Shown here: positions 1-64,000 of the stretch, piece after piece
How the letters are laid out: every line of letters starts with the position of its first letter
Position numbering within the stretch: position 1 is the first letter of the stretch
Source of the DNA: Vicinamibacterales bacterium
GTDB lineage: Bacteria > Acidobacteriota > Vicinamibacteria > Vicinamibacterales > UBA8438
DNA length: 64,000 nt
NCBI GenBank assembly: GCA_965207665.1
Contig: CBDBMV010000002.1
Coordinates: 1,945,704-2,009,703 of the forward strand
Reading direction: 5' to 3'
The notes under the pieces: generated by a model
Told to the model about the DNA's origin: nothing
The model's input: the letters and a program-made list of their open reading frames with translations, nothing else
The model's database searches: none
Made by a program: the position numbers and the translations under genes

Positions 1-1
1 G

Positions 2-256
2 TTGACGCTCGTGGAGCGCTTCACACGCTCGGCGCCCGACGTGCTGACGTACGAAGCGACCGTGACGGATCCCGATGTGTGGACAGGCTCCTGGACGTAC
101 TCCGTGCCGATGGCCAGGAGCGAGCACCCTCTGTATGAATACGCCTGCCACGAGGGAAACTACGGCCTCTACAACATCCTCGCCGGGGCGCAGACGAATC
201 CGGAAGCCAACGTGATGACGGCGGAAGAGGCCGCCGAGGAAGCCCAGAGGCGTTGA
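2..256 (+). CDS. C-terminal fragment (5' end off-window) of a secreted EYACHEGNY-motif family protein of unknown function
   Basis: The frame is open from the window edge. LVERFTR...DPDVWTGSWT...YEYACHEGNYGLYNILAGA aligns with the C-termini of the five full-length paralogs at 2956-3999, 3996-4964, 5103-6074, 6083-7105 and 17646-18614. Confidence 0.7.
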   Translation: MTLVERFTRSAPDVLTYEATVTDPDVWTGSWTYSVPMARSEHPLYEYACHEGNYGLYNILAGAQTNPEANVMTAEEAAEEAQRR

Positions 257-313
257 GCCGCTCCGAGCCAACGGGCGGCCTTCGACGGGAATCCGGTAAC
301 GGGGTCGACGTTG

Positions 314-874
314 CTAGCGGACCTCCAGTGACTCGACCTGCAGTCGTGGTGCGCCGTCCTGCGGCTCGATCCAGTGTCCGGTCACCTGCACCAGTTGGTC
401 GCCCGGCTCGACGGCCAGGGGCGTGAGGCCGTCCGCCGCGACGAGCTGAAGGGTGAAGTCGGGTGACAGGGCGAGGGCGGGCGTGCCGTTCACGTTGGTG
501 ACGCGCCCGACGGCGGTGACCACCACGCCGTCGGGAACGAAGCCGACATTGAGCACCGTGTCCTGCACTGCGGCCAGGTCAAGGTAGTGGCCGGGCTCGA
601 CGGCGATGGCGATCTGCCCGTCGGGGGGACTGACCTCGACGCCGGCGACGTAATCGAGGCGGCGCAGGCGCCGGTCGAGCCCGGCGGCGCACGAGGGACA
701 CGACAGCTCCACCTCGATGGTCACGCGCACCATCCCCGGCAGGTCCGGTGACTGCAGGAGCGCCGCGCCGGCGCCGGTCGACAGCGGACCGAACAGCAGT
801 GCGGCCAACCCGCAGCGCAACGCGCCGAGTGCGGCTCCGGCCAGTCGAGAACGGTTACGCCGCGCGGATTTCAT
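314..874 (-). CDS. Exported protein with a heavy-metal-associated (HMA)-like domain (CPSC motif)
   Basis: N-terminal Arg-rich n-region plus hydrophobic segment. VRVTIEVELSCPSCAAGLDRRLRRLDYVAGVEV...IAIAVEPG resembles the HMA beta-alpha-beta-beta-alpha-beta layout with CxxC. It lies 30 nt downstream of the PQQ gene on the same strand. Confidence 0.5.
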   Translation of the reverse strand: MKSARRNRSRLAGAALGALRCGLAALLFGPLSTGAGAALLQSPDLPGMVRVTIEVELSCPSCAAGLDRRLRRLDYVAGVEVSPPDGQIAIAVEPGHYLDLAAVQDTVLNVGFVPDGVVVTAVGRVTNVNGTPALALSPDFTLQLVAADGLTPLAVEPGDQLVQVTGHWIEPQDGAPRLQVESLEVR

Positions 875-904
875 TGCTTGCCGGCGTGATCCAGCCGCGG
901 ATGG

Positions 905-2959
905 TCAGTCCGGCAGCGCGAAGACGTACATCGCGTTGCCGCTGTCTGGGACGTAGATCTCGGGGCTGAGCGAGGCCGAGACGATTCGGAACACGCCCAT
1001 GCCGGTCGGGACGGCGACGTACTGCCTGCCGTCCACCGCGTAGGTAATCGGGTAGCCGTGCGCAGAGTGGCCGAGGCGCCGTTCCCAGAGGATTTCGCCT
1101 GTCTCCACATCGAAGGCCCGAAAGTAGCGGTCGAGGTCGCCGGCGAAGACCAGTCCTCCGGCCGTCGTCAGCGCCGAGGTCAGGAACATCGCCCGCTGCT
1201 GGTAGCTCCAGCGCTCCTCGAACGTCCGCACGTCGAACGCTGTTAGCCTGCCGATGTTCCCTTCAGACTCCGGCATCGGCAGCAGCAGGCCGATGCCGCC
1301 CTCGTTGCCGCTGCCTTCCACCAGCTCCACGGGCCGGCCGGTCATGGTCATGCACGACTGAACCAGCGGGAAGACGACCGCGCCGGTCTCCGGGCTGTAG
1401 GCCGAGGCCATCCAGTTGCGGCCGCCGAAGTACCCCGGACAGGCGGGCACCGGCTCGCCGATCTGCGCTTCGCGGATGTCGCGCCTGTAGGTGACGCGCC
1501 CGGTCTCGCGGTCGATCGACTCGAAGACGTCCTGGTAGACCATTTCCTTGATGGCGAGAAACCGCCCGTCGTTGCGGCGCAGCTTCCAGAGCAGCCCATC
1601 CTTGCCCGCCGTCAGCAGCACGGGCTCGCCGTCGATATCGAGCAGCATGCGTTCGTACACGCTGTCGAGGTCGAGCGTCTCTCCGGGCACGTGCTGGAAG
1701 AACCACTCCACCTGACCCGACCGCGGATTGAGCGCCAGCGTCGAGTTGGTGTAGAGCGCGTCGTGGGTCGTCGCCATGCCGCGGCTCGCTGCCACCCACG
1801 GCTTGGCCTGCGCGGTCCCGATGTAGAACAGGTCCAGGCCCGCGTCGTACGCGCCGGGAATCCACATGTCGGCCCCGCCCCGCAGGTGCGGTGGAATGTC
1901 GCCCCAACTGTTGTTGTTGGGATCGCCGGGTTGCGCGATGGTCGACGTGCGCCAGAGCTCCTCGCCGGTGTCGGGGTCGTGGCCGGTGATGAAGCAGCCC
2001 GCGTCGGTGAACTGCTCGCAGCCGTTGATGCCGCTGACCACGACGCCGTTGGCGATGACCGGCGCGGAGGTGTGCGTGAAGCCCTGCGTGTAGTCGGCCT
2101 TGGTCGTCTTCCATACCTCGTCGCCGGTGCGCATGTCGATGGCGACGATTGACGCATCGTAGGTTGCCAGGAAGATCTTGTCGCCGTAGAGCGCCAGACC
2201 ACGCGTTGCCCCGGTGCCCTTGAGCGCGTCGGGCGGATAGCCGTAGCGGTACTCCCAGATGAGATCGCCCGTGGCGGCGTCGATGGCCTGGACGACGTTG
2301 CCGGGGTTCGCCAGGAACATCACGCCGTCGTGCACCAGGGGCGAGGTCTGGTTCTGCCCCTCATGCATCGCGAGGACCCAGGCCAGCTCCAGCTCGCCCG
2401 CGTTGTCGCGGGTGATCTGATCCAGGGGGCTGTAGCCCTGGTTGTCCGGCGTGCGGCGCCAGCTCAGCCAGTCGGCCGCGGGCGGCCGGCGCAGCAACTC
2501 GTCGGTGACCGCCGCCAGCCCCGTGGCTCCGCTGTCGCGGTAGCGGGTCGTGCTCGTCTGGCGCGCCGCCGCCCCGCCCGGCGCAAAGCCCAACGCCGCC
2601 AACAGTGCCGGATCCATCTCGACGGAGCTCCGGATCACCGCGGCGATCTGCCGGTAAGTCTCCTCGCCGAGTTGCCCCTCCCTGCCGGGCGGCATCTCGG
2701 CCTGGAGGTAATCGACGAGCTCGGCGACGGAGCGCTCTCCCCACACGCTGTCGAAGGTCGTTCCGGTCAGCGCCGGACCGTGGGCGCTGCCTTCGAGCCG
2801 TTGCCCGTGGCACTCCGCGCATTGCGCCTGGTAGGCGGCCGCGCCGGGTCCCGCCGCGGCCCCCTGCGCCGCGGCGTGCGGCGCGAACGCCATGACCGCG
2901 GTCATGGCCAGAGCAACAATCGGCGGTAGCTTCCAATTGGTAGTCACGTCCTCAATCAC
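905..2959 (-). CDS. PQQ-dependent dehydrogenase (alcohol-dehydrogenase-like beta-propeller) with an N-terminal mono-haem cytochrome c domain
   Basis: CxxCH haem motif ([13 protein letters not shown]) follows a signal-like AFAPHAAAQ. Then come PQQ propeller strings: [72 protein letters not shown]. The GTG at 2959 overlaps the upstream stop (GTGA); alternative ATGs are at 2905/2893. The 891-aa track ORF extension upstream is Arg/Pro-rich junk overlapping the upstream gene. Confidence 0.8.
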
Positions 2960-3999
2960 CGTTGAGCCTCCAACAGCCGGGCTCCCATGAGAATGCTGGT
3001 CAGCGCGTAGTTGCCCTCGTGGCAGGCCGATTCGTAGATGCGGTTCTCCCTGTTGTCGAGCTCCGTCATCGGAATCTCGATGGTCCACGGGCGGGTGAAC
3101 ACCGTCTCGTCCTCGATGGTGGCCTGGTAGAGGAGCTCTCCCGGGCCGGTGCGGGTGAAGCGCTCGACGAGATGGAGGTTGTCGCGGGAACCCTCGTAGT
3201 TCGTCTTGTCGGAGAAGTTGGTGGTGTCGATGACGAGCGTGTCGCCTTCCCACCTCCCGCGCGCATCCCCCAGGTACTGGCGGATGCCGCCGGCGAGGTG
3301 CGGCCGGCCGTCCAGCGGGACATGCCGGTACGCGCCGCCGTTGTGCCCATGCTCGTAGTAGATGCTGACCAGGTCCGGCGACTGCACGATGCGGTGCAGG
3401 GTCGCGGACGAGCTGGCGGCCGCGAACCGCAGCGGAATGCTCGCGCCGAGGCAGCGGTCGTTCGGCCGGTCCTCCGGGCCGTCGCCGCCCCGATCGTTGT
3501 CCTCCGCGAGGTAGCGGCCGCGCTCGGTGAACGTGGAGACCATCTCGGCCGCGTGGCGCTCGCGGACCTCGGGAATCCACGGCACCTTGCCGTCCGGCGG
3601 GTCAATGATCTGCGACGTGCGGCCCGTGCTGATCACCTCGCGGCCGAAGCCGCTGAACGCGCTGTTGTAGGTGCCCACGTTGTCGCTCGACCCGCGTTCC
3701 CGCGTGCCTCCCACCGACGCGTCGACCCGGGTGAGCACCGCGGCCTCGAGCTCCGCCCTCTCCTCTTCCGTCACGAACTCGCGGCCCTCGAACTCGTCGG
3801 GCCGTTCGAGCGGCGTCAGGATGTAGCCGCTGGTCCAAATCCCCTGCAGGTCGGGTGCTCCCCAGGGCGTCCGCGCCGGGGCCCACTCGGCGTCAGCGGC
3901 TGTCTCGGCGGCGTCCTGCCCGAACGTCGGTTGCCACGCCAGTCCGGCAACCAGGAACACAACCAGTCCGAGCGCCAGTGCGAAGTGTCTGCCAGTCAT
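2956..3999 (-). CDS. Secreted EYACHEGNY-motif family protein (unknown function), paralog 1
   Basis: Signal peptide [22 protein letters not shown]. Family blocks: [84 protein letters not shown] overlap with the upstream paralog at 3996-3999. Confidence 0.8.
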
Positions 4000-4964
4000 C
4001 GGTCCTCCGCTTTCTCGAGGTTCCGCTGGATGCTGAGGATGTTGCTCAAGCCGTAGTTCGCTTCGTGGCAGGCATACTCGAAGATCTGCCAGTACGAGGG
4101 ATCACGCCTGCCGGTCATCATGAACGTCCAGGGGCGTGTCCAGGTGGCGGGATCGTCGATCGTGATGGCCACCTCGATGGTGTCGGCATCGACGCGCGTA
4201 TAGCGCTCGACCAGCCGCAGCGTCGCCCCGGCGCCCTTGTAGTTCGTGCGATCGCTGAAGTTGGCGACCTCGACCACGAGGGTGTCGCCGTCCCAGTGCC
4301 CGCGGGAGTCGCCGAACCACTGCCGGATCCCTTGCGTCAGCGGCGCGCGTCCGTCCAGCGGAATCAGGCGGTGCTCGTGCAGCCGCTCGTACAGGATTGC
4401 TACATGTCCAGGACTCTGGACGATCTGGAAGCCGTTGTTGTACGCGCTCGGGAACCAGGTGTGCGGCAGACCGCGCGTGATGCAGCGCTCGCCGAGGTTG
4501 AAATCCTCCGGGCCGTTCAGCGGGCTGCCGTCGAAGGCGCCGCCCACGAATCCCAGCACCGAGTCGGGGTCGATCTCGCGCGACTGCGCGCCCAGTGTTA
4601 GCGGCGGGATCCGGCCGTCGGGAGGGTCGATGACCAGAGATGTTCGGGCGGACGGCCGCTCGGCGTACTCGAACCAGTGCTTCGGCCCGGTTTCGTCGCG
4701 CGGCGGGCCGTCGTGCTTGTCGTCCCTGGCCAGCCGCTCCTCGACGTCGGCGCGTTCGGCGAGCTCTTCGGAAGTCAGCTCGGTCCGCTCGCCGAACTGC
4801 TCCGGCCGCTCCATCGGCACGCTGCGTTCGGCGTCCGTGGTGTAGATGCCCTGCAGGTCGGGGTCGCCCCAGGGTGTCCGGGGAACCTGCGCCGTAGCCT
4901 GCGAGTTCAGCATGCTGCCAGCCAGCACGCCCGCGCACACTGCTGCCCCGTATCGATATCCCAT
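3996..4964 (-). CDS. Secreted EYACHEGNY-motif family protein, paralog 2 (variant motif ACHEANY)
   Basis: Signal-like N-terminus ending ATAQ. Blocks: RTPWGDPDLQGIY, TSLVIDPPDGRIPP, GERCITRG, IPLDGRAP, GHWDGDTLVVEVANF, LVERYTR, WTRPWT, FEYACHEANYGL. Confidence 0.8.
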   Translation of the reverse strand: MGYRYGAAVCAGVLAGSMLNSQATAQVPRTPWGDPDLQGIYTTDAERSVPMERPEQFGERTELTSEELAERADVEERLARDDKHDGPPRDETGPKHWFEYAERPSARTSLVIDPPDGRIPPLTLGAQSREIDPDSVLGFVGGAFDGSPLNGPEDFNLGERCITRGLPHTWFPSAYNNGFQIVQSPGHVAILYERLHEHRLIPLDGRAPLTQGIRQWFGDSRGHWDGDTLVVEVANFSDRTNYKGAGATLRLVERYTRVDADTIEVAITIDDPATWTRPWTFMMTGRRDPSYWQIFEYACHEANYGLSNILSIQRNLEKAEDR

Positions 4965-4989
4965 TTGCGCGCAACGTTACCCACCGGGC

Positions 4990-5009
4990 AATTGGAGTGT
5001 CAACCAATT
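4990..5009. promoter_or_regulatory. Inverted repeat AATTGG-N8-CCAATT in the divergent intergenic region; candidate operator
   Basis: Read directly from the sequence between the divergent starts at 4964 (-) and 5103 (+). A 10-bp palindrome TTGCGCGCAA (4965-4974) also abuts the minus-strand start. No binding protein is known. Confidence 0.2.
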
Positions 5010-5102
5010 CCACCTCGAGAGCCTGCCGCGTGGAAGCGTTCCGGCTTTGCGGGATATGATGGCGGGGATTGGCGATTCAGGTTCTCTGGAGGAGGTTGTG
5101 AC

Positions 5103-6074
5103 ATGTGGGGTGTCAGGATGGCGGGTGCGCTTGTCGTGGCGGTCGTTGGACTGGTGGTTCTGTCCGGATTGGCGGAAGCGCAGGAGCCGCCGCGGACCGG
5201 GTGGGGCGAGCCGGATCTGCAGGGAGTCTGGGACTTCCGCACCCTCACGCCGCTCCAGCGGCCGGAGGATCTGGGCGACAAGGCGTTCCTGACGGCCGAA
5301 GAAGCGGCCCAGCGCGAGAAGGACGAGTTCGACCGGAACCTCCGTCTTTGGGAGCAGGACCGGCGCACTACCGTGGCCGGCGAGAACGTCGGCGGCTACA
5401 ACAACTTCTGGATGGACCGCGGCACCACGGTCATCGAGACGCTGCGCACCTCGCTCGTCATCGATCCGCCGAACGGCCGCATTCCCGAGCTCACGGAGGA
5501 GGGCCAGGCAAGGGCGCAGATTCCCCTGGGTTCGTTCAGGGTCGAGTTCCCGGAGACCTACACCGACCTGAGCACCTACGACCGCTGCATACTGGGCTTC
5601 AATGCCGGGCCTCCCATTACGCCGGCCGCCTACAACCAGAACGTGCAGATCTTCCAGACGCCGCGGCACCTGGTGTTGCTTACCGAGATGGTCCACACGG
5701 TGCGGGTCATCCCGCTGGACGGACAGCCGCATCTCGACGGCCGGGTGCAGCAGTGGTCCGGCGACTCCCGGGGGCGCTGGGAAGGTGACACGCTGGTGGT
5801 GGAGACCAGGAACTTCGCGGAGAAGCGCGCCTGGCGCGGGTCATCCGACAGGATGACGCTGGTCGAGCGTTTCCGCCGCCTGGACGAGGACACGCTCGAG
5901 TACGAATACACCGTGACCGATCCCGGCACCTGGCAGGCGCCCTGGTCGGTCAACCTGCCGATGGTCAGGAACGACCAGCCGGTATTCGAGTACGCGTGCC
6001 ACGAGGGCAACTACTCGATGGTCAACATCCTCGGCGGCGCGCGCGTCCTGGAGCAGCAGGCGGACGGCCGGTAG
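5103..6074 (+). CDS. Secreted EYACHEGNY-motif family protein, paralog 3
   Basis: ATG at 5103 is preceded by GGAGGAGG. Signal peptide ...VVLSGLAEAQ. Blocks: [82 protein letters not shown]. The track ORF start at 4677 adds 142 aa of antisense-like sequence and was rejected. Confidence 0.8.
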   Translation: MWGVRMAGALVVAVVGLVVLSGLAEAQEPPRTGWGEPDLQGVWDFRTLTPLQRPEDLGDKAFLTAEEAAQREKDEFDRNLRLWEQDRRTTVAGENVGGYNNFWMDRGTTVIETLRTSLVIDPPNGRIPELTEEGQARAQIPLGSFRVEFPETYTDLSTYDRCILGFNAGPPITPAAYNQNVQIFQTPRHLVLLTEMVHTVRVIPLDGQPHLDGRVQQWSGDSRGRWEGDTLVVETRNFAEKRAWRGSSDRMTLVERFRRLDEDTLEYEYTVTDPGTWQAPWSVNLPMVRNDQPVFEYACHEGNYSMVNILGGARVLEQQADGR

Positions 6075-6082
6075 GCGCCGGG

Positions 6083-7105
6083 CTACGGGGCCTCTGCTTC
6101 GCAGTCCCAACAGATGACGCCGGGCTCGGCGGACGGCTCCTTCGGCGTGCCGTCCTGGGCGCGCAAGCCGCTCAGGATGTTGACGATGGCGTAGTTGCCC
6201 TCGTGGCAGGCCACCTCATACATGGGGCCGGGGGTCGACCGCAGCGAGATGGCGGCTGTCCACGGGGCGGTCCACCGCGTGGGGTCGTCCACCGTGTACT
6301 CGTAGCGGATGAGGTCGCCGCTCTCGCGGGTGAAGCGCTCCACGAGCCGGCGGATGTTCGGGCCCGAGCCCACCTGCTGCAGCCGGTTCGAGAAGAGCGT
6401 CGTTTCCACGACCAGCGTGTCGCCCTCCCAGCGCGCACGCGCATCACCCGTCCGCTGCCGGATTGTCCCGTGCGGCCGATCGGAGATGGGGATGACACGC
6501 CAGGTGCGGAACGCCTCGGCGTAGATCACGAAGTAGTCGGGCGTCTGGAGCAACTGCACCAGGTTGTTGTAGGGCAGCGGTGAGATGGGAAGGCCGTGGA
6601 GCGCCAGGCAGCGGTCGCCCTGTCCCAGCTCGCGGTAGTCGTCCGCGGGCAGGATGGCGCCGAAGCCCTTGCGGCGCGCCTGGTCCCGCTTGCCGCCCTC
6701 GGTCATCTCCGGAAACCGGCCGTTCGGCGGATCGATGATCCTGGATGTCCGCCGGTCTGCAACGACCCTGGTTCCGAAGTCCAGACCCCACTGCCACGCG
6801 TGCCCGTTGGCGCCCGCTGCATCACCCGCCTCCGCGGGCCGCACGGGCGCGGCAAGGATGTTCTGCTCGCGGTCGACGGCGGCCTGCTCGAGTGACAGGG
6901 CCTGGTCCTCGGTGAGGTACTCCTGGTCCGCGAACTCCTCGGGCCGCTGCATCGGCGTGATGCTGCTGTAGTCCCACAGGCCGTCCAGCGCGGGCGTCCC
7001 CCAGGGTGTCCGGGGCGCCTCCTGCGCCGGCGCGGCCGACGCCGCCAGGAGCAGCACACCCGGGAATACGACAGCCCGCAACAGGTTCGTGGCTTGCAGG
7101 TGCAT
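6083..7105 (-). CDS. Secreted EYACHEGNY-motif family protein, paralog 4, with an extra C-terminal CWDC tail
   Basis: Signal peptide ...LLLAASAAPAQ. Blocks: [74 protein letters not shown]. Unique tail ...EPGVICWDCEAEAP. Starts 3 nt after the DUF1552 stop. Confidence 0.8.
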   Translation of the reverse strand: MHLQATNLLRAVVFPGVLLLAASAAPAQEAPRTPWGTPALDGLWDYSSITPMQRPEEFADQEYLTEDQALSLEQAAVDREQNILAAPVRPAEAGDAAGANGHAWQWGLDFGTRVVADRRTSRIIDPPNGRFPEMTEGGKRDQARRKGFGAILPADDYRELGQGDRCLALHGLPISPLPYNNLVQLLQTPDYFVIYAEAFRTWRVIPISDRPHGTIRQRTGDARARWEGDTLVVETTLFSNRLQQVGSGPNIRRLVERFTRESGDLIRYEYTVDDPTRWTAPWTAAISLRSTPGPMYEVACHEGNYAIVNILSGLRAQDGTPKEPSAEPGVICWDCEAEAP

Positions 7106-7108
7106 CTA

Positions 7109-8377
7109 TCAGGCCCAGGTCAGGGTCCCGGTGCTCTGGCCGAACGCGTCGGTCTCCACGCCCATGTTCTGCAGCAGCGTTACGTACAGGTTGCAGAGCG
7201 GCGCGTTGTGCTCGCCGTCGTGCACGACGTGCTGTCCGTGGGAGAAGCCGCCGCCCGCGACCAGAATGGGCAGATCAACCGGCGTGTGCGCGTTCGCGTT
7301 GCCGAGATTGCTGCCGAACAGGACCGTCGTCTGGTCGATGAGCGGGCCGTTGGCGTCGCTGCGCTCGGTCAGGTCGGTCATCAGGCTGTTGAAGGCCTGG
7401 ACGATCTCCACCTCGACCTTCTTGAGCTGCGCGATCTTGGCCTCGTCCTGCCCGTGGTGCGACAGGTTGTGCTGATCGGTCGTCACGCCCGGAACCTGCG
7501 GCACTACGCCGTGGTCCTGGATCATGAGGCTGATGACCCGCGACGAATCGGTCTCCAGGATCAGCGGCATCAGGCTGAACATCGCCTTGATGCGGCCGAT
7601 GAGGTCCGCGGGGTTGGGGATGTCCTCCGGCGGTTCCGCGTCGACGGCCGGCTTCGGCCTCTGCTGCCAGGCCTTGACCTCGCCGAGTTCCTGCTCGGCC
7701 GTGCGCACCGCCTCGAAGTACGCGTCGAGCTTCTGCTGATCGATCGCGCTGACGCGCCGGCGCAGCACCGCCGTCTGCGACTTGAGCCGGTCGAGGATGC
7801 TGCCGCCGTCGTTGAGGCTCTGCGCCTCGCGCTCGACCTCCTCGGGCGTGCCCTGCAGGAACAGGTTCCTGAACAGGCGGGCCGGGCTGGCCTCGGCCGG
7901 CACCATCGCGCCGCTCGTGGTGAACGACTGGCTCTGCGCCGTGGCCGTTGCCATGACGATGGAGGGGAAGCGGGTGGCATATCCGAAGTGATTGGCGGCC
8001 ACCTGGTCGAGCGAGATCGAGTTGCGGAACCCGTCGAGGCCGGGCCGGCGGGCGGCCGTCAGCCAAGTGATCTCGGAGTTGTGCGGCTGCCGGCCGGTCT
8101 GCTCCTCGTGCGAGAACCCCGTGAACAGCGTGTACCGCGAGCGGTGGCCGTCGATGAGATTCAGGTACTCGCTCGCCTCGTAGCCGGCGCCGGCCGTCTT
8201 CGGGAACCACGAGTCCGAGTAGAGCCCGAGGGTGCTGCAGATCGTCACCAGCCGCTTCGGCGACGCCGCCGCCGCGCGCGCCAGCGCCGGGTGCATCGAC
8301 TCGAGCATCGGCAGCGCCAGCGCGACGCCTGAAGCGCGCAGGAACGTGCGGCGGCCGACGGTTCCATTGATGGCCAT
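7109..8377 (-). CDS. DUF1552 family protein (Tat-like signal)
   Basis: MAINGTVGRRTFLRASGVALALPMLESM is the typical DUF1552 N-terminus. It lies 2 nt downstream of a DUF1592-type gene, the classical pairing. The 1199-aa track ORF is an out-of-frame read-through extension and was rejected. Confidence 0.8.
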   Translation of the reverse strand: MAINGTVGRRTFLRASGVALALPMLESMHPALARAAAASPKRLVTICSTLGLYSDSWFPKTAGAGYEASEYLNLIDGHRSRYTLFTGFSHEEQTGRQPHNSEITWLTAARRPGLDGFRNSISLDQVAANHFGYATRFPSIVMATATAQSQSFTTSGAMVPAEASPARLFRNLFLQGTPEEVEREAQSLNDGGSILDRLKSQTAVLRRRVSAIDQQKLDAYFEAVRTAEQELGEVKAWQQRPKPAVDAEPPEDIPNPADLIGRIKAMFSLMPLILETDSSRVISLMIQDHGVVPQVPGVTTDQHNLSHHGQDEAKIAQLKKVEVEIVQAFNSLMTDLTERSDANGPLIDQTTVLFGSNLGNANAHTPVDLPILVAGGGFSHGQHVVHDGEHNAPLCNLYVTLLQNMGVETDAFGQSTGTLTWA

Positions 8378-8379
8378 GC

Positions 8380-10827
8380 CTACTGTCTCCTGAACAGGTC
8401 GTTGCGGACGACCTGGTGAATCATCGCGCGCACCGGATGCCCCGCCGCGCGGCCGTGGTCGACGATCTGCTCGACGTTGTCGCGGTCGGCGAACTCGATC
8501 TCGGCGCCGGTCGCAATCACCAGCAGTTGCGACGCCAGATTGCGCGCCACCTGATCCACCTCCGCGTCGAGCAGCAGCCGCTTGTACTCGTGGATGCCAG
8601 TAAAGGCGTCGCCCTCCGGTGTCACGCCGCTCGCGTCGACCGGGGGACCCTCCCCGAACGGCTCGAAATAGGTGCCCCCGCCGGGCGCGGGGACCTCGCG
8701 CGGGGACGTGCGGTAGCGCGTGCGGAACCCGCCGATCGGGTCGAACGACTCGAGTGCGAATCCGGGCGGGTCGATCCGGCGGTGGCAGCTCGCGCAGACC
8801 GGGGCGTTGCGGTGCGCGTCGAGCTGCTCGCGGATGGTGGTCGTGCCCCGCGTATCCGGCTCGATGCCGCCGACGGACTCCGGCGGGGGCGGCGCCGGCC
8901 GGCCCAACAGGTTCGCCAGCACGAAGTTGCCGCGCGGAATCGGCGAGGTCGTCGTCCCGTTGGCGGTGATCTTGTGGATGCTTGCCTGCGCCAGCAGCCC
9001 CCCGCGCGGGCTGTCGGGCGGCAACTGCACCTTGCGCATGTGCTGGCCCTTGATGCCCTCGATCCCGTAGTGGTCGGCCAGGCGGCGGTTCACGAACGTG
9101 AAGTCGGCGTCGACCAGGCGCCCCGCGCCCAGGTCCCCGGCGATCAGCTCGGCCAGGAACAGCTCGGTCTCGCGCACCATGGCCTGCCCCAGCCGGTCGT
9201 CGTACTCCGGATAGAGGCCCGGGTCCGGCGAGGTGGCCTTGATCTCGTACAGCCGGAACGCCTGGCCGGCGAAGTCCTTGACGAAGCGCCCGGTCCGCGG
9301 GTCGTCCAGCATCCGGTCGACCTGCCCGGCCAGGGCCGCGGGGTCGGCCAGCCGGCCCGCGCGCGCGGCCTCGAACAGCTCGGCGTCGGGCATGCTCCGC
9401 CACAGGAAATAGGACAGCCGCGTCGCCAGGCTGAACTCGTCCAGCGTGCCGGGAGCGCCCGTGTGGAAGAGGAATGACGGCGCGCTCAGAATGGCCCGGA
9501 GCGGCACGCGGACCGCGTCGATGAAGGGCCGTCCCGCGTCCAGCAGCGGACGCGCGAGGCTGGCGTAGGCCTCCAGCTCGTCGTCGCCCACCGGCCGGCG
9601 GAACGCCCGCGGCGCGAACGCGGCGACGATGTCCGCCACGTGCTCGTAGGGGTCCTTCGTGAGTTGAATGTAGCCGTCCGCGTCGAAGTCGATCCCGACC
9701 AGCAGTTGCCGGGTGCTCGGCGGCGGCCACGTGTCGAACAGCGGGCCTTCGATGGTCATCGACTTGAACGCGATGCCCTCGCTCGGCCACTCGTCGATGA
9801 CGTGCGCGTAGCCCTGCGACGGGTCGGTCAGCTTCTCGTAGGGATTGGCGTCCGGCGGCATGTCGAGATCGGCCGGCGACACGCCGATGAGATGGCCCGG
9901 GCGCATGAACGGCGTCAATTCGACCGTCCGCGGTCCCTCCAGGTCGAACGAGCCGATCAGGTCGTCGAGTGACGCGGCCACGCCCGACAGGCTCCCGCGG
10001 TACACCATGAGCGTGACCGGCGTGTCCGCCTGGTACGGGTAGGCGTCGATCGTCACGCGGTAGCGGCCGGGATAGGGCACGCCGAAGCCTTCCGAGCTGC
10101 TGTGGAAGGTGTAGGTGGAGGTGAAATCGAAGAACTGCACGTAGGCGTCGTCTAGCTGCTTGACGCTCCCCAGCCCCAGCTGCACGGCCCTGCGCATGAA
10201 GTAGAGGTACTGCGACTTGGCGTAATCGATGAAGTAGGGCTCGGCGGGCGGCGGCGGCCCGGTGACGATGGCCGCATCGAGCGCCCGGTCGGCCGCCTCC
10301 AGGTAGCTGCGCACGTGCAGCGGCGACATGCTCTGGTTCGACGCGACCGTATCGATCCCGCCGGAGTCGGCTTCCGCCGGCAGCGTCAGGCTGAGTTCCG
10401 TCGCGATGTACTCGTCGATCCCCAGGAGGTCCTGCAGGGTGTATCCGTACTCGAGCCTGGTGAGCCGGCGGAGCGGGGTGCGCTGCCCGCCGCGGGCCGC
10501 GAGGTTGGCGTCCACCAGGGCCCGCTTCAGCGAGCCCAGCGCCGTCTCTACCAGCGCCGCATCCGGTCTCCGGGCGGCCGGCGGCGGCATCTCGCCCGCT
10601 TCGACCCGCTCGTAAATCTGCTGCCACTTGCGGAATTTCTCGTGGTCGGTGAGATCGAACCCGAGCTCGTCGAGGTTCAGGGGAGTCACCGTCCGGGGTC
10701 CGTGGCACTGCAGGCAGGAGGCTTCCAGCAACGGCGTCACGTCCGCCTTGAACGACTGGGCCGACGCCGCGCCCGCCCCGAGTCCGGATGCCAGAACGAC
10801 GACAAGCACCCCCGGCAGTCTATGCAT
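8380..10827 (-). CDS. DUF1592/DUF1588/DUF1587/DUF1585/DUF1595-type protein with an N-terminal cytochrome-c-like CxxCH motif
   Basis: Signal peptide, then FKADVTPLLEASCLQCHGP. A second CxxCH lies near the C-terminus (VCASCHRRIDPPGFALESFD). Size of 815 aa and the partnership with DUF1552 fit the family. Confidence 0.8.
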   Translation of the reverse strand: MHRLPGVLVVVLASGLGAGAASAQSFKADVTPLLEASCLQCHGPRTVTPLNLDELGFDLTDHEKFRKWQQIYERVEAGEMPPPAARRPDAALVETALGSLKRALVDANLAARGGQRTPLRRLTRLEYGYTLQDLLGIDEYIATELSLTLPAEADSGGIDTVASNQSMSPLHVRSYLEAADRALDAAIVTGPPPPAEPYFIDYAKSQYLYFMRRAVQLGLGSVKQLDDAYVQFFDFTSTYTFHSSSEGFGVPYPGRYRVTIDAYPYQADTPVTLMVYRGSLSGVAASLDDLIGSFDLEGPRTVELTPFMRPGHLIGVSPADLDMPPDANPYEKLTDPSQGYAHVIDEWPSEGIAFKSMTIEGPLFDTWPPPSTRQLLVGIDFDADGYIQLTKDPYEHVADIVAAFAPRAFRRPVGDDELEAYASLARPLLDAGRPFIDAVRVPLRAILSAPSFLFHTGAPGTLDEFSLATRLSYFLWRSMPDAELFEAARAGRLADPAALAGQVDRMLDDPRTGRFVKDFAGQAFRLYEIKATSPDPGLYPEYDDRLGQAMVRETELFLAELIAGDLGAGRLVDADFTFVNRRLADHYGIEGIKGQHMRKVQLPPDSPRGGLLAQASIHKITANGTTTSPIPRGNFVLANLLGRPAPPPPESVGGIEPDTRGTTTIREQLDAHRNAPVCASCHRRIDPPGFALESFDPIGGFRTRYRTSPREVPAPGGGTYFEPFGEGPPVDASGVTPEGDAFTGIHEYKRLLLDAEVDQVARNLASQLLVIATGAEIEFADRDNVEQIVDHGRAAGHPVRAMIHQVVRNDLFRRQ

Positions 10828-10847
10828 GGCTCACACTCTTAGAGGAA

Positions 10848-11291
10848 CTACGGCATGCGAAACGCCGCATTGAACGAGAACTCCAGGTCGACGGTCTCTC
10901 CCGCCGCCAGCTCGATCGGCGTCGGGGTCGGCTGCAGCGGGCGCCACGTGGCGGCCGGCGAGCCCGAAGGCACCGCGCTCAGGCCGTCCCAGCCGCCGTT
11001 GATGTCAAAGAGGGCCGACAGGTAGACGGGAGATGCGGCTACGCCCGAGAACTCCGCCGTCTGGCCGTTCTCGGTCACAATCTGCGCGGCGATCGGCACG
11101 GCTCCACCCGCGATGTCCGGCGTGTCGTAGAGCGCGAGGTAGATGGCGTGGGTCGCGTCAACGTCGCCGGGCCCGGTGTAGTTCACCGTGACGTTCAGGG
11201 CGGACCCCTGGGCGGCCCATGCCAGTCCCGCCGCCGCGACAACCGCGGCCACGGCGACGCCGAGCACGCATCTGGCGTTCATCATGCCCAT
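10848..11291 (-). CDS. Small secreted protein, unknown function
   Basis: MGMMNARCVLGVAVAAVVAAAGLAWAAQG signal peptide. Codon usage is coherent. It sits 20 nt upstream of the DUF1592 gene. The start was chosen at an internal Met of the 163-aa ORF. Confidence 0.55.
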   Translation of the reverse strand: MGMMNARCVLGVAVAAVVAAAGLAWAAQGSALNVTVNYTGPGDVDATHAIYLALYDTPDIAGGAVPIAAQIVTENGQTAEFSGVAASPVYLSALFDINGGWDGLSAVPSGSPAATWRPLQPTPTPIELAAGETVDLEFSFNAAFRMP

Positions 11292-11375
11292 CTTCCTGGA
11301 CCTTACGGACGACCCGACTATACCAAAGTAAGCAACCACTTACCAGATGGGGCCGCGCGGCCACCGGGATCGCGT

Positions 11376-12245
11376 TCAGGGCTTGGGGTGCGCCAGCAGC
11401 CACTCCACCGTCAGCCGCGTGAAGTGCTCGGACAACTCGGGCACGTGGGCCCCGCCCTCGATGGTCCACAGCTCGGCCGACCCGCCCGGCTTGCAGCCGC
11501 TCGTGTAGCGCGAGACGGTCGTATCCGCGCCCGGCAACGTACTCACGAGGTCGAGCGTTCCGGTGTCGACTCCCTTCGTCGCGCATCCGTTGCGGCCGGC
11601 CCAGTTCTCGACCGACGCCCTGGCGCTCGGATAGGACGCCCCCTGAATCTCTCCGCCGTCATACGCGATGGCTTCATCGGCGTCGCCGTGGATCTGCAGT
11701 ACGTGCACCGGGTTGGCCGGTGTGGGTCGTTCGACCGACTGGTCGGCCCCGGCGAAGCTCGCTATGGCGGCGATGGCGCCCGAGTGGTCGTGGGCCAGCC
11801 GGTGCGCCATGAAGGCCCCGTTGGAGTGGCCGATGATGAAGACGCGCCGGTCGTCGATGTTGTACTTCGACTTGACCGCTGCGATGATGCCCATGATGTA
11901 GGCCGAGTCGTCGAGCTCCTTGCCCTCCCAGTTGCAACAGGCGGCCGACGCGTTCCAGAAGCGCGGATTGTTCTCGGCGGCGGACGGGGTCCCGTCCGGC
12001 GCCACCGAGATAAAGCCGTACGCGTCGGCGAGCCCGCTGAGCCCCATGTACTCGTCCTGCACGGCGCCGGTTCTGCCGTAGGTGTGGAGCAGGACGATCA
12101 GCGGCGCGGGGGCGTCGGCCGTGTAGCTCGAGGGCACGGTGACCGGCAGGGCGCCGCGGCCGGCGTCGACGGTCTGGGCGGTAGCCGCTCCGGAACCCGC
12201 GAGCAGCGTGGCGAGAACGAGGCAGTGTATTTTGCGCATGCGCAT
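11376..12245 (-). CDS. Secreted alpha/beta hydrolase, PHB-depolymerase/feruloyl-esterase (LpqC/COG3509-like) family
   Basis: Signal peptide ...AGSGAATAQ. PLIVLLHTYG, ACCNWEG, DDSAYIMGII, and the nucleophile elbow RVFIIGHSNGAFMAHRLA (GxSxG). Confidence 0.7.
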   Translation of the reverse strand: MRMRKIHCLVLATLLAGSGAATAQTVDAGRGALPVTVPSSYTADAPAPLIVLLHTYGRTGAVQDEYMGLSGLADAYGFISVAPDGTPSAAENNPRFWNASAACCNWEGKELDDSAYIMGIIAAVKSKYNIDDRRVFIIGHSNGAFMAHRLAHDHSGAIAAIASFAGADQSVERPTPANPVHVLQIHGDADEAIAYDGGEIQGASYPSARASVENWAGRNGCATKGVDTGTLDLVSTLPGADTTVSRYTSGCKPGGSAELWTIEGGAHVPELSEHFTRLTVEWLLAHPKP

Positions 12246-12339
12246 ATCCTACACCTGACAGCCGGCGGAGAGGCGGTTGCAACCAGGGCTTCCGGCAAGT
12301 AAGGTGAGTGTCTACTTATCTGGCGGAGGGACCAACATC

Positions 12340-12831
12340 ATGCGTCGTATTCCGTTCTTGCTTGCCGTGGCGCTCGTCGCCGCGATCACCGGCGTGTTCG
12401 GCGCGACCGTGTATTCTCAGGCGCCGGCCGGAAAGCCGCGGATGTCCATCGGCTTCCTCGGCGTCGGCATCAACGTCAGCGACCTGGCGCGTGCGGAGAA
12501 GTTCTACACGGAGGTCTTCGGGCTGCGGCGGACCTTCCGCTTTCCGCCCGAAGGCGAGTTGACGGAGGTGGGCCTGGCCTTTCCCGGTCAGTCTGGTGTG
12601 ACCCTCCTGCTGGCGCGCCTGAACGACGACCCGCTCCCGGACGGCAAGTCGGCGTACGGACGCATCGTCTTCAACACCGACGACGCCCGGGCGCTGGCGG
12701 ACCGCATGATCGCCGCCGGATCGGAGTTGCTCGCCGACGTCGGACCGCCCGACGGCCCCGTCATCCTGTTCCTCAGCGACCCGGACGGCTACCAGGTCGA
12801 GCTTTTTCAGGCCCCGCCGAGCGACCAATGA
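12340..12831 (+). CDS. VOC (glyoxalase/bleomycin-resistance/dioxygenase) family protein with a signal-like N-terminus
   Basis: MRRIPFLLAVALVAAITGVFG..., then GINVSDLARAEKFYTEVFGL ... DPDGYQVELF, typical VOC strings. ATGA overlap with the downstream MBL gene. Confidence 0.65.
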   Translation: MRRIPFLLAVALVAAITGVFGATVYSQAPAGKPRMSIGFLGVGINVSDLARAEKFYTEVFGLRRTFRFPPEGELTEVGLAFPGQSGVTLLLARLNDDPLPDGKSAYGRIVFNTDDARALADRMIAAGSELLADVGPPDGPVILFLSDPDGYQVELFQAPPSDQ

Positions 12832-13754
12832 AGCGTAGCGTGGGTTTGGCGTCCCTGATGGTGCTCGGTCTGACCCTGGCGGCGGGGACGCACGGCGCGC
12901 AGGAGCCCCGCCCGCCCATCGAAGTCCATCAGATCACCGATGCTCTCTACATGCTGGGGTCGGGAACCACGACCGGCGGCAACACGGCGGCCTTCATCAC
13001 GGACGCCGGCGTCGTGCTCGTCGACACCAAGCTGGAGGGGTACGGGCCGGACATCCTCGACCACGTGCGGCGTCTCACCGACAAGCCGGTGACGACGATC
13101 ATCAACACGCACGTCCACTTCGACCACAGCGGCTCGAACACCGAGTTCCCCGACACGGTGCACTTCGTGGCGCACGAGAACATCAGGCGCCACATGGCGC
13201 GCAGCGACTGCCAGCCGATACCCACCAACTGCGACGACTTCCAGGGCGAGAACGCGAAGTACCTGCCGTCGACGACGTTCTCGGACCGGCTCACGCTGTT
13301 CACCGGCGGCCCGGACCAGATCGACCTCTACTACTTCGGCCGCGGCCACACCGACGGCGACACGTTCGTCGTGTTCAAGGCCGCGCGCACGATGCACACG
13401 GGCGACATGTTCCAGGGCAAGCTGCTGCCCTTCATTGACGCCGACAACGGCAATGGCGGGAGCGCCATCGAGTTCGGCCGCACGTTGACGAGGGCGATCG
13501 CGGACATCTCCGACGTCGACACCATAATCACCGGGCACTGGGAGACGCCCCTCGCCTGGCGCGACCTGGTCGACTACCGGGACTTCTACGCCGACCTGGT
13601 TCGCCAGACTCGGGAGGGCATCGACGCGGGGCGCAGCGCCGAGGAGACCATCGCGGCTTACACCAAGCCGGCGAGGTTCAGCGACTACAACGCGCCTGCG
13701 GAGGGCACGTTCAGCGTGGCGAGCATCGTCAGCTACATCTACGAAGGACGTTAG
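12828..13754 (+). CDS. Secreted MBL-fold metallo-hydrolase (paralog A)
   Basis: Signal peptide ...AAGTHGAQ. HxHxDH motif INTHVHFDHSGSN, later GHTDGDT and ITGHWE. About 60% alike by eye to 20807-21754. Confidence 0.8.
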   Translation: MKRSVGLASLMVLGLTLAAGTHGAQEPRPPIEVHQITDALYMLGSGTTTGGNTAAFITDAGVVLVDTKLEGYGPDILDHVRRLTDKPVTTIINTHVHFDHSGSNTEFPDTVHFVAHENIRRHMARSDCQPIPTNCDDFQGENAKYLPSTTFSDRLTLFTGGPDQIDLYYFGRGHTDGDTFVVFKAARTMHTGDMFQGKLLPFIDADNGNGGSAIEFGRTLTRAIADISDVDTIITGHWETPLAWRDLVDYRDFYADLVRQTREGIDAGRSAEETIAAYTKPARFSDYNAPAEGTFSVASIVSYIYEGR

Positions 13755-14359
13755 CGCGCGGGGCGGACCTTGAGGCCGTCGAGGAGGAGGCGGGCGTAGG
13801 CTTCGACGACCATGTCGTCGGAGAATCCCGTGTCGAGGCCGTAGAGCTTGCGGCGAATGGCTTCGTGGACGGGCAGGCCGGTCAGGGCCGCCGCGAGGAG
13901 ATTGGTGCTTTCCGGGCTGAACGCCCCTTCGGCCTGCCGCTGCCGGACATAGTTCCGCAGGAAGACGAACAGCGGATAGTCCTGCATCTGTTCGTACAGG
14001 CGCTGGTTGTCCGCCGGCTCCTGCTCCAGCCAGGCGTACTGCAGCATGCGGTGGAGATCCCGGTCGTGCTCGTACCCGTAGAAGATCGCTCGAATGAGCG
14101 TGCGCAGCATCCGTTCGTCTTCGCCCCGCTCGACGTAGTCCTGCAGCTCGGCGACGAGCTGCTCGGTGCCAACGCCGGTCCTGCGCTCGAATGCCGCGGC
14201 GTACAGGTCGTTCTTGGTCGGAAAGTGCTTGAAGATGGTCGCCTCGCTGACCCCGGAGGCCTGGGCGAGGGATTTCGTGGTCGTGCCCTTGAACCCGTGC
14301 CGGCCGAACAGGGCGATTGCGGCGTCGATGATGTGGGCCCTGCGCTCGGGGGCCGACAT
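13751..14359 (-). CDS. TetR/AcrR family transcriptional regulator
   Basis: RRAHIIDAAIALFGRHGFKGTTTKSLAQASGVSEATIFKHFPTKNDLY is a canonical TetR HTH. 202 aa from an internal ATG; the upstream part of the 439-aa ORF was rejected. Confidence 0.85.
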   Translation of the reverse strand: MSAPERRAHIIDAAIALFGRHGFKGTTTKSLAQASGVSEATIFKHFPTKNDLYAAAFERRTGVGTEQLVAELQDYVERGEDERMLRTLIRAIFYGYEHDRDLHRMLQYAWLEQEPADNQRLYEQMQDYPLFVFLRNYVRQRQAEGAFSPESTNLLAAALTGLPVHEAIRRKLYGLDTGFSDDMVVEAYARLLLDGLKVRPAR

Positions 14360-14469
14360 CCGGCTGCCGGACTTCGGCGCCTTGGCGGGTGCGGGGTCTG
14401 TGCGGGCGTGGTTGGGCACGTACGGAAATACGCCCCGGGGAGTCGTGCGACTCCCCGGGGCATGGGCTG

Positions 14470-17454
14470 CTAGAAGGATACCTGCGTGCCGAACGACAGC
14501 ACCCGGCCCCGGTTGATCTGGATCGGCCGGTAGAAGTCGTCGTTGATCGTCCCGCCACCTCCGAAGAACCGGTTCCGCGTGAAGACGGTCAGGGTGTTGA
14601 ACAGGTTGCTGGCGTCCATGTACGCCCGAATCCGCACGCCGCCGGGCAGCGTCATCAGTTTCTGGAATCGGATGTCGAGCTGCGTGGTGAGATCCTCGAA
14701 CTGCGTGCCCGGCTCGATCAGCGAGACATCGACGTTCTGCAATACTGGCTGGAAGGTGGCATCCAGCGGGGACACGAGTGGCCGGCCCAGGTCGGTTGCG
14801 TCCACCTGGTAGGTGGCCAGGATCTCGTTGCCCGCGAACACCTGGAACAGACCCGAGATCATCGTGTCGAACGGCAGCGGGATGCCCCCCGAGAACTTGA
14901 AGTTGTTGCGGAACCCGCGCGAGTTGTCGCAGAAGTCGAGTCCGAAAACCGGAGCTGCGCCATCGTCGTTCGCCGGGTTGCCGTTGGGACTGTCCAGCCG
15001 CGGGTCCGTGCAGAAGTTGCCCGAGGCCTGGCCACCCGTCCAGCTCGCCTGCGCGAAGCCATCGTTCCACAGCCGGCCGTCGACGATCACCTCGAACCCG
15101 TTCCAGCTCCGCGAATCGTCGGGCGCCTGGGTAAACAAGATGTCGCCCGTCGAGTACCCGAAGTCAGGGGTGGCGTACTCGTACACCGTGAGCTGCTGGT
15201 TGCCGCCGCCCGGCAGCCGCGAATCGGCCGGCCCGGTGAAGGGGATTGCGGCCCAGTTGCTGGCGTTGACCGCGGTGTTGTCCGCCCAGCGGAAATTGCC
15301 GTACTCCCGCCGGATCCACTTGGCGGTGACCGACCAACTGTTGCCCAGCTCGTGCTCGATGCCGGCGTTGTACTCCCAGTTGGCCTCTCGCAGCGCGTCG
15401 GGGTCGAGCCGGTTCGCCGTGGTCGGCGTACCGAAGTTCGGGTTGAACGACGAGCCGATCTCGGCGAACTGGGGCGTCCCGTCGGGGTTGATCGGCGTGC
15501 CGTCACCGTTGGCGTCGAACCACGTGCGATAGTCGAAGAGAAAGCCGAACGGACTGAAGACGTTGGTGATGCCGAGCGCCTCGTTCGCCACGTAGCGTCC
15601 CGCGAACGCCTTGAGCGCCGTCCGGCCTGTACCGAACAGGTCGTAGGCCACGCCGAAGCGTCCGCTCCAGTCCGACCAGTTCGGGAGGTCGTTGATCGGG
15701 TCGGCCACGACCTCCGGCGAGAAGTAGCCGGCAGGCCGGGTGCCCCCGGCCAGGGAGCCGTTGAACCAGTCGTAGCGCACGCCCAGGTTGACCGTGAAGC
15801 GGTCCACCGTCCAGGCGTCCTGCGCGTAGATGCCGCACTCGCAGTTCTGCTTGCGCAGGTCCTCCGCGTCGCCGTTGCCCATGACCAGCAGGAAGAGCGG
15901 GAAGCCGTTGAAGGTGTACGCCGAGAAGATGTCGCCGTTGTTCTTCCAGCGGCCGTACTGAATGTTGTTGCCGTACTGGAAGCCGGCCTTGAAGTTGTGC
16001 GACCCGGTGACGTACGAGACCGACGCGTTTGCCATGCGCCGGTGGTCCTCGGTGAAGAAGTCCTGGAGGATTCTGGTGCCCGACTGGAGGCCCGTGGCAA
16101 CGTCGTTGAAAGCCACCCGCCCGATGCCGTTTTCGTCGAAATCACGGAACGCGAGGTCCAGCCGCTGGTACGAGAAGGTCGCCTCGATCAGCACCCGGTC
16201 GGTGGGCGTCGACGTCCAGCGCGTCGTGCTCATGTAGTTCGGGTCAGAGGTGCCGTTGAAAAGCGCCTCGGATGCAACGCGGCCGAAGCCGGTGCCGACC
16301 ACGCGGCCGAAGTCGTTCTGCTGCGCCGTAAACGCCGAGGTGACCTTGTTCGCCTGGTTGACCTGGTAGGTGATCCGGATGTTCTGCACGCTGCTGGTGC
16401 CCTCGCCGAACGCGCGCAGATCGTCGCCGAGGCCTTGCGGCGTGGACGGCTCATCCGGATCGAAGAAGATGTCCGTCCGGTAGGTCTTGTTGCGGTTCCT
16501 CACGTACGAGCCGAAGAACCACAGCTTGTCCTCCTTGAGCGGGCCGCCGAACGCCGGGTTCAGGCTGTAGTTCCACGCCACCGGCGCAAAGGCGAATCCG
16601 GCCGCCTCCAGCTCGGGCGTCAGGTTGCTGGAGGCGAAGTTTTCGCGTCCGCCGTCGAGGAAGAGCTCCCCGGAGAAGGTGTTGGCGCCGGCCTTGGGGA
16701 TCATGTTGGTGCGCACGCCGCTCTGGGGATACTCGGCCGAGAGCGCGCCCGTGTCGAACACCATCTCCGCGATCGACGCCTCGTCGGTGACGAGCCCGAT
16801 ACCGCCCACGGACTGGCTGCGGCCGCCGAGCTGCGTGCCGGTCTCGACGCCGTCGATATGGCCCTGGCTGTCCGCGCCTGTCGAGCCGTGCACGGTCGGC
16901 CCACGCTCTGCGCTGGAGCCGGCCGTCGCGAGGAAATTGTTCCGAGCGTCGACACCCGGCGCGTACTGCATCCCGGAGATGATGCTCTGCGCCGCCGGCA
17001 GCGCGTTGACCTCGTCGGTGACCAGCACCGTCTGCTCACGGGTGTTGACCACGTCGACCAGCGGCGCCACGCCGGACACCGTCACCGTCTCTGCGATCTG
17101 GCCCACCGTCAGCTCGGCGTCGACGTTCGCCGTGAACGAGCCCTCGAGCACGATGCCTTCGCGCACCACGGTGCGGAAGCCCTGCAGGCTGAAGGACACC
17201 GAGTAGGTTCCGGGCGGCAGGTTGATGAAGTGGTAGAGGCCGGCGCCGTCGGTGGCGACGGTGCGGCTCTGCTCGATCAACTGCGGGCTTGCCGCGACGA
17301 CCGTGACGCCCGGCAGGACCAACCCGGTTTCATCCTCGACCGTGCCGGCGATGCCTGCACGATCCTGCGCGTGGACCGTGCCTGGCGCGACCAGCGCCCC
17401 CGCCAACAACAACAACGCCGCAAGCGCCGTCAGCTTACCGTTCCGCAATTCCAT
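14470..17454 (-). CDS. TonB-dependent receptor with an N-terminal carboxypeptidase-regulatory-like domain (TBDR-1)
   Basis: Signal peptide ...VAPGTVHAQ. IAGTVEDETGLVLPGVTVVA...TDGAGLYHFINLPPGTYSVSFSLQGF (CarboxypepD_reg). About 990 aa. C-terminal ...LSFGTQVSF has a terminal aromatic residue. Paralog of 60562-63681. Confidence 0.85.
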   Translation of the reverse strand: MELRNGKLTALAALLLLAGALVAPGTVHAQDRAGIAGTVEDETGLVLPGVTVVAASPQLIEQSRTVATDGAGLYHFINLPPGTYSVSFSLQGFRTVVREGIVLEGSFTANVDAELTVGQIAETVTVSGVAPLVDVVNTREQTVLVTDEVNALPAAQSIISGMQYAPGVDARNNFLATAGSSAERGPTVHGSTGADSQGHIDGVETGTQLGGRSQSVGGIGLVTDEASIAEMVFDTGALSAEYPQSGVRTNMIPKAGANTFSGELFLDGGRENFASSNLTPELEAAGFAFAPVAWNYSLNPAFGGPLKEDKLWFFGSYVRNRNKTYRTDIFFDPDEPSTPQGLGDDLRAFGEGTSSVQNIRITYQVNQANKVTSAFTAQQNDFGRVVGTGFGRVASEALFNGTSDPNYMSTTRWTSTPTDRVLIEATFSYQRLDLAFRDFDENGIGRVAFNDVATGLQSGTRILQDFFTEDHRRMANASVSYVTGSHNFKAGFQYGNNIQYGRWKNNGDIFSAYTFNGFPLFLLVMGNGDAEDLRKQNCECGIYAQDAWTVDRFTVNLGVRYDWFNGSLAGGTRPAGYFSPEVVADPINDLPNWSDWSGRFGVAYDLFGTGRTALKAFAGRYVANEALGITNVFSPFGFLFDYRTWFDANGDGTPINPDGTPQFAEIGSSFNPNFGTPTTANRLDPDALREANWEYNAGIEHELGNSWSVTAKWIRREYGNFRWADNTAVNASNWAAIPFTGPADSRLPGGGNQQLTVYEYATPDFGYSTGDILFTQAPDDSRSWNGFEVIVDGRLWNDGFAQASWTGGQASGNFCTDPRLDSPNGNPANDDGAAPVFGLDFCDNSRGFRNNFKFSGGIPLPFDTMISGLFQVFAGNEILATYQVDATDLGRPLVSPLDATFQPVLQNVDVSLIEPGTQFEDLTTQLDIRFQKLMTLPGGVRIRAYMDASNLFNTLTVFTRNRFFGGGGTINDDFYRPIQINRGRVLSFGTQVSF

Positions 17455-17496
17455 GTCCCCCCCGGAATGATGGTGAGTAACCACTCTGTTACCTGG

Positions 17497-17525
17497 ATTA
17501 CACACGTATGCAACCGGGAATTTAA
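17497..17525 (-). promoter_or_regulatory. Candidate sigma70-type promoter for TBDR-1 (TTAAAT-N17-TGTAAT on the minus strand) with the downstream inverted repeat GTAAC-N6-GTTAC (17477-17492)
   Basis: Hexamers and spacing were read from the comparatively AT-rich 191-nt divergent intergenic region 17455-17645. The match to consensus is only partial. Confidence 0.2.
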
Positions 17526-17645
17526 GCACATCAAAGGTGACTGCACAAGGCATTTTTTCGGCGGGAACGGGACGAAAAAGCAGCCCGGCTGGTATCATGG
17601 CGGCGTTCGCAAGTGAGTGCTCGCTTGCGGAATGGGGAGGAGCGC

Positions 17646-18614
17646 ATGGCCATCCGTCGCCGCGTAGCTGTACTGATAATGATCGGCCTGCTGGCGCCGG
17701 CCGGCACAGCAGCCCAGCTACCCGGCACGCAGCCACCTCGAACGTCCTGGGGAGACCCCGATCTGGGCGGGGTCTGGGACTTTCGCACCATCACGCCGCT
17801 GGAACGGCCGGAAGAGCTGGGCGACCAGGCGTTCCTGACGAAGGAAGAGGTCGCCGCGGCGGAGCAGAAGGCCGTCGACCGCGACCGCTACATGAACGAG
17901 AAGCCGGCGGAGCGCGCCACGAAGGGCGGCAACGTGGGCGCCTACAACTGGTTCTGGATGGACTTCGGGACCGCGGCCGTGGAGTCCGGGCGCACGTCGC
18001 TGATCGTCGATCCGCCCAACGGTCGCCGGCCGCCGATGACCCCCGAGGCCGCGGAAGCGTGGAGCAAGCGCCCGCCATGGGGCCAGGAGCCGCCGCCCGA
18101 CAGCTACACGGACATGAGCGTCTTCGACCGCTGCGTGGGCTCGATGGCGCTGCCGATCTACCCGACGGCGTACAACAACTACGTGCAGGTGTTTCAGACG
18201 CCCGACCACGTGGCGATGTTCGTCGAGATGATGGGCTCGGTCCGCATCATCCCGCTCGACGGGCGCCCGCATGCGAACGTCCCGCAGGCGCTGGGCAACT
18301 CGCGGGGCCGCTGGGAGGGCGACACGCTGGTTGTGGAGACGGAGAACTTCAGCCGCGGGATGGCGCTGATCGGCGCCAGCCGCAACGCGCACAGCCTGGT
18401 GGAGCGCTTCACGCGGGTCGGCCCCGGCAGCATCGAATACGAGTTCACGGTCGTCGATCCGACGGTGTGGACGAAGCCCTGGACCGCCGTGCAGACACTG
18501 CGAACCGCCGCGGGAGCCGTCTACGAGTACGCCTGCCACGAGGGGAACTACGCCCTGCCGAACATCCTGGCGGGCGCCCGCGCCGCCGAGGCGCGGCCCG
18601 CGGCCGGACGCTAG
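17646..18614 (+). CDS. Secreted EYACHEGNY-motif family protein, paralog 5
   Basis: ATG at 17646 lies 5 nt after GGAGG (the track ORF starts at GTG 17613). Signal peptide ...LLAPAGTAAQ. Blocks: [81 protein letters not shown]. The PQQ gene starts 7 nt downstream. Confidence 0.8.
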   Translation: MAIRRRVAVLIMIGLLAPAGTAAQLPGTQPPRTSWGDPDLGGVWDFRTITPLERPEELGDQAFLTKEEVAAAEQKAVDRDRYMNEKPAERATKGGNVGAYNWFWMDFGTAAVESGRTSLIVDPPNGRRPPMTPEAAEAWSKRPPWGQEPPPDSYTDMSVFDRCVGSMALPIYPTAYNNYVQVFQTPDHVAMFVEMMGSVRIIPLDGRPHANVPQALGNSRGRWEGDTLVVETENFSRGMALIGASRNAHSLVERFTRVGPGSIEYEFTVVDPTVWTKPWTAVQTLRTAAGAVYEYACHEGNYALPNILAGARAAEARPAAGR

Positions 18615-18620
18615 ATCCCC

Positions 18621-20735
18621 ATGCCTGCAGCCTGTCCCGACCGCCGGCGCCGCGCTGGTGCAACGCTGGTGCTCGCCGGCTGCCTGCTGACCGCGGCGTT
18701 GTGCGCCGACTCGGCTCTCGCACAGCCGGCGTCCGGCCGCTGGCAGACCTACGGCACCGCGAACGGCGCATGGCGGAGCTACGCCGGCGACATCGCCGGC
18801 ACCAAGTACTCGCCGCTCGCGCAGATCGACGCCGACAACTTCAGCGACCTCAAGATCGCCTGGGAGTGGACCTCGGCCGATCGGATGCTCAGCCGCGCGA
18901 CGCCAGGCGGCGGCGAGTGGCGCGGACCGCTGGAGGCCGTGGTCGAGTCGCTGGTCGCCGACACGCCGAACCTGTACCGCGAGGGGCAGTCGCCGAATCC
19001 CACCCGCTTCCAGGCCACGCCGCTGATGGTGGGGGGCGTCCTCTACTTCAACACGCCGCTGTCGCAGGGCGTGGCGGTCGACGCGGCCACGGGCGAGACG
19101 CTCTGGGTATTCAATCCGAAGAGCTACGAGGAAGGCACCCCGTCGATGAGCGGTCCGTGGACGCAGCGCGGCGTGGCCTACTGGACCGACGGCGCCGGCG
19201 ACGAACGCGTTTTCTGGGGCACCGGGAACGGCTATCTGGTGTGCGTCGAGGCGCAGACCGGCCGGCCCTGTGCCGACTTCGGCCCCGGCGGCAGCGGCAT
19301 GGTTGACGCCATGGTGGGCATCCCGCGTGTCGACCGCGCGGCGCGCGACTACCTCAACGCCATGCTCTACTCGATCAACTCGCCGCCGATCGTCGTGCGC
19401 GACAAGGTGATCCACGGCTCGCAGATCGCCGACGTGAGGGTCACGAAGGAAGCCCCGCCCGGTTGGGTCAGAGCGTGGGACGTGCGGACGGGCGCCCACG
19501 AGTGGGACTTCCACACCGTGCCGAACAGCGCGGACGAGTTCGGCGCCCACACCTGGCTCAATGATTCCTGGCGCTACTCGGGCAACGCCAACGTCTGGTC
19601 GATGCTGGCCGGCGACAACGACCTGGGGTACGTGTACCTGCCGACCGGCACGGTGACCAACGACTACTACGGCGCCGACCGGCCGGGTGACAACCTCTTC
19701 TCCGAGTCGATCATCGCCGTCGACGTCGAGACCGGACAGCGGGTCTGGCATTTCCAGGCCGTCCACCACGGGTTGTGGGACTACGACTTTCCGACGCACC
19801 CCAACCTGCTCGACACGACCGTCGACGGGCGTGACGTGCCGCTGCTCGCGCAGGTCAGCAAGCAGGGGTTCATCTATGTCTTCGACCGCGTGACGGGTGA
19901 GCCCGTGTGGCCGATCGAGGAGCGGCCCGTCCCGCAGGAGACGAACCTGCCCGGCGAGGCGCCGTCGCCGACGCAGCCGTTTCCCACGAAGCCGCCGCCG
20001 TTCGAGTACCAGGGCGTCTCGATCGACGACCTGATCGACTTCACGCCGGAGATCCGGGCGATGGCCGTCGAGGCGGTGCGGGACTTCGAGCTCGGGCCGC
20101 TGTACACGCCGCCGCTGCGCGCGGTGGACGGCGGCGTGCAGGGCACCATCCAGCGACCGGCCATCGACGGCGGGGCCAACTGGGGCGGTGCGGGCGTCGA
20201 CCCCGAGACCGGGCTGCTCTACGTGCCGTCGCAGAACCGCTTCTCGGTATTGACGTTCTACGAGCCGGACCCGGCCGATGGCGCCACCATGGCGATCACG
20301 CAAGGCGCGTTCGGTTCGGGACGGCAGCCGAGGATGCCCCAGGGACTGCCGCTGTTCAAGCCGCCCTACTCACGGATGACGGCGGTGGACCTGAACACCG
20401 GCGAGACGGCCTGGATGCAACCCAACGGCGACGGCGACCGCTACCGCAACCACCCGCTGCTCCGCGACCTCGATCTGCCGCCGCTCGGGGGCGACGGCCG
20501 CGGCGGTCCGCTCGTGACGCGGACGCTGCTGATCAGCGCCCTGTCGGCGGGCGGCGCCGGCGGCGGGCCGCGCCTCGTCGCGCGCGACAAGGCTACCGGT
20601 TCAATCGTCGGGTCGGTCGATCTGCCGAGCGGCGCCATCGGCACGCCGATGACCTACATGGTGGAGGGCCGGCAGCACATCGCCCTCACGGTCGGCGGTG
20701 GCCCGCGGCTGATAGCGCTGGCGCTGCCTGAGTAG
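18621..20735 (+). CDS. Soluble exported PQQ-dependent dehydrogenase (glucose/quinate/shikimate-like propeller), paralog 1
   Basis: Signal-like N-terminus. WRSYAGDIAGTKYSPLAQIDADNFSDLKIAWEW, TPLMVGGVLYFNT, AVDAATGETLWVF, AVDVETGQRVWHFQAVHHGLWDYD, TAVDLNTGETAWM. Very similar to 22223-24337. Confidence 0.8.
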   Translation: MPAACPDRRRRAGATLVLAGCLLTAALCADSALAQPASGRWQTYGTANGAWRSYAGDIAGTKYSPLAQIDADNFSDLKIAWEWTSADRMLSRATPGGGEWRGPLEAVVESLVADTPNLYREGQSPNPTRFQATPLMVGGVLYFNTPLSQGVAVDAATGETLWVFNPKSYEEGTPSMSGPWTQRGVAYWTDGAGDERVFWGTGNGYLVCVEAQTGRPCADFGPGGSGMVDAMVGIPRVDRAARDYLNAMLYSINSPPIVVRDKVIHGSQIADVRVTKEAPPGWVRAWDVRTGAHEWDFHTVPNSADEFGAHTWLNDSWRYSGNANVWSMLAGDNDLGYVYLPTGTVTNDYYGADRPGDNLFSESIIAVDVETGQRVWHFQAVHHGLWDYDFPTHPNLLDTTVDGRDVPLLAQVSKQGFIYVFDRVTGEPVWPIEERPVPQETNLPGEAPSPTQPFPTKPPPFEYQGVSIDDLIDFTPEIRAMAVEAVRDFELGPLYTPPLRAVDGGVQGTIQRPAIDGGANWGGAGVDPETGLLYVPSQNRFSVLTFYEPDPADGATMAITQGAFGSGRQPRMPQGLPLFKPPYSRMTAVDLNTGETAWMQPNGDGDRYRNHPLLRDLDLPPLGGDGRGGPLVTRTLLISALSAGGAGGGPRLVARDKATGSIVGSVDLPSGAIGTPMTYMVEGRQHIALTVGGGPRLIALALPE

Positions 20736-20806
20736 ATGACTCTCGCCGTCGCCGGCTGGGGTCTGTAGCAGATGCAGGCTGGGATGAGCGCCTGACTCGT
20801 TGCCCG

Positions 20807-21754
20807 CTAGCGCCCCTCGAGGAGTAGCGGGACGATCTGCTGGAGCCGGCCGGGGGGCGCCGCGAATTCACCGTAACGGTCGGGCAGCGTGTAGCTCCCG
20901 ACGATCTCCGCCGCGCTGCGGCCGGCCGCTCGTCCCTCGTGTACCTGCCGCACCATGTCGTTGTAGAAGCCGGCGTTGTCGACGAGGTCCTGCCAGATGT
21001 GCGGATCGTCGGCGTGGCCGGTGATGACGGTATCCACGTCGGGGATGCCGTCCGCCGCCCCCTGCAGCGTGGAGCCGAACTCGGTGGCGCTGCCGTTCGA
21101 GTTGGCGGCGTCTATGAACGGCAGACCCTTGCGGGCCATCATGTCGCCCGTATGGACCGTCCGCGCATCCTTGAACACCACCCACGTGTCACCGTCGGTG
21201 TGGCCGCGGCCGAAGTAGTACAGGTCGATCTGGTCGGCACCGCTGAACAGCGTATGTTGCGTCGCGAAGGTCGTATCGGGCAGGAACCTGGTGTTCTCGC
21301 CCTGAAACTGCTCGCAGTTCTTGATGGAGCCGCCCTCGAACCCCGCGCCGTCGTCGCAGTCGGAGCTGGCCATGTGCGCGGCGGTGTTCTCGTGCGTGAC
21401 GATGTTGACGGTGTCAGGGAACTCGGGGTTCGAGCCGCTGTGGTCCCAGTGGGTGTGGGTGTTGATGATGGTGGTCACCGGCATGTCGGTGATTTCCCGG
21501 ACGCTCGCGAGAATGTCCGCGCCGTAGCCCTTGATCTTGGTGTCCACCAGCACGACGCCGTCGGACGTCAGGAAGACCGCGGTGTTGCCGCCGGTGCGCA
21601 TGCCCTGCTCGGCCGGGTCCGACGTGAGCATGTACAGGTTCTCCGCCAGCTCCAGCGGGCGGATGGGGTGGCGCTCCGCCTGTGCCTGGTTGGACGCCGC
21701 CGCCAGCGTCACACCGATCACCGTCACCGCCGCCAGACACGCAACTCGCCTCAT
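20807..21754 (-). CDS. Secreted MBL-fold metallo-hydrolase (paralog B)
   Basis: Signal peptide ...AAASNQAQA. INTHTHWDHSGSN (HxHxDH), GHTDGDT, ITGHAD. Confidence 0.8.
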   Translation of the reverse strand: MRRVACLAAVTVIGVTLAAASNQAQAERHPIRPLELAENLYMLTSDPAEQGMRTGGNTAVFLTSDGVVLVDTKIKGYGADILASVREITDMPVTTIINTHTHWDHSGSNPEFPDTVNIVTHENTAAHMASSDCDDGAGFEGGSIKNCEQFQGENTRFLPDTTFATQHTLFSGADQIDLYYFGRGHTDGDTWVVFKDARTVHTGDMMARKGLPFIDAANSNGSATEFGSTLQGAADGIPDVDTVITGHADDPHIWQDLVDNAGFYNDMVRQVHEGRAAGRSAAEIVGSYTLPDRYGEFAAPPGRLQQIVPLLLEGR

Positions 21755-21877
21755 CGCCGCCTCCTTCAGAACCGGCTGTCACTATACCACCGGCGCCCGC
21801 CGTGCTTGCCCGACCGCCGGTCTGGTGTAAGCTTGGTGTCGAGGTCGGGGCCGGTCCTGCCGGACAGGAGACCTCCA

Positions 21878-22210
21878 ATGACTCCGGAACTCATAGCCAT
21901 CCTCGGTGTCGGTGTCACCTTGGCCGGCATTCTGCTGGCGACTCGCCGTGACATCAACATCCGCCTGGACCGGGTGGAAGCCCGGATCGACCGCCTCGAG
22001 AACAGAATGGACCGGCTGGAAACGAGAATCGACCAGATTGACGGTCGCCTGAAAACCGTTGAGCTGGGCCTTGCGAAGCTGGTAGGGCTGGTGGACCAGA
22101 TTGACGGTCGCCTGAAGACCGTGGAGTTGGGCCAGGCGAAGCTGGAAGGGTTGCTGGAAGGTCTCCGCGAGGCCATCGCCGGCCGCCGGCCTGCCGACAC
22201 TGCCGCCTGA
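21878..22210 (+). CDS. Small N-terminally membrane-anchored coiled-coil protein with an internal 21-aa tandem repeat
   Basis: MTPELIAILGVGVTLAGILLATRR (TM helix), then RLDRVEARIDRLENRMDRLETRI and 2x DQIDGRLKTVELG.AKL.GL. Start chosen inside the 423-aa antisense-extended ORF. Confidence 0.55.
   Translation: MTPELIAILGVGVTLAGILLATRRDINIRLDRVEARIDRLENRMDRLETRIDQIDGRLKTVELGLAKLVGLVDQIDGRLKTVELGQAKLEGLLEGLREAIAGRRPADTAA
22031..22156 (+). repeat. Direct tandem repeat, 2 x 63 bp, inside the coiled-coil CDS
   Basis: Unit 1 (22031-22093), gaccagattgacggtcgcctgaaaaccgttgagctgggccttgcgaagctggtagggctggtg, is followed immediately by a near-identical unit 2 (22094-22156). Confidence 0.9.
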
Positions 22211-22222
22211 CGCTCCCCGTCG

Positions 22223-24337
22223 ATGCGCTTCGGAATGAGATTGTTTTTCGGCTTGTGGCTCGCGGCCGCTGTGGGTACGGGTGTCGCGCTGGCCCAGGAG
22301 TCTCACGGGCCGTGGCAGAGCTACGGCACCGAGAACGGCGAGTGGCGCAGCTACGCGGGCGACATCGCCGGCACCAAGTACTCGCCGCTGGACCAGATCG
22401 ACGCCGGCAACTTCAGCGACCTCGAGATCGCGTGGGAGTGGGTGTCGGTCGACAATTTCGTCAGCCGCACCACGCCCGGCGGCGGCGAGTGGTGGGCCCC
22501 GCTCGACACCATCGTCGAGACGCTCGTCGAGGAGACGCCCAACCTCTACCGCAGCAGCCAGCCGCCGAACCCCTCGCGCCTGCAGGCGACGCCGCTCATG
22601 GTTGACGGCGTGCTGTACTTCAACACGCCGCTCTCGCAGGGCGTGGCGGTCGACGCGGCGACCGGCGAGACGCTCTGGGTGTTCAACCCCAAGGGCTACG
22701 AGGAAGGGACGCCGTCGATGAGCAGTCCCTGGACGCAGCGCGGCGTCGCGTACTGGACGGACGGCGCCGGCGACGAGCGCATCTTCTGGGGCACCGGGAA
22801 CGGCTACATGGTCTGCGTCAAGGCGCGGACCGGCCAGCCCTGCCCCGACTTCGGCCCCGGCGGCAGCGGCATGGTCGACGCCATGGTCGGCATCCCGCGG
22901 GTGGATCGCGAGGCCCGCGACTATCTCAATGCGCTGCTGTACTCGATCAACTCGCCGCCCATCGTCGTGCGCGACCGGGTCATCCACGGCTCGCAGATCG
23001 CCGACCGGCGCATCACGAAGGAGGCGCCTCCCGGCTGGGTCCGCGCCTGGGACGTGCGGACCGGGGAGCACGCGTGGGATTTCCACACCGTTCCCAACAG
23101 CCCGGACGAGTTCGGCGCGCAGACCTGGGGCAACGAGTCGTGGCGCTACTCGGGCAACGCCAACGTGTGGTCCATGCTGGCCGGCGACAACGAGCTCGGC
23201 CACGTGTACCTGCCGACCGGCACCACGACCAACGACTACTACGGGGCCGACCGGCCGGGCGACAACCTCTATTCTGAGTCGATCATCGCGGTCGACGTCG
23301 AGACGGGCGAGCGTGTCTGGCACTTCCAGGCCGTGCACCACGGGTTGTGGGACTACGATTTTCCGACCCATCCCAACCTGGTGGACCTGGAGGTCGACGG
23401 ACGCGCGATCAAGGCGCTGCTGCAGGTCAGCAAGCAGGCGTTCGTCTATGCGTTCGACCGGGTGACCGGCGAGCCGATCTGGCCGATCGAGGAACGCCCG
23501 GTGCCGCAGGAGACGAACATGCCCGGCGAGGTCCCGTCGCCGACGCAGCCGTTCCCGACCAAACCGGCGCCGTTCGACTACCAGGGCGTGACCATCGACG
23601 ACCTGGTCGACTTCACCCCGGAACTCCGGCGGATGGCCATCGAGGTGGTCAGCAACTACAAGATCGGGCCGCTCTTCACCCCGCCCGGCCGCTCGATTGA
23701 AGGCGGCACCCAGGGGACGCTGATGCGCCCGCCCGATTTCGGCGCCGCCGGTTGGGCCGGCGGGGCGGTCGACCCCGAGACCGGGATGCTCTACATCCCG
23801 TCGCGCAACGTCGCCGTCGCCATCCCCCTCTACCAGCCTGATCCGGCCCTCGGCGCCACCATGCTCTACACGCACGGGGCGCCGGAGGAGCAGCGGTTGC
23901 GCCAGATCCGCGAAGGGCAGAGCTACCAGGCGCGGATGCCGCAGGGCCTGCCGCTGCTCAAGCCGCCCTATTCGCGGATTACGGCCATCGACATGAACAC
24001 CGGCAAGCACGCCTGGATGGTGCCCCTCGGCAATGGCGACCGCATCCGCAACCACCCCCGGCTGCGGCACCTGAACCTGCCGCCGCTCGGGGACGGTACC
24101 ATCGGGGGACCGCTGCTGACGAAGACCCTCCTCATCAGCACCGTCCCGACCGCCGGCAGCCAGGGCGGACCGGCCCTCGTCGCCTGGGACAAGCAGACAG
24201 GGGAGATCAAGGGAAGCGTCGATCTTCCAGCGGGCACCGTCGGCACGCCGATGACCTACTCGATCGACGGCCGGCAGCACATCGCGGTCGCCATCGGCGG
24301 CGGACCGCGGTTGATCGCCTTCGCGCTGCCCGAGTGA
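22223..24337 (+). CDS. Soluble exported PQQ-dependent dehydrogenase, paralog 2
   Basis: Signal peptide ...GTGVALAQ. WRSYAGDIAGTKYSPLDQIDAGNFSDLEIAWEW and the same propeller blocks as 18621-20735. Same length (704 aa). Confidence 0.8.
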   Translation: MRFGMRLFFGLWLAAAVGTGVALAQESHGPWQSYGTENGEWRSYAGDIAGTKYSPLDQIDAGNFSDLEIAWEWVSVDNFVSRTTPGGGEWWAPLDTIVETLVEETPNLYRSSQPPNPSRLQATPLMVDGVLYFNTPLSQGVAVDAATGETLWVFNPKGYEEGTPSMSSPWTQRGVAYWTDGAGDERIFWGTGNGYMVCVKARTGQPCPDFGPGGSGMVDAMVGIPRVDREARDYLNALLYSINSPPIVVRDRVIHGSQIADRRITKEAPPGWVRAWDVRTGEHAWDFHTVPNSPDEFGAQTWGNESWRYSGNANVWSMLAGDNELGHVYLPTGTTTNDYYGADRPGDNLYSESIIAVDVETGERVWHFQAVHHGLWDYDFPTHPNLVDLEVDGRAIKALLQVSKQAFVYAFDRVTGEPIWPIEERPVPQETNMPGEVPSPTQPFPTKPAPFDYQGVTIDDLVDFTPELRRMAIEVVSNYKIGPLFTPPGRSIEGGTQGTLMRPPDFGAAGWAGGAVDPETGMLYIPSRNVAVAIPLYQPDPALGATMLYTHGAPEEQRLRQIREGQSYQARMPQGLPLLKPPYSRITAIDMNTGKHAWMVPLGNGDRIRNHPRLRHLNLPPLGDGTIGGPLLTKTLLISTVPTAGSQGGPALVAWDKQTGEIKGSVDLPAGTVGTPMTYSIDGRQHIAVAIGGGPRLIAFALPE

Positions 24338-24370
24338 GATTGCGCTTGCGGGCCCGGACCGCGGCTGGGC

Positions 24371-25249
24371 CTACCGTTCGGTGACGGTGACGGTGACCTC
24401 GCGGGAGGACTTCAGCGCGATGTCGTGGGCCAGCGCCCGCAGCATGTAGGTTCCCGGTTCGCTGAAGGTCGCCGTGGTGGCCAGCTCCCCGTCCGGGCTG
24501 AGCAGGGAAGCGGCCCATTCCGGAACGGGCTCGATGCCCTGGCACAGCGGACTCGCTCCAGCGCGGCGCCGCTGGTCCGGATTGAATTGCGGGGGATCGA
24601 AGGTCACGTACTCGTCGTTGCCCCGGTAGACCAGCCAGCCGGCCATCAGCTTGGTCAGGTGCGTCCGGTCCGGGCGCGGCTCGGGCAGGCCGTCGTCGCT
24701 CACCCGGGCGGTCAGCTCCAACGGTTCGCCTACGGCCACGGTCCGCTCGGCGGGGCCATCGAGCTCCACCACCGGGTACTGGTTGTCGCTCTCGCCGAAG
24801 CGCTGGCCATAGCTGGCCTCGTTCATCATCGTGATCTGCCGGTCGAGGACATACTCGGGTCTGAGCGACGCGTACGCCTTTTCCGTCCGGCCGTGCACGG
24901 TCAGGGTCCACACCAGTTCCCGGTCGCCGAAGTCCGCCGGCACCGGAACCTTGAAGACGAACTCGGCGCGGCGGGGATAGAAGCGGGTCGGCTGGCCGCG
25001 ATCGGGGCCGCCCGGCTCGACGTTGTTGTCGGGACCGACCGGCACATGCACGATTTCCTTGCAGTTCCGGTTGAAGAACCCGAAGACCATGTTGAACGTG
25101 CCGTCCGGGTTGGCTTCCCAGCCCTCGAAGGCCGGCACGACGTTCTGCCCGCGGTCGTGGGCCATCTGCGCCGCAGCCGCGGGCGGGAAGAGCGCAGCGA
25201 GCGCGGCGACGCACGCCGCGGCAACGAGCGTCCGGCGTCCGGAAACCAT
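24371..25249 (-). CDS. Secreted protein of unknown function with an Ig-like C-terminal region; partner of the cytochrome-c/monooxygenase-like gene (cassette copy 1)
   Basis: MVSGRRTLVAAACVAALAALFPPAAAAQ signal. PAFEGWEANPDGTFNMVFGFFNRN, VGPDNNVEPGGPDRGQPTRFYPRR..FVFKVPVPADFG, ELVWTLTVHG. C-terminal PGTYMLRALAHD...VTVTVTER. Paralog of 58209-59114. Confidence 0.65.
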   Translation of the reverse strand: MVSGRRTLVAAACVAALAALFPPAAAAQMAHDRGQNVVPAFEGWEANPDGTFNMVFGFFNRNCKEIVHVPVGPDNNVEPGGPDRGQPTRFYPRRAEFVFKVPVPADFGDRELVWTLTVHGRTEKAYASLRPEYVLDRQITMMNEASYGQRFGESDNQYPVVELDGPAERTVAVGEPLELTARVSDDGLPEPRPDRTHLTKLMAGWLVYRGNDEYVTFDPPQFNPDQRRRAGASPLCQGIEPVPEWAASLLSPDGELATTATFSEPGTYMLRALAHDIALKSSREVTVTVTER

Positions 25250-25290
25250 GTTCACCGGCCGGTAAGTGGGTGGCGGATAGGAAGCAGCCG

Positions 25291-26673
25291 TCAATTCTGA
25301 TTGTCGGTGCTCTGGCTCAGGCGCCTGGCCTCCCGTTCGGCCGCAATCTCGGTGAACTGCTCGTCGGTGAGGAAGGTGAACTTCGCGAGCTGGACGAACA
25401 TGTCGTCGATCGAACGCTCGCCGTGTCCCTTCCAGTTCCGGGGGTCGACCACGTTGCGGTTCTTCGCCGTGTTGTCGTACCAACCAGTCAGGTGGAGCAC
25501 CGTCCCCTTCGGCAGCAGCGGCGCGTAGTCATCCTGGTAGACGTAGACCTTCGCCCAGTTGTGGTCGTAGTCCGCGCAGCTCAGTACCTCACGGCGCGGG
25601 CTCAGCCGGTAGTTGTGCGTGTTCTCGTCCGGAGGATAGATGGCCTCCACGCACATCCGCCGTCCGCTCGCGTGCATGTGGGGCTCGAACGTGTTCAGCA
25701 GCCCGGGCTGCGGCATGATGTAGTAGCCGTCGAGCCGGACCTCGTCCTGGTCCGCCGGAATGTCGAGCGCGTCCCCGATGCCCCCGATCGCGCCGAACTC
25801 CCAACTGCCGTACTTCGGCTCGTACCCCTCGGGATGGAACACGAACCCGATGTCAGCCCGCACGGGCACGATCTCGCCCGACGCGTAGAGGTGCACGGTG
25901 AACCGGAGGTCAGAGTCGGCCGGCAGCACGACGCCGACCTCTTCCGGGTAGGTCGTGGCGTTCTGGCCGATCTCGTGCGTCAGCCGGAACTGTGAGCGCT
26001 CCGTTTCCGATGCGTAGTACTCGTCGCCGGTGTGGATGCCCATGTGGTGGATAGTGAAGCGGCCATAGCCGCTGCCCTCGTTCGCCTTGCGCAGGAGCCG
26101 CTCCTGGGCGCCGGCTTCCATCAGGCGCACCTCCTGCACCTCGACGGCCTTGATGTAGCGATCCGTGGTGAGGCCGGTCGGCACGGGGCCGAACTCGTCG
26201 TGATAGTCGGCCGCCACGGCGGGCACGGTCATGACCGGCGAGGACACGACGAGGTCGGGCTCGCCGATGGTCCACACGCCATCCTCGGGAAACACGAGCG
26301 GCGGGGGGAGATCGGCCGGGTTGCCGCGCGGGGCGCCGTTGTCGGCCCAGGCCGCCAGCATGGCGATCTCCTTGTCGCTCAGCGAAATGTCGTCCTTGTA
26401 GTGCTGGATGCCGATGGTCTTGTCGATGAACCACGGCGGCATCTCGCGCAGGGCGGTCCTGTCCTTGATCGCGCGGGCCCAGGGACGCGTTTCCTCATAC
26501 GTGAGGAGCGACATGGGCGCCACGGACGCCGGGCGATGGCAGTTCTGGCAGGAGCGCTGCAGGATGGGCGCGACGTCCTTCGAGAACGTCACTTCCGTGT
26601 CGCGCTCGGCCGCCGCGTTGGCCGGCATGGCAACCAGTCCGGCTGCTACGAGCAAGGCTCCGACGAACAGCAT
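25291..26673 (-). CDS. Exported cytochrome-c (CxxCH) domain protein fused to a putative copper type-II (PHM/DBH-like) monooxygenase-like region (cassette copy 1)
   Basis: FSKDVAPILQRSCQNCHRPASVAPMSLLTYEETRPWARAIK...MPPWF, then the ordered pattern HH (TIHHMG) ... H (TVHLY) ... HxH (EPHMHASG) ... M (IDDMF) and YDHNW. Start uncertain (ATG 26673 or GTG 26709). The monooxygenase assignment is inference. Confidence 0.6.
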   Translation of the reverse strand: MLFVGALLVAAGLVAMPANAAAERDTEVTFSKDVAPILQRSCQNCHRPASVAPMSLLTYEETRPWARAIKDRTALREMPPWFIDKTIGIQHYKDDISLSDKEIAMLAAWADNGAPRGNPADLPPPLVFPEDGVWTIGEPDLVVSSPVMTVPAVAADYHDEFGPVPTGLTTDRYIKAVEVQEVRLMEAGAQERLLRKANEGSGYGRFTIHHMGIHTGDEYYASETERSQFRLTHEIGQNATTYPEEVGVVLPADSDLRFTVHLYASGEIVPVRADIGFVFHPEGYEPKYGSWEFGAIGGIGDALDIPADQDEVRLDGYYIMPQPGLLNTFEPHMHASGRRMCVEAIYPPDENTHNYRLSPRREVLSCADYDHNWAKVYVYQDDYAPLLPKGTVLHLTGWYDNTAKNRNVVDPRNWKGHGERSIDDMFVQLAKFTFLTDEQFTEIAAEREARRLSQSTDNQN

Positions 26674-26898
26674 CCTCGCGGGACGCGAGATGATCAGTTC
26701 TCTTGCCACGGCTTCAGGCCTTTCTCTTGAGTGTCCCAATTCTAGCGCGATTGCGCCTCCAGTCAAGGCGCAGCTAGGCGCCCGCGTAGACAGGCAATCC
26801 AGCCGCGAATGGTGGTAGCCTACGAGCGGCCCGGAGGCTGCGGACGACCGGCCGCCGGGGGTTTGGGGCGCAGCCCCATGTAACAAAGGAACGTAGGC

Positions 26899-28962
26899 AT
26901 GCAGACCCTGGGCCGGATCGGCGGGTTCGTTCTGGCTGCTCTAGTCGTCGTTGTAGCCGCAGCGGCGCCGGCCGGCGCCCAGTACGGCGCACGGGCCGAC
27001 GGCGAGTGGCCGACGCATGGCGGGGATTTGGGCAACACGAAGTACTCGCCGCTCGATCAGATCACCGCGGACAACTTCGACCAGTTGGAGATTGTCTGGC
27101 GCTGGCGCTCGGCGGACGGGTTCCTCAGCAAAAGTGACGCGGCAGGCGGAGAGCTTTGGACCGACTCGCGGCTGATCTTCGACGCGCTCGACCGTGAGGA
27201 CCCGGACCGCTGGCGCGACCGCGAGCCGCCGTACGTCGCGCGGTTCAAGGCGACGCCCCTCATGGTCGGCGGGCGGTTGTTCGTGAACATGCCCACGTCG
27301 GTCGGCGCCGGCATCGACGCCCGCACGGGCGAGACGCTGTGGGTGTTCAACCCGAAGAGCTACGAGGCGGGCACCACGACCATGACCGCCCGCTGGATCC
27401 AGCGCGGCGTGGCCTACTGGACCGACGGCGATGCCGAGCGGGTGCTATGGGGGACGAGCGACGGGTACCTGGTGTCCGTCGACGCCGCCACGGGCAGGCC
27501 CGACGCCGCATTCGGCCGCAACGGCCGGGTCGACCTCATGGACGGGCTGCCCAACACGCGGCGCGGCGACCGCGACTGGCTCAACGCGCTGACCTACTCG
27601 GTGCAGTCGCCGCCGATCGTGGTGGGCGACATCATCGTCTCACCCGCGTCGATTTCGTCCTACAACATCAACCAGGAACAGGTGCCGGGCTGGACTCGCG
27701 GCTGGGACGTGCGGACCGGCGCGCGCCGGTGGACCTTCCGCACGGTGCCGCAGGGCGACGACTACGGCAACGACACCTGGGAGGGCGACTCCTGGCGCCG
27801 GTCGGGCAAGGTCAGCGGGTGGACGATCTACAGCGCCGACGAGGAGCTCGGCCTGCTGTACATCCCGCTGAACACCGTGGCCCCCGACTACTGGGGCGGC
27901 CAGCGGCTGGGCGACAACCTGTTCTCGGAGACGCTGCTGTGCCTCGACATCGAGACGGGCCAGCGCATGTGGCACTTCCAGGCCGCGCACCACGGTCTCT
28001 GGGACTACGACCTGCCGGCCGCGCCGAACCTGCTCGACATCACGGTCGACGGCCGCGAGATCAAGGCGGTGGCGCAGGTGACGAAGCAGGGGTTCGTATT
28101 CGCGTTCGACCGCGTGACGGGTGAGCCGGTGTGGCCGATCGAGGAACGCCCCGTGCCGGCGTCGGATATTCCCGGCGAGCGGGCCTCGCCGACGCAGCCG
28201 TTTCCGACGAAACCCGCCCCGTTCGAATACCAGGGCGTCACCATCGACGACCTGGTGGATTTCACCCCCGAGATCCGCCGGATGGCCGAGGAGGTCGTGT
28301 CGCACTTCCGCATCGGACCGCTCTACACGCCGCCCTCGCTGGTCGTGGAGGGGGGCAACCAGGGCACGCTGGCGCGGCCCAACGCTTCCGGGGCAGCGAC
28401 CTGGGTCGGCGCCGCGGTCGATCCGGAGACCGGCATGCTGTACGTCCCCTCCAACAATCTCTATTCCGTATTCCGGCTACGCGAGGCGTACCCCGGCGAG
28501 CCCGGGAACCTGCGCTACCGCGAGGCGCGTGACAGCGGCACGCCGCCGCGCATGCCGCAGGGCCTGCCCCTCTTCAAGCCGCCCTATACGCGGATGACGG
28601 CGATCGACATGAACACCGGCGACCACGCCTGGATGCAGCCGCTCGGCAACGGCGACCGCATCCGCAACCATCCCGCGCTCCGGCATCTCGACCTGCCTCC
28701 GCTGGGCGGGGACAGCGAGGACCACGGGCCGCTGCTCACGCCGACGCTCCTGATCAGTGCACTGTCGGCTGGCGGCACAGGCGATGGCCCGCAGCTCGTG
28801 GCCCGGGACAAGGGGACCGGGGAAGTCCTGGCCGCCATAGACCTGCCGCGGGGGGCGCTGGGGAGCCCGATGACCTACCTGCTCGACGGCAGGCAGTACA
28901 TCGCGCTTACGATTGGCGGCAGCCCGGTTCCGGAGCTCATCGCGCTGGCGCTTCCCGAGTGA
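26899..28962 (+). CDS. Soluble exported PQQ-dependent dehydrogenase, paralog 3 (more divergent)
   Basis: Signal peptide ...[100 protein letters not shown]. Confidence 0.8.
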   Translation: MQTLGRIGGFVLAALVVVVAAAAPAGAQYGARADGEWPTHGGDLGNTKYSPLDQITADNFDQLEIVWRWRSADGFLSKSDAAGGELWTDSRLIFDALDREDPDRWRDREPPYVARFKATPLMVGGRLFVNMPTSVGAGIDARTGETLWVFNPKSYEAGTTTMTARWIQRGVAYWTDGDAERVLWGTSDGYLVSVDAATGRPDAAFGRNGRVDLMDGLPNTRRGDRDWLNALTYSVQSPPIVVGDIIVSPASISSYNINQEQVPGWTRGWDVRTGARRWTFRTVPQGDDYGNDTWEGDSWRRSGKVSGWTIYSADEELGLLYIPLNTVAPDYWGGQRLGDNLFSETLLCLDIETGQRMWHFQAAHHGLWDYDLPAAPNLLDITVDGREIKAVAQVTKQGFVFAFDRVTGEPVWPIEERPVPASDIPGERASPTQPFPTKPAPFEYQGVTIDDLVDFTPEIRRMAEEVVSHFRIGPLYTPPSLVVEGGNQGTLARPNASGAATWVGAAVDPETGMLYVPSNNLYSVFRLREAYPGEPGNLRYREARDSGTPPRMPQGLPLFKPPYTRMTAIDMNTGDHAWMQPLGNGDRIRNHPALRHLDLPPLGGDSEDHGPLLTPTLLISALSAGGTGDGPQLVARDKGTGEVLAAIDLPRGALGSPMTYLLDGRQYIALTIGGSPVPELIALALPE

Positions 28963-28987
28963 GACAGGATCCAGACAAGGAGTTGTG

Positions 28988-30637
28988 ATGATTTTGCGAA
29001 AGAGAGCGCCATGGATCGCGGGACTCGGTGTGGCGCTGCTCGCCGGTTGCGCGGCGCCCGACCCGCCGGAACCGGCCGACTGGACGGTCACGGTGCTCGC
29101 GCAGGGCAGTCCGCTGCACGCCACCAACGGGATGTACTTCGGCCCCGACGGACGCCTCTACGTGGTCAGCGCGTCCAGCGCGACGGTGGCTGCCGTCGAC
29201 AAGGAGAGCGGGGAGGTCCTGGAGCGCTGGGGACCCGAGCTCGGCGTACAAGGGCCCGACGACATCACCTTCGGGGCGGACGGCTCCGCCTACTGGACCG
29301 AGTTCGCCTTCGGCGACGTCGCCAGGCGCACGCCGGACGGGACGATCTCCGTGATTGCCTCACCCGGCCGCGGTGTGAACCCGATCACGTTCTCGGACGA
29401 CGGCCGGCTGTTCGTGTCGCGATGTGCGCTGGGCCACGAGCTGTTCGAGATCGATCCGGACGGCGTCGAGGAGCCTCGCCTCATCACGGATCAGCTCGGT
29501 CCGGGCTGCGGTCTCAACGGCATGGACTGGGGGCCGGACGGCCGGCTGTACGGCCCGCGGCCGACTGGTCGCGAGGTGATGCGCGTGGATGTCGACAGCG
29601 GCACGTATGAGTCCGTCGCATCCGGCTTTCGGGCGCCGGTCGCGCTGAAGTTCGACTCGCAGCACCGGCTGCACGTGCTCGACAGCGGCACCGGCGAGGT
29701 GTTCCGGGTAGACATCGAGACCGGCGACAAGGAGCTTGCCGGCCAGACCGCGCCGAGCGCCGACAACCTGGTCTTCGATGCGGACGACCGGCTCTTCGTG
29801 TCGAGCTACGCCCACAGCTTCATCCTGGAGGTTCTCGGACCCGAGGAGAACCGCACGGTCATGGCCGGCGGCCCCAGTTTTCCGAGCGGTTTGGCCTGGC
29901 TGCCGGGCAATGGCGGCGCGGGCCGCCTGTTTCTGGCCGACCGCCGGGCGCTGCGGGAGCTGGATCCCCGGACCGGCGAGGAGCTCCACAACGTGGTCGG
30001 CAACACCACCGACGTGGGAGAAGCGATGTCGGCGTACCCGTATGGCGGGCAGCTCCTGCTTGGCGGCGCCACCACGGTCAGCATCTGGGATCCGGACGGC
30101 GACCGCCTCGTCCAGCGCTTCGAAGGTTTCGAGGAGACGAGCGACGTCCTCGCGCTGGGCGATGACATCATCGTGAGCGAGCACGAGACGGGCAGCGTGC
30201 TGCGCTTCAATCCGGCAGCGCCCGACGCCCGCGCCGTGCTGGCAAGTGGTCTCGACGAGCCTGCCGGTCTGGCCGCGCACGGGGACGACCTGTACGTCGC
30301 CGACCGCAGCGGGTCGCTCCTGCAGGTTCTCGACGACGGCGAGCGCCTGGATCCCCCGCGCGTGGTGGCTGATGGACTGGCCGGGCCCGAGGGTATCGCC
30401 GCCGGCGAGGATGGCGCGCTGTACGTCGTCGAGCAGGAAGCGGGCCGCGTGACGCAGGTGGATCCCGAGACCGGCGCCGCCACGCCCGTCGTCGAAGGTC
30501 TCACGCTCGACAGCCTCGAACAGAAGAGCATCGGGGTGACGACTGCCGTCGGATTCCTGTCCGACGTCACGGTCGGCGACGGCAGTCTCTATCTGTCGAG
30601 CTACGCGGAGAACCGTGTATACCGCATTGATCGTTGA
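28988..30637 (+). CDS. Beta-propeller lipoprotein (SMP-30/gluconolactonase/Vgb-lyase/NHL-like repeats), tandem copy 1
   Basis: Lipobox LLAGC. Repeated blades: NGMYFGPDGRLYVVS, GPDDITFGADGSAYWTE, NPITFSDDGRLFVS, PVALKFDSQHRLHVLD, PAGLAAHGDDLYVAD, PEGIAAGEDGALYVVE. Confidence 0.65.
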   Translation: MILRKRAPWIAGLGVALLAGCAAPDPPEPADWTVTVLAQGSPLHATNGMYFGPDGRLYVVSASSATVAAVDKESGEVLERWGPELGVQGPDDITFGADGSAYWTEFAFGDVARRTPDGTISVIASPGRGVNPITFSDDGRLFVSRCALGHELFEIDPDGVEEPRLITDQLGPGCGLNGMDWGPDGRLYGPRPTGREVMRVDVDSGTYESVASGFRAPVALKFDSQHRLHVLDSGTGEVFRVDIETGDKELAGQTAPSADNLVFDADDRLFVSSYAHSFILEVLGPEENRTVMAGGPSFPSGLAWLPGNGGAGRLFLADRRALRELDPRTGEELHNVVGNTTDVGEAMSAYPYGGQLLLGGATTVSIWDPDGDRLVQRFEGFEETSDVLALGDDIIVSEHETGSVLRFNPAAPDARAVLASGLDEPAGLAAHGDDLYVADRSGSLLQVLDDGERLDPPRVVADGLAGPEGIAAGEDGALYVVEQEAGRVTQVDPETGAATPVVEGLTLDSLEQKSIGVTTAVGFLSDVTVGDGSLYLSSYAENRVYRIDR

Positions 30638-30655
30638 GGCGGAGAAGACAAGACC

Positions 30656-32329
30656 ATGTTGACAAGACAGTCAGGATCACCCTCGCATGGCGCCGTCCGT
30701 GCGTGGATTGCAGTCTGCAGCGTGGCGCTGCTCGGCGGCTGCGCGGCGCCGGACCCGCCGGAACCGGCCTCGTGGACCGTGAGGGTGCTCGCCCAGGGCA
30801 GCCCCCTGCACGCCACGAACGGCATGTACTTCGGTCCCGACGGGCGCCTCTACGTCGTCAGCGCGTCGAGTGCGGTCGTGGCGGCGTTCGACCCCGAGAG
30901 CGGGGAGCTCCTGGACCAGTGGGGCCCCGGTATGGGCGTGCAGGGCCCCGACGACATTACCTTCGGTCCGGACGGCTCCGCCTACTGGACCGAGTTCGCC
31001 TTCGGCGACGTCGGCAAGCGCGCGCCCGACGGGACGATGTCCGTGATTGCCTCGCCCGGCCTCGGCGTGAATCCGATTACGTTCTCGGATGACGGCCGGC
31101 TTTTCGTGGCGCTGTGCGCGCTCGGTGAGGGGCTCTTCGAGATCGATCCGGACGGTGTCGAAGAGCCGCGCCTCATTGCCGACGGGCTCGGTCCGGGCTG
31201 CGGCCTGAACGGCATGGACTGGGGGCCGGACGACCGGCTGTACGCTCCGCGATTGACGGCGCGGAAGGTGGTGCGCATCGATGTCGATAGCGGCGCGTTC
31301 GAAACGGTCGCCACCGGCTTCGAGGCTCCGGTGGCGCTCAAGTTCGACTCGCAGCACCGGCTGCACGTGCTCGACAGCGGTACCGGCGAGGTGTTCCGGG
31401 TAGACATCGAGACCGGCGAGAAGCAGATCGTCGGGCAAACCGCGCCGAGCGCCGACAACCTGGCCTTCGACGCGGACGACCGGCTGTTCGTGTCGAACAA
31501 CGCCCACAGCTTCGTCGTCGAGGTCCTCGGACCCGAGACGAACCGGACGGTCGTCGCGGGCGTCGTCAGCTTCCCGGGCGGCCTGGCCTGGCTGCCGGAA
31601 GCCGATGGGTCGGGCCGACTGTTCCTAGCCGACCGCCGGGCGCTGCGCGAGTTGGATCCCGAGACCGGCGAAGAGCTGCACTTCGTGACCCGCCACGAGG
31701 GCGACGTGGGCGAGGCGCTGACGGCGCACCCGTACGGGGATCACTTGCTCCTGTCCGGCGCCACCAACGTCAGCATTTGGGATCCCGATGCGGATCGCCT
31801 GGTCAATCGCTTCGAAGGCTTCGAGCAGGCCAGCGACGCCCTCGTGCTGGGCGGCGACATCATCGTGAGCGAGTACGAGACGGGCAGCGTCATTCGCTTC
31901 GATCCCGACTCGCCGTATACGCGGGAGGTGGTGGCCAGCGGTCTCGAGGAGCCCGCCGGCCTCGCGGCCCATGGCGGCGATCTGTACGTGGCGGACCGGG
32001 CCGGAACGCTCCTGCAGGTCATCGACGGCGGCGAGCCCGTCGAGCCGCCCCGCGTGGTGGCTGACGGTCTGGCCGGCCCCGAGGGTATTGCCGCCGGCGA
32101 GGATGGCGCGCTGTACGTGGTGGAGGAAGACGCGGGCCGCGTAACGCGGGTGGATCCCGAGACCGGCGCGACAACACTGGTGGCGGACGGCCTCAGTCTC
32201 AGCAGCCTGGAGCAGAAGAGCATCGGGGAGTCGACATCGGTCGGGTTCCTGTCCGGCATCACGGTCGGCGACGGGAGCCTCTTCGTATCGAGCTATGCGG
32301 AGAACCGCGTATACCGCATCGATCCGTAA
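30656..32329 (+). CDS. Beta-propeller lipoprotein, tandem copy 2
   Basis: Lipobox LLGGC. Collinear with copy 1, with long identical stretches (CAAPDPPEPA.WTV.VLAQGSPLHATNGMYFGPDGRLYVVSASSA; PVALKFDSQHRLHVLDSGTGEVFRVDIETG). Confidence 0.65.
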   Translation: MLTRQSGSPSHGAVRAWIAVCSVALLGGCAAPDPPEPASWTVRVLAQGSPLHATNGMYFGPDGRLYVVSASSAVVAAFDPESGELLDQWGPGMGVQGPDDITFGPDGSAYWTEFAFGDVGKRAPDGTMSVIASPGLGVNPITFSDDGRLFVALCALGEGLFEIDPDGVEEPRLIADGLGPGCGLNGMDWGPDDRLYAPRLTARKVVRIDVDSGAFETVATGFEAPVALKFDSQHRLHVLDSGTGEVFRVDIETGEKQIVGQTAPSADNLAFDADDRLFVSNNAHSFVVEVLGPETNRTVVAGVVSFPGGLAWLPEADGSGRLFLADRRALRELDPETGEELHFVTRHEGDVGEALTAHPYGDHLLLSGATNVSIWDPDADRLVNRFEGFEQASDALVLGGDIIVSEYETGSVIRFDPDSPYTREVVASGLEEPAGLAAHGGDLYVADRAGTLLQVIDGGEPVEPPRVVADGLAGPEGIAAGEDGALYVVEEDAGRVTRVDPETGATTLVADGLSLSSLEQKSIGESTSVGFLSGITVGDGSLFVSSYAENRVYRIDP

Positions 32330-32390
32330 CAGCTGTGCAAGAATGGGCCGTGTCGGTTCGCCGGGGACGTCAGCAGGCGGGAGGAGTTCC

Positions 32391-34364
32391 GTGAGCAAGA
32401 AGAAGACGGCGGTGTCGAGACGGCGGTTCCTGAAGGAGGCGGGCGTGACGGCAGGCGCGGCCGCCGCGGTGGCCCCGGCCGGCGCGTCCGCGCTCGTGGG
32501 CGAGGCCGCTGCCGCTCCGCCCGATGCCGATATCCGGCTCGCGCCCGAGTTCGAGCCGTCCCGAGTTGCGCCCCTGCCGGAGCGCACGTGGCCGATGACG
32601 GCCGCCAACGTGTTCGCCGAGTGTTGCAAGGCGGAGGGGCTCGCGGCATTCATCCACTGTCCCGGCAACTACGCGGTCCAGAACGCGCTGGCCGAGGCCG
32701 GCATCCCCTCCTACGGGGGGCGGCACGATGGACACATGGGACACGCCTGCGACGCCTTCTACCGCGTCACCGGCGAGATCGCGGCGATCAACGCGCAGTG
32801 GGGCGGCTGCTTGGCGATGGGCATGTCGCCGTTCACGATCGCGCACAGCGCCTGCTCTCCCATCCTGATCCTCAGCGGCGCCGGCCGGGTCTCCGACGAG
32901 GACACGGGAAGGCGTAAGGGGATGGTGGCCGGCACCTGGCGCGACCAGTGGATGACCACGGGCGTGACGAAGTGGGGCAAGACCATCCTGACCGCCGACC
33001 GCGTCTGGGAGCACACCGCCGAAGCGTTCCGGCAGATGAAGACCGGGATTCCAGGGTCGACGCACCTGATCTTCCCGAACGACGTGCTCGCCGCCAGGTT
33101 CGAGACGCCGCGGGAATTGAGCTACCACTACGACAAGTCGAAGTACCGCACCGAAACCAGCCCGCACCCCGAGCCCAAGGCCATCACGGCGGCCATCGAC
33201 ATGCTCAGGAAGGCCGAGCGGCCGATGATCGTGTGCGGCCAGGGGGTCTTCGCCAAGAAGGCCTGGGACGAGCTGAAGGCGTTCGCGGAACGGATGCAGA
33301 TTCCGGTCGCCGAAGCCGCCCCGCAGAAGGGGACATTCGCGGACGACCACCCGCTGTCGGCGAGCGCGGCCCCGGACTCCTACGGCAGCGTCGACGTGGT
33401 CCTCGTCGTGGGTCACTACCGGATGCCGCCGCTCGGCCAGTGGGCGTTTCCCTTCAACGCGAAGTACATCCGGATACACCCGGTGCCGGAGGAGATCGGC
33501 CGCGATATCCCGATCGACGTGGGCATCGTGAGCTGTGAGAAGGCCGCTCTGCAGGCGCTCAACGACGAGGCGCCGCGCGTGAGCCGCGACAGTTGGATCG
33601 CCGAGGTGCGGGCCGCCGAGGAGAAGTACAACGCCAGGCGGGACGAGATCTACGCGCAGTGCCGGCCGTACTCCGAGCCCGGCGCGGTGCACCCTGCGGC
33701 CATCGCCCGGGCGGTGGGCGATTTCCTGCACGGCGGCGAAATCCCCAGGGACGAGATGACTATTGTCTCTGGAGGCTACGGGATCGCGCGCTACACGCGG
33801 CAGTACCTGCGCGCGTACCGTCCGGGGCAGATCCTCAACGGTCCGTACTGGGAGATCGTCGTCGGCCCCGACATCGCCTACACCCTGGGGGTCGGCGTGG
33901 CGATGGAGCTGGGCGCCGGCCCGCAGGCGGCGCACCGCGGAGCGCCGATCCTGACCATTACGGGAGACGCCGGCTTCGGCATCACCGGGTTGGAGATGGA
34001 GACGCTGGCGAAATACCGCATCCCGGCGATTGTGGTGGTCTACAACAACAACGCCTGGGGCACCTGGTCCGCCCAGCGCGGGCGCGCCGGATCCAGTGAC
34101 CGGCCGCGGAAGGAGCACCTGCACCTGTTCCAGGAGAACCTGCGCTACGACAAGGTCGGCGAGGCGCTGGGCTGCCACGGCGAGTACGTCACCGAGGCGG
34201 CCGAGGTCCTGCCCGCGCTGCGCCGCGCGTACGACGTCGCGGTGAACGACCGGCTGCCGACGGTCCTGAACGTCCAGGGCAAGAAGGAGTTCTGGGACGG
34301 TTCCGTGTATCCGCCGGCGATCCTGGGCAAGGTCGAGCCGGGCGTCGGCGCCTACTCCTACTGA
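32391..34364 (+). CDS. Thiamine-diphosphate-dependent enzyme (acetolactate-synthase/benzoylformate-decarboxylase superfamily) with a twin-arginine (Tat) signal
   Basis: GTG at 32391 is preceded by GGGAGGAG. VSKKKTAVSRRRFLKEAGVTAGAAAAVAPAGASA matches S-R-R-x-F-L-K. ThDP-binding motif TGDAGFGITGLEMETLAKYRIPAIVVVYNNNAWG. Confidence 0.75.
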   Translation: MSKKKTAVSRRRFLKEAGVTAGAAAAVAPAGASALVGEAAAAPPDADIRLAPEFEPSRVAPLPERTWPMTAANVFAECCKAEGLAAFIHCPGNYAVQNALAEAGIPSYGGRHDGHMGHACDAFYRVTGEIAAINAQWGGCLAMGMSPFTIAHSACSPILILSGAGRVSDEDTGRRKGMVAGTWRDQWMTTGVTKWGKTILTADRVWEHTAEAFRQMKTGIPGSTHLIFPNDVLAARFETPRELSYHYDKSKYRTETSPHPEPKAITAAIDMLRKAERPMIVCGQGVFAKKAWDELKAFAERMQIPVAEAAPQKGTFADDHPLSASAAPDSYGSVDVVLVVGHYRMPPLGQWAFPFNAKYIRIHPVPEEIGRDIPIDVGIVSCEKAALQALNDEAPRVSRDSWIAEVRAAEEKYNARRDEIYAQCRPYSEPGAVHPAAIARAVGDFLHGGEIPRDEMTIVSGGYGIARYTRQYLRAYRPGQILNGPYWEIVVGPDIAYTLGVGVAMELGAGPQAAHRGAPILTITGDAGFGITGLEMETLAKYRIPAIVVVYNNNAWGTWSAQRGRAGSSDRPRKEHLHLFQENLRYDKVGEALGCHGEYVTEAAEVLPALRRAYDVAVNDRLPTVLNVQGKKEFWDGSVYPPAILGKVEPGVGAYSY

Positions 34365-34382
34365 CCGGGCTCGCGCCCTGCG

Positions 34383-34847
34383 ATGGGGAAGCTGCCGGCG
34401 GCAGTCGTCCGGGACGGGCTGAAGGCCTACGCCGAGCGGGGGATCTTCAAGGAGCTCCGCGAGACGAAGGCAAGGTCCGGGAAGACGCGCTTCCAGTTCC
34501 TTCTGTTGGATGAATCAGTGACGGTGGAGCTTGCGGAGCGCGACCAGACGCTGGTCATCCGCGACATGCTGCGGCAGGTGCCGGCCGGTATGTACGCGGA
34601 CCTGCAGGACTTTCTGGAGGCGCTGTTCGAGCGCGGGCTGCCGCCCCACCGGCGCCTCGACCGGCGCTCGGCCGACATGCGATTCACGCGGCGGCGCGGC
34701 CGCGTATCGCTCGTCGTCAAGGTCAAGAACGGCAGGTACAGGTACGCCGTGGAAAAGCTCGTCAGCCTGATGGGTTGGGTGCGCACCCACCTGCAGCAGT
34801 GGCACCCGGCTTACCTGTGGGAAGTAGCTGGCGAATCAGAAGGATAG
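34383..34847 (+). CDS. Hypothetical cytoplasmic protein (no signal peptide), unknown function
   Basis: 154-aa ORF with coherent coding composition, 18 nt after the ThDP gene and 10 nt before the next gene. No motif recognised. Confidence 0.5.
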   Translation: MGKLPAAVVRDGLKAYAERGIFKELRETKARSGKTRFQFLLLDESVTVELAERDQTLVIRDMLRQVPAGMYADLQDFLEALFERGLPPHRRLDRRSADMRFTRRRGRVSLVVKVKNGRYRYAVEKLVSLMGWVRTHLQQWHPAYLWEVAGESEG

Positions 34848-34857
34848 GAGGATTGCC

Positions 34858-35475
34858 ATGAAGACGCGCGTTGCCATCGTCGGAGTAGCCGTCGTCTGCG
34901 TCGCGCTCGCTGTTCCGTCGCTGGTTACCGCCCAGGGGAGCGCGCCGGCAAAGCAGGTCGAGCCGTTCACCCACCTCAGCGCGCCGCGGGTCGAGCTCGG
35001 CGAGCCTACGCCGGGCGGTAGCGAGATGCGGCGGCTGTGTCCCAACCGTCTCGACCTGTGCGAGAAGTACTGGGCGTACACCGTGTACTTCGTGGACGGC
35101 TACACGATTCCCTTCCGCGACAAGGAGATCCTCATCCTCCGCACCGCCTGGTTGTCGCGAGGCGAGTACATCTGGGGGCGCCACTACGTCAGGGGCAAGG
35201 AGTCCGGTCTGACGGACGAGGAGATCGAACGGATCACCGAAGGGCCCGCGGCGCCGGGGTGGAGTGACTTCGACGCGACGCTGCTACGAGCTGCGGACGA
35301 GCTGCACACGAGCCGTTTCGTCAGCGACGCCACCTGGAACGCGCTGTCCGCGCGCTATACCGAGGATCAGGTGCGGGAGGTGGTGATGATCGTCGGAGAC
35401 TACACCCAACTCGCCATGTTCCAGAACAGCCTCGGGGCGCAGTTGCCGCCGGGGTACGACGGCCTCCCGGACTAG
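34858..35475 (+). CDS. Secreted carboxymuconolactone-decarboxylase (CMD/AhpD-like) family protein
   Basis: Signal peptide MKTRVAIVGVAVVCVALAVPSLVTAQG. ILILRTAWLSRGEYIWGRH...LTDEEIERI...LLRAADELH...ARYTEDQVREVVMIVGDYTQLAMF is typical of the CMD fold. Confidence 0.6.
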   Translation: MKTRVAIVGVAVVCVALAVPSLVTAQGSAPAKQVEPFTHLSAPRVELGEPTPGGSEMRRLCPNRLDLCEKYWAYTVYFVDGYTIPFRDKEILILRTAWLSRGEYIWGRHYVRGKESGLTDEEIERITEGPAAPGWSDFDATLLRAADELHTSRFVSDATWNALSARYTEDQVREVVMIVGDYTQLAMFQNSLGAQLPPGYDGLPD

Positions 35476-35487
35476 CCGCGCATTCGA

Positions 35488-36051
35488 TCAACGGCCGGGA
35501 ATCATGATGTGCGACGCGGAAGTCCCCGCATCCATGATCCAGGTTCCCGCTTGGTTGTAGGCGCCCTCTTCCGGCAGCTTCAGGTCGTCGCCCGTCGCGA
35601 ACGGCACCGCCACCGTGATGTGGGCCTGGTGCGGTGTCACCGAGGCCTGGTCCTGGCCGGTCAGCGAGTACCAGACGCTGCCGTACGCCGGCGCAACGCG
35701 CGACCCGTCGGCTTCGGCGGCCGCGATCGCCTGGCGCCCACCTTCCGCGTTGCCGCCGGACATCCTCAGCCGGTGGGTCTGCTTGGCGCGCTCCAGGTTC
35801 CCCTCGTCGGTGCACTGGACGGCGAACGAGCGGCCGGGCTCGTTGGATCGGTCGTAGCAGACCAGGCCGTTGGTGCCCTCGCGTAGCACTTCGTGGCTCC
35901 CGTCGGCCGCGATGCGCACGACCATGGCCGCTTCCGCCAAGGCCCTGGGCGCCGCGAGGACCGCGCGCGCGATCTCCTCTTCCGCCGACTGGGCCAGCAC
36001 GGGCGTGGACGCCGCCGCGAGGACAAAGGAAACAATCAGCAGCCGCTTCAT
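35488..36051 (-). CDS. Secreted protein, unknown function
   Basis: Signal peptide MKRLLIVSFVLAAASTPVLAQS. 187 aa with coherent composition. No family recognised. Confidence 0.5.
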   Translation of the reverse strand: MKRLLIVSFVLAAASTPVLAQSAEEEIARAVLAAPRALAEAAMVVRIAADGSHEVLREGTNGLVCYDRSNEPGRSFAVQCTDEGNLERAKQTHRLRMSGGNAEGGRQAIAAAEADGSRVAPAYGSVWYSLTGQDQASVTPHQAHITVAVPFATGDDLKLPEEGAYNQAGTWIMDAGTSASHIMIPGR

Positions 36052-36097
36052 CGATTTACCTCCCTGTTCCTTGTCATTGTAGCGGTAGCGTCACGCA

Positions 36098-36616
36098 TCA
36101 GTTTCCCGATCGGCCGAGCTGCGGATCCGGGTACGGCTTGATGACGCGTTGCTTGATGCGCCAGCCGTCCGCGGTCCTGACGAAGACGTCCTCGTAGTGG
36201 CCGGCGCTGGAAACCGTGGGCGGCGTAGCCGCGACGTCGAGCAGCATGTAGTAGGTGCGTCCGGTCGCGCCGTCGGCCGTCGGCGTGAGCACGACGCCAT
36301 TCGTCCAGTGCCGCCTGCTGCTCGCGCCCCCGCCCGGAACGCGCGTGGAGCGCCGGTACTCCCGGAGCCGATCGTGACCGACGAACGACTCGCCATCGGG
36401 ACGCGTCCAGGAGCCGTCGGGAGTCCACTGGGAGACCCACAGGTCGCTGTCGTTGAAGTCCGCTCCCTGGTTCAGGCTCGTCAGGATGTGCCGGATCTCG
36501 GCCTGGTCCGCCGGAGTGAGCTGCATGGCCGTCCCGCCGCCCTGTGCGCCGGCCGGGCCGCCGCCCGCGAGCACCATCCCCAGCAGCGCGGCCACCGCGA
36601 TCATCTGTCTATGCAT
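36098..36616 (-). CDS. Secreted SnoaL-like / NTF2-fold protein
   Basis: MHRQMIAVAALLGMVLAGGGPAGAQ signal. ...AEIRHILTSLNQG...WTPDGSW...GHYEDVFVRTADGWRIKQRVI has the pattern of SnoaL_4/NTF2-like proteins. Confidence 0.5.
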   Translation of the reverse strand: MHRQMIAVAALLGMVLAGGGPAGAQGGGTAMQLTPADQAEIRHILTSLNQGADFNDSDLWVSQWTPDGSWTRPDGESFVGHDRLREYRRSTRVPGGGASSRRHWTNGVVLTPTADGATGRTYYMLLDVAATPPTVSSAGHYEDVFVRTADGWRIKQRVIKPYPDPQLGRSGN

Positions 36617-36694
36617 GACGCCTCCTCTGCCATCCGCGTAATCGACCGTGATTACATCACACTGGAGCAATTCGAAGAGACGACGAGTTGGACG

Positions 36695-37882
36695 TCAACC
36701 CGCTGAAACCGGCGCCGCCCGGACGGCGCCGGCGACGACGTCGATGAGCGCGTCGAGGTCCGCGGCGTCGTTGTACAGGTGCGGCGCGACGCGGATGGCG
36801 CCGCCGCGCAGCGAAACCGACACCTGCCGCGCGGCGAGGCTGCGGCCAAGCTGCGCGATGTCCACGTCGGCTGGCAGGCGCACGCCCAGCAGGTGTCCGG
36901 CGCGCCAGCGCTCGTCCTCGATGCGGCAGCCCAGCTCGCGGAGCCGATCCGCCGCCGCGGCGGTCAGGGCGCGCGTGTGCGCGGCGACCGTTTCCGGCCG
37001 CCATTCGCGCACCTGCTCGAGGGCGGCTTCGAACATGGGCAGCAGAATGAAGTTCGATCTCTCGCCGACGTCGTAGCGGATGGCGCCCGGCCGATAGTCG
37101 TCGCGGTAGTTGACCAGCTCGTTGAAGCGGTCGCTGGCGGGGCGGGTGATCCAGTTCTCCTCGAGCGGCGTACCGCCGTCGAAGGTGGGACCGAACCAGG
37201 CCGCGCCGACGGAGTAGGGGCCGGTCAGCCACTTGTAGCCGGCGCAGGCCAGGGCGTCGGGCCGGATGCGCCCGACGTCGAACGGCAGCGCCCCGACCGA
37301 CTGCGTCCCGTCGATGACGAAGCGGGCGCCCACGGCGCGCGCCCGCGCGCCGATCGCTTCGAGGTCGAAGCGCAGCCCGTCGGTCCAGTGCAGCTCCGGA
37401 ACGGCAACCACCGCCGTCCGCTCGTCGATCGCGTCGAGCAGGGCGGCGTTCCACGCCTCGGCGCGCGAGGCGGCGGTGTCCGGCGCGGCGACGGTCCGCA
37501 GCGTGGCGCCCGCCTCGCGGCCGGCGCGCCGCCAGGTGTAAACGACACTCGGGAACTGCTCCTGGACGACTACCACCGTCTGTCCAGGCGCGAGCGGCGT
37601 GTTGCGTGCAATCGTCGCCATGGCGTACGAAACCGACGGAATGATCGCCACGCGGTCCGGGTCGGGCGCGCCGATGATGTCCGCGAAGAGCCGGCGGACG
37701 CGCGCGCCAGGCTCGAAGAAGTCCGGCACTCCGAGCCGGGCGGGCGCCTCTATGCGCTCGATGGCCCGGCGTCCGGCCGCGGCGACGTGCTTCGAGGCCG
37801 GCGCCATGAACGCGCAGTTGAGGTAGTGCGACTCGGCCGGCAACGAGAAGAGCGACCGGTATGCGCCTGGTTGAGGCCCCAT
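36695..37882 (-). CDS. Aminotransferase class-V fold PLP-dependent enzyme (cysteine-desulfurase/isopenicillin-N-epimerase-like)
   Basis: SLFSLPAESHYLNCAFMAPASKHV..., FVIDGTQSVGALPFD, ACAGYKWLTGPYSVGAAW (Lys-containing PLP block), VSVSLRGGAIRVAPHLYN. No signal peptide. Confidence 0.75.
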   Translation of the reverse strand: MGPQPGAYRSLFSLPAESHYLNCAFMAPASKHVAAAGRRAIERIEAPARLGVPDFFEPGARVRRLFADIIGAPDPDRVAIIPSVSYAMATIARNTPLAPGQTVVVVQEQFPSVVYTWRRAGREAGATLRTVAAPDTAASRAEAWNAALLDAIDERTAVVAVPELHWTDGLRFDLEAIGARARAVGARFVIDGTQSVGALPFDVGRIRPDALACAGYKWLTGPYSVGAAWFGPTFDGGTPLEENWITRPASDRFNELVNYRDDYRPGAIRYDVGERSNFILLPMFEAALEQVREWRPETVAAHTRALTAAAADRLRELGCRIEDERWRAGHLLGVRLPADVDIAQLGRSLAARQVSVSLRGGAIRVAPHLYNDAADLDALIDVVAGAVRAAPVSAG

Positions 37883-37959
37883 GCCTCCAGCTTAGCAGCC
37901 GCAGGTACGGGCGCCGGGGCCGGAAGTTCCGACCGGTCTCCGCGCAACTCGGCGTTCGG

Positions 37960-39948
37960 CTATGGCTCCGCCGGCGTGTACCAGATGGGGGAGCTCCAGG
38001 CGCGTTCCTTCACGGTCGGCGGGTCGGATGGGGGCGGCGCCATGCCGCGCGCCAGCGCGCGGTGGGTCGTCCACCGGCAGGTCGGGTTCTCGAGCACCCG
38101 GACGTAGTAGAACGCCCGCTGCGCGGGATCGAAATCCGGGTCGGTCCAGGTGGTGCTCAGCTCGGCGGCGCCCAGATCGGTCGAATAGCTGCAGTCGGAC
38201 AGGTCCACCGTGGCGCCGTTGTCCGCGCAGCGGCGGGTCTGCGGGTCGGGCTCCAGCCCGTCGGCGCAGGCGACGTCGTAGACCTGCTCGGCCGTCTGTA
38301 CGCCTGAAGGGGCGAACGGCGCCGAGGGCTCGCCGGTCTCGGCCCAACCCTTGACGATCTGGATCTTCTGCAGGTTCGCGCTCGCGGGGTCCCTCATGGC
38401 CCAGACGACGAAGCGGGGGCCGTCGAGGGTATCGCCGCCGGGCGGGTCCGGCAGGTCCGAGCCCATCGGCACGCCGCCGGCGTATGCCGCCTCCAGCATG
38501 TCTCGCCGGGTATCGAGGTCGGCGGGGTAGTCCCAGCCCGCGAAGAAGCGCACGGGGATGCGGGGACCGCTGTTGCCAAAGGTCTCGCGGCGGCGCAGCG
38601 CGTCGAAGATGGCGTCGCGCGTATTGGCATCGGCCCACACGCCGACCAGGCCGCCGGGATTGTTGGCGTTGCCGCCGTCGGGCCGATCGCCGAACCAGGC
38701 CGGGCCGCTGTCGGCACCCCGGCCCAGCATGCCGGAGCCGATGCCGCCGCTGGTGCCGAACTTGACCGGCCGGGTGGCGAATTCTTCCTCGTCGGCCGCT
38801 CCCGCGAGGCTCTGGTGGTCGTCCGGGCTGGCGATGAAGCCGAACTTGAACGGATTCACGCCGTAGTCGGCCTCCAGCCGCAGGCCGGCCTTGAGCGCGT
38901 TGCGGACGTAGTCCGACGCGGTGGCGCAGCCCCCGCGCTCGCCCGGCTCGCAGATGGGCTGGTAGGTCTCGAAGTTGCATTCCTCGTCCGTGGTGCCCAG
39001 CCCCACGTAGCACTCGGAGTTGCCCTTGATCTGGTGAATCTCGACCAGCGGCTCGGTCCGGGCGCGCAGGCGCAGCGTCTGCGGCGTATACGGTATCCAT
39101 GCGTATTCCTCGAAGGCCGAGCCGCCGCTCAGGTTGGAGTTGTGTGGAATCGCCAGCACCTGGCAGTCGCCAGTACACGCCTCCTCGAGCCATTTCCAGA
39201 GCCGCTCGGGACGGTTCTCCATCGCGACGGATGAGCCGCCCCACTCCGGCACGGCGCCACCGCGGAAGATGACGTTGCGGTGCAGGTGGCCGAAGCCGGG
39301 CGGGTTGGCCGTCCATTCGTACGCCGGAAAGGTGGTGAAGCGCCCCGGCTCGTTGAACGCGTCCGCGTTGCGCTGCACCGCGTGCCACTGGTGCCGCGCG
39401 CGCTCGTAGCACTTGTTGTCGGCGGACATGGCGGGCTCGTTCTGGCCGCAGATGTCGGCGGGCACACGCCCGCGCGCTTCGAAGTCCCCGTAGCCGAACC
39501 AGGCGCTGGCGCGGATCTGCTCGCAGGTGGGCGTGGCGTAGGCGGCATCGCTCTCGTCCAGGCACAGGTGGACGGTGCCGAGCCAGATGTCGTGGTCGGT
39601 CACCGCCATGAAGTCGAGAGGCACCCGCAACTGCAGCGTCCGTCCGTCGGCCGTCGTCACCTCCTCGCCCCGGCCGAAGCGGTACGCCATGGAGGGGTCG
39701 TTGCGGTTGCCGCCCAGCGAATAGGCGTCCAGGGACCAACTGCTGTGCACGTGGAAGTCGCCGTAGTAGGCGTTGCGCAGCGGGTTGCGCTCTACCTCCG
39801 GGGCGGCGGTGTCCGCCGCCGCGGCCGGTTGTGCCTCTTCTCCGCCGGGCGCATCCTGCTCCGGCCCGGCGCAGCCGGCCGCAAGCAGCGGCAGGCAGAT
39901 GGCCGCAAATGTCACGCCGCCGAAGAATCGAGAGCGCTTGCACCGCAT
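37960..39948 (-). CDS. DUF3604/PHP-like lipoprotein, array copy 1 (subtype A)
   Basis: Lipobox LLAAGC. NPLRNAYYGDFHVHSSWSLDAY, DFMAVTDH, HRNVIFRG, ACTGDCQVLAIPHNSNLSGG, EIHQIKGNSEC, FKFGFIASPDDHQS, NPTCRWTT, ERAWSSPIWYTP. Start ATG 39948 (or GTG 39954). Confidence 0.75.
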   Translation of the reverse strand: MRCKRSRFFGGVTFAAICLPLLAAGCAGPEQDAPGGEEAQPAAAADTAAPEVERNPLRNAYYGDFHVHSSWSLDAYSLGGNRNDPSMAYRFGRGEEVTTADGRTLQLRVPLDFMAVTDHDIWLGTVHLCLDESDAAYATPTCEQIRASAWFGYGDFEARGRVPADICGQNEPAMSADNKCYERARHQWHAVQRNADAFNEPGRFTTFPAYEWTANPPGFGHLHRNVIFRGGAVPEWGGSSVAMENRPERLWKWLEEACTGDCQVLAIPHNSNLSGGSAFEEYAWIPYTPQTLRLRARTEPLVEIHQIKGNSECYVGLGTTDEECNFETYQPICEPGERGGCATASDYVRNALKAGLRLEADYGVNPFKFGFIASPDDHQSLAGAADEEEFATRPVKFGTSGGIGSGMLGRGADSGPAWFGDRPDGGNANNPGGLVGVWADANTRDAIFDALRRRETFGNSGPRIPVRFFAGWDYPADLDTRRDMLEAAYAGGVPMGSDLPDPPGGDTLDGPRFVVWAMRDPASANLQKIQIVKGWAETGEPSAPFAPSGVQTAEQVYDVACADGLEPDPQTRRCADNGATVDLSDCSYSTDLGAAELSTTWTDPDFDPAQRAFYYVRVLENPTCRWTTHRALARGMAPPPSDPPTVKERAWSSPIWYTPAEP

Positions 39949-39979
39949 CGTCACACCTCCCGTGCTGCGGCCGCCGCGG

Positions 39980-41971
39980 CTATTGCCCCGCGGGCGTGTA
40001 CCAGATCGGCGAGCTCCACGCCCGCTCCTTGATAACCGGCGGCACGTCGACCGCCAGCTCGGCGCCGCTCTCCAGTGCGCGCCATGTCGTCCAGCGGCAG
40101 GTGGGATTCTCGAGCACCCGGACATAGTAGAACGCCCGCAGGGACGGATCGAACTCCGGGTCGGTCCAGGTTGCGCTCAGCTCCGCCGCGCCCGCGCCGC
40201 CCACCGTGCTGCAGTCGGCCAGGTTCACCTGCGCACCGTTGTCCGCGCACCGCCGCGTCCCGGGGTCCGGCGGTTGGCCATTGTCGCACGCCACGTCGTA
40301 TACCCGCTCGGCGGTGCCGCCGTCCGGGTCGTCCCAGCCCTTGACGATCTGCAGCTTCTGCAGGTGGGCGCTGTTCGCGTCGCGGGTGGCCCACACGACG
40401 AATTGCGGTGCGTCAGCGCCGCCGGTCGCCGCCGGCAGGTCGCCGCCCATCGGCACGCCGCTGCGGTAGCCCTCTGCGACCAGGTCCGGGCGCGTATGCG
40501 TGTCGGCCGGCAGTTCCCAGCCGCCGAAGAAGCGGATCCGGATGCTCGGGCCGCTCGTGGCGAACGTCTCGCGCCGCCTGAGGGCGTCGAAGATCGCGTC
40601 GCGCGTATTTTCTTCGGCCCAGACGGCGGCCAGGCCACCCGGATTGTTGACGGGCGTGCCCAGCGTCAGGGAGCGGAGCTCGGGATTGTTGAGGATGGTG
40701 CTCGGCGTCGTGGCGCCGATCTCGCCGAAGAAGCTGCCCTGCCACGCAACTTCGTCGACCGACCCCGACATGCTGCGGTGGTCGTCGGTGCTGCCGATGA
40801 TGCCGTACTTGAACGGGTTGATGCCGTGCTCAGCTTCGACCTCAAGACCGGTCTTGAGGGCGTTACGGACGAGGTTGGACGCGACGGTGCACCTGGCCAC
40901 GACCTGTTGCGGATTGGACGGCATCGTGTCCGGGTCGCAGGGCTCGAACACCTGCTCGAAGTTGCACTCCTCGTCCGAGGTGAGCAAACCGGATGCACAC
41001 TCCGAGTTGCCCTTGACCTGGTGGATTTCGATCAGCGGCTCGCGCCGCGCCCGCCGCTCGAGGATCTCGGTGGTGAACGGGGTGCCGTCGGCGTTGTTGG
41101 GCGCCAGCGCGACGCCCATCCCATAGTTGGTGTTGTGCGGAATGGCGATCACGTCGCAGTCGCCGGTGCACGCCGCGTCCATCCACTCCCAGAGCCGCTC
41201 CGGCGTATGCCGCGTGGCGACCGATGTCCCGTTGTCCCACGGTGGGATGTCGTCGCCGCGGAAGAATACGTTGCGATGCAGCATACCCCCGCTGGCCGAC
41301 TGCACCGCGGTGAACTCGAAGGCGGTGAACGTCGTGAACACGCCCGGCTCGTAGTAGGCGTCGGCCATCTCCCGAATCAGCGTCCACTGGTGTGCGGCGC
41401 GCTGGTCGCAGCGGTTGTCCGGACCGGGTTCCGCGCTGCCGCAGAACTCCGGGTCGCGCCGCGACTGGAGCCACGCGCCGCGGATGCGGGCAAAAAACGC
41501 CCCGCGGCTGCCTGACTCGAGCTCTCCGCACACGGCGAGGTCGCGGGTGGGCGCCTCGGGATCCTGGCAGAGCAGCACTTCGCCCATCCAGCCGGCGTGG
41601 TCGGTCACCGCCATGAAGTCGAGCGGCGTGCGCAGTTGCCCGCGCAGATTGCCGTCCGTGTCGGTGATCGGGTCGCCCCGGCCGTAGCGGTAGGCCACCG
41701 AGGGGTCGTTCTGCATCGGGTGGCCGAACGCCCAGGCGTCGAGCGACCAACTGCTGTGAACGTGCAGGTCGCCGAAGTAGGCGTTGCGGAGCGGGTTACG
41801 ATCCACTTCCGGGCCAGCCGGTGCATCCGTCGTGCCCGCCGGTTCTGCCTCCTGACCGCCGGGAGCGTCCTGCACGGGTCCCGCGCAGCCGGCCGCAAGC
41901 AGCAGCGGCAGGCAGATGGCCGCCAATTTCTCACCGCCGGGAAATCGACAGCGCGTACACCGCATCGTCAA
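39980..41971 (-). CDS. DUF3604/PHP-like lipoprotein, array copy 2 (subtype B)
   Basis: Lipobox LLAAGC. YFGDLHVHSSWSLDAWAFGHPMQNDPSVAYRYGRGDPITD, DFMAVTDH, AIPHNTNYGMG, EIHQVKGNSEC, FKYGIIGSTDDHRSMSGS, ERAWSSPIWYTP. Confidence 0.75.
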   Translation of the reverse strand: MTMRCTRCRFPGGEKLAAICLPLLLAAGCAGPVQDAPGGQEAEPAGTTDAPAGPEVDRNPLRNAYFGDLHVHSSWSLDAWAFGHPMQNDPSVAYRYGRGDPITDTDGNLRGQLRTPLDFMAVTDHAGWMGEVLLCQDPEAPTRDLAVCGELESGSRGAFFARIRGAWLQSRRDPEFCGSAEPGPDNRCDQRAAHQWTLIREMADAYYEPGVFTTFTAFEFTAVQSASGGMLHRNVFFRGDDIPPWDNGTSVATRHTPERLWEWMDAACTGDCDVIAIPHNTNYGMGVALAPNNADGTPFTTEILERRARREPLIEIHQVKGNSECASGLLTSDEECNFEQVFEPCDPDTMPSNPQQVVARCTVASNLVRNALKTGLEVEAEHGINPFKYGIIGSTDDHRSMSGSVDEVAWQGSFFGEIGATTPSTILNNPELRSLTLGTPVNNPGGLAAVWAEENTRDAIFDALRRRETFATSGPSIRIRFFGGWELPADTHTRPDLVAEGYRSGVPMGGDLPAATGGADAPQFVVWATRDANSAHLQKLQIVKGWDDPDGGTAERVYDVACDNGQPPDPGTRRCADNGAQVNLADCSTVGGAGAAELSATWTDPEFDPSLRAFYYVRVLENPTCRWTTWRALESGAELAVDVPPVIKERAWSSPIWYTPAGQ

Positions 41972-41990
41972 ACCTCCCAGGCTGCTGCTG

Positions 41991-43910
41991 CTAGCGCGCC
42001 GGCGGCGTGTACCAGATCGGGGAGCTCCAGGCGCGTTCCTTCACCGCCGGCGGGTCGGACGGGGGCGGCGCCACGCCGCGCGCCAGCGCCCGGTGCGTCG
42101 TCCAGCGACAGGTCGGGTTCTCCAGCACCCGCACATAGTAGAACGCCCGCAGCGCCGGGTCGAAATCCGGGTCGGTCCAGGTGGTGCTCAGCTCGGCCGC
42201 GCCCAGGTCGGTCGGGTAGCTGCAGTCCGAGAGGTCCACCGTGGCGCCGTTGTCGGCGCAGCGGCGCGTCTGCGGGTCCGGCTCCAGGCCGTCCGCGCAG
42301 GCGACGTCGTAGACCTGCTCGGCGGTCTGCCCGTCGGCCTCGGCCCATCCCTTCACGATCTGGACCTTTTGCAGGTTCGCGCTGTACGGATCCTTCATCG
42401 CCCAGACAACGAAGCGCGGGCCGTCGCCGGCGTTGCCGTCCTGTGGCTCCGGCAGGTCGCCGCCCATGGGCACGCCGCCGGCGTACGCCGCTTCGAGCAT
42501 GTCGCGGCGGGTGTCGAGGCCGGCGGGGTAGTCCCAGCCGGCGAAGAAGCGCACGTGGATGCGCGTGCCGCTGTTGCCGAACGTCTCGCGGCGGCGCAGG
42601 GCGTCGAAGATCGCCTCGCGCGTGTTGGCCTCCGCCCACACGCCAACCAGGCCGCCGGGATTGCTGCGGTTGCCGCCGTCTTCCCGGTCGTCCCACCAGC
42701 CTGCGCCGCCCAGCGCCTGTCCTACCAGCGGGAGGCCGCCGCCGGTGCCGAACTTGACCGGCTTCTCCGTGAAGTCGTCCTCGTCCGTCGCGCCCGGCAG
42801 GCTCTGGTGGTCGTCCGGGCTGGCGATGAAGCCGAACTTGAAGGGATTGACGCCGTAGTCGGCCTCGAGCCGCAGGCCCGTCTTCAGCGCGTTGCGGACG
42901 AGGTCCGGCGCATGGGCGCAGCGGCTCTGCTGGCCCGGCTCGCAGACGGGGTAGTAGTTCTCGAAGTTGCACTCCTCGTCCGTGGTGCCCAGGCCGCGGT
43001 AGCACTCGGAGTTGCCCTTGATCTGGTGGATCTCCACGAGCGGCTCGGCCCAGGCGCGCAGGCGCAGTATCTCCGGCGTGAACTGTGTCCAGCCGAACTC
43101 GCCGAACGCCAGACCGCCGCTCAGGTTGGAGTTGTGCGGAATGGCGACCACCTGGCAGTCGCCGGTGCAGGCCGCGTCCAGCCACTCCCAGAGCCGCTCG
43201 GGGCGGTTGCCCATCTCTACGGCCGCGCCACCCCACTCCGGCACCGCGTCGCCCCGGAAGATGACGTTGCGGTGCAGGTGGTTGCCGCCCGGGGTGGTCG
43301 TCCATTCGTACCCCGGGAAGGTGGTGAACACGCCCGGCTCATAGAATGCGTCCGCGGTCCTCTGGATCTCGTGCCACAGGTGCCGCGCCCGCTCGTAGCA
43401 CTTGTTGCCCGAGTCCATCGTGGCCGCGCGCTGCCCGCAGATTTCGGCCGGCCGCTGTCCCCGGCCCTCGTGCGTCCGCGGGGTGAACCAGGCGTTGGCG
43501 CGGAGCTGCTCGCAGGTGGGCGTGGCGTAGGCGGGGTCGCTGTCGTCGTTGCAGAGGTTGACCTCACCGATTCCGACGTCGTGGTCGGTAACCGCCATGA
43601 AGTCGAGCGGCACGCGCAGGCGGTGCACGGTGCCGTCGGCCTTGGTCACCTCTTCGCCCCGTCCGAAGCGGTACGCCAGAGCCGGGCCGTCGCGGTCGCC
43701 GCCCAGCACGTAGGCGTCCAGCGACCACCCGGTGTGCACGTGGAAGTCGCCGAAATAGGCGTTGCGCAGGGGGTTGCGCTCGGGTTCCGCGCCGCCGTCC
43801 GCAGATGTCTCGGCGCCGGTCACCGGAGAGTCCACGGCGGCGGGCGTATCGGGCGCAGATGGGGCGCATGCGGCCGCCACCAGCGGCAGGCAGACCGCCG
43901 CGAATCTCAC
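41991..43910 (-). CDS. DUF3604/PHP-like lipoprotein, array copy 3 (subtype A)
   Basis: GTG at 43910 overlaps the stop of copy 4 (GTGA). VRFAAVCLPLVAAAC lipobox. YFGDFHVHTGWSLDAY, DFMAVTDH, AIPHNSNLSGG, EIHQIKGNSEC, IASPDDHQS, ERAWSSPIWYTP. Confidence 0.7.
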   Translation of the reverse strand: MRFAAVCLPLVAAACAPSAPDTPAAVDSPVTGAETSADGGAEPERNPLRNAYFGDFHVHTGWSLDAYVLGGDRDGPALAYRFGRGEEVTKADGTVHRLRVPLDFMAVTDHDVGIGEVNLCNDDSDPAYATPTCEQLRANAWFTPRTHEGRGQRPAEICGQRAATMDSGNKCYERARHLWHEIQRTADAFYEPGVFTTFPGYEWTTTPGGNHLHRNVIFRGDAVPEWGGAAVEMGNRPERLWEWLDAACTGDCQVVAIPHNSNLSGGLAFGEFGWTQFTPEILRLRAWAEPLVEIHQIKGNSECYRGLGTTDEECNFENYYPVCEPGQQSRCAHAPDLVRNALKTGLRLEADYGVNPFKFGFIASPDDHQSLPGATDEDDFTEKPVKFGTGGGLPLVGQALGGAGWWDDREDGGNRSNPGGLVGVWAEANTREAIFDALRRRETFGNSGTRIHVRFFAGWDYPAGLDTRRDMLEAAYAGGVPMGGDLPEPQDGNAGDGPRFVVWAMKDPYSANLQKVQIVKGWAEADGQTAEQVYDVACADGLEPDPQTRRCADNGATVDLSDCSYPTDLGAAELSTTWTDPDFDPALRAFYYVRVLENPTCRWTTHRALARGVAPPPSDPPAVKERAWSSPIWYTPPAR

Positions 43911-45877
43911 GGTTCGACAGGCGTGTACCAGATCGGCGAGCTCCACGCGCGTTCCTTCACCGTCGGCGCGTCGGACGGCGCCGGTGGAACGCCGCGCGCC
44001 AGCGCCCGGTGCGTTGTCCAACGGCAGGTCGGATTCTCCAGTACCCGCACATAGTAGAACGCACGCAGCGCCGGGTCGAAGTCCGGGTCGGTCCAGGTGG
44101 CGCTCAGCTCGGCCGCGCCGAGGTCGGTCGGGTAGCTGCAGTCGGACAGGTTCACCGTGGCGCCGTTGTCCGCGCAGCGGCGCGTCTGCGGGTCGGGCTC
44201 CAGCCCGTCGGCGCAGGTGACGTCGTACACCTGCTCGGCGGTCTGCCCGTCCGCTGCGGCCCAGCCCTTCACGATCTGCACCTTCTGCAGGTTCGCGCTG
44301 TAGGGGTCCTTCATGGCCCAGACCACGAAGCGGGGACCATCGCCCGCGTCGCCGCCGGGCGGCTCCGGCAGGTCGGCGCCCATCGGGACGCCGCCGGCAT
44401 ACGCCGCCTCGACCATGTCGCGCCGGATGTCGAGGTCAGCCGGGTAGTCCCAGCCGGCGAAGAAGCGCACGTGGATGCGGGTGCCGCTGTTGCCGAACGT
44501 CTCGCGGCGGCGCAGGGCATCGAAGATGGCGTCGCGCGTGTTGGCCTCGGCCCACACCCCGACCAGGCCGCCGGGATTGTTCGGGTTCCCGCCGCCGTCC
44601 CGGTCGCCGAACCAGTCGTTTGCGGTGCGGCCCTGGCCGATGAGACCGAGGCCGCCGCCCGTGGCGAACTTGAATGGCTTGACCGTGAAATCGTCCTCGT
44701 CGGTGGCGCCGCCGAGGCTCTGGTGGTCGTCGGTGCTGCCGATGAACCCGAACTTGAACGGATTGACGCCGTAGTCGGCTTCCAGCCGCAGGCCGGCTTT
44801 CAGCGCATTGCGGACGAAGTCCGGGGCGTTCATGCACCCCTGGCGCTGCCCAGGCTCGCAGGCTGGCCAGCGGTTCTCGAAACCGCACTCCTCGTCCGTG
44901 GTGCCGAGACCGAGGTAGCACTCCGAATTGCCCTTGATCTGGTGGATCTCGACGAGCGGCTCGGCCCAGGCGCGCAGCCGCAGCATTTCCGGCGTATGCG
45001 GCGCCCAGCCCGAGTCGGCGAACGCCAGCCCGCCGCTCAGGTTCGAGTTGTGCGGAATGGCGACCACCTGGCAGTCACCGGTACAGGCCGCGTCCAGCCA
45101 CTCCCAGAGGCGCTCGGGGCGGTTGCCCATCTCGACGGCCGAGCCGCCCCACTCCGGCACCGCGTCGCCCCGGAAGATGACGTTGCGGTGCAGGTGGCCG
45201 TAGCCCGCCGGGAACGCGGTCCATTCGTAGCCCGGGAAGGTGGTGAAGCGCCCCGGCTCGTTGAACGCGTCGGCGTTGCGCTGGATCTCGTGCCACAGGT
45301 GCCGCGCCCGCTCGTAGCACTTGTTGCCGTCGGTCAGCGTGGCCTCGCCCTGGCCGCAGATCTCGGGCGGCAGCCTGCCCAGCCCTTCGAACTGCGACAT
45401 GCGGAACCAGTTGTTGGCGCGCACTTGCGCGCAGGTCGGCGTGTCGTAGGCGGCGTCGGTCTCGTCCTCGCAGAGATGCACCTCGCTGAACCAGATGCCG
45501 TGGTCGGTCACGGCCATGAAGTCCAGCGGCACGCGCAGGCGGTGCACCAGGCCGTCGGCCGTGGCCACCTCCTCGCCGCGCGCGAAGCGGTACGCCAAGG
45601 CGGGACCGTCGCGGTTGCCGCCCAGCACGTAGGCGTCCAGCGACCAGTTGGTGTGCACGTGAAAGTCGCCGAAGTAGGCGTTGCGCAGCGGATTGCGATC
45701 GATCTCCACACCGCCGCCGGTCGGAGAATCTGTCTCGACCGCCGGCGCATCGTCCGTCGCGGGGGTTTCTGGTCCGGTTCCGCCGCACGCCGCCGCCAGC
45801 AGGGCGATCCCAATCAACGGCAGCCAGCGCGCAGCAGGCCGCGTGAGGTAGGTCCGTCGTGGTCGCTGTGGCTGCAT
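43907..45877 (-). CDS. DUF3604/PHP-like lipoprotein, array copy 4 (subtype A)
   Basis: LIGIALLAAAC lipobox. YFGDFHVHTNWSLDAY, DFMAVTDH, AIPHNSNLSGG, EIHQIKGNSEC, FIGSTDDHQS, ERAWSSPIWYTP. Confidence 0.75.
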   Translation of the reverse strand: MQPQRPRRTYLTRPAARWLPLIGIALLAAACGGTGPETPATDDAPAVETDSPTGGGVEIDRNPLRNAYFGDFHVHTNWSLDAYVLGGNRDGPALAYRFARGEEVATADGLVHRLRVPLDFMAVTDHGIWFSEVHLCEDETDAAYDTPTCAQVRANNWFRMSQFEGLGRLPPEICGQGEATLTDGNKCYERARHLWHEIQRNADAFNEPGRFTTFPGYEWTAFPAGYGHLHRNVIFRGDAVPEWGGSAVEMGNRPERLWEWLDAACTGDCQVVAIPHNSNLSGGLAFADSGWAPHTPEMLRLRAWAEPLVEIHQIKGNSECYLGLGTTDEECGFENRWPACEPGQRQGCMNAPDFVRNALKAGLRLEADYGVNPFKFGFIGSTDDHQSLGGATDEDDFTVKPFKFATGGGLGLIGQGRTANDWFGDRDGGGNPNNPGGLVGVWAEANTRDAIFDALRRRETFGNSGTRIHVRFFAGWDYPADLDIRRDMVEAAYAGGVPMGADLPEPPGGDAGDGPRFVVWAMKDPYSANLQKVQIVKGWAAADGQTAEQVYDVTCADGLEPDPQTRRCADNGATVNLSDCSYPTDLGAAELSATWTDPDFDPALRAFYYVRVLENPTCRWTTHRALARGVPPAPSDAPTVKERAWSSPIWYTPVEP

Positions 45878-45898
45878 GGCTGGGCCTCCCCGGGCTGC

Positions 45899-47848
45899 TC
45901 AGCTTCCCTCCGGCGTATACCAGATGGGCGAGCTCCAGGCCCGCTCCTTGATAACCGGCGGCACGTTGTCCGGCAACTCCGCACCGTTCTCCAGCGCGTG
46001 CCAGGTGGTCCAGCGGCAGGTGGGATTCTCGAGCACACGGAGGTAGTAGAACGCCCGCAGTGACGGATCGAACTCGGGATCGGTCCAGGAGGCGCTCAGC
46101 TCCGCCGCCGCGCCGCCGCCCGTCGTGCTGCAGTCGGCCAGGTTCACCTGGGCGCCGTTGTCCGCGCAGCGGCGCGTCTCGGGGTCCGGCGGCCGGCCGT
46201 CATCGCACGCCACGTCGTATACCTGCTCGGCGGCGCCGCCTTCCGGGTCGTCCCAGCCCTTGACGATCTGCAGCTTCTGCAGGTGGGCGCTGTTCGCGTC
46301 GCGGGTCGCCCAGACGACGAATTGCGGTGCGCCCGCGCCGCCCGCAGCCGCCGGCAGGTCGCCGCCCATCGGCACGCCGCTGCGGTAGCCCGCTTCGACC
46401 AGGTCCGGTCGCGTGTGGAGGTCGCCGGGCAGATCCCAGCCTCCGAAGAACCGGACCCGGATGCGCGGTCCGCTCGTCGCGAACGTCTCGCGCCGCCTGA
46501 GCGCGTCGAAGATGGAGTCGCGCGTGTTCTCTTCGGCCCAGACCGCCGCCAGGCCGCCCGGGTTGTTAATCGGCGTCCCGGGCGTCGTCGCGCCGATCTC
46601 GCCGAAGAAGTCGCCCTCCCAGGTCTCTTCGACCGCCGACCCAGGCATGCTCCGATGGTCGTCGGTGCTGCCGATGACGCCGTACTTGAACGGGTTGATC
46701 CCGTGCTCGGCCTCGACCTCCAGGCCGGTCTTGAGCGCGTTGCGGACCAGGTCGGAGGGGTCGTTGCAGAATACCGGGCGGCCCCCGGCGTCGGCCGGGG
46801 GCGCGTCCGGGTCGCACGGTTCGAATAGCTGCTCGAAGTTGCATTCCTCGTCGGAGGTGAGGAGTCCGGTCGCGCATTCCGAGTTGCCCTTGACCTGGTG
46901 GATCTCGATCAGCGGCTCGCGCCGCGCCCGCCGCTCTAGGATCTCCGCCGTGAACGGCGTGCCGTCGGAGTTGTTCGACGCCAGCACGGCGCCCAGGCCG
47001 TAGTTGGTGTTGTGCGGAATGGCGATCACGTCGCAGTCGCCGGTGCACGCCTCGTCCATCCACTCCCAGAGCCGTTCCGGGGAATGGCTCCAGCCGAGGG
47101 CCGCCCCGCCCCACGGCGGGATGTCCTCGCCGCGAAAGAAGACGTTGCGGTGCAGCCAACCGCCGCTGGCCGGGTGCACCGCGCTGTACTCGAACGCAGT
47201 GAACGTCGTGAACACTCCCGGTTCATAGTAGGCGTCGGCCATCTCCTGCACCATGGGCCACTGGTGCGCCGCGCGCCGGTCGCAGCGGTTGTCCGGACCG
47301 GGCTCGGCGCTGCCGCACAGATCCGGGTCGCGCTGGGACTGAAGCGACAAGCTGCGGATGCGGAAGAACGCCTGGATGCTGCCGGCCTCGAGTTCCCGGC
47401 ACATGGCGATGTCGCGCGCAGTTCCCTCGGGATCCTGGCAGAGCTGGACTTCGCCCAGCCAGTTGTCGTGATCGGTCACCGCCATGAAGTCGAGCGGCGC
47501 GGCGAGCTGGCCGCGCACATTCCCGTCCGCATCGAGAATCGGTTCGCCCCGGCCGTAGCGGTACGCCACCGAGGGGTCGTTCTGCATCGGATCGCCGAAC
47601 GTCCAGGCGTCGAGCGACCAACTGCTGTGCACGTGCAGATCGCCGAACCAGGCGTTGCGCAGCGGGTTGCGCTCCGGCGCCGCGTTGGCTCCGCCGGTTT
47701 CCGCCCCGCGGGGGTCGTCGTTCCGGACGCCTGGCGCTTCCGGCGCCGGCCCCGCGCAGGCGGCGGCCAGCAGCGCAAGGCAGACGGCCGCGGCCGCCGC
47801 GCTTGCTCCGAGTGGGGATTGTGCTGAGCGCGTGGTCACGTCCGCCAA
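45899..47848 (-). CDS. DUF3604/PHP-like lipoprotein, array copy 5 (subtype B)
   Basis: LALLAAAC lipobox. WFGDLHVHSSWSLDAWTFGDPMQNDPSVAYRYGRGEPILD, AIPHNTNYGLG, EIHQVKGNSEC, VIGSTDDHRSMPGS, ERAWSSPIWYTP. Confidence 0.75.
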   Translation of the reverse strand: MADVTTRSAQSPLGASAAAAAVCLALLAAACAGPAPEAPGVRNDDPRGAETGGANAAPERNPLRNAWFGDLHVHSSWSLDAWTFGDPMQNDPSVAYRYGRGEPILDADGNVRGQLAAPLDFMAVTDHDNWLGEVQLCQDPEGTARDIAMCRELEAGSIQAFFRIRSLSLQSQRDPDLCGSAEPGPDNRCDRRAAHQWPMVQEMADAYYEPGVFTTFTAFEYSAVHPASGGWLHRNVFFRGEDIPPWGGAALGWSHSPERLWEWMDEACTGDCDVIAIPHNTNYGLGAVLASNNSDGTPFTAEILERRARREPLIEIHQVKGNSECATGLLTSDEECNFEQLFEPCDPDAPPADAGGRPVFCNDPSDLVRNALKTGLEVEAEHGINPFKYGVIGSTDDHRSMPGSAVEETWEGDFFGEIGATTPGTPINNPGGLAAVWAEENTRDSIFDALRRRETFATSGPRIRVRFFGGWDLPGDLHTRPDLVEAGYRSGVPMGGDLPAAAGGAGAPQFVVWATRDANSAHLQKLQIVKGWDDPEGGAAEQVYDVACDDGRPPDPETRRCADNGAQVNLADCSTTGGGAAAELSASWTDPEFDPSLRAFYYLRVLENPTCRWTTWHALENGAELPDNVPPVIKERAWSSPIWYTPEGS

Positions 47849-47855
47849 GACCGGG

Positions 47856-48863
47856 TTAGCCGAATATCACCGCGCAGCGCTGCAGGAACCAGAACGACGC
47901 CAGCGAGCCGATTGTATATGCCGGGATCGACTGCATCCACGGGCGGGGGTGGACTTCGAGCGTCCGCAACGCGCCGAACAGCGCCAGCGCGGCCGTGATG
48001 AAGGCGATCTGGCCCACCTCGACACCCACGTTGAACGAGAGCAGCGCCAGCGGAATGTCGCCCGCCGGGATGCCGATCTGCGACAGCGTGCCGGCGAAGC
48101 CGAAGCCGTGCAGCAGGCCGAAGGCGAACGCCACCACCCACGGCCGGCGGTAGGTCAGGCTTGGCGCCCCCCGGTCGCGCTGCGTGATCTCGACCGCCAG
48201 GAACACGATGCTCAGGGCGACCAGCGCCTCGACCGGCGCGGGCGGCACGCGCACGAAGCCCAGCGTGGCCAGGCCGAGCGTGATGCTGTGCGCCACGGTG
48301 AACGCCGTGATGGCTTTGAGCAGGCGCCGGAACCCGGCCACGATCCACAGCACGCCGAAGACGAACAGCAGGTGGTCGATGCCCGAGAGGATATGGTCGA
48401 CGCCCAGCCGGAAATAGCCCCAGCCGTCCACGCGCCGGTTCGCCTGCTCACCCACGACGAACGACGGCTCCTGCGGCCGCAGGATCTGCGTGACGCTGTT
48501 GCCGTCGGCGAACTGGATGCGCACAAGCGCGTCCATGATCGTTACGCGCAAGCCGTCGATTCCTATCGTCTGGCCGGCCAGGCCGGTCTCGCCGCAGGCG
48601 ACGACCCCGTTCGTAACGACTGAGCCCGGCAACTCCACCTCCGTCGGGATGTCGGGCACCGTGCAGTGCGCCGGCAGGACGGGAACGATGGCGGGGGGCG
48701 GGCCTTCGACGGCGGGGATCCGCCAGATGACCGCGAACGTGCCCGGGGCCAGCTCGTTCAGGCCGAGGTAGGCCGGCAGGCTGGTGTGCGCCTGTGCCGG
48801 AGCCGCGGGCAGCGCCAACAGCAATCCGACGCTCACGGCGAACGGCCGCGCGGCCCGCCGCAT
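47856..48863 (-). CDS. HupE/UreJ-family (HupE_UreJ_2-like) membrane protein with an N-terminal periplasmic domain; putative metal permease
   Basis: Signal peptide ...LALPAAPAQAH. Roughly 150-aa extracytoplasmic part, then TM helices with GVDHILSGIDHLLFVFGVL, FTVAHSITLGL, FGLLHGFGFAG. Start ATG 48863 (alternative 48896). Confidence 0.7.
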   Translation of the reverse strand: MRRAARPFAVSVGLLLALPAAPAQAHTSLPAYLGLNELAPGTFAVIWRIPAVEGPPPAIVPVLPAHCTVPDIPTEVELPGSVVTNGVVACGETGLAGQTIGIDGLRVTIMDALVRIQFADGNSVTQILRPQEPSFVVGEQANRRVDGWGYFRLGVDHILSGIDHLLFVFGVLWIVAGFRRLLKAITAFTVAHSITLGLATLGFVRVPPAPVEALVALSIVFLAVEITQRDRGAPSLTYRRPWVVAFAFGLLHGFGFAGTLSQIGIPAGDIPLALLSFNVGVEVGQIAFITAALALFGALRTLEVHPRPWMQSIPAYTIGSLASFWFLQRCAVIFG

Positions 48864-48879
48864 GCGGCGCGTCAAGCCG

Positions 48880-49755
48880 TCAGTTTCCCGCCGCATCGCC
48901 AGCCAGCGCGTCGGCGTCGACGACGATCTCGAACCGCCGGCGCAGCCCCTCGTAGTACGCGTCGGCCGCCGAGCGCAGCCGCTCCCCGCTGAGATCCCGC
49001 GCGAGCTGGCTGCGCACCTCGCCGAGCGCCGGCAGGCGCGACGGCACCCGCTGGCGGATGCGGACGACGTGCATGCCGTAGCTGGAGGGCACCGGGCCGC
49101 TCCACGCGTCCACCGGCAGCTCGAACAGCCGCCCGGCGAAGCGCGGGCCGAACAGGTCCCGGATCTGGTCGCGCGACTGTGGCGGGTACTCGTACTGCAA
49201 CATGAACCTGTCGCCCAACTGCGCCGCATCGGCGGTTGCGACCTCGCCCGAGGTCAGTTGCGCCAGCGCATCGCGGGCCGCGGCCTCGGCTCCCGCGCCC
49301 CGATTGCTGCCGCTGAAGTACACGTGGGAGAAGCTGACCTGGTCGGGAATGCGGTAGCGCTCCGCGTTCTCGTCGAAGAACGCCTGCAGCTCGGCATCGG
49401 ACGGCTCGACCGTCGAGGCGACGCTCTGCGCCAGGAACTCGACCTTCTGCGCCAGCCGGCGGCGGACGATGGTGTCGCCCTGATCGAGGCCCGACGCGAT
49501 TGCCTCGCGGTACAGCACCTCCTCGCGGATGAAGTCTTCGATCAGGCTGTCGAGCTCGCGCTGGGTAGGCGGCGCGCCCCGTTGCCGCGTCCACGTCTCG
49601 CGCAGTTGCTGGATGCGGTCCGCCGTAACTTCGATGCGGTTGCTGTTGTCGCCCATACCGAACGACTGGCCGAACAGGGCGCTAAGGCCGAACAGCACGC
49701 CGCCCGCCAGCAGGAAATGAACGAGCGGCTCTCGCAGCAGGCGGCGGAAATCCAT
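48880..49755 (-). CDS. Membrane-anchored parvulin-type peptidyl-prolyl cis-trans isomerase (PpiD/SurA-like)
   Basis: N-terminal TM helix LVHFLLAGGVLFGLSALFG. C-terminal rotamase-like block FSHVYF...FGPRFAGRLFELPVDAWSGPVPSSYGMHVVRI. Confidence 0.65.
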   Translation of the reverse strand: MDFRRLLREPLVHFLLAGGVLFGLSALFGQSFGMGDNSNRIEVTADRIQQLRETWTRQRGAPPTQRELDSLIEDFIREEVLYREAIASGLDQGDTIVRRRLAQKVEFLAQSVASTVEPSDAELQAFFDENAERYRIPDQVSFSHVYFSGSNRGAGAEAAARDALAQLTSGEVATADAAQLGDRFMLQYEYPPQSRDQIRDLFGPRFAGRLFELPVDAWSGPVPSSYGMHVVRIRQRVPSRLPALGEVRSQLARDLSGERLRSAADAYYEGLRRRFEIVVDADALAGDAAGN

Positions 49756-49758
49756 GCG

Positions 49759-51708
49759 CTACGGGGCGGCGGGCGTGTACCAGATGGGCGAGCTCCATGC
49801 CCGCTCCTTCACCGTCGACGGGTCGGAGGGCGGCGGCGCCACGCCGCGCGCCAGCGCCCGGTGCGTCGTCCAGCGGCAGGTCGGGTTCTCGAGCACCCGG
49901 ACATAGTAGAACGCCCGCAGCGCCGGATCGAAGTCCGGGTCCGTCCAGGTGGTGCTCAGCTCGGCCGCGCCCAGCTCGGTGGAGTAGCTGCAGTCGGACA
50001 GGTTCACCGTGGCGCCGTTGTCCGTGCAGCGGTGCGTGCCCGGGTCGGGCTGCAGCCCGTCCGGGCAGGCGACGTCGTACACCTGCTCGGCGGTCTGCCC
50101 GTCGGGTTCGGCCCAGCCTTTCACGACCTGGACCTTCTGCAGGTTCGCGCTATAGGGGTCCTTCATGGCCCAGACCACGAACCGGGGGCCGTCGCCGGCG
50201 TCCCCGCCGGGTGGCACCGGCAGGTCACCGCCCATGGGTACGCCGCCGGCGTACGCCGCCTCGATCATGTCGCGCCGGGTGTCGAGGTCGGCGGGATAGT
50301 CCCAACCGGCGAAGAAGCGCACGTGGATGCGCGTGCCGCTGTTGCCGAACGTCTCGCGGCGGCGCAGGGCGTCGAAGATGGAATCGCGCGTGTTGGCCTC
50401 GGCCCACACGCCGACCAGGCCGCCGGGATTGCTGATGTTCCCGCCGTCGGCCTTTTCGTCCCAGCCGAGGTCCCGGCCTATCAGCGGGAGGCCGCCGCCG
50501 GTACTGAACTTGACCGCCTTCTCGACGAACTCGTCCTCGTCCGTCGCGCCCGGCAGGCTCTGGTGATCGTCCGGGCTGGCGATGAAACCGAACTTGAACG
50601 GATTGACGCCGAAGTCGGCCTCCAGACGCAGGCCGGTCTTGAGCGCGTTGCGGACGTAGTCGGGCGCATGGGCGCAACCGCTGCGCTGGCCCGGCTCGCA
50701 GACGGGGTAGTAGTTCTCGAAGTTGCAGTCCTCGTCCGTGGTGCCCAGACCGCGGTAGCACTCGGAGTTGCCCTTGATCTGGTGAATCTCCACCAGCGGC
50801 TCGGCCCAGGCGCGCAGGCGGAGCATCTCCGTGGTGAACGGCGTCCAGCCGAACTCGTCGAACGCCAGCCCGCCGCTCAGGTTCGGGTTATGAGGAATGG
50901 CGACCACCTGGCAGTCGCCGGTGCAGGCCACCTCCAGCCATTCCCAGAGCCGCTCCGGGCGGTTCTCCATCTCGACGGCCCCGCCGCCCCACTCCGGCAC
51001 CGCGTCGCCGCGGAAGATGACGTTGCGGTGCAGGTGGCCGTAGCGCGCGGGAGTGGCCGTCCACTCGTAGGCCGGGAAGGTCGTGAACACGCCCGGCTCA
51101 TAGAACGCGTCGGCGTTGCGCTGGATGTCCTGCCACAGGTGCCGCGCCCGCTCGTAGCACTTGTTGTCGGCAGTCATCGTGGCCTCGAGCTGTCCGCAGA
51201 TGTCGGGCGAACGCCGCCCGCGGCCCTCGAAGGCGCCGGTGCCGAACCAGTCGTTGGCGCGGAGCTGCTCGCACGTGGGCGTGGCGTAGGCGGCGTCGCT
51301 CTCGTCGTTGCAGAGGTGCACCTTGCCGAGCCAGGTGTCGTGGTCGGTGACCGCCATGAAGTCGAGCGGCACGCGCAGGCGATGCACCGTGCCGTCTGCC
51401 TTGGTCACCTCCTCGCCGCGCCCGAAGCGGTACGCCAGCGAGGGGTCGTCGCGATTGCCGCCCAGCACGTACGAGTCCAGCGACCAACTGCTGTGCACGT
51501 GGAAGTCGCCGAAGTACGCGTTGCGCAGCGGGTTGCGCTCCGGCTCCGCGCCGCCGCCCGCCGGCGCTGCCGTCTCGGCAGCCGGTGAGTCCTCAGGCTC
51601 CGGCGCGGGTCCGGCGCAGGCGACCGCCAGCAGGCCGATCCCGATCAGCGGCAGCCAGCCGGGCGCCGGCCGTATTCTGCCCTTGCGATGAGATCGGCAT
51701 TTCAGCAC
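49759..51708 (-). CDS. DUF3604/PHP-like lipoprotein, array copy 6 (subtype A)
   Basis: LIGIGLLAVAC lipobox. YFGDFHVHSSWSLDSY, DFMAVTDH, AIPHNPNLSGG, EIHQIKGNSEC, IASPDDHQS, ERAWSSPIWYTP. Its stop lies 3 nt before the PPIase start. Confidence 0.75.
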   Translation of the reverse strand: MLKCRSHRKGRIRPAPGWLPLIGIGLLAVACAGPAPEPEDSPAAETAAPAGGGAEPERNPLRNAYFGDFHVHSSWSLDSYVLGGNRDDPSLAYRFGRGEEVTKADGTVHRLRVPLDFMAVTDHDTWLGKVHLCNDESDAAYATPTCEQLRANDWFGTGAFEGRGRRSPDICGQLEATMTADNKCYERARHLWQDIQRNADAFYEPGVFTTFPAYEWTATPARYGHLHRNVIFRGDAVPEWGGGAVEMENRPERLWEWLEVACTGDCQVVAIPHNPNLSGGLAFDEFGWTPFTTEMLRLRAWAEPLVEIHQIKGNSECYRGLGTTDEDCNFENYYPVCEPGQRSGCAHAPDYVRNALKTGLRLEADFGVNPFKFGFIASPDDHQSLPGATDEDEFVEKAVKFSTGGGLPLIGRDLGWDEKADGGNISNPGGLVGVWAEANTRDSIFDALRRRETFGNSGTRIHVRFFAGWDYPADLDTRRDMIEAAYAGGVPMGGDLPVPPGGDAGDGPRFVVWAMKDPYSANLQKVQVVKGWAEPDGQTAEQVYDVACPDGLQPDPGTHRCTDNGATVNLSDCSYSTELGAAELSTTWTDPDFDPALRAFYYVRVLENPTCRWTTHRALARGVAPPPSDPSTVKERAWSSPIWYTPAAP

Positions 51709-51720
51709 GGCTGGGCCTCC

Positions 51721-53670
51721 TCAGCTTCCCGCAGGCGTGTACCAGATAGGCGAGCTCCAGGCGCGTTCCTTGACCGTCGGCGGGTCGGACGGGGGCGGCG
51801 CCACGCCGCGCGCCAGCGCCCGGTGCGTCGTCCAGCGGCAGGTCGGGTTCTCCAGCACGCGCACATAGTAGAACGCCCGTAGCGCCGGGTCGAAGTCCGG
51901 GTCGGTCCAGGTGGTGCTCAGCTCGGCCGTCCCGAGGTCGGTCGAATAGCTGCAGTCGGACAGGTCCACCCGCGCACCGTTGTCCGCGCAGCGCCGGGTC
52001 TCCGGGTTTGGCTGCAGCCCGTCGGCGCAGGCGACATCGTACACCTGCTCGGCGGCCTGCCCGTCGGCTGCGGCCCAGCCCTTGACGATCTGGACCTTCT
52101 GCAGGTTCGCGCTGTTGGGATCCTTCATGGCCCAGACGACGAAGCGCGGACCCTCGCCCGCGTCGCCGCCGGGCGGTTCCGGCAGGTCGGAGCCCATCGG
52201 CACGCCGCTGGCGTAGGCCGCCTCGACCATGTCGCGCCGGGTATCGAGGTCGGCGGGATAGTCCCAGCCGGCAAAGAAGCGGACATGGATCCGCGTGCCG
52301 CTGTTGCCGAAGGTCTCGCGGCGGCGCAGCGCGTCGAAGATCGCGTTGCGCGTGTTGGCTTCCGCCCACACCCCGACCAGGCCGCCGGGGTTGCTGATGT
52401 TGCCGCCGTCTTCCTTCTCGTCCCAGCCGAGGGGTCGGCCTATGGCGGCGAGGCCGCCGCCGTTGCTGAACTTCACCGGCTTGTCGGTGAAGTCGTCCTC
52501 ATCGGCCATTCCCGGCAGGCTCTGGTGGTCGTCCGGACTGGCGATGAATCCGAACTTGAACGGATTGACGCCGAAGTCGGCTTCCAGCAGCAGGCCGTTC
52601 TTCAACGCGTTGCGGACGAAGTCGGGCGCGTTCGCGCAGCCGCTGCGCTGACCCGGCTCGCAGACGGGGTAGTAGTTCTCGAAGTTGCACTCCTCGTCCG
52701 TCGTTCCCAGGCCGCGGTAGCACTCGGAGTTGCCCTTGATCTGGTGAATCTCCACCAGCGGCTCGGCCCAGGCGCGCAGCCGGAGCATCTCCGTCGTGTA
52801 CGGCGTCCAGCCGAACTCGTCGAACGCCAGCCCGCCGCTCAGGTTCGGGTTGTGCGGGATGGCGACCACCTGGCAGTCGCCGGTGCAGGCCGCTTCCAGC
52901 CACTCCCACAGCCGCTCGGGACGGTTCTGCATCTCGACGGCCCCGCCGCCCCACTCCGGCACCGCGTCGCCGCGAAAGATGACGTTGCGGTGCAGGTGGC
53001 CGTAGCCGCGCGGCTGGGCCGTCCACTCGTAGGCCGGGAAGGTGGTGAACACGCCGGGCTCGTTGAACGCTTCGGCATTGCGCTGGACCTCGCCCCACAG
53101 GTGCCGCGCCCGCTCGTAGCACTTGTTGTCCGCGGTCATCGTGGCTTCGGCCTGCCCGCAGATGTCCGGCGGCCGGTTGCCCCGGCCCTCGAACGCCCCG
53201 GTGCCGAACCACGCGTTGGCGCGGATCTGCTCGCACGTGGGCGTGTCGTACGCGGCGTCGCTTTCGTCGTTGCAGAGGTGCACCTGGCCAAGCCAGGTGT
53301 CGTGGTCGGTGACCGCCATGAAGTCCAGGGGCACCCGCAGGCGGTGCACGGTGCCGTCCGCCTTGGTCACCTCCTCGCCGCGCCCGAAGCGGTAGGCCAG
53401 CGACGGGTCGTCGCGGTTGCCGCCCAGCGAGTAGGCGTCCAGCGACCAACTGCTGTGCACGTGGAAGTCGCCGAAGTACGCGCTGCGCAGCGGGTTGCGT
53501 TCCGGGTCCGCGCCGCCGCCCGCCGGCGCTGCCGTCTCGGCAGCCGTTGAGTCCTCAGGCTCCGGCGCGGGTGCGGCGCATGACGCCGCCAGCACCACGA
53601 TCCCGATCAGGGCCGGCCAGTAGGTAGCCGGCCGCGCACGTCGCGTCCATCGTGACCGGCGTCTTGACAT
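51721..53670 (-). CDS. DUF3604/PHP-like lipoprotein, array copy 7 (subtype A)
   Basis: Internal ATG 53670 gives MSRRRSRWTRRARPATYWPALIGIVVLAASC (lipobox). The same catalytic blocks follow. The 888-aa track ORF extension overlaps copy 8 out of frame and was rejected. Confidence 0.7.
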   Translation of the reverse strand: MSRRRSRWTRRARPATYWPALIGIVVLAASCAAPAPEPEDSTAAETAAPAGGGADPERNPLRSAYFGDFHVHSSWSLDAYSLGGNRDDPSLAYRFGRGEEVTKADGTVHRLRVPLDFMAVTDHDTWLGQVHLCNDESDAAYDTPTCEQIRANAWFGTGAFEGRGNRPPDICGQAEATMTADNKCYERARHLWGEVQRNAEAFNEPGVFTTFPAYEWTAQPRGYGHLHRNVIFRGDAVPEWGGGAVEMQNRPERLWEWLEAACTGDCQVVAIPHNPNLSGGLAFDEFGWTPYTTEMLRLRAWAEPLVEIHQIKGNSECYRGLGTTDEECNFENYYPVCEPGQRSGCANAPDFVRNALKNGLLLEADFGVNPFKFGFIASPDDHQSLPGMADEDDFTDKPVKFSNGGGLAAIGRPLGWDEKEDGGNISNPGGLVGVWAEANTRNAIFDALRRRETFGNSGTRIHVRFFAGWDYPADLDTRRDMVEAAYASGVPMGSDLPEPPGGDAGEGPRFVVWAMKDPNSANLQKVQIVKGWAAADGQAAEQVYDVACADGLQPNPETRRCADNGARVDLSDCSYSTDLGTAELSTTWTDPDFDPALRAFYYVRVLENPTCRWTTHRALARGVAPPPSDPPTVKERAWSSPIWYTPAGS

Positions 53671-53681
53671 GCCGCGCCTCC

Positions 53682-55607
53682 TCAGTTTTCCTCCGGCGTA
53701 TACCAGATGGGCGAGCTCCAGGCCCGCTCCTTCACCGTCGGCGGGTCGGACGGCGGCGGCGCTACGCCGCGCGCCAGCGCCCGGTGGGTTGTCCAGCGGC
53801 AGGTCGGGTTCTCCAGCACCCGGACATAGTAGAACGCCCGCAGCGCCGGGTCGAAATCGGGGTCGGTCCAGGTGGTGCTCAGCTCGGGCGCGCCCAGGCC
53901 CATCGAGTAGCTGCAGTCGGACAGGTCGACGCGGGCGCCGTTGTCCGCGCAGCGGTGCGTCAGCGGGTCGGGCTCCAGGCCGTCGGCGCAGGCGACGTCG
54001 TACACCTGCTCTGCGGTCTGCCCGTCGGCCTCGGCCCAGCCCTTCACGACCTGGATCTTCTGCAGGTTCGCGCTGTAGGGATCCTTCATCGCCCAGACGA
54101 CGAAGCGGGGGCCGCTGCCCGGGTCGCCCGCGGGCAGGATCGGCAAATCGCTGCCCATGGGCACGCCGCCGGCGTACGCCGCCTCGACCATGTCGCGGCG
54201 GGTGTCTAGGTCGGCGGGGTAGTCCCAGCCGGCGAAGAAACGCACGTGGATGCGTGTGCCGCTGTTGCCGAACGTCTCGCGGCGGCGCAGGGCGTCGAAG
54301 ATGGAATCGCGCGTGTTGGCTTCGGCCCACACGCCGACCAGGCCGCCGGGATTGCTGCGGTTGCCGCCGTCGGCCCGCTCGTCCCATCCGAGGGGCAGGC
54401 CTATCACGTCGAGGCCGCCGCCATTGCTGAACTTCACCGGCTTGTCGGTGAAGTCGTCCTCGTCAACCATTCCCGGCAGGCTCTGGTGGTCGTCCGGACT
54501 GGCGATGAAGCCGAACTTGAAAGGATTGACGCCGAAGTCGGCCTCCAGCCGCAGGCCGGTCTTGAGCGCGTTACGGACGTAGTCCGGCGCGTGCGCGCAG
54601 AGTCTGCGTTGCCCAGGCTCGCAGGCCGGGTAGTAGTGCTCGAAGTTGCACTCCTCGTCCGTGGTTCCCAGGCCGCGGTGGCACTCCGAGTTGCCCTTGA
54701 TCTGGTGGATCTCCACCAGCGGCTCGGCCCAGGCGCGCAGACGGAGCATCTCGGTCGTGTACGGCGTCCAGCCGAACTCGTCGAACGCAAGCCCGCCGCT
54801 CATGTTCGGGTTGTGCGGGATGGCGACCACCTCGCAGTCGCCCGTGCAGGCCGCCTCCAGCCACTCCCACAGTCGCTCGGGCCGGTTCTGCATATCGACG
54901 GCCGAGCCGCCCCACTCAGGCACCGCGTCGCCGCGGAAGATGATGTTGCGATGCAATTTGCCGTAGCCGTTCGGTTGGACGGTCCACTCGTAGGCCGGGA
55001 AGGTGGTGAACACGCCGGGCTCGTTGAACGCTTCGGCGTTGCGCTGGACCTCGCCCCACAGGTGCCGCGCCCGCTGATAGCACTTGTTGTCGGCGGTCAT
55101 CGCGGCTTCGGCCTTCCCGCAGATGTCCGGGGGGCGCCGGCCCCGGCCCCAGTGGCTCGCGTAGTCGAACCAGGCGCTGGCGCGGATCTGCTCGCAGGTG
55201 GGCGTGGCGTAGGCGGCGTCGCTCTCGTCGTTGCAGAGGTGGACGGTGCCGAGCCAGATGTCGTGGTCGGTGACCGCCATGAAGTCCAGGGGCACCCGCA
55301 GGCGGTGCACGGTGCCGTCCGCCTTCGTCACCTCCTCGCCGCGCCCGAAGCGGTACGCCAGCGAGGGGTCGTCGCGGTTGCCGCCCAGCGAGTAGGCGTC
55401 CAGCGACCAACTGCTGTGCACGTGGAAGTCGCCGAAGTACGCGTTGCGCAGCGGATTGCGCTCCGGCTCCGCGCTGGCGCTCGCCACCTCGGCTTGGGCC
55501 GTCTCCTCATCCCGCACGTCAGGTGCATCCGGCACGGTTCCACCGCAGGCGCCCGCGAGCAGGCCGCTCGCGGTCAGGACCAGACGCACGACAGCGGGTG
55601 CAACCAT
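53682..55607 (-). CDS. DUF3604/PHP-like lipoprotein, array copy 8 (subtype A)
   Basis: SGLLAGAC lipobox. YFGDFHVHSSWSLDAY, DFMAVTDH, AIPHNPNMSGG, EIHQIKGNSEC, IASPDDHQS, ERAWSSPIWYTP. Confidence 0.75.
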   Translation of the reverse strand: MVAPAVVRLVLTASGLLAGACGGTVPDAPDVRDEETAQAEVASASAEPERNPLRNAYFGDFHVHSSWSLDAYSLGGNRDDPSLAYRFGRGEEVTKADGTVHRLRVPLDFMAVTDHDIWLGTVHLCNDESDAAYATPTCEQIRASAWFDYASHWGRGRRPPDICGKAEAAMTADNKCYQRARHLWGEVQRNAEAFNEPGVFTTFPAYEWTVQPNGYGKLHRNIIFRGDAVPEWGGSAVDMQNRPERLWEWLEAACTGDCEVVAIPHNPNMSGGLAFDEFGWTPYTTEMLRLRAWAEPLVEIHQIKGNSECHRGLGTTDEECNFEHYYPACEPGQRRLCAHAPDYVRNALKTGLRLEADFGVNPFKFGFIASPDDHQSLPGMVDEDDFTDKPVKFSNGGGLDVIGLPLGWDERADGGNRSNPGGLVGVWAEANTRDSIFDALRRRETFGNSGTRIHVRFFAGWDYPADLDTRRDMVEAAYAGGVPMGSDLPILPAGDPGSGPRFVVWAMKDPYSANLQKIQVVKGWAEADGQTAEQVYDVACADGLEPDPLTHRCADNGARVDLSDCSYSMGLGAPELSTTWTDPDFDPALRAFYYVRVLENPTCRWTTHRALARGVAPPPSDPPTVKERAWSSPIWYTPEEN

Positions 55608-55641
55608 CTGCGCCGTTTTTCCTTTCTCGATACCGCGATCG

Positions 55642-55965
55642 CTATCCCGGGTGCGCCGAGACGTACGTTTCCACCGTCGGCAGCGTGCTGATGGCAGCGC
55701 CCGCCTTTTCTTCGGCCAGACGCAGCTCGTAGAGCTTCTGCAGGTTCAACCAGAACTGCGGGCTGGTGCCGAAGAAGTGGGCCAGACGCAACGCCGTGTC
55801 GCCGGTGATGCGGCGCTGCCCGTTGAGGATCGCGGTGATGCGGTTGGTCGGCACCTCGATATGCCGACCCAACGCAGCGGCGCTCATGCCGATCTCTCGC
55901 AGTTCCTCGGCAAGATGCTCTCCCGGATGTATCGCTGCAATACCCAAAATAAATGTCCTCCTCAC
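55642..55965 (-). CDS. higA: HigA-family antitoxin (XRE-type HTH, addiction-module antidote protein)
   Basis: IHPGEHLAEELREIGMSAAALGRHIEVPTNRITAILNGQRRITGDTALRLAHFFGTSPQFWLNLQKLYEL is a near-textbook HigA sequence. It lies 22 nt downstream of higB. Confidence 0.9.
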   Translation of the reverse strand: MRRTFILGIAAIHPGEHLAEELREIGMSAAALGRHIEVPTNRITAILNGQRRITGDTALRLAHFFGTSPQFWLNLQKLYELRLAEEKAGAAISTLPTVETYVSAHPG

Positions 55966-55987
55966 GCGCTGCCCTGGCGCGTCGTGA

Positions 55988-56278
55988 TTACGAGTGATAG
56001 TCGACGATCTCTACATCGGCAAACTCCTGCGGCTTGTCCTTGACGCACTTGAAACATATCCGCCAGCGGTCGTTGATCCGGATGCTGTATTGACCTTCTC
56101 GATCTCCCTTCAGAGCCTCCAGACGGTTGCCGCGCAACGCCGCCAGATCCTGGATGGACTCGGCCGCTTCCAGGCGGTCCAGCTTGAGTCGAGCAGCGCA
56201 CTTGATGCCGTCCAGGGCCTTCACGCGCTTGCCGGCCGCGAACTTCTCTGTTCTCTCGTCGCGGTAGCTGACGATCAC
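55988..56278 (-). CDS. higB: HigB-family toxin (RelE/ParE superfamily, plasmid-maintenance-system killer protein)
   Basis: MIVSYRDERTEKFAAGKRVK...AARLKLDRLEAAESIQDLAALRGNRLEALKGDREGQYSIRINDRWRICF...VEIVDYH. GTG start. Toxin-first gene order is typical of higBA. Confidence 0.9.
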   Translation of the reverse strand: MIVSYRDERTEKFAAGKRVKALDGIKCAARLKLDRLEAAESIQDLAALRGNRLEALKGDREGQYSIRINDRWRICFKCVKDKPQEFADVEIVDYHS

Positions 56279-56322
56279 GCGTCCGAGCCTGGCAGATAGT
56301 ACTCGTTACGTCAAGCGTAATT

Positions 56323-58209
56323 TCAGGGCGTGTACCAGATTGGGGAGCTCCAGGCCCGCTCCTTGATCACCGGCGGCACGTTGTCGGGCAGTTCGCCGCC
56401 GTTCTCCAGTGCGCGCCAGGTGGTCCAGCGGCAGGTTGGATTCTCGAGCACCCGCACGTAGTAGAACGCCCGCACCGACGGATCGAACTCGGGATCGGTC
56501 CAGGAGGCGCTCAGCTCCGCCGCGCCGGCGCCGCCCGTCGTGCTGCAGTCGGCCAGGTTCACCTGCGCGTCGTTGTCCGCGCAGCGGCGCGTCTCCGGGT
56601 CCGGCGGCTGACCGCTGTCGCACGCCACGTCGTACACCTGCTCGGCGGTGCCGCCATCGGGGTCGTCCCACCCCTTGACGACCTGCAGCTTCTGCAGGTG
56701 CGCGCTGTTCGCGTCGCGGGTCGCCCAGACCACGAATTGGGGCGCGCTGGCGCCGTCGCGCGCTGCCGGCAGGTCGCCGCCCATCGGCACGCCACTCCGG
56801 TAGCCCTCTTCGACCAGGTCCGGGCGGGTGTGGAGGTCGGCCGGCAGGTCCCAGCCGCCGAAGAAGCGGACCCGCATCCGGGGCCCGCTCGTCGCGAACG
56901 TCTCGCGCCGCCTGAGCGCGTCGAAGATGGAGTCGCGCGTGTTCTCTTCGGCCCAGACCGCCGCCAGTCCGCCCGGATTGTTCAGCGGCGTCCCGGGCGT
57001 CGTCGCGCCGATCTCGCCGAAGAAGTCGCCCTGCCAGGTTTCCTCCACGGCCGATCCCGACATGCTGCGGTGGTCGTCGGTGCTGCCGATGATGCCGTAC
57101 TTGAACGGGTTGATGCCGTGCTCGGCCTCGACCTCCAGGCCCGTCTTGAGCGCGTTGCGGACGAAGTTGGAGGCGACCGTGCAACTGGCGGCGCCGAGCT
57201 CCGGATCGGACGGCTGATTGTCCGGATCGCAGGGTTCGAAGACCTGCTCGAAGTTGCACTCCTCGTCCGAGGTGAGCAGCCCCGGCGCGCACTCCGAGTT
57301 CCCCTTGACCTGGTGGATCTCGATCAGCGGCTCCCGCCGGATCCGCCGCTCCAGGATCTCGGGCGTGAATGGCGTGCCGTCGGCGTTGTTGGGCGCCAGC
57401 ACGACGCCCATGCCGTAGTTGGTGTTGTGCGGAATGGCGATCACGTCGCAGTCGCCGGTGCATGCCTCGTCCATCCACTCCCAGAGCCGCTCCGGCGAGT
57501 GCCGCGTCGCGATCGACGCCCCGCCGCCCCACGGCGGGATGTCCTCGCCGCGAAAGAAGACGTTGCGGTGCAGCCAGCCGCCGGTCGCGGGGTCCGAGCC
57601 GGTGAACTCGAAGGCGGTGAAGGTGGTGAACACGCCCGGCTCGTAGTAGGCGTCGGCGACTTCCTGCACCATGGGCCACTGATGCGCGGCGCGCTGGTCG
57701 CAGCGGTTGTCCGGGCCCGGCTCCGTGCTGCCGCACAGCTCCAGGTCGCGCTGGTTTCGGTTCGCCGCGCCGTAGTGCCGCATGAACGCCGCGCCCCCAC
57801 CGGCGCGCACCTCCTCGCAGACCGGCAGCTCGTAGGTGTCCGCCTCCGGATCCTGGCAGAGCTGCACCTCGCCGAAGAAGTTGTCGTGGTCGGTCACCGC
57901 CATGAAGTCGAGCGGCGTGCGCAACTGCCCGCGCAGATTGCCGTCGGCGTCGGTTATCGGATCGCCCCGGCCGTAGCGGTACGCCACCGACGGGTCGTTC
58001 TGCATCGGGTGGCCGAACGTCCAGGCGTCGAGCGACCAGCTCGTGTGGACGTGCAGGTCGCCGAAGAATGCGTTGCGGAGGGGGTTGCCGGCGCCGCCGC
58101 CGGACTGCGCGGTTTCCTCGCTGCCCGCGCTTCCGCCGTCCTCATCCGGTGCGGGCGGACCCGCGCAGCCGACCAGCAAGGCGGCCAGTCCGATGAGGAG
58201 CGCACGCAT
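56323..58209 (-). CDS. DUF3604/PHP-like lipoprotein, array copy 9 (subtype B)
   Basis: ATG 58209 shares one nt with the upstream stop (TGATG). MRALLIGLAALLVGC lipobox. FFGDLHVHTSWSLDAWTFGHPMQNDPSVAYRYGRGDPITD, AIPHNTNYGMG, EIHQVKGNSEC, IIGSTDDHRSMSGS, ERAWSSPIWYTP. Confidence 0.7.
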   Translation of the reverse strand: MRALLIGLAALLVGCAGPPAPDEDGGSAGSEETAQSGGGAGNPLRNAFFGDLHVHTSWSLDAWTFGHPMQNDPSVAYRYGRGDPITDADGNLRGQLRTPLDFMAVTDHDNFFGEVQLCQDPEADTYELPVCEEVRAGGGAAFMRHYGAANRNQRDLELCGSTEPGPDNRCDQRAAHQWPMVQEVADAYYEPGVFTTFTAFEFTGSDPATGGWLHRNVFFRGEDIPPWGGGASIATRHSPERLWEWMDEACTGDCDVIAIPHNTNYGMGVVLAPNNADGTPFTPEILERRIRREPLIEIHQVKGNSECAPGLLTSDEECNFEQVFEPCDPDNQPSDPELGAASCTVASNFVRNALKTGLEVEAEHGINPFKYGIIGSTDDHRSMSGSAVEETWQGDFFGEIGATTPGTPLNNPGGLAAVWAEENTRDSIFDALRRRETFATSGPRMRVRFFGGWDLPADLHTRPDLVEEGYRSGVPMGGDLPAARDGASAPQFVVWATRDANSAHLQKLQVVKGWDDPDGGTAEQVYDVACDSGQPPDPETRRCADNDAQVNLADCSTTGGAGAAELSASWTDPEFDPSVRAFYYVRVLENPTCRWTTWRALENGGELPDNVPPVIKERAWSSPIWYTP

Positions 58210-59114
58210 CACGGACTGACGACGACGTTCACGTCCTGGTACGTCTGGAGGCCTCCGTCGTGAGCCTGGCAGCGCAGCACGTAGGTGCCGGGCTCGCTGA
58301 ACGTGGCCCGTACGACCCAGCGGTTGTCCGCCGGAATCGCCGGCGCTTCCCAGCCGGCCGACCAGGGCGATCCGCCGCCGTCGCGATGGTCTTCCCATAC
58401 CTTCGTCTGCGGCGGGTCGAACGTGACAGGCGCGGGGCCGCGGTAGCGGAACCACGACAGCCGCAGGCCCGTCGCGGCGATCGGCGACGAGCGGGAGCGG
58501 CCGACCCAGAACGACGGCAGGCCGCGGGGCATCGGCTTGCCGTCATCGGTGGCGACGGCTTGCAGTGCGACAGGCTCGCCCACGACCGCCGTCAGCCTGC
58601 GCTGCGTCTCGACTGTCAGCTCCGGCGCCACGTTGCCGACCGTGTCGGGGCTGAAGCCGCTCGGCCCACCGCCGCCGAAGTTGGCCATCAGAACGGTGTC
58701 GTCGACCGCGTATCCCTGCCGCAGCGTGCCGAATGCCTGCGCCGTAACGCCGTTGGCCGTCAGCGTCCAGACAATTTCTCCCTCGCCGAAGTCAGCCGGC
58801 ACCGGGACGCGGAACACGAACCGATTGCGCCGCGGCAGGAAGTGCGTGGGTTGTCCCAGATCCGGGCCGCCCGGCTCCATATGGTTGTCGGGGCCGACCT
58901 CGATCATGGGTTGCTCGACCCAGTTGCGGTTCAGGTAGCCGAAGATCAGGTCGTATGACCCGTCCGCCTTCTCGACGTATCCCTCGTAGACCGGCGTGAT
59001 GCTCTGGCCGTGCTCGCGGCCGGGCTGCGCGCCGGCCGCGACGGTGACAATGCCGGCCAGCATCGCCGCCGGCACCATGCCGGCGCGCAAGTGGCTGTAG
59101 ACGTTCATGCTCAT
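58209..59114 (-). CDS. Secreted protein of unknown function with an Ig-like C-terminus (cassette copy 2; paralog of 24371-25249)
   Basis: Signal-like N-terminus ...VTVAAGAQPG. PVYEGYVEKADGSYDLIFGYLNRN, VGPDNHMEPGGPDLGQPTHFLPRRNRFVFRVPVPADFG, IVWTLTANG. C-terminal PGTYVLRCQAHDGG...VNVVVSP. Confidence 0.65.
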   Translation of the reverse strand: MSMNVYSHLRAGMVPAAMLAGIVTVAAGAQPGREHGQSITPVYEGYVEKADGSYDLIFGYLNRNWVEQPMIEVGPDNHMEPGGPDLGQPTHFLPRRNRFVFRVPVPADFGEGEIVWTLTANGVTAQAFGTLRQGYAVDDTVLMANFGGGGPSGFSPDTVGNVAPELTVETQRRLTAVVGEPVALQAVATDDGKPMPRGLPSFWVGRSRSSPIAATGLRLSWFRYRGPAPVTFDPPQTKVWEDHRDGGGSPWSAGWEAPAIPADNRWVVRATFSEPGTYVLRCQAHDGGLQTYQDVNVVVSP

Positions 59115-59127
59115 GATCGCGCGCTTG

Positions 59128-60549
59128 CTATTGCTGATCGGCGGCCGGCCGCGCGGGCTGTCGGGGCAGTTCCTCGAAGCCGCACAGCGGGCAGCCGATC
59201 ACGGTGTCGCCCGCGGTGAGCTGCAGCCGCTCCCGGCGCGCGGCTATCTCCGCCTCGAACTCTTCGTCGCTCAGGATGAACGCCGGCGCGAGCACCAGCA
59301 GCATGTTGTCGACCGCCCGGTGGCCGAAGCCGGTCCAGTTGCGCGGGTCGATGACGTTCGGGTTGGCCGCCGTGCTGTCGAAGTAGCCGATGCCGTGCAG
59401 GATGGTGCCCTTGGGCAGCAGCGGCATGGCGTCCTCCTCGTAGCGGTAGTAGCGCAGCCAGTTGTGATCGTAGCCGGCGCAGTTGAGGGTCTCGACGCGC
59501 CCGCCCCAGATCGATTCCAGGCACATCCGCACGCCAGCGGCGTGCATGTGCGGCGCGTACATGGTCAGCTTCACGTTCTGCTGCAGCGTCTGGTAGAAGT
59601 GCCGCACCTGACCGTCCTGGTTCGGCAGCACGTCGATGTCGGCGGTGCCGAAGCCGATCCGTCCGATGCGCTTCGTCGGCTCGTAGCCCCGCGGATGGAA
59701 CTGGAAGGCGATCTCCAGGTGCGCGGTCGTGTCCTCGCCGTTGGAGTGCAGATGGACGTCGTCCCACTGCAGCCGGGAGTTGCCCGGCACGAAGCGCCCG
59801 GCCTCCGGGTCGAACGTGAAGCCGCGTGGGTTGTTGCGCAGGTCGTGAATGGTCGGCCAGTCGCCGTTGTCGAGCTGGTTGCCGTCCTCGTCGATCAGCG
59901 CGAAGAACGCGTGGTGGAATATGAACCGTCCGCCGATGGTGCGGGCGCTGTCGCCCACCTCCTTGACCTGCATCGTCTTGACGTAGCGGTCCTCGGTCAG
60001 GCCGGTCTCGACCGCCGGCAGCGCGCCCCACCAGTCGGGTTCGTCCGCTCCCCGCGAGGCCGACGGGCCGACGACGACCAGGTCGGGCTCGCCCATCTCC
60101 CACTCTCCGGGGCCGGCGAATTCGAGCGGCGGCGGCGAGTCGTCCGGATTGCCGCGCGGCGCACCGTTGTCGACCCAGCGTGCGATGGCCGTGATCTCCT
60201 CCTCGGTCAGCGACATGTCTTCCTTGATGGCCTGGATGCCGACGTCCCTCTCGAGGAACCAGGGCGGCATGGCGCCCATGCGGTTGCGCAGCGCGGTGCG
60301 GTTCTTGATGCTGCGCGCCCAGGGCCGCACTTCGTCGTAGGTGATCAACGACATCGGCGCGAGCGAGTTGGGCCGGTGGCAGCTCTGGCAACTGCGCTGC
60401 AGGATCGGGACGATGTCGCGCGTGAAGGTGACGTCGTCATTCCCGGTCGCCTGCCCTGCCGCCACCGCGGGCGCCGGCAGCAGCACGGTCGCCGCGGCGA
60501 TCCCCAGCGCGGCGAGGCCGCCGAATCGTAGTTGTGGACTTGATGTCAC
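59128..60549 (-). CDS. Exported cytochrome-c (CxxCH) domain protein fused to a putative copper type-II monooxygenase-like region (cassette copy 2)
   Basis: Signal peptide ...LLPAPAVAAGQ. FTRDIVPILQRSCQSCHRPNSLAPMSLITYDEVRPWARSIK...MPPWF. Then HH (IFHHAF) ... VHLH ... APHMHAAGVRMC ... YDHNW ... VDNML. Collinear with 25291-26673. Confidence 0.6.
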   Translation of the reverse strand: MTSSPQLRFGGLAALGIAAATVLLPAPAVAAGQATGNDDVTFTRDIVPILQRSCQSCHRPNSLAPMSLITYDEVRPWARSIKNRTALRNRMGAMPPWFLERDVGIQAIKEDMSLTEEEITAIARWVDNGAPRGNPDDSPPPLEFAGPGEWEMGEPDLVVVGPSASRGADEPDWWGALPAVETGLTEDRYVKTMQVKEVGDSARTIGGRFIFHHAFFALIDEDGNQLDNGDWPTIHDLRNNPRGFTFDPEAGRFVPGNSRLQWDDVHLHSNGEDTTAHLEIAFQFHPRGYEPTKRIGRIGFGTADIDVLPNQDGQVRHFYQTLQQNVKLTMYAPHMHAAGVRMCLESIWGGRVETLNCAGYDHNWLRYYRYEEDAMPLLPKGTILHGIGYFDSTAANPNVIDPRNWTGFGHRAVDNMLLVLAPAFILSDEEFEAEIAARRERLQLTAGDTVIGCPLCGFEELPRQPARPAADQQ

Positions 60550-60561
60550 GAACCTGTCCTC

Positions 60562-63500
60562 CTAGAAGTTGAGCTGGAACGCCACCTTGAACAGCCGGCC
60601 GGCCTGGAGTCCCGTGGGACGCAGGTAACCGGCGGCGAGACCATAGCGTTCCCGCCCGACGGCGTTGCCGTTGAACACATTGTAGATCTCCAGGAACGAA
60701 CCGATGTTGGCGCCCGCATCGCCCATGTTGATGATCTTGCCGACGCGCATGTCGAGCTGGGTGTGCCGGTCGCCGTACGCCTGACCCGGCTCGACCACGT
60801 TGACGGTGATGCTGGTCTCGGTCGGCGTGCGGCCGAGCGCCGCCGCCGCGACGGGCGTGGGCACCGCCATGACGGCCAGGCGCGGCGTGCCCTGCCGGGA
60901 GAAGAGCATGCCCGATACCTGGATGTCGTACGGGAATATGTACGAACCGTACACCGACCCCTGCGATATCCACGGCGTCGAGTTGTCGCAGTGCTCCAGC
61001 GCCACGACGCTCTGGCCGGAGCCGGCCCCGGCGTTGACGATCTCCGGCAGCGCCGTCTGCAGCGCGCAGCTGTCGTTCGTTTCCTTGCCTACGGCATAAC
61101 CGCCCTGCAGCAGGACGCCCTCGAAGTTGGCGGCGAAGTTGAAGTCCATGCCGTGCCAGCGGCGCAGCCGCCCGCCGAAGGAGTTGGCGTGCGTCGTGAT
61201 TTCGTCCGGCACCGCAACGTAGGCCGGGTTGAGATCGAGCAGCGTGACGTCGTAGCCGCCGCCTCCGGGCAGCCGCTCGTCCTGGGGCACCGTGATGGTG
61301 TAGCTGTCCCAGGCTTCCGCGGGGATGGCCTGGTCGTCCACCACGTCGAAATTGAAGTAGTGGCGCCGGAAGTACCCGATATCGATGGAAACTCCTTCGG
61401 TGAGCTCGTGCTGGATGCTGCCCGAGTACTCCCAGTTGCCGCTCTTCTTGCCCCAGCCGAAGGCCCAGTCCGGGTCGAGGAACACCGTCGGCTCGGTAGA
61501 GGCGAATCCGGGCGTGTTGTTGGGGCTGATGATCTCGCCGTTCGGCGCCGGATTCAGCGGATCGCCCTGCACGAGGCCGTCGCCGGCGATGCACTCCACC
61601 GGACCGATGCACGACGGCAGTCCGGGAATCCGAAACGGATTACCCCCGTCGAACCACGAGCGCGGCATCAGGGTGTTCTTGCCGGTCGGGTTGAGCTGAT
61701 TGACGAGAGCCAGATCCCGATGCTCGCCGTAGCGCGAGGCAGAGCCCTTGAGCGCAGTCCGTCCGTCTCCGCGCAGGTCGTACACCACGCCCATCCGCGG
61801 CTGCAGATCCTTCCAGCTCGCCACGGTCGCGCCCGGGAAGAAGCGCTCCACGGGCGCCCAGGTCATCGCCGGCGCGACCTGGTCGGGGTAGAACCCCTTG
61901 AAATAGTCGAACCGCAGGCCGGCGTTGATCGTCAGGCGGTCGATCGTCCACTGCTCCTGCGCGTATACGCCGACGTTGGTCAGATTCGCATCCCGGGGCG
62001 GCCGGGCCTGGAACCGCGCCTGGATCGGGTTGCCGCGGACGGTGATCATGTTCGTCCAGTTGTTGCTGCTGAAGTACGCGAACTGCTCGAACTTCTGGTT
62101 GATCTGGGTCCCGATCTTCAGGTTGTGGCTGCCCGTCACGAACGACATGGAGCCGCGGACGTTGGTGTTGGTCGTCGAGATGTGGAATTCGGTCCCCTGG
62201 AAGATGAACCCCATGTTGCGGGACATCGTCGACGTCGTCGCTTCGAATACGCCCGGCAGGTCGGGCCGCGCGTTGATGTCCTCCCGTCCCGTGCCGCGCA
62301 TCCGCTGCACCTCGGACGAGAGATCGGGCCAGCGGTTGCTGACCGGCTGCATGCCGACGCCGAACTCGAACAGGATGCGGTTGGTCTGCGGCCGGACCCA
62401 CGTGAGCTGGTAGGTGTTCACCCACGCCTCGTTCTCGCTGCCCGCCTCGGGGGCGATGTAGAGCGGGTCGAGGTCCGAGCCGGACAGCGCCGGCAGGATG
62501 TGCCGGCGGTTGCCCGGCAGGCTGGCGTATGCCTGCACCTTGTCCTTCGACGTCGCCTGCCACGTGAGGCGCAGGCTGCCTTCCGTGATGTCCTTGCGGG
62601 AGAACAGATGCCGGTCGAGATCAGGGACGTAGCGCAGGGAGCTGGTGTCGGTGTTGGCGAAGTAGTTGGCCGGATACAGGGATCCGCGGCGGTGGGAGTA
62701 CGTCGCGAAGAACCACAGCCGGTCCCGCGCGATCGGGCCGCCGATGGCGGGCGCGACCGTCCACGCCTGGTCCAGCTCGACGCCGCCCTCACGGCCGCCG
62801 GTAATGCCGCGGTCGATAAGGTCCTGGCTGACGTTGTTGGCCAGCCAGGCCGAGTGCGTGCCGTCCAGACGCAGGCTGCCGCTGAACGTGTTGGATCCCT
62901 CCTTGGGGATCATGTTCAGCCGCACGCCGCCCGTCTCGACCTCGGCCGAGTTGCCGGAGTAGTCGTAGACGAACTCCGCGATGCCGGTGTCGAACGGGGT
63001 GAAGTGCGGGGCCCCGTCGAACGACGGGCTGCTGATGTCCATCCCGTCGAAGTGGATCTCTGCGTCGTTCGGCTGCGAGCCGTGAATGGACATGCGGTTG
63101 CGGCCCTCGCCCGAGATGCCGGCCGTATCCGCCGACAGGCTGGTCGTGGAGCCGCCCGCGATGTTCATGGCCGGGATCAGCAGCGCCAGGCTGTCGTACT
63201 GGCGTGCTGTTGGCAGCGACTCGTAGATTTCGCTGTCGATCGCCGCGCTCTGCTCGATGCTCTGCACGTCGATGGCGGGGGTGGCCTCGGTGACCGTGAT
63301 CGTCTCGGCGAGCTGGCCGACCGCCATCTCGACGTCGATGTTTGCCGCAAACCCCGTGGTCAGCTCGATCCCCTCACGTACGAGTGTGCTGAATCCCGCC
63401 AGCGAGAACGTCACGGAGTAGGCGCCCGGCTCCAGCGCCACGATGCGGTACTGGCCGTTACCGTCGGTAACCGCCGTGCGCACCTGCTCGATCAGTGCCG

Positions 63501-63681
63501 GGCTGCGGGCTTCGACCGTAACGCCCGGCAGCACGCCGCCCGTCTCGTCCGAGACGGTGCCGCCGATCGTCTGCGCGCTCGCCGCGCCGGCGGCGAGGCA
63601 CAAAAAAACGGCGGCCAGGGCCGCCGTCGGAAGGATACGTTCACCGCGCGGGTACACCGAGGAACTCCATGACTCAGTCAT
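60562..63681 (-). CDS. TonB-dependent receptor with an N-terminal carboxypeptidase-regulatory-like domain (TBDR-2)
   Basis: ATG 63681 lies 7 nt after GGGAGGGA. Signal ...LAAGAASAQ. IGGTVSDETGGVLPGVTVEA...TDGNGQYRIVALEPGAYSVTFSLAGF. 1039 aa. The C-terminus ...FKVAFQLNF has a terminal Phe. Confidence 0.85.
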   Translation of the reverse strand: MTESWSSSVYPRGERILPTAALAAVFLCLAAGAASAQTIGGTVSDETGGVLPGVTVEARSPALIEQVRTAVTDGNGQYRIVALEPGAYSVTFSLAGFSTLVREGIELTTGFAANIDVEMAVGQLAETITVTEATPAIDVQSIEQSAAIDSEIYESLPTARQYDSLALLIPAMNIAGGSTTSLSADTAGISGEGRNRMSIHGSQPNDAEIHFDGMDISSPSFDGAPHFTPFDTGIAEFVYDYSGNSAEVETGGVRLNMIPKEGSNTFSGSLRLDGTHSAWLANNVSQDLIDRGITGGREGGVELDQAWTVAPAIGGPIARDRLWFFATYSHRRGSLYPANYFANTDTSSLRYVPDLDRHLFSRKDITEGSLRLTWQATSKDKVQAYASLPGNRRHILPALSGSDLDPLYIAPEAGSENEAWVNTYQLTWVRPQTNRILFEFGVGMQPVSNRWPDLSSEVQRMRGTGREDINARPDLPGVFEATTSTMSRNMGFIFQGTEFHISTTNTNVRGSMSFVTGSHNLKIGTQINQKFEQFAYFSSNNWTNMITVRGNPIQARFQARPPRDANLTNVGVYAQEQWTIDRLTINAGLRFDYFKGFYPDQVAPAMTWAPVERFFPGATVASWKDLQPRMGVVYDLRGDGRTALKGSASRYGEHRDLALVNQLNPTGKNTLMPRSWFDGGNPFRIPGLPSCIGPVECIAGDGLVQGDPLNPAPNGEIISPNNTPGFASTEPTVFLDPDWAFGWGKKSGNWEYSGSIQHELTEGVSIDIGYFRRHYFNFDVVDDQAIPAEAWDSYTITVPQDERLPGGGGYDVTLLDLNPAYVAVPDEITTHANSFGGRLRRWHGMDFNFAANFEGVLLQGGYAVGKETNDSCALQTALPEIVNAGAGSGQSVVALEHCDNSTPWISQGSVYGSYIFPYDIQVSGMLFSRQGTPRLAVMAVPTPVAAAALGRTPTETSITVNVVEPGQAYGDRHTQLDMRVGKIINMGDAGANIGSFLEIYNVFNGNAVGRERYGLAAGYLRPTGLQAGRLFKVAFQLNF

Positions 63682-63722
63682 TCAGATCCCTCCCGTGATT
63701 CACGACGCCGTGTGTAGTCGCC

Positions 63723-63750
63723 ATCTTACGCGATGGGAAGCGGTTTGCAA
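63723..63750 (-). promoter_or_regulatory. Candidate sigma70-type promoter for the TBDR-2 / DUF3604 super-operon (TTGCAA-N16-TAAGAT on the minus strand)
   Basis: Hexamers were read in the 89-nt divergent intergenic region 63682-63770. The palindrome TTTGCAAA overlaps the -35 element. Consensus match is partial and there is no experimental support. Confidence 0.25.
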
Positions 63751-63770
63751 ACGCTTTGTCGTCTGCAAGA

Positions 63771-64000
63771 ATGCGCCGCATGCAGCAGGAGGGCGGCTAC
63801 TACGTCGGGGTCGACATCGGGGGTACCTTCACCGACTGCGCGATCATCGATGCCGCGGGTGAAATAGCCACCGGCAAGGTGCCGACGACGCCGGCGGATC
63901 TGGCGGACGGCTTCTTCGGCGCCATCGACGCGGCCGCCGCGGGGCTCGGCCTGGACGCGGAGCGCGTGCTGGCCGCGTCGACCAAGCTGGCTCACGGCAC
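63771..64000 (+). CDS. Hydantoinase/oxoprolinase family protein, N-terminal fragment (3' end off-window)
   Basis: Not in the ORF track because it has no stop in the window. Translation from ATG 63771 gives MRRMQQEGGYYVGVDIGGTFTDCAIIDAAGEIATGKVPTTP..., and VGVDIGGTFTD is the hallmark of the Hydant_A_N domain. Confidence 0.7.
   Translation, partial: MRRMQQEGGYYVGVDIGGTFTDCAIIDAAGEIATGKVPTTPADLADGFFGAIDAAAAGLGLDAERVLAASTKLAHG

Follow-up and report, generated by a model that had tools for sequence, protein, structure and literature searches.

Six open reading frames in a 64,000-nucleotide stretch of Vicinamibacterales DNA (hereafter the window, meaning the whole of that stretch) belong to a very large, unannotated, multi-copy family of exported proteins. 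A structural model places their core in the calycin (lipocalin/FABP-like) class of beta-barrels, and the explanation we favour, albeit tentatively, is that they are non-catalytic carriers: a family protein would bind a small molecule in the periplasm and pass it on to transporters or to other proteins there. Amplification has produced many diverging copies of the family inside islands of periplasmic-oxidation genes and, in other lineages, the same core works with DUF6152, encoded directly downstream or fused to it.

Six family members in the window

The family members and the neighbouring genes that matter here are as follows, with the basis of each assignment in brackets.

2–256, + strand: C-terminal 84 aa of a paralog, from LVERFTR to EYACHEGNY (translation; family HMM, 98 bits)
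314–874, − strand: exported 186-aa protein with a CPSC motif, last gene of the operon-like string that begins at 4964 (no Pfam match)
905–2959, − strand: eight-bladed PQQ dehydrogenase that carries a fused cytochrome c domain and has D-L-D as its active-site motif (Pfam and motif)
2956–3999, − strand: paralog, 347 aa (ORF reading and paralog alignment)
3996–4964, − strand: paralog, 322 aa, first gene of the string, which runs family gene, family gene, PQQ dehydrogenase, CPSC gene (ORF and alignment)
5103–6074, + strand: paralog, 323 aa, convergent with the copy at 6083–7105 (ORF and alignment)
6083–7105, − strand: paralog, 340 aa, following the DUF1552 gene after 3 nt (ORF, alignment and Pfam neighbour)
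7109–8377, − strand: DUF1552 (HXXSHH) protein (Pfam)
8380–10827, − strand: PSCyt1/PSD2-5/PSCyt3 (DUF1592 and related) protein (Pfam)
14470–17406, − strand: CarboxypepD_reg plus OMP beta-barrel protein, TonB-dependent-receptor-like, divergent from the paralog at 17646 (gene call)
17646–18614, + strand: paralog, 322 aa, followed after 6 nt by a PQQ dehydrogenase gene; the copy modelled with AF2 (ORF and model)
18621–20735, + strand: PQQ dehydrogenase with a W-D-Y-D (D-x-D) motif (Pfam and motif)

A sequence-only reading of this DNA had proposed that six ORFs form one family, and all six are where it placed them. Paralogy is supported by the family HMM, against which the complete copies score 360–524 bits, far above chance, and by alignment: the 17646 copy is 40–53% identical to the other window paralogs in pairwise comparison over about 320 aa, and every shared motif block named in that reading is found in the paralog alignment. 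The frame at 2–256, which had been described as a fragment, is a real family member, not a pseudogene but a copy cut by the edge of the window. All five complete copies have an N-terminus that passes from basic to hydrophobic residues and on to A-x-A-Q, which, as far as the residues can tell, looks like the Sec signal that had been claimed for them.

The two copies upstream of the cytochrome c–PQQ dehydrogenase are translationally coupled, as had been described. Direct reading reveals an ATGA overlap at 3999–3996, where the start of the 2956–3999 copy lies on the stop of the upstream paralog, and a GTGA overlap at 2959–2956, where the stop of the same copy lies on the GTG start of the dehydrogenase. 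The 17646 copy does sit closely upstream of a second PQQ dehydrogenase, with a gap of 6 nt (18615–18620) instead of the 7 nt reported earlier, and Pfam bears out the neighbours of the 6083–7105 copy, which follows the DUF1552 gene of a DUF1592/DUF1552 pair after 3 nt (7106–7108). The CPSC protein at 314–874 appears to resemble a heavy-metal-associated domain. For the barrel gene at 14470–17406, the domain assignment was taken from the syntenic genes at two related loci, L081 and L092. A scan for promoters and terminators returned nothing informative.

A large family without annotation

A profile search (E ≤ 1e-3) places 25,983 representative clusters at 50% identity in the family, of which 2,690 score below 1e-30. 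These clusters come mostly from Vicinamibacterales, Bryobacterales and Gammaproteobacteria, and the organisms that carry them are abundant soil Acidobacteriota as well as Gammaproteobacteria of soil, sediment and sea. The earlier statement that the family matches no named one holds up: scans of the five complete paralogs against Pfam and NCBIfam gave no match, nor did phmmer and profile searches of PDB sequences, and the source names of ten clusters read "hypothetical protein" only. Some family members carry an additional C-terminal Lipocalin_5 or DUF3471 domain. The approximately 26,000 clusters stand without annotation, and the calycin assignment offers annotators a handle and experimenters a concrete hypothesis.

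Since the family matches no Pfam or PDB entry, it matches none of cytochrome cL/XoxG, MxaJ/XoxJ and lanmodulin. Like those proteins it is periplasmic and sometimes encoded beside a dehydrogenase, but it shows no homology to any of the set and has no haem motif. Our literature search on DUF6152, DUF6644 and DUF1552 with DUF1592 found no functional data, and one paper states the functions of PSCyt genes to be unknown.

A calycin-type barrel

The AF2 model of the 17646 copy (pLDDT 78, pTM 0.73) shows 9–10 strands and a C-terminal helix at 304–320. Foldseek's top PDB matches to it are all calycin barrels, namely SAHS 5xn9 (E 1e-4), CRABP/FABP, nitrobindin, lipocalins and streptavidin, at a target TM of about 0.5 and covering less than half of the protein; a homolog fused to DUF6152 likewise matches FABP1. 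The window copies represent what we call the long form, in which the first strand and the remaining barrel are separated by an inserted segment of roughly 100 aa that contains a long helix.

Several features are shared with the calycin superfamily: an antiparallel barrel core, an N-terminal G-x-W strand, a C-terminal helix and export. Among 405 sequences, G42 of the G-x-W strand is conserved in 99% and W44 in 90% (otherwise Y/F); a 21-sequence superfamily alignment has G42 throughout and W44 in at least 90%. R254 is 98% conserved and invariant in the superfamily alignment, and R200 is nearly invariant; they are candidates for the conserved Arg/Lys that in calycins packs from a late strand over the motif Trp (SCR3). 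In many lipocalins a Cys pair tethers the C-terminal segment, and the Cys pair of the family could do the same. The differences are that no sequence-profile relation links the family to any Pfam lipocalin family, that its proteins are about twice the size, with the roughly 100-aa insertion after the first strand, and that sequence conservation is far higher than in typical lipocalins. Homology to Lipocalin_5 was ruled out by hhalign (0.5% probability against that domain). DUF3471 was also rejected as the identity of the barrel: the weak match occurs in one divergent member and concerns an extra C-terminal domain outside the family region.

Some observations count against the carrier explanation. 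The sequences are conserved beyond what is usual in a lipocalin-like binder, the many near-invariant polar residues of the long form look more like those of an enzyme or cofactor site, and the fold match stops at a target TM of about 0.5 over less than half of the protein.

Conserved residues and what they suggest

The earlier reading had singled out two invariant Cys residues and a neighbouring invariant His as a possible disulfide or metal/cofactor site. In the wider alignment both Cys residues hold: of 392 sequences aligned at both positions, 390 have Cys163 and Cys297 together, and the pair is present in each of the divergent branches. His298 does not fare as well: conservation is 94% in the long form, but in the divergent short and fused branches L, S, K, A or V takes its place, so that it is not family-invariant. 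Because the two Cys co-occur so consistently, we infer a disulfide that would tie the DRC loop to the ACHE segment; this fits the conservation pattern better than does a Cys/His metal or cofactor site, a proposal weakened by a His that varies across the wider family and two Cys that are always kept. Across the whole superfamily the invariant residues are G, W, C, C, L and R, a set that is, as judged from the alignment, structural and not a set of metal ligands.

Within the long form, many polar residues are near-invariant (R54, R116, S118, D122, R162, Q184, E194, R200, E253, R254, D271, E294, E299, N301 and R312). Might the family then be an enzyme on a calycin fold, of isomerase, lyase or hydrolase type, acting on substrates or products of the neighbouring oxidoreductases? 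Polar residues are very strongly conserved on several strands and along the E-x-x-C-H-E-G-N-Y segment, which would suit such an enzyme, as would overall conservation well above that of typical lipocalins (the 2,690 clusters below 1e-30). Nevertheless, we consider this unlikely: no enzyme family is similar by sequence or fold, His298, Glu299 and Asn301 are all lost in divergent branches that keep the fold and the Cys pair, and the neighbouring enzymes are heterogeneous.

The C-H dipeptide is 94–100% conserved in the long form; it follows a beta-rich domain close to the C-terminus, and its genes have a redox neighbourhood, so that one might imagine a redox carrier that binds haem covalently at Cys297-His298, an X-X-X-C-H site with one Cys, perhaps with Cys163 as a further attachment point, and takes electrons from PQQ dehydrogenases. 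This is very improbable indeed. The motif CXXCH is absent, the sequence being E-Y-A-C-H with an invariant Glu at the first-Cys position; the His gives way to other residues in short and fused forms, which keep both Cys; the surroundings showed no dedicated haem lyase; and Foldseek returned no match to a cytochrome fold. We have rejected a haem c-like C-H site on the first two of these grounds.

Genomic neighbourhood and PQQ dehydrogenases

The arrangement in the window had led to the proposal that the family is a new accessory or partner component of periplasmic dehydrogenase systems. Taken as a role specific to PQQ dehydrogenases, this would make it a dedicated subunit that docks onto the enzyme, which would require it for its maturation, for delivery of the substrate or for electron transfer. 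We surveyed 80 genomic loci with 144 family genes, using a home-made gene caller that failed on four low-GC loci. Some of what emerged is in keeping with a partner role: in addition to the coupling and 6-nt spacing described above, apart from the family itself, none is found more often within ±10 kb than PQQ dehydrogenases, which occur in 32 of 77 loci, make up about 7% of genes in that range and also turn up around fused homologs in Gammaproteobacteria. Relatives at 99% and 89% identity preserve the synteny of the 17646 locus (the 99% identical relative standing in for the window protein), and at 89% this includes the pair of family gene and PQQ gene.

Adjacency itself is not conserved, however. 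Only 5 of the 144 family genes stand next to a PQQ gene that reads in the same direction, and when 120 genes per set were scanned with Pfam, PQQ genes were no more frequent close to the family gene (8 of 120 within 2.5 kb) than further away (9 of 120 at 5–10 kb). In relatives at 60–72% identity other neighbours replace the arrangement seen in the window, about 25 of the 80 loci have no PQQ gene, DUF1552/DUF1592 gene or second family copy within 10 kb, and sphingomonad homologs have no PQQ neighbour. Known PQQ accessory proteins differ from the family, whose place beside PQQ genes is not conserved, and a dedicated partner role is one we now regard as improbable.

What does survive from the earlier reading is the broader setting among periplasmic redox genes. 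Throughout the ±10 kb island, and not specifically beside the family gene, PQQ dehydrogenases and DUF1592/DUF1552 pairs appear to be enriched, and PSCyt3/DUF1592–DUF1552 pairs recur beside close relatives. Besides these pairs and D-x-D PQQ dehydrogenases, the islands contain metallo-beta-lactamase-fold proteins and TonB-dependent-type outer-membrane barrels; outer-membrane receptor genes adjoin family genes both in the lineage of the window and in sphingomonads. Co-directional adjacency to another family member, that is, tandem paralogy, was found 48 times among the 144 family genes. The family marks islands rich in D-x-D (putatively lanthanide-type) PQQ dehydrogenases and in equally mysterious PSCyt3/DUF1552 pairs, and finding its ligand could open up the function of these islands.

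DUF6152 and the nature of the ligand

The only tight partner of the family is DUF6152. In about 15% of loci its gene directly follows the family gene, and at least 120 protein clusters carry it as a fusion with the barrel. In an hhalign comparison the window family matches the fused proteins with 97.5% probability (E 6e-12) and with both Cys aligned. In DUF6152 proteins of about 372 aa, Pfam PF19649 spans the N-terminal domain only, and the C-terminal 230 aa, which lack annotation, are a homolog of the window family; these unannotated two-thirds are the same module, which again gives annotators a handle and experimenters a hypothesis. The two forms differ in other respects. Window proteins have no DUF6152 domain (none matches the Pfam model) and no DUF6152 gene nearby, there being no DUF6152 ORF anywhere in the window, whereas the fused forms have neither the long-form insertion nor the C-H-E-G-N-Y motif.

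DUF6152 itself is predicted to adopt an OB fold, and its predicted mature N-terminus begins His-His. CusF is a periplasmic OB-fold copper metallochaperone and ZinT/YodA a calycin-fold periplasmic zinc-binding protein, so these metal carriers may offer precedents for the pairing of a calycin with a His-His OB fold; the family has no sequence match to either, and neither is among the top 50 Foldseek hits. Seen in this light, the family, alone or with DUF6152, might be a periplasmic cargo protein that takes a metal or cofactor (lanthanide, Ca, Cu, Zn or PQQ) from an outer-membrane receptor to enzymes. A D-x-D motif, which is present in 4 of 4 PQQ dehydrogenases of the window and, by alignment, in 35 of 39 from related loci, has been described as a hallmark of lanthanide binding, and the preprint that says so argues that periplasmic lanthanide cargo proteins beside TonB-dependent transporters are still to be found (bioRxiv 10.64898/2026.07.10.737718). 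The CPSC-motif protein that closes the window operon, and the many invariant carboxylates of the long form together with its His and Asn, would also be in keeping with cargo.

On the other side, the superfamily-invariant residues look structural and the His is lost in fused and short forms, the window proteins match no Pfam model for ZinT, lanmodulin-like or EF-hand proteins, and the D-x-D motif may just be what such enzymes usually have in these phyla. We give a metal or cofactor as cargo only a small chance. The more specific proposal, in which the long form alone, or the family paired with or fused to DUF6152, is an unrecognised cargo system that passes lanthanides, PQQ or another metal cofactor from TonB-dependent-type barrels to D-x-D quinoproteins and PSCyt proteins, strikes us as quite improbable. 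If true, it would be a candidate periplasmic step of lanthanide-enzyme maturation in Acidobacteriota and in marine and soil Gammaproteobacteria; if the carrier we favour turns out to be a plain carrier of hydrophobic ligands, the main gain would be better annotation.

The fused proteins share their surroundings with the window family: in Gammaproteobacteria their neighbours include a cytochrome c–PQQ dehydrogenase, PSCyt3, a metallo-beta-lactamase and GSDH.

A candidate role for the family

The explanation that we judge best, albeit a little short of an even call, is that the exported lipocalin-like EYACHEGNY proteins are non-catalytic, cofactor-less members of the calycin class. Periplasmic binding would be followed by hand-over, and the family would have been amplified and diversified within gene islands for periplasmic oxidation, its core being coupled elsewhere to an OB-fold His-His partner, DUF6152.

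Window paralogs

Translation of the window (G+C 66-71%) gives five complete family ORFs and a truncated sixth; the neighbours listed with them were assigned by Pfam.

Family ORFs and neighbouring genes
2-256, + strand, family ORF, truncated by the window edge
905-2959, cytochrome c-PQQ dehydrogenase
2956-3999, - strand, complete family ORF
3996-4964, - strand, complete family ORF
5103-6074, + strand, complete family ORF
6083-7105, - strand, complete family ORF
7109-8377, DUF1552
8380-10827, PSCyt/PSD (DUF1592-type) protein
17646-18614, + strand, complete family ORF (the 17646 copy, our reference)
18621-20735, PQQ dehydrogenase

The ATGA and GTGA gene overlaps are visible directly in the sequence. 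The arrangement described in an earlier sequence-only reading holds, and alignment recovers every motif block named there. Identity of the other copies to the 17646 copy is 40-53%. At the N-terminus of each complete copy a short basic segment is followed by a hydrophobic one and by an A-x-A-Q-type ending, which we read together as a putative Sec signal peptide; P-R-T-x-W-G-x-P-D-L-x-G-x-W comes directly after it in all five.

Size and spread

Single-sequence and profile searches of Pfam, NCBIfam and PDB sequences returned no match to the window family, in line with the earlier remark that it could be matched to no named family. A word-indexed search gave at least 8,000 candidates, every one of them significant and free of Pfam domains, and an exhaustive profile search gave 25,983 representative clusters (50% identity) at E<=1e-3, 13,792 of them at <=1e-10 and 2,690 at <=1e-30; source names, where given, are 'hypothetical protein'. 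At least 594 loci match in GTDB species representatives, the best 80 lying mostly in Vicinamibacterales, with Bryobacterales, other Acidobacteriota and several Gammaproteobacteria also present, and sphingomonad megaplasmids carry distant homologs. The fold class is known; as far as the libraries and literature searched show, the family, its long-form architecture, size, island context and DUF6152 fusion or pairing are undescribed. Two rare fusions of the long form (family core plus an insertion of ~100 aa after the first strand, as in the window copies) were seen among database homologs: in P0139 (714 aa) the added domain is N-terminal and contains squalene-cyclase-like repeats and a CVSCH haem motif, and in P0175 (440 aa) it is a C-terminal Lipocalin_5 domain.

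Fold and conserved residues

The AlphaFold2 model computed for the 17646 protein from a 40-sequence alignment (mean pLDDT 78, pTM 0.73) places a single short strand on the G-x-W motif (residues 42-45), then a long helix at 66-85, eight successive strands between 179 and 287, and a C-terminal helix (304-320). Its top Foldseek matches in the PDB are calycin-type barrels only: SAHS 5xn9 (E 1e-4), CRABP/FABP, nitrobindin, lipocalins and streptavidin, with target TM-scores of ~0.5 over less than half of the query. The core of the model is thus lipocalin/FABP-like, and the remainder is without a solved structural counterpart. A Lipocalin_5 domain shows no profile-level homology to the family.

Each of Cys163 and Cys297 is conserved in >99% of sequences (448 aligned hit stretches), and both occur together in 390 of the 392 that cover both columns. 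Near-invariant polar residues of the long form are R54, R116, S118, D122, R162, Q184, E194, R200, E253, R254, D271, E294, H298 (94%), E299, N301 and R312. Such enzyme-like conservation is the main caveat to the non-catalytic binder reading. We consider a calycin-fold enzyme unlikely.

A 21-sequence alignment adds divergent forms: short (~270-300 aa, without the insertion), sphingomonad and fused. Here only G42, C163, G217, W223, L228, R254 and C297 are invariant, and P38, W44, P129, R200, T227, V229, E253, D271, P278 and E294 nearly so. The residues kept across this range read as the signature of a calycin-like scaffold (G-x-W strand, Arg, Cys pair), in which we take the cysteines to form a disulfide; C-H-E-G-N-Y is a speciality of the long form. 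In the divergent forms His298 is replaced by L, S, K, A or V. This speaks against taking a haem c-like or Cys/His metal site as what defines the family, and makes a haem protein very improbable indeed. Of the Cys/His site proposed earlier, then, both cysteines stand; the histidine proved variable, and a metal or cofactor site is probably wrong.

Neighbourhoods of family genes

Genes in 80 GTDB loci were called with a codon-usage model and labelled with HMMs from window proteins. The 144 family genes form 48 co-directional adjacencies (gap <200 nt) with one another. The 86 distinct non-family neighbours in such positions (Pfam) include DUF6152 (12), PQQ dehydrogenase (5), ankyrin repeats (4) and cytochrome c (4), the rest being heterogeneous. 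Of 77 loci clustered de novo, 32 contain PQQ dehydrogenases, 14 DUF1592, 11 DUF1552 and 10 ankyrin proteins. As a control, we compared 120 genes <=2.5 kb from a family gene with 120 genes >=5 kb away.

Genes near to and far from family genes (per 120 genes each)
PQQ: near 8, far 9
DUF1552: near 2, far 2
PSD domains: near 2, far 2-3
DUF6152: near 5, far 0

Within 500 nt of family genes DUF6152 reaches 98 per Mb, against ~10 per Mb farther out, and PQQ density is 15-59 per Mb at every distance. Across the islands as a whole, therefore, PQQ dehydrogenases and PSCyt/DUF1552 pairs are strongly enriched, with no particular preference for the position next to the family gene. PQQ genes make up ~7% of island genes, which would be far above any plausible genome average.

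In relatives that are 99% and 89% identical to the 17646 copy, the gene order is still an outer-membrane barrel, the family gene divergent from it, and a PQQ dehydrogenase. At 60-72% identity, DUF1592 and/or DUF1552 lies directly beside the family gene in four of five relatives (in the fifth a DUF1592 gene is ~5 kb off); two relatives also have an ankyrin protein, none has an adjacent PQQ gene, and only one has a PQQ gene within the 5-6 kb flank. The redox-rich context seen by the sequence-only reading is thus real, but its accessory or partner role specific to PQQ dehydrogenases loses ground: with such genes no commoner near than far and adjacency gone at 60-72% identity, we give a dedicated partner little credence.

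The window holds four PQQ dehydrogenases in 28 kb (905-2959, 18621-20735, 22211-24337 and 26884-28962). All carry a D-x-D active-site motif (DLD once, then DYD three times), as do 35 of 39 in related loci, whereas the Ca-dependent type II enzyme 1kv9 has D-F-T at this position. According to a 2026 preprint, the second Asp is the hallmark of lanthanide binding, and periplasmic lanthanide cargo proteins beside TonB-dependent transporters are proposed to await characterisation (bioRxiv 10.64898/2026.07.10.737718). Given these enzymes and the cargo proteins sought, a metal or cofactor cargo role for the family is conceivable, if improbable.

The link to DUF6152

DUF6152 proteins have ~110 mature residues, a predicted start after signal cleavage of H-H-(A/S)-F and a second motif, N-P-H-x-W-(I/L)-H. 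Their genes directly follow family genes in Acidobacteriota, Gammaproteobacteria and sphingomonads, in one case with a 4-nt overlap; those of sphingomonads adjoin TonB-dependent receptors and DUF6644 proteins. The 64-kb window has no DUF6152 gene.

In three ORFs of the fetched loci DUF6152 is fused to the family core. One fusion has 4,198 database matches at E<=1e-5, the best 120 clusters of which are all full-length ~372-aa proteins annotated only as DUF6152. Profile-profile comparison aligns the window family with the fusions at 97.5% probability (E 6e-12) over 162 columns including both cysteines. In an AF2 model of one fusion (pLDDT 73.5) the N-terminal domain matches OB folds (SSB, PriB, LysRS N-domain; target TM 0.55-0.63) and the C-terminal part again FABP. 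Fusion loci contain cytochrome c-PQQ dehydrogenase, GSDH, metallo-beta-lactamase-fold proteins, glyoxalase and a PSCyt3 protein; thus one set of gene families travels together across phyla.

On sphingomonad plasmids (loci L082 6557-7845, L083 5820-7456, L090 7728-10256) short-form genes are paired with DUF6152 genes, the pairs adjoining TonB-dependent receptors, DUF6644 proteins and TetR/MarR regulators. In Sphingobium an unannotated gene of matching size takes the place of DUF6152, inside a sulfonate and taurine utilisation cluster. Five Bryobacterales/Terriglobia loci (L037, L046, L053, L066, L080) repeat the order short form, long form, DUF6152 (the last in three of five), a hint that the two forms may work together.

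Other genes of the window

Metallo-beta-lactamase-fold genes (12858-13754, +; 20807-21727, -) flank the family/PQQ genes, and the fold recurs around homologs in Acidobacteriota and Gammaproteobacteria. Last after two family genes and the cytochrome c-PQQ gene, 314-874 (-) encodes an exported 186-aa protein without a Pfam match, whose C-P-S-C motif lies in a context that would resemble a heavy-metal-associated domain. Two paralogous NHL/SGL/Vgb-lyase-like beta-propeller proteins of 536 aa each (29030-32329, +; 32391-34364, +) are followed by a thiamine-pyrophosphate enzyme; six-bladed propellers adjoin family genes in other loci too. Finally, the window has another large paralog array at 37960-58212 (-): nine tandem DUF3604 proteins (~610-650 aa each, mutual phmmer scores 674-1550 bits), with genes for a HupE/UreJ-type membrane protein (47856-48863) and for a PPIase-domain protein (48880-49755) inserted among them.

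Follow-up and report, generated by a model that had tools for sequence, protein, structure and literature searches.

Enzymes of the POX/ALS-type thiamine diphosphate (ThDP) decarboxylase superfamily build their ThDP sites from two subunits and, to our knowledge, all characterised bacterial members are cytoplasmic. The described enzymes closest to the one analysed here are 2-hydroxyacyl-CoA lyase (HACL)/HACS, oxalyl-CoA decarboxylase (OXC) and benzaldehyde lyase (BAL)/formolase (6XN8, 8VZA-K, 7PT1-4, 2Q27, 2C31, 2AG0), together with BbmA (8X3X), all of which have a common three-domain fold. In this closest family, one ThDP enzyme, HACL1, is known to work in another compartment, the peroxisome, whose import takes folded, even oligomeric proteins (PMC7463629), while tightly bound TPP is assumed to enter in a manner coupled to protein import (PMC7463629, its reference 22). 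The statement of a first-pass annotation of this locus that ThDP enzymes are essentially all cytoplasmic is therefore right for prokaryotes and wrong for eukaryotes, HACL being peroxisomal (PMC7463629). HACL1 differs from the enzyme described below in being eukaryotic, in using peroxisomal import and not the twin-arginine (Tat) route, and in having its CoA-thioester substrate available in the peroxisome.

The Tat cargo of textbooks comes with metal or redox cofactors, and in the pairs TorA/TorD, DmsA/DmsD, and NapA/NapD a twin-arginine cofactor enzyme stands beside a small signal-less protein. An acidic character is shared by classical secretion chaperones and Tat proofreading chaperones. At present ThDP enzymology has no overlap with Tat biology, and no Tat-exported or periplasmic ThDP enzyme was found in full-text literature searches, in which subscription journals are thinly covered. 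The locus analysed here lies in a window of 64,000 nucleotides (the whole stretch of DNA that was analysed) from a sponge-associated acidobacterium and resembles these pairs, with the differences that the predicted cofactor is ThDP instead of molybdopterin or Fe-S, and that the small partner matches neither the TorD/DmsD nor the NapD family in sequence, is basic, and has a predicted shape that may resemble secretion chaperones and YbjN-like proteins (Table 1).

Table 1. Features of the locus, with positions in the window and the basis of each assignment
Feature	Position	Strand	Basis
PQQ-dependent dehydrogenase beta-propeller protein, signal peptide	26899..28962	+	Pfam PQQ E 1.8e-175
Two tandem NHL/SGL-type beta-propeller lipoproteins	28985-30637, 30656-32329	+	lipoboxes LAGC, LGGC
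Shine-Dalgarno-like GGGAGGAG, GTG start 4 nt further on	32379..32386	+	direct sequence reading
P0001, Tat-signal ThDP enzyme gene, 657 aa	32391..34364	+	open frame; Pfam domains; homologues
Twin-arginine signal peptide, ~residues 1-39, approximate end	32391..32507	+	TIGR01409; RR motif conservation; AF2; hydropathy
Codon GAT, Asp113 at cofactor-activating Glu position (R-H-D for R-H-E)	32727..32729	+	alignment; codon checked
ThDP/Mg2+-binding motif GDAG...(24)...NNN, residues 525-554	33963..34052	+	G525-D526-A527-G528 ... N552-N553-N554
P0122, 154-aa partner gene, 18 nt after enzyme stop codon	34383..34847	+	adjacency; AF2; fold matches
CMD-family protein, 205 aa, Sec-type signal peptide, 10 nt after partner gene	34858..35475	+	Pfam CMD E 6.7e-7

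The translated product of the enzyme gene begins VSKKKTAVSRRRFLKEAG, and the GTG start chosen in the first-pass annotation agrees with the one used by homologues of 657–660 aa (e.g., P0002, 98% identity, MTKKKTAVSRRRF). None of the homologues indicates a start downstream of the RR motif, and an alternative in-frame ATG further upstream (32295) was rejected, as a frame opening there would run into the preceding gene (end at 32329). For the comparisons below we used a set of 121 homologous sequences with 44–98% identity to P0001; more than 120 homologues have lengths of 640–660 aa. According to their MAG labels, the family members come from several phyla (Acidobacteriota, Acidimicrobiia, Burkholderiales), and the family is thinly spread, being present in 8 of 201 Acidobacteriota genomes that were sampled.

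The leader that had been proposed on first reading, with an S-R-R-x-F-L-K consensus, a hydrophobic stretch and an AxA-like cleavage region, was recovered in all its parts: an n-region with KKK, the motif S9-R10-R11-R12-F13-L14-K15, an Ala/Gly-rich h-region (residues 17–38), and candidate cleavage sites at A32-S33-A34 and E38-A39. The h-region has a mean Kyte-Doolittle hydropathy of 1.19 (best 19-aa window 1.49), which is too weak for a membrane helix. Residues 1–45 scored 20.7 bits against TIGR01409, a curated HMM for Tat signals (cut-off 16.7 bits), and the alignment of homologues placed an RRx[F..][L..] motif within the first 40 residues in 113 of the 121 sequences, the remaining eight appearing truncated or mis-started. 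Outside the motif the leader drifts freely among homologues in the manner of a signal peptide, and the AF2 model has pLDDT values below 50 at residues 1–8 and 18–45, so the leader lies outside the folded body. The host genome encodes TatC (230.5 bits) and two TatA/B genes. Judged by motif, profile and alignment, the twin-arginine signal is genuine and conserved family-wide. The mature enzyme contains 10 cysteines, a number unusual in a periplasmic protein and tolerable for a Tat substrate.

Three Pfam domains, all above the gathering score (PF02776 TPP_enzyme_N, residues 69–173; PF00205 TPP_enzyme_M, 265–390; PF02775 TPP_enzyme_C, 468–627), follow each other in P0001 in the PYR, TH3/middle, PP order of the superfamily. 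The ThDP motif reported in the first-pass annotation is present, and its diphosphate/Mg2+ residues (G525, D526, G528, N553, and N554) show no variation across an alignment of 56 homologues; the motif is also shared with HACL, OXC, BAL and BbmA. Among solved structures, sequence matches extended from HACL 6xn8 as the closest (E 5.7e-41) through OXC, BbmA and BAL, down to 4e-24. Foldseek agreed on HACL/OXC (E ~1e-37, target-normalised TM up to 0.86, ~22–24% identity), with ADP-binding OXC/HACL and FAD-binding glyoxylate carboligase ranking nearly equal. By these matches P0001 is a three-domain ThDP enzyme of the oxalyl-CoA decarboxylase/2-hydroxyacyl-CoA lyase/benzaldehyde lyase branch. It scored far below the cut-off of every NCBIfam model, including the equivalog models of the OXC/HACL group (NF006721 for OXC, 152.8 vs. 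557; TIGR03254, 146.1 vs. 739.4; NF058623 for HACL, 129.8 vs. 600), and the nearest other ThDP enzyme of the host genome is ~22–25% identical to it; on these scores and identities the family is well separated from other ThDP enzymes. Compared with HACL, OXC, BAL and BbmA, to which it is only ~22–24% identical, P0001 has in addition the Tat leader, a stretch of ~25 residues after it (PIxIPxEF...PLP) and a C-terminal tail, both of which are conserved in the family, as well as the 154-aa partner, and it carries Asp in place of the activating Glu. The nearest characterised relatives use CoA thioesters, and ADP is bound by OXC; these metabolites are both cytoplasmic and unexpected at the predicted place of work of P0001, and this counts against a periplasmic reading.

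In every one of the 33 loci that leave room for it, the partner gene adjoins the enzyme gene, the host's own Glu-type paralogue (C2:1005244–1007157) included (35 genome loci were sampled, with ORFs called in the present analysis), and enzyme–partner pairs are adjacent in 8 of 8 cases across five genomes. On gene adjacency, the two genes form a unit. Neither the partner gene nor the Asp-for-Glu substitution had been noticed in the initial reading of the sequence. No member of the partner family has a hydrophobic leader, and the protein is basic (pI 10.2; family median 9.4). No Pfam family matched P0122 at E ≤ 10, and across 74 members of the partner family there was no match to the TorD/DmsD or NapD families (E ≤ 1), to CesT, YbjN and related Pfam families, or to Pfam ACT and ALS_ss_C (the AHAS small subunit); a search of the partner profile against PDB sequences gave nothing under E 0.69. 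An atlas feature search gave a weak pointer to DUF2299, which 36% of the nearest cluster carry.

The AF2 model of the partner (pLDDT 96.1, pTM 0.88) has the order alpha-beta4-alpha-beta2-alpha, resembling the alpha-beta-sheet-alpha-beta2-alpha order of type III secretion class I chaperones and YbjN-like proteins (Spa15, SigE, SrcA, SycH, ExsC; AmyR, DR_1245, TtfA), and these two groups made up ~20 of the top 35 VIA matches. Individual VIA matches were Spa15 2xga_A (Z 8.1, rmsd 3.4 Å, 116 aligned), 2plg (Z 7.8, rmsd 3.6 Å, 126 aligned) and SigE 1k3s_B (Z 7.7, rmsd 2.8 Å, 94 aligned), with many further chaperones at Z 6–7, and Z values below 8 may reflect a mere common arrangement, a reading that applies to the matches in general (Z 6–8.1 over 94–127 residues). 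Foldseek yielded no match to the partner at E ≤ 0.001, the best being ExsC (E 0.016), and the secretion-chaperone/YbjN-like shape of the model is a tentative assignment. In contrast to these proteins, the partner has one strand more, a pI of 10.2 and no sequence similarity to them, and it is linked to a Tat substrate, whereas type III class I chaperones serve type III substrates.

The predicted complex of the partner with the full-length enzyme scored 0.58, the best of three controls reaching 0.00; this is a weak pass of a mark that 58 of 80 solved complexes reach, as do 2 of 110 mismatched pairs, since scores at or above the mark and no higher than 0.60 are found in only 7 of the 80 solved complexes and in both of the passing mismatches. 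Runs had at least 75% contact agreement, and the pLDDT of the partner was at least 85. Among longer proteins no fused enzyme–partner forms were found, which is weak evidence; one representative sequence, P0225 (575 aa), combining a truncated partner domain with a two-CxxCH region and lacking both a signal and the last helix of the partner, was set aside as a probable gene-call or assembly artefact.

P0001 belongs to a subclade distinguished at the activating position, where Asp113 is aligned to the RNE-motif Glu of HACL 6xn8. Asp occupies this position in 13 of 118 family members and Glu in the other 105, and all 14 loci of the P0001 clade have Asp. In other ThDP enzymes a Glu-to-Asp mutation is strongly impairing, and an Asp at the activating position could mean lower or altered activity. 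The activating Glu (standard position 51) is near-universal and not strictly defining, as glyoxylate carboligases have Val in its place and are yet active (PMC3534367). Forty-two clade-specific residues fall into four short clusters (134–148, 176–185, 482–491, and 531). The Glu-clade module consists of an enzyme 44–58% identical to P0001, a partner of the same family and a cytochrome c, the last being a monohaem protein encoded directly after the partner gene in 9–10 of 21 loci; in the Asp clade, by contrast, no cytochrome c was found within 2.5 kb in any of the 14 loci, and in close relatives of P0001 an exported CMD-family protein follows. Asp113, the remodelled diagnostic residues and the lack of a nearby cytochrome c together point to a chemistry that probably differs from that of the cytochrome-linked relatives and is perhaps a non-oxidative C–C cleavage or decarboxylation. 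With this natural Asp-for-Glu variant one could also test how exact the position of the cofactor-activating carboxylate has to be.

Taking these lines of evidence together, we think it likely that the locus encodes a unit of a Tat-exported, periplasmic ThDP enzyme and an adjoining signal-less partner, in an Asp subclade with a chemistry of its own. The enzyme would fold in the cytoplasm and, since the ThDP sites of the superfamily come from two subunits, would take up ThDP and Mg2+ at a subunit interface, as a dimer at least; the 154-aa partner would bind it before or during export, and the host TatABC would then carry it over the inner membrane to its site of work, the periplasm. For the partner, a role as a dedicated cytoplasmic holding or proofreading chaperone, possibly one that also keeps the loaded enzyme inactive inside the cell, has about an even chance. 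CoA and ADP are, as far as we know, unavailable in the periplasm, and for this reason the enzyme probably acts on a free carbonyl, such as a 2-oxo acid, an alpha-hydroxyketone, a dicarbonyl or an aldehyde, either taken into the periplasm or made there. Such a substrate would fit the exported neighbours (PQQ dehydrogenase, propeller lipoproteins, CMD-family protein) as well as the TonB-dependent receptors found near relatives.

The most far-reaching form of this proposal is tentative, and we put it somewhat below even: a first prokaryotic ThDP family outside the cytoplasm, exported by Tat in the holo form with a new partner similar to type III secretion chaperones, and including in a sponge symbiont an Asp-activated, cytochrome-independent subclade that acts on free carbonyls in the periplasm. 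If true, ThDP would join the cofactors that are exported protein-bound, C–C cleavage or formation on carbonyls would enter periplasmic metabolism (e.g., after PQQ dehydrogenases or TonB-dependent uptake), and Tat cargo would gain a new partner family. Formolase and HACS, relatives from the same branch, are in use for synthetic one-carbon assimilation, and biocatalysis could thus have an interest in a periplasmic member that is independent of CoA.

Two alternatives concern the location of the enzyme. After Tat translocation the leader might stay uncleaved and serve as an N-terminal tether that holds the enzyme at the outer face of the inner membrane in a Rieske-like manner, as the candidate AxA sites differ among homologues and the conserved ~25-residue stretch behind the leader could be a linker. 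We regard this as improbable: both hydropathy values of the h-region lie below those of usual membrane helices, the leader has no lipobox, and most homologues have small residues at −3/−1 near the end of the h-region. The enzyme might instead not be exported at all, its RR N-terminus serving either to dock the partner or as a regulatory tail of a cytoplasmic CoA-thioester enzyme. The cytoplasmic location of the characterised bacterial enzymes known to us, the CoA dependence of the closest solved relatives, the lack of a signal in the partner, and the 10 cysteines would all suit such a protein. On the other hand, the leader is more than an RR pair: the three regions of a Tat signal are all present, it passes TIGR01409, and it is kept in 113 of 121 homologues while its sequence outside the motif is free to drift. 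The neighbours here, like those recurring elsewhere, are exported or outer-membrane proteins, and we regard a cytoplasmic enzyme as still slightly less probable than the tether.

For the partner, the main competitor to the chaperone role is that of a structural or regulatory small subunit hitchhiking on the Tat signal of the enzyme, comparable to the small and large subunits of hydrogenases or to PaoABC, which we consider rather unlikely; that it is something else is less likely again. The strict 1:1 gene adjacency and the basic pI, unlike that of known export chaperones, would favour a subunit, and the complex prediction (0.58 against a best control of 0.00, a weak pass) suits a stable as well as a transient complex. 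AHAS, in the same superfamily, has small subunits of a size similar to the partner, but the predicted fold of the latter appears to be like that of secretion chaperones and not of ACT-type AHAS small subunits, the 74 family members lack any Pfam ACT or ALS small-subunit match, and a subunit would add mass to a cargo that already has at least 135 kDa as a dimer. A precedent exists in that hitchhiking of multi-subunit Tat cargo is established (PMC4273604).

The Asp113 subclade, finally, could be an inactive or non-ThDP paralogue, e.g., a binding protein retaining the fold, given that the activating Glu is replaced and that 42 clade-specific changes are concentrated in four short stretches. On the other side, Asp preserves a carboxylate, the diphosphate/Mg2+ motif and most family-invariant residues are retained, the clade is conserved at 62–98% identity with frame, signal and partner intact, and glyoxylate carboligase is active with Val at the same position (PMC3534367); loss of function is thus about as improbable as a cytoplasmic location.

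Beyond close relatives, only the partner gene stays conserved in the neighbourhood of the enzyme gene, and the context therefore says little about the substrate. The two tandem propeller lipoproteins are ~79% identical to each other, whereas in close relatives only one copy precedes the enzyme gene. The neighbours here and those that recur elsewhere comprise PQQ dehydrogenases, lipoproteins, TonB-dependent receptors, and cytochromes c, with PQQ dehydrogenases recurring near distant family members (loci L027 and L039). Close relatives show no synteny between the enzyme and either the PQQ dehydrogenase of the window or a haem protein at 25291–26886, and the reading as a whole periplasmic operon is therefore partly specific to the host genome. 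The CMD-family gene adjoins the pair only where the enzyme of a relative reaches 90% identity or more; its product lacks a CxxC motif, so a role as an AhpD-like dithiol partner was also discarded. Promoter and terminator scans of positions 26500–36200 gave results no better than those of shuffled sequence. DNA near-identical to the locus is present in sponge-metagenome runs. Contigs from an RNA library, belonging to a relative with 93–95% identity, are only a hint of expression, because DNA can occur in such libraries; they cover most of the enzyme gene, with some bins uncovered, and bridge the enzyme–partner junction (34125–34516).

The open frame, GTG start, twin-arginine leader and ThDP motif described in the first-pass annotation were all present. 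A GGGAGGAG element, read from the sequence, ends 4 nt before the GTG, and the start falls on the equivalent residue in homologues of 657–660 aa; an alternative longer ORF from the ATG at 32295 would overlap the end of the preceding gene. Three POX/ALS-type ThDP enzyme domains were each above threshold in Pfam.

Features of the enzyme locus and its surroundings (positions within the window, unless residues are given)
Feature	Position	Strand	Remarks
Exported ~460-aa protein	25291-26886	-	leader MLFVGALLVAAGLVAMPANA; one haem-c motif, CQNCH
Tandem NHL/SGL-type propeller lipoproteins	28985-30637 and 30656-32329	+	~79% identical to each other
Enzyme gene	32391-34364	+	open frame, 657 residues; N-terminus VSKKKTAVSRRRFLKEAG
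Diphosphate and Mg2+ motif	residues 525-554 of enzyme		GDAG-X24-NNN
Partner gene	34383-34847	+	154-aa ORF, 18 nt after enzyme stop codon
Two small exported proteins	35488-36051 and 36098-36616	-	188 and 173 aa; Sec-type leaders
Aminotransferase gene	36695-37882		
DUF3604 protein	37960-40125	-	Pfam E 5e-189

Searched alone, residues 1–45 of the enzyme matched TIGR01409 (NCBIfam) with 20.7 bits against a curated cut-off of 16.7, and the formate-dehydrogenase Tat-target model matched them as well (E 1.7e-6). The h-region is Ala/Gly-rich and weakly hydrophobic (mean hydropathy 1.19, 1.49 in the best window of 19 residues), more in keeping with a Tat signal than with a membrane anchor, and in the AlphaFold model residues 1–45 lie off the folded body, with pLDDT < 50 at 1–8 and 18–45. 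The leader is conserved among 121 proteins obtained by homology search (44–98% identity, mostly 640–660 aa): in 113 of them an RR-x-hydrophobic-hydrophobic motif falls within the first 40 residues, and the remainder are fragments or start inside the leader. None indicated that translation begins after the RR motif, the outcome named in the first-pass annotation as contrary to export. The window's genome encodes TatC together with two TatA/B-type genes. As far as sequence analysis reaches, the reading of a Tat-exported ThDP enzyme is supported; no published description of such a family was found in the full-text literature searched.

By sequence, the closest solved protein was the 2-hydroxyacyl-CoA lyase (HACL) 6xn8 (E 5.7e-41), followed by oxalyl-CoA decarboxylases, BbmA and benzaldehyde lyase/formolase, and the AF2 model (mean pLDDT 82.5) ranked the relatives structurally in the same order. 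Since identity to the closest solved proteins is only ~22–24%, every NCBIfam model scored far below its cut-off on the enzyme, and the next ThDP enzyme of the same genome, after a 52%-identical paralogue as sole close relative, is ~22–25% identical, sequence comparison places the family on a separate, unnamed branch.

The partner has neither a signal peptide nor a Pfam match, even at E 10. When all window neighbours were compared by tblastn with 35 loci from GTDB species genomes and with the genome's own paralogous pair, it was the sole neighbour that travelled with the enzyme, and it stood beside the enzyme at 33/33 loci where the contig has room. It was found in 8 of 201 sampled Acidobacteriota genomes; in the five of these that were checked, 8/8 partner genes adjoin one of the 8 enzyme genes, with the order reversed once. 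In one acidobacterial genome (G016:C32:17919-21227), the partner lies ~1 kb upstream of the enzyme and not directly downstream. An exhaustive HMMER search gave a family of 161 cluster representatives, all of them lacking a hydrophobic leader. Y16, R19, G20, W41, H89-R90-R91 and Y144 of the partner are nearly invariant. The partner is basic (pI 10.2, family median 9.4), a character unlike that of classical secretion chaperones. In P0225, a metagenomic representative of 575 aa, a partner-like domain (15–134) that lacks the last helix runs into a two-CxxCH region; this is either a fusion to a cytochrome-like domain, of a rare kind, or a gene-call or assembly artefact.

The AlphaFold model of the partner, built on an alignment of 74 of the 161 representatives, has very high confidence (pLDDT 96.1, pTM 0.88), with the order alpha-beta4-alpha-beta2-alpha. 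No PDB match in Foldseek reached E 0.001; the top one was the type III chaperone ExsC (E 0.016). A Foldseek-independent structure search ranked 7tut_4, a translocon complex chain, at the top (Z 8.5, rmsd 3.6 Å, 133 aligned), followed mostly by class I chaperones of type III secretion and by YbjN-like proteins: Spa15 (Z 8.1, 3.4 Å, 116 aligned), 2plg (Z 7.8, 3.6 Å, 126 aligned), SigE (Z 7.7, 2.8 Å, 94 aligned), SrcA (Z 7.6, 2.8 Å, 98 aligned), and SycN/YscB, SycH, SicP, InvB, AmyR, DR_1245 and TtfA (Z 6.6–7.1). The predicted shape is chaperone-like, and the partner may belong to this fold group; as the search tool warns, such Z values can stem from a common arrangement only. The enzyme and partner complex prediction scored 0.58 (best of 3 controls 0.00), which counts as weak support: the pass mark is reached by 58/80 solved complexes and 2/110 mismatched pairs, and scores of 0.60 or under include 7 of those 80 solved complexes and both passing mismatches. 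At least 75% of contacts agreed between runs, with partner pLDDT of at least 85. Because this prediction coincides with strict gene linkage, the partner likely binds the enzyme, and may do so as a chaperone, an inhibitor or a co-exported subunit.

Upstream of the enzyme, on the same strand, lie a signal-peptide-bearing PQQ-dependent dehydrogenase and then the two propeller lipoproteins; downstream, the partner is followed by an exported CMD-family protein in which CxxC is absent. The order of one propeller, enzyme, partner and CMD protein is common only to relatives with enzymes at least 90% identical, and at 67–74% identity the enzyme-partner pair alone remains. Since close relatives carry a single propeller copy vs. 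two in the window, the latter are a recent tandem duplication. Near distant family members, TonB-dependent receptors occur in 5 loci, one of them that of the genome's own paralogue. PQQ dehydrogenases occur in 2 loci besides the window, and NHL propellers and cytochromes c also recur. These are all envelope proteins, in agreement with an extracytoplasmic role of the enzyme, and they name no substrate.

Among 21 loci with enzymes 44–58% identical to the window's, 9–10 have a monohaem cytochrome c (Pfam Cytochrome_CBB3/Cytochrom_C) immediately after the partner gene, which makes the association common without being universal. Within the clade of the window (enzyme ≥ 67% identical, 14 loci) there are no CxxCH proteins within 2.5 kb, and Asp replaces the cofactor-activating Glu (R-H-D vs. 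R-H-E) at position 113, as set by alignment to the Glu of HACL 6xn8. The Asp type comprises 13 of 118 aligned proteins, all others having Glu. This Glu, at standard position 51, is treated as a superfamily hallmark, with Val in glyoxylate carboligases as the known exception (PMC3534367). The clade further shows 42 diagnostic substitutions, concentrated at 134–148, 176–185, 482–491 and 531, the last directly following the GDAGFG motif. As frame, leader, metal motif and partner are all kept across 62–98% identity, we read the clade as a functionally diverged subfamily and not as decay. In the genome's second enzyme-partner pair (G000:C2:1005244-1007675; locus L040:9215-11655), the 52%-identical paralogue is of the Glu type and has the RR leader; no cytochrome c lies nearby. 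Shortly downstream of this pair an opposite-strand TonB-dependent receptor is encoded, and upstream of it lies a 351-aa ORF that matches nothing in Pfam.

ThDP sites of this superfamily lie between two subunits. The enzyme would fold, dimerise and load ThDP/Mg2+ in the cytoplasm, the partner would bind it, Tat would carry it across the membrane as a cargo of about 135 kDa or more, and the leader would be cleaved. Since CoA and ADP are cytoplasmic, the enzyme would use a free carbonyl compound as its periplasmic substrate. Peroxisomal 2-hydroxyacyl-CoA lyase offers an analogy to Tat export: in the review PMC7463629, whose reference 22 deals with TPP in the import of this lyase, peroxisomes are assumed to take up tightly bound TPP in a way coupled to protein import. 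The present analysis contributes a test of the strict enzyme-partner linkage on independent loci, the fold and basic character of the partner, the complex prediction with its weak support, and the placement of the window in a subclade of the Asp type that lacks the cytochrome and has clade-specific substitutions in clusters.

Enzymes 90–96% identical occur in MAGs labelled Vicinamibacterales/Vicinamibacteria. Near-identical DNA is present in sponge-metagenome runs of several studies; one such run contains contigs 95–99% alike across the stretch. In a sponge metatranscriptome library, contigs from a relative at 93–95% identity extend over most of the enzyme gene, and one spans the enzyme-partner junction (34125–34516). 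This no more than hints that the two genes are co-transcribed, since such contigs show neither strand nor level and RNA libraries can be contaminated with DNA.

The haem-c protein upstream had no Pfam match above threshold (Haem_bd only at E 0.016), and its synteny with the enzyme is not kept in relatives; its His-rich motifs, FTIHHMGIH and EPHMHASG, are reminiscent of copper monooxygenase sites. Relatives carry up to three tandem DUF3604 paralogues (L005:13483-17970, the locus of an enzyme relative), and the 173-aa exported protein is kept beside the aminotransferase gene in relatives.

What the first reader, a model, noticed from the sequence alone, without database searches (positions are those of the whole stretch)
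37960..58209. Nine tandem DUF3604/PHP-like lipoprotein paralogs in one co-directional ~20-kb array
Nine intact genes of 628-663 aa lie head-to-tail on the minus strand. Each encodes a lipobox N-terminus (L-A/V-A/G/S-C), a low-complexity Pro/Ala/Glu linker and the same ordered blocks. Those blocks are GD(F/L)HVH(S/T)xWSLD, DFMAVTDH, HRNV(I/F)FRG, ACTGDC..AIPHN, EIHQ(I/V)KGNSEC, DDH, NPTCRWTT and ERAWSSPIWYTP. The His/Asp-rich blocks look like PHP-superfamily metal ligands and are kept in all nine copies, so none looks like a decaying pseudogene. Many conserved Cys residues fit an extracytoplasmic, disulfide-bonded location. To my knowledge DUF3604 has no assigned function, and nine copies in one transcription-unit-like run headed by a TonB-dependent receptor is very unusual. 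Hypothesis: a TonB-linked battery of cell-envelope metallo-hydrolases with diversified specificities, analogous in logic to a polysaccharide-utilisation locus but built from different parts.
Basis: partly seen in the sequence, partly recalled or inferred. Interest (0 to 1): 0.82.

Follow-up and report, generated by a model that had tools for sequence, protein, structure and literature searches.

The report
Nine-copy DUF3604 metallo-hydrolase lipoprotein operon
A soil acidobacterium (order Vicinamibacterales) carries nine old, intact, diverged copies of an uncharacterised cell-envelope metal-enzyme gene in one operon-like run, next to a protein-folding helper and a metal transporter that accompany this enzyme family in many bacterial phyla; this gives a concrete handle on a protein family whose function nobody has tested.

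Summary
Nine intact DUF3604 genes (628-662 aa, Pfam E 1e-182 to 1e-193) lie co-directionally on the minus strand at 37960-58209. Each has a lipobox, an acidic 26-30 aa linker and exactly 14 Cys.

The run is not pure. A parvulin-type PPIase plus a HupE/UreJ_2 permease sit between copies 5 and 6. A higBA toxin-antitoxin insertion sits between copies 8 and 9.

The copies form two subfamilies (54-58% identity between them) and are at most 87.7% identical in DNA. Eight of the nine have their own orthologue in related Vicinamibacterales, whose arrays hold 3, 5, 7 or 8 copies. This is an old, retained expansion, not an artefact.

An AlphaFold model (pLDDT 85.5) matches only a PHP-like phosphoesterase with a beta-sandwich (3e38). 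All putative metal ligands are invariant. No paper or solved structure assigns a function.

The family-wide partners are the PPIase-HupE pair. They occur in 31 of 73 DUF3604 loci. Conversely, 40 of 62 HupE_2 loci carry DUF3604. The TonB-type barrel is linked only in this lineage.

Best reading: a battery of lipid-anchored, metal-dependent ester hydrolases with diverged pocket loops, plus a dedicated foldase and metal supply. The substrate is unknown.

The parts
60562..63681 (-). Oar-type TonB-dependent-receptor-like outer-membrane barrel (1039 aa), first gene of the run
   Evidence: Pfam CarboxypepD_reg 1.8e-16 and OMP_b-brl_4 1.3e-20. The Plug match is sub-threshold (17.3 bits, E 0.007 on the fragment). 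Orthologues sit upstream of the array in L001, L002, L018 and L075.
59128..60549 (-). X473: signal peptide, c-type haem motif (CxxCH at 54-58) and a PHM/dopamine-beta-hydroxylase-like copper-monooxygenase fold
   Evidence: The AF2 model (pLDDT 78) hits 1phm and 4zel at E 4e-9, probability 1.0. C54, C57, H58, H212, H213, H266, H268, H334 and H336 are invariant. More than 7000 homologues were found; the 120 listed carry no Pfam domain.
58209..59114 (-). X301: secreted protein of unknown family, always paired with X473
   Evidence: No Pfam or NCBIfam hit. The pair is conserved in L001, L002, L015, L075 and L077, and occurs a second time in the window.
56323..58209 (-). D9, DUF3604 lipoprotein, subfamily B (628 aa)
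55988..56278 (-). higB toxin (inserted module)
   Evidence: Pfam HigB-like_toxin 1e-12. Absent from L075, where the D9 and D8 orthologues abut. GC is 0.607 against 0.70 in the array.
55642..55965 (-). higA antitoxin (inserted module)
   Evidence: TIGR02607 antidote_HigA 2.7e-25, 88 bits against a cut-off of 47.7.
53682..55607 (-). D8, DUF3604 lipoprotein, subfamily A (641 aa)
51721..53670 (-). D7, DUF3604 lipoprotein, subfamily A (649 aa)
49759..51708 (-). D6, DUF3604 lipoprotein, subfamily A (649 aa); the copy that was modelled
48880..49755 (-). Parvulin (PpiC)-type PPIase-like protein with a hydrophobic N-terminal segment (predicted membrane anchor); putative foldase
   Evidence: Pfam Rotamase_2 1.3e-17. 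Found next to DUF3604 in 31 of 73 loci across phyla. Found directly upstream of HupE_2 in 61 of 62 loci.
47856..48863 (-). HupE/UreJ_2-type metal permease with an N-terminal periplasmic domain
   Evidence: Pfam HupE_UreJ_2 4.2e-49. The H-x5-D-H motif is present in 28 of 28 partners. The predicted mature N-terminus is His.
45899..47848 (-). D5, DUF3604 lipoprotein, subfamily B (649 aa)
43907..45877 (-). D4, DUF3604 lipoprotein, subfamily A (656 aa)
41991..43910 (-). D3, DUF3604 lipoprotein, subfamily A (639 aa; GTG start overlaps the D4 stop)
39980..41965 (-). D2, DUF3604 lipoprotein, subfamily B (661 aa)
   Evidence: Weak CehA/McbA metallohydrolase hit (20 bits).
37960..39948 (-). D1, DUF3604 lipoprotein, subfamily A (662 aa), last gene of the array
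   Evidence: Its 5' end is shared with D2.

Best explanation
The locus is a 16-gene, operon-like run. Its core is nine anciently duplicated DUF3604 paralogues.

Each copy is exported and probably lipid-anchored through a lipobox Cys and a flexible acidic tether. Each is probably stabilised by disulfide bonds, given 14 invariant Cys. Each folds as a PHP-type barrel followed by a C-terminal beta-sandwich.

The invariant residues are H70-x-H72, D78, D122-H123, E215, H227, H273 and D380-x-H382 (D6 numbering). I infer that they bind a bi- or trinuclear metal centre that activates water to cleave an ester bond. The bond is most probably a phospho- or sulfo-ester and less probably a carboxyl, carbamate or lactone ester.

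About 250 aa of Cys-rich insertions over the barrel form the substrate pocket. These insertions are where the paralogues differ, so the nine enzymes probably take different substrates.

The parvulin-type PPIase (putatively membrane-anchored) and the HupE_2 permease lie in the middle of the array. I infer that they are the family's own foldase and metal-supply partners.

Upstream lie an Oar-type TonB-like barrel, a cytochrome-c/PHM-like copper monooxygenase and its partner X301. These are a lineage-specific addition. They may import the substrates and process them oxidatively.

Shown: family membership, fold class, residue invariance, export signals, orthology and synteny. Inferred: metal binding, hydrolysis, substrate class, co-transcription, and the roles of the PPIase and HupE.
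For: - Full-length PF12228 matches for all nine copies.
- AF2 model of D6: pLDDT 85.5, pTM 0.86, with strand/helix alternation in the N-terminal part and putative ligands at strand ends.
- Foldseek against the PDB: only 3e38 is significant (PHP-like phosphoesterase plus second domain; E 6.5e-6, probability 1.0, TM 0.48 on the target).
- hhalign places H70, H72 and D78 on the residues I recall as YcdX His7, His9 and His15.
- All candidate ligands and 14 Cys are invariant in 84 sequences.
- Lipobox, linker and Cys count.
- dN/dS is 0.20-0.35 within subfamilies.
- In an NJ tree D1-D6, D8 and D9 each group with a copy from relatives (D2 and D8 with L075 only); D7 has no positional orthologue in L075.
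- 19 (subfamily A) and 12 (subfamily B) residues are fixed per orthogroup; all with an assignable position lie before residue 430. They include 73, 124-125, 217-219 and 379, next to ligand motifs.
- Variability peaks at 135-174, 275-294, 335-354 and 395-434.
- The DUF3604-PPIase-HupE_2 triad occurs in Acidobacteriota, Alpha-, Beta- and Gammaproteobacteria and Myxococcota (31 of 73 loci).
- Reciprocal test from HupE_2: the PPIase is adjacent in 61 of 62 loci and DUF3604 within 8 kb in 40 of 62. These loci also cover Verrucomicrobiota, Planctomycetota, Bacteroidota and Chloroflexota.
- The HupE H-x5-D-H motif is conserved in 28 of 28 partners.
- Ester-hydrolase neighbours elsewhere: sulfatases in 15 of 73 loci. 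In Microbulbifer the order is sulfatase, DUF3604, DUF3604, sulfatase, with a third sulfatase and a HAD hydrolase on the opposite strand.
- A PHP-like hydrolase (McbA) is reported to cleave a carbamate ester (PMC8292978).
Against: - No biochemical datum exists for any DUF3604 protein.
- Sequence-level links to PHP are weak. There is no Pfam PHP hit at E <= 10 and no PDB hit with a family profile. hhalign covers only 18 columns at E 0.023.
- The CehA/McbA match is 20 bits against a cut-off of 80, and it covers the C-terminal part.
- I could not read model coordinates, so ligand geometry and disulfide pairing are unverified.
- D78 replaces the third His, and H227 lies near the start of a predicted strand rather than its end.
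- The PPIase-HupE_2 pair also occurs without DUF3604 nearby in 22 of 62 loci, sometimes with a second HupE or an OmpR-type two-component system. It may therefore be a general metal module.
- Co-transcription is inferred only from spacing.
- Only about a third of homologues show a lipobox.
Confidence: 0.5

Rival explanations
1. Isozyme redundancy or dosage. The nine copies act on the same substrate. They are kept for expression level or for different conditions (metal availability, pH, temperature), not for different specificities.
For: All ligand and core motifs are identical in the nine copies. The C-terminal half is almost invariant. Copy number varies freely among close relatives (3, 5, 7, 8, 9), as expected for a dosage trait.
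Against: The copies are old (12-46% amino-acid divergence). Eight of the nine have their own orthologue in other genomes. Two deep subfamilies, plus a third in relatives, are interleaved. Orthogroup-fixed differences sit beside ligand motifs and in pocket-forming insertions.
Confidence: 0.2
2. The TonB-like barrel, X473 and X301 form a separate functional unit that merely abuts the DUF3604 module. The hydrolases do not work on imported substrates. They serve envelope or metal physiology together with the PPIase and HupE.
For: The barrel is linked to DUF3604 only in one Vicinamibacterales clade. A second X473/X301 pair in the window lies away from any DUF3604 gene. In L077 the barrel gene is divergently oriented. 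Clade-2 relatives have a third-subfamily DUF3604 at this position instead.
Against: The spacing is tight, with no gap or terminator between X301 and D9 (the codons overlap as TGATG). X473-X301 sits directly beside DUF3604 in five further loci, including the rearranged L015 and L077.
Confidence: 0.3
3. DUF3604 proteins are not enzymes. They are periplasmic metal-binding, buffering or storage lipoproteins that work with the HupE permease.
For: The strongest conserved partner is a metal permease. The invariant His/Asp/Glu could simply bind metal. The PPIase-HupE pair is sometimes linked to OmpR-type sensor systems.
Against: A 600-aa barrel with a deep, variable, Cys-rich cap is an extravagant metal buffer. 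Neighbours in other phyla are catabolic enzymes (sulfatases, PQQ dehydrogenases). All characterised PHP-fold proteins I know of are hydrolases (background knowledge).
Confidence: 0.07
4. The array is an assembly artefact (mis-assembled expansion of fewer copies).
For: It is a repetitive gene family in a high-GC genome. Reads were not available.
Against: Nucleotide identity between copies is at most 87.7%. Each copy has a distinct signal peptide and linker. Independent assemblies, including the complete chromosome OY760136.1, show the same order with 7 and 8 copies.
Confidence: 0.01

Closest known systems
Pfam PF12228 (DUF3604), an uncharacterised family
   Same: All nine proteins match the whole 591-position profile at 606-644 bits.
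   Different: Nothing at the domain level. New here: the nine-copy array, the two interleaved subfamilies, and the defined synteny with the PPIase and HupE_2.
PHP-superfamily metal-dependent hydrolases: BVU_3505 (PDB 3e38), E. coli YcdX, and the carbaryl hydrolases CehA/McbA
   Same: The barrel fold with a following beta-sandwich is the only significant structural match. The N-terminal HxH...(H/D) motif aligns with YcdX. The order of His/Glu/His/His/Asp-x-His resembles the trinuclear PHP site (my recollection of the YcdX ligands). McbA shows that PHP-like enzymes can cleave non-phosphate esters (PMC8292978).
   Different: No HMM-level similarity to PHP or to CehA/McbA. The proteins are about twice the size, owing to four Cys-rich insertions. 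They are exported lipoproteins. Asp stands at the third ligand position.
Bacteroidota polysaccharide-utilisation loci (SusC/SusD plus lipoprotein hydrolase batteries)
   Same: The logic is shared: an outer-membrane TonB-type barrel is followed by several lipoprotein hydrolases. One relative (L077) has a Reg_prop/Y_Y_Y sensor kinase upstream.
   Different: No SusD is present. The SusC model scores 16 bits against a cut-off of 368. There are no CAZyme domains. The barrel is Oar-type. The barrel linkage is confined to one clade.
Metalloenzyme operons that carry their own HupE/UreJ permease (hydrogenase hup and urease ure clusters)
   Same: A HupE-family permease with the H-x5-D-H motif is encoded beside a putative metalloenzyme.
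   Different: The permease belongs to the HupE_UreJ_2 subfamily and has an extra periplasmic N-domain. The client is extracytoplasmic. The accessory is a parvulin PPIase rather than Hyp/Ure proteins. The metal is unknown.
Dedicated parvulin foldases (PrsA, PpiD, SurA, NifM)
   Same: It has a Rotamase_2 domain, a putative membrane anchor, and a gene next to its presumed client. There are weak NifM and PpiD model hits.
   Different: All equivalog scores are far below cut-off. No client relationship has been demonstrated.

Membership tests
DUF3604 (PF12228) | Whole-protein HMM score above the gathering cut-off (20.4 bits), with full profile coverage | tested here: met
   606-644 bits, profile positions 2-591 of 591, all nine copies.
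PHP superfamily | Distorted (beta/alpha)7 barrel resembling solved PHP proteins | tested here: met
   Foldseek top and only significant hit is 3e38 (E 6.5e-6, probability 1.0, TM 0.48 on the target). The model has pLDDT 85.5.
PHP superfamily | Sequence-profile match to the PHP domain (PF02811 or relatives) | tested here: not met
   No Pfam family other than DUF3604 at E <= 10. A family profile finds no PDB relative.
PHP superfamily | Conserved metal-ligand motifs (HxH, H, E, H, H, DxH) in order | tested here: inconclusive
   H70, H72, D78, D122/H123, E215, H227, H273, D380 and H382 are invariant. Only motif I is aligned to YcdX by hhalign (E 0.023). The third ligand is Asp, not His.
PHP superfamily | Bi- or trinuclear metal site geometry and hydrolytic activity | not testable with these tools
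No biochemistry was possible.
CehA/McbA metallohydrolase (NF038032) | Score above the curated cut-off (80 bits) | tested here: not met
   20.3 bits for D2 only, covering the C-terminal part.
Bacterial lipoprotein | Signal peptide ending in a lipobox with invariant Cys (PROSITE PS51257-type pattern) | tested here: met
   Regex match in all nine, with Cys at positions 15-31. Lipidation itself was not testable.
TonB-dependent receptor | Plug domain followed by a 22-strand barrel | tested here: inconclusive
   Barrel: OMP_b-brl_4 at 1.3e-20. Plug: 14-17 bits against a cut-off of 23.9, at the expected position. The TonB box was not examined.
Polysaccharide-utilisation locus | SusC/SusD pair | tested here: not met
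   TIGR04056 scores 16 bits against a cut-off of 368. No SusD-like gene lies in the run.
HupE/UreJ permease | Pfam HupE_UreJ_2 match and the H-x5-D-H motif | tested here: met
   166.7 bits. The motif HILSGIDH is present, and the motif is conserved in 28 of 28 partners.
HigBA toxin-antitoxin | HigB-like toxin gene followed by a HigA HTH antitoxin gene | tested here: met
   PF05015 at 1e-12; TIGR02607 at 88 bits against a cut-off of 47.7.
PHM/DBH copper monooxygenases (for X473) | Two-domain beta-sandwich fold with HH...H and HxH...M copper sites | tested here: inconclusive
   Fold met: more than 30 PHM/DBH chains hit, from E 4e-9 to 5e-6. HH, HxH and HxH motifs are invariant. No Pfam Cu2_monooxygen hit at E <= 1. 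Copper binding was not testable.

The most novel reading that the evidence does not exclude
DUF3604 defines a new class of extracytoplasmic PHP-fold metalloenzymes. It has its own cross-phylum maturation module: a parvulin foldase plus a HupE_2 metal permease that loads the site in the periplasm. In Vicinamibacterales this module has been expanded into a new kind of substrate-utilisation locus. That locus comprises an Oar-type TonB barrel, a cytochrome-c-fused PHM-like copper monooxygenase and up to nine specialised hydrolases. It would attack ester-linked soil organic matter (organic phosphorus or sulfur) by combined oxidative and hydrolytic chemistry.
Probability: 0.25. Interest if true: 0.8.

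Novelty: new variant of a known kind. Interest (0 to 1): 0.58.

Why it matters
DUF3604 is widespread. A profile search found 1620 clusters (at 50% identity) at E <= 1e-30 and 6584 at E <= 1e-10 among 1.84 billion representatives. It occurs from Chlamydia to marine Gammaproteobacteria, yet it has no structure, no assay and effectively no literature.

This locus and its relatives supply what a functional study needs:
- a confident fold assignment with a candidate metal site;
- two conserved accessory genes to co-express;
- a natural panel of nine diverged paralogues;
- recurrent neighbours (sulfatases and PQQ dehydrogenases) that narrow the substrate class.

Vicinamibacterales are abundant soil bacteria. 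A large battery of envelope ester hydrolases would bear on how they mobilise organic phosphorus or sulfur. The adjacent unannotated cytochrome-c/PHM-like family (more than 7000 homologues) is a second lead.

Tried and rejected
- Sequence searches of the PDB with D6 and with the 84-sequence family profile found nothing.
- Pfam at E <= 10 gave no PHP-type hit.
- hhalign against E. coli YcdX aligned only motif I.
- Literature searches for DUF3604, PF12228, HupE with lanthanide, and Vicinamibacter with PQQ and TonB gave no functional information.
- Promoter and terminator scans showed no signal above shuffled controls, so operon structure rests on spacing alone.
- PDB sequence searches for X473 and for the barrel protein were empty.
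- I mislabelled one neighbour cluster as TonB-like. It is actually the PSD/DUF1592-type family. I corrected this by using tblastn with the window's barrel protein.
- I considered a Tat signal for D4 and D7. The motifs are not convincing.
- I considered a lanthanide link, because the neighbouring PQQ dehydrogenases carry the D-Y-D motif. No evidence ties DUF3604 to it.
- I looked for an alternative client in HupE_2 loci that lack DUF3604. No shared family emerged, only a second HupE or an OmpR-type two-component system in some loci.

Full report
**1. What is there**

The window has about 69% GC. Its closest relatives are Vicinamibacterales (Acidobacteriota) genomes, with up to 92-97% protein identity.

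ORF listing and junction inspection show a tightly packed run of 16 genes on the minus strand, from 63681 down to 37960. In order of transcription they are:

| Gene | Coordinates |
|---|---|
| Outer-membrane barrel | 60562-63681 |
| X473 | 59128-60549 |
| X301 | 58209-59114 |
| D9 | 56323-58209 |
| higB | 55988-56278 |
| higA | 55642-55965 |
| D8 | 53682-55607 |
| D7 | 51721-53670 |
| D6 | 49759-51708 |
| PPIase | 48880-49755 |
| HupE-like | 47856-48863 |
| D5 | 45899-47848 |
| D4 | 43907-45877 |
| D3 | 41991-43910 |
| D2 | 39980-41965 |
| D1 | 37960-39948 |

Spacers range from a small overlap to 44 nt, and GGAGG-like sites precede many of the starts. Consensus scans find no promoter or terminator excess inside the run. 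The run is therefore operon-like, but co-transcription is not shown.

**2. Check of the observation**

All nine D genes match Pfam DUF3604 over the whole profile, with E between 6e-182 and 2e-193. None has an internal stop.

Each has a lipobox with Cys at position 15-31. Each has a 26-30 residue acidic Pro/Ala/Glu/Gly linker. Each has exactly 14 Cys in the mature part.

The description needs three amendments:
- Four other genes interrupt the array.
- Two genes lie between the barrel gene and the first copy.
- The barrel protein is an Oar-type protein (CarboxypepD_reg plus OMP_b-brl_4) with only a sub-threshold Plug match.

**3. Not an artefact, and not recent**

The copies fall into two subfamilies:
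- Subfamily A is D1, D3, D4, D6, D7 and D8 (75-88% identity).
- Subfamily B is D2, D5 and D9 (78-81% identity).
- A and B are 54-58% identical to each other.

The highest nucleotide identity between any two copies is 87.7% (D6 and D7). dN/dS within subfamilies is 0.20-0.35.

Related genomes carry the same locus with different copy numbers:
- 3 copies in L005 and L077;
- 5 copies in L007 and L009;
- 7 copies in the complete chromosome OY760136.1 (L002 plus L076);
- 8 copies in L075.

In a neighbour-joining tree, D1-D6, D8 and D9 each group with a copy from relatives rather than with other window copies. For D2 and D8 the only such relative is L075. D7 groups with the single copy of a second species clade and has no positional orthologue in the closest relative, L075.

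A third subfamily, about 43% identical, exists in some relatives but not in the window. The expansion therefore predates these species, and the copies are individually retained.

**4. Fold**

The AlphaFold2 model of D6 has pLDDT 85.5 and pTM 0.86. Only the signal peptide and linker are disordered.

Foldseek against the PDB gives two matches at E <= 0.001. Both are chains of 3e38, a two-domain protein containing a predicted PHP-like metal-dependent phosphoesterase (E 6.5e-6, probability 1.0).

hhalign against E. coli YcdX aligns only motif I. It places H70, H72 and D78 on the residues I recall as YcdX His7, His9 and His15 (E 0.023).

Sequence-level links are otherwise absent. The only exception is a 20-bit CehA/McbA hit for D2.

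I infer a PHP-type metal site formed by H70, H72, D78, H123, E215, H227, H273, D380 and H382. I could not verify its geometry.

Compared with 3e38 (343 aa), DUF3604 carries about 250 extra residues. They lie in Cys-rich insertions at roughly 124-205, 275-300, 311-350 and 383-430.

**5. Where the paralogues differ**

Residues that are fixed within each orthogroup but differ between orthogroups number 19 for subfamily A and 12 for subfamily B. All with an assignable position lie before residue 430, in the catalytic half.

Several of them abut ligand motifs:
- 73, just after H72;
- 124-125, just after H123;
- 217-219, just after E215;
- 379, just before D380.

Entropy among the nine copies peaks in the insertions (135-174, 275-294, 335-354, 395-434). 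It is minimal in the C-terminal beta-sandwich. This pattern is what diversification of a substrate pocket would produce. It is not proof.

**6. Conserved partners**

In 73 DUF3604 loci from species-representative genomes, the PPIase is present in 31 and HupE_2 in 28. These loci cover Acidobacteriota, Alpha-, Beta- and Gammaproteobacteria and Myxococcota.

In the reciprocal search, starting from a HupE_2 alignment, I examined 62 loci of at least 9 kb. They additionally cover Verrucomicrobiota, Planctomycetota, Bacteroidota, Chloroflexota and others. The PPIase is directly upstream in 61. DUF3604 lies within 8 kb on the same strand in 40.

Loci without DUF3604 share no alternative client. Some have a second HupE or an OmpR-type two-component system.

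The HupE signature H-x5-D-H is present in 28 of 28 partners. The predicted mature N-terminus is a His in most.

By contrast, the barrel gene is linked only in one Vicinamibacterales clade (L001, L002, L018 and L075).

Other recurrent neighbours of DUF3604 are:
- sulfatases, in 15 of 73 loci (in Microbulbifer the order is sulfatase, DUF3604, DUF3604, sulfatase, with a third sulfatase and a HAD hydrolase on the opposite strand);
- PQQ alcohol dehydrogenases, in 17 of 73 loci;
- soluble PQQ glucose/sorbosone dehydrogenases, in 12 of 73 loci, often immediately adjacent.

**7. Mechanism proposed**

The DUF3604 proteins are exported, lipid-tethered and probably disulfide-bonded PHP-fold hydrolases. 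A multinuclear metal centre would cleave ester bonds.

Phospho- or sulfo-esters are the most likely substrates. Characterised PHP enzymes are phosphoesterases, and sulfatases recur as neighbours. Carbamate, carboxyl or lactone esters remain possible. McbA gives a precedent for a non-phosphate ester (PMC8292978), and the PQQ sugar dehydrogenase neighbours would produce lactones.

The PPIase is the probable foldase and HupE_2 the probable metal supplier.

In this lineage the module was multiplied and joined to an Oar-type barrel, X473 and X301.

X473 is a cytochrome-c-fused protein with a PHM/dopamine-beta-hydroxylase fold (E 4e-9). This suggests oxidative processing alongside hydrolysis.

Confidence in the general statement is about 0.5. 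The substrate class is a guess.

**8. Comparison and novelty**

Membership in DUF3604 is certain. Membership in the PHP superfamily is supported by fold only. The locus is not a polysaccharide-utilisation locus, because it has neither SusD nor a SusC-level match.

The family is moderately large (1620 clusters at E <= 1e-30) and functionally blank.

I found no description of the multi-orthogroup array, of the cross-phylum DUF3604-PPIase-HupE_2 triad, or of the fusion with a PHM-like module.

I rate it a new variant of a known kind, with interest 0.58. Arrays of 3-8 copies in relatives make nine the extreme of a continuum, and no function has been demonstrated. However, the locus makes an unexplored family directly testable.

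Noticed in passing
window 59128-60549 (-); second copy 25291-26886 (-): X473 is an unannotated family. More than 7000 homologues were found, and the 120 listed carry no Pfam domain. It combines a c-type haem motif (CxxCH) with a PHM/dopamine-beta-hydroxylase-like fold and invariant HH, HxH and HxH motifs. This would be a bacterial cytochrome-c-fused copper monooxygenase. It is always followed by a ~300-aa partner (X301 at 58209-59114; second copy at 24371-25483).
   Followed up: partly
window 28913-30637 (+) and 30656-32329 (+): Two NHL-repeat beta-propeller proteins lie just downstream of the second PHM-like pair and a PQQ dehydrogenase. In animals the partner of PHM is PAL, which is an NHL-type propeller (from memory). 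A bacterial PHM-plus-lyase pairing is conceivable.
   Followed up: no
window 18621-20735, 22223-24337, 26899-28962 (all +); 905-3580 (-): Three full-length PQQ alcohol-dehydrogenase paralogues carry the W-D-Y-D motif. The extra Asp is typical of lanthanide-dependent XoxF/PedH-type enzymes (from memory). They lack the vicinal Cys-Cys. A fourth PQQ enzyme also matches a cytochrome c domain. PQQ dehydrogenases recur near DUF3604 in 17 of 73 loci.
   Followed up: partly
window 55642-56278 (-): The higB/higA toxin-antitoxin pair is inserted between D9 and D8. Its GC is 0.607 against 0.70 in the array. It is absent from the closest relative, L075, where the two orthologues abut. This looks like a recent insertion inside an operon.
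   Followed up: yes
window 39650-39948 and 41670-41965 (-): D1 (subfamily A) and D2 (subfamily B) share 82-83% nucleotide identity over their first ~300 nt, including the ribosome-binding region, signal peptide and linker. Elsewhere they share about 60-65%. This indicates exchange of 5' ends between neighbouring paralogues.
   Followed up: partly
L019, L021, L022, L024 (Microbulbifer); L061 (Mesorhizobium); L028, L029, L032, L053, L069: Outside Vicinamibacterales, DUF3604 genes sit directly beside formylglycine-type sulfatases (15 of 73 loci). In Thermoanaerobaculia, Ca. Multivorans and Holophagales they sit beside sGDH (PF07995) and PQQ-ADH genes.
   Followed up: partly
L077 1558-5162: In one relative, a Reg_prop/Y_Y_Y-HisKA_3 sensor kinase and a LuxR-type response regulator lie just upstream of the run X472, X301, two DUF3604 genes, PPIase, HupE and a third DUF3604. 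This sensor architecture is known from Bacteroides hybrid two-component systems that regulate polysaccharide-utilisation loci (from memory).
   Followed up: no
L003-L010, about 2 kb upstream of the D9 orthologue: A third, deeply divergent DUF3604 subfamily (about 43% identity to any window copy) occupies the position taken by X301/X473 in the window's clade.
   Followed up: partly
window 7109-10827 (-) and 14470-17736 (-): There is a Planctomycete-type DUF1552 (HXXSHH) gene, with an adjacent ORF (8380-10827) that clusters with the PSD/PSCyt-domain gene of L073. There is also a second Oar-type barrel gene (32% identical to the first). The whole window is dense in exported redox and metal enzymes.
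   Followed up: no
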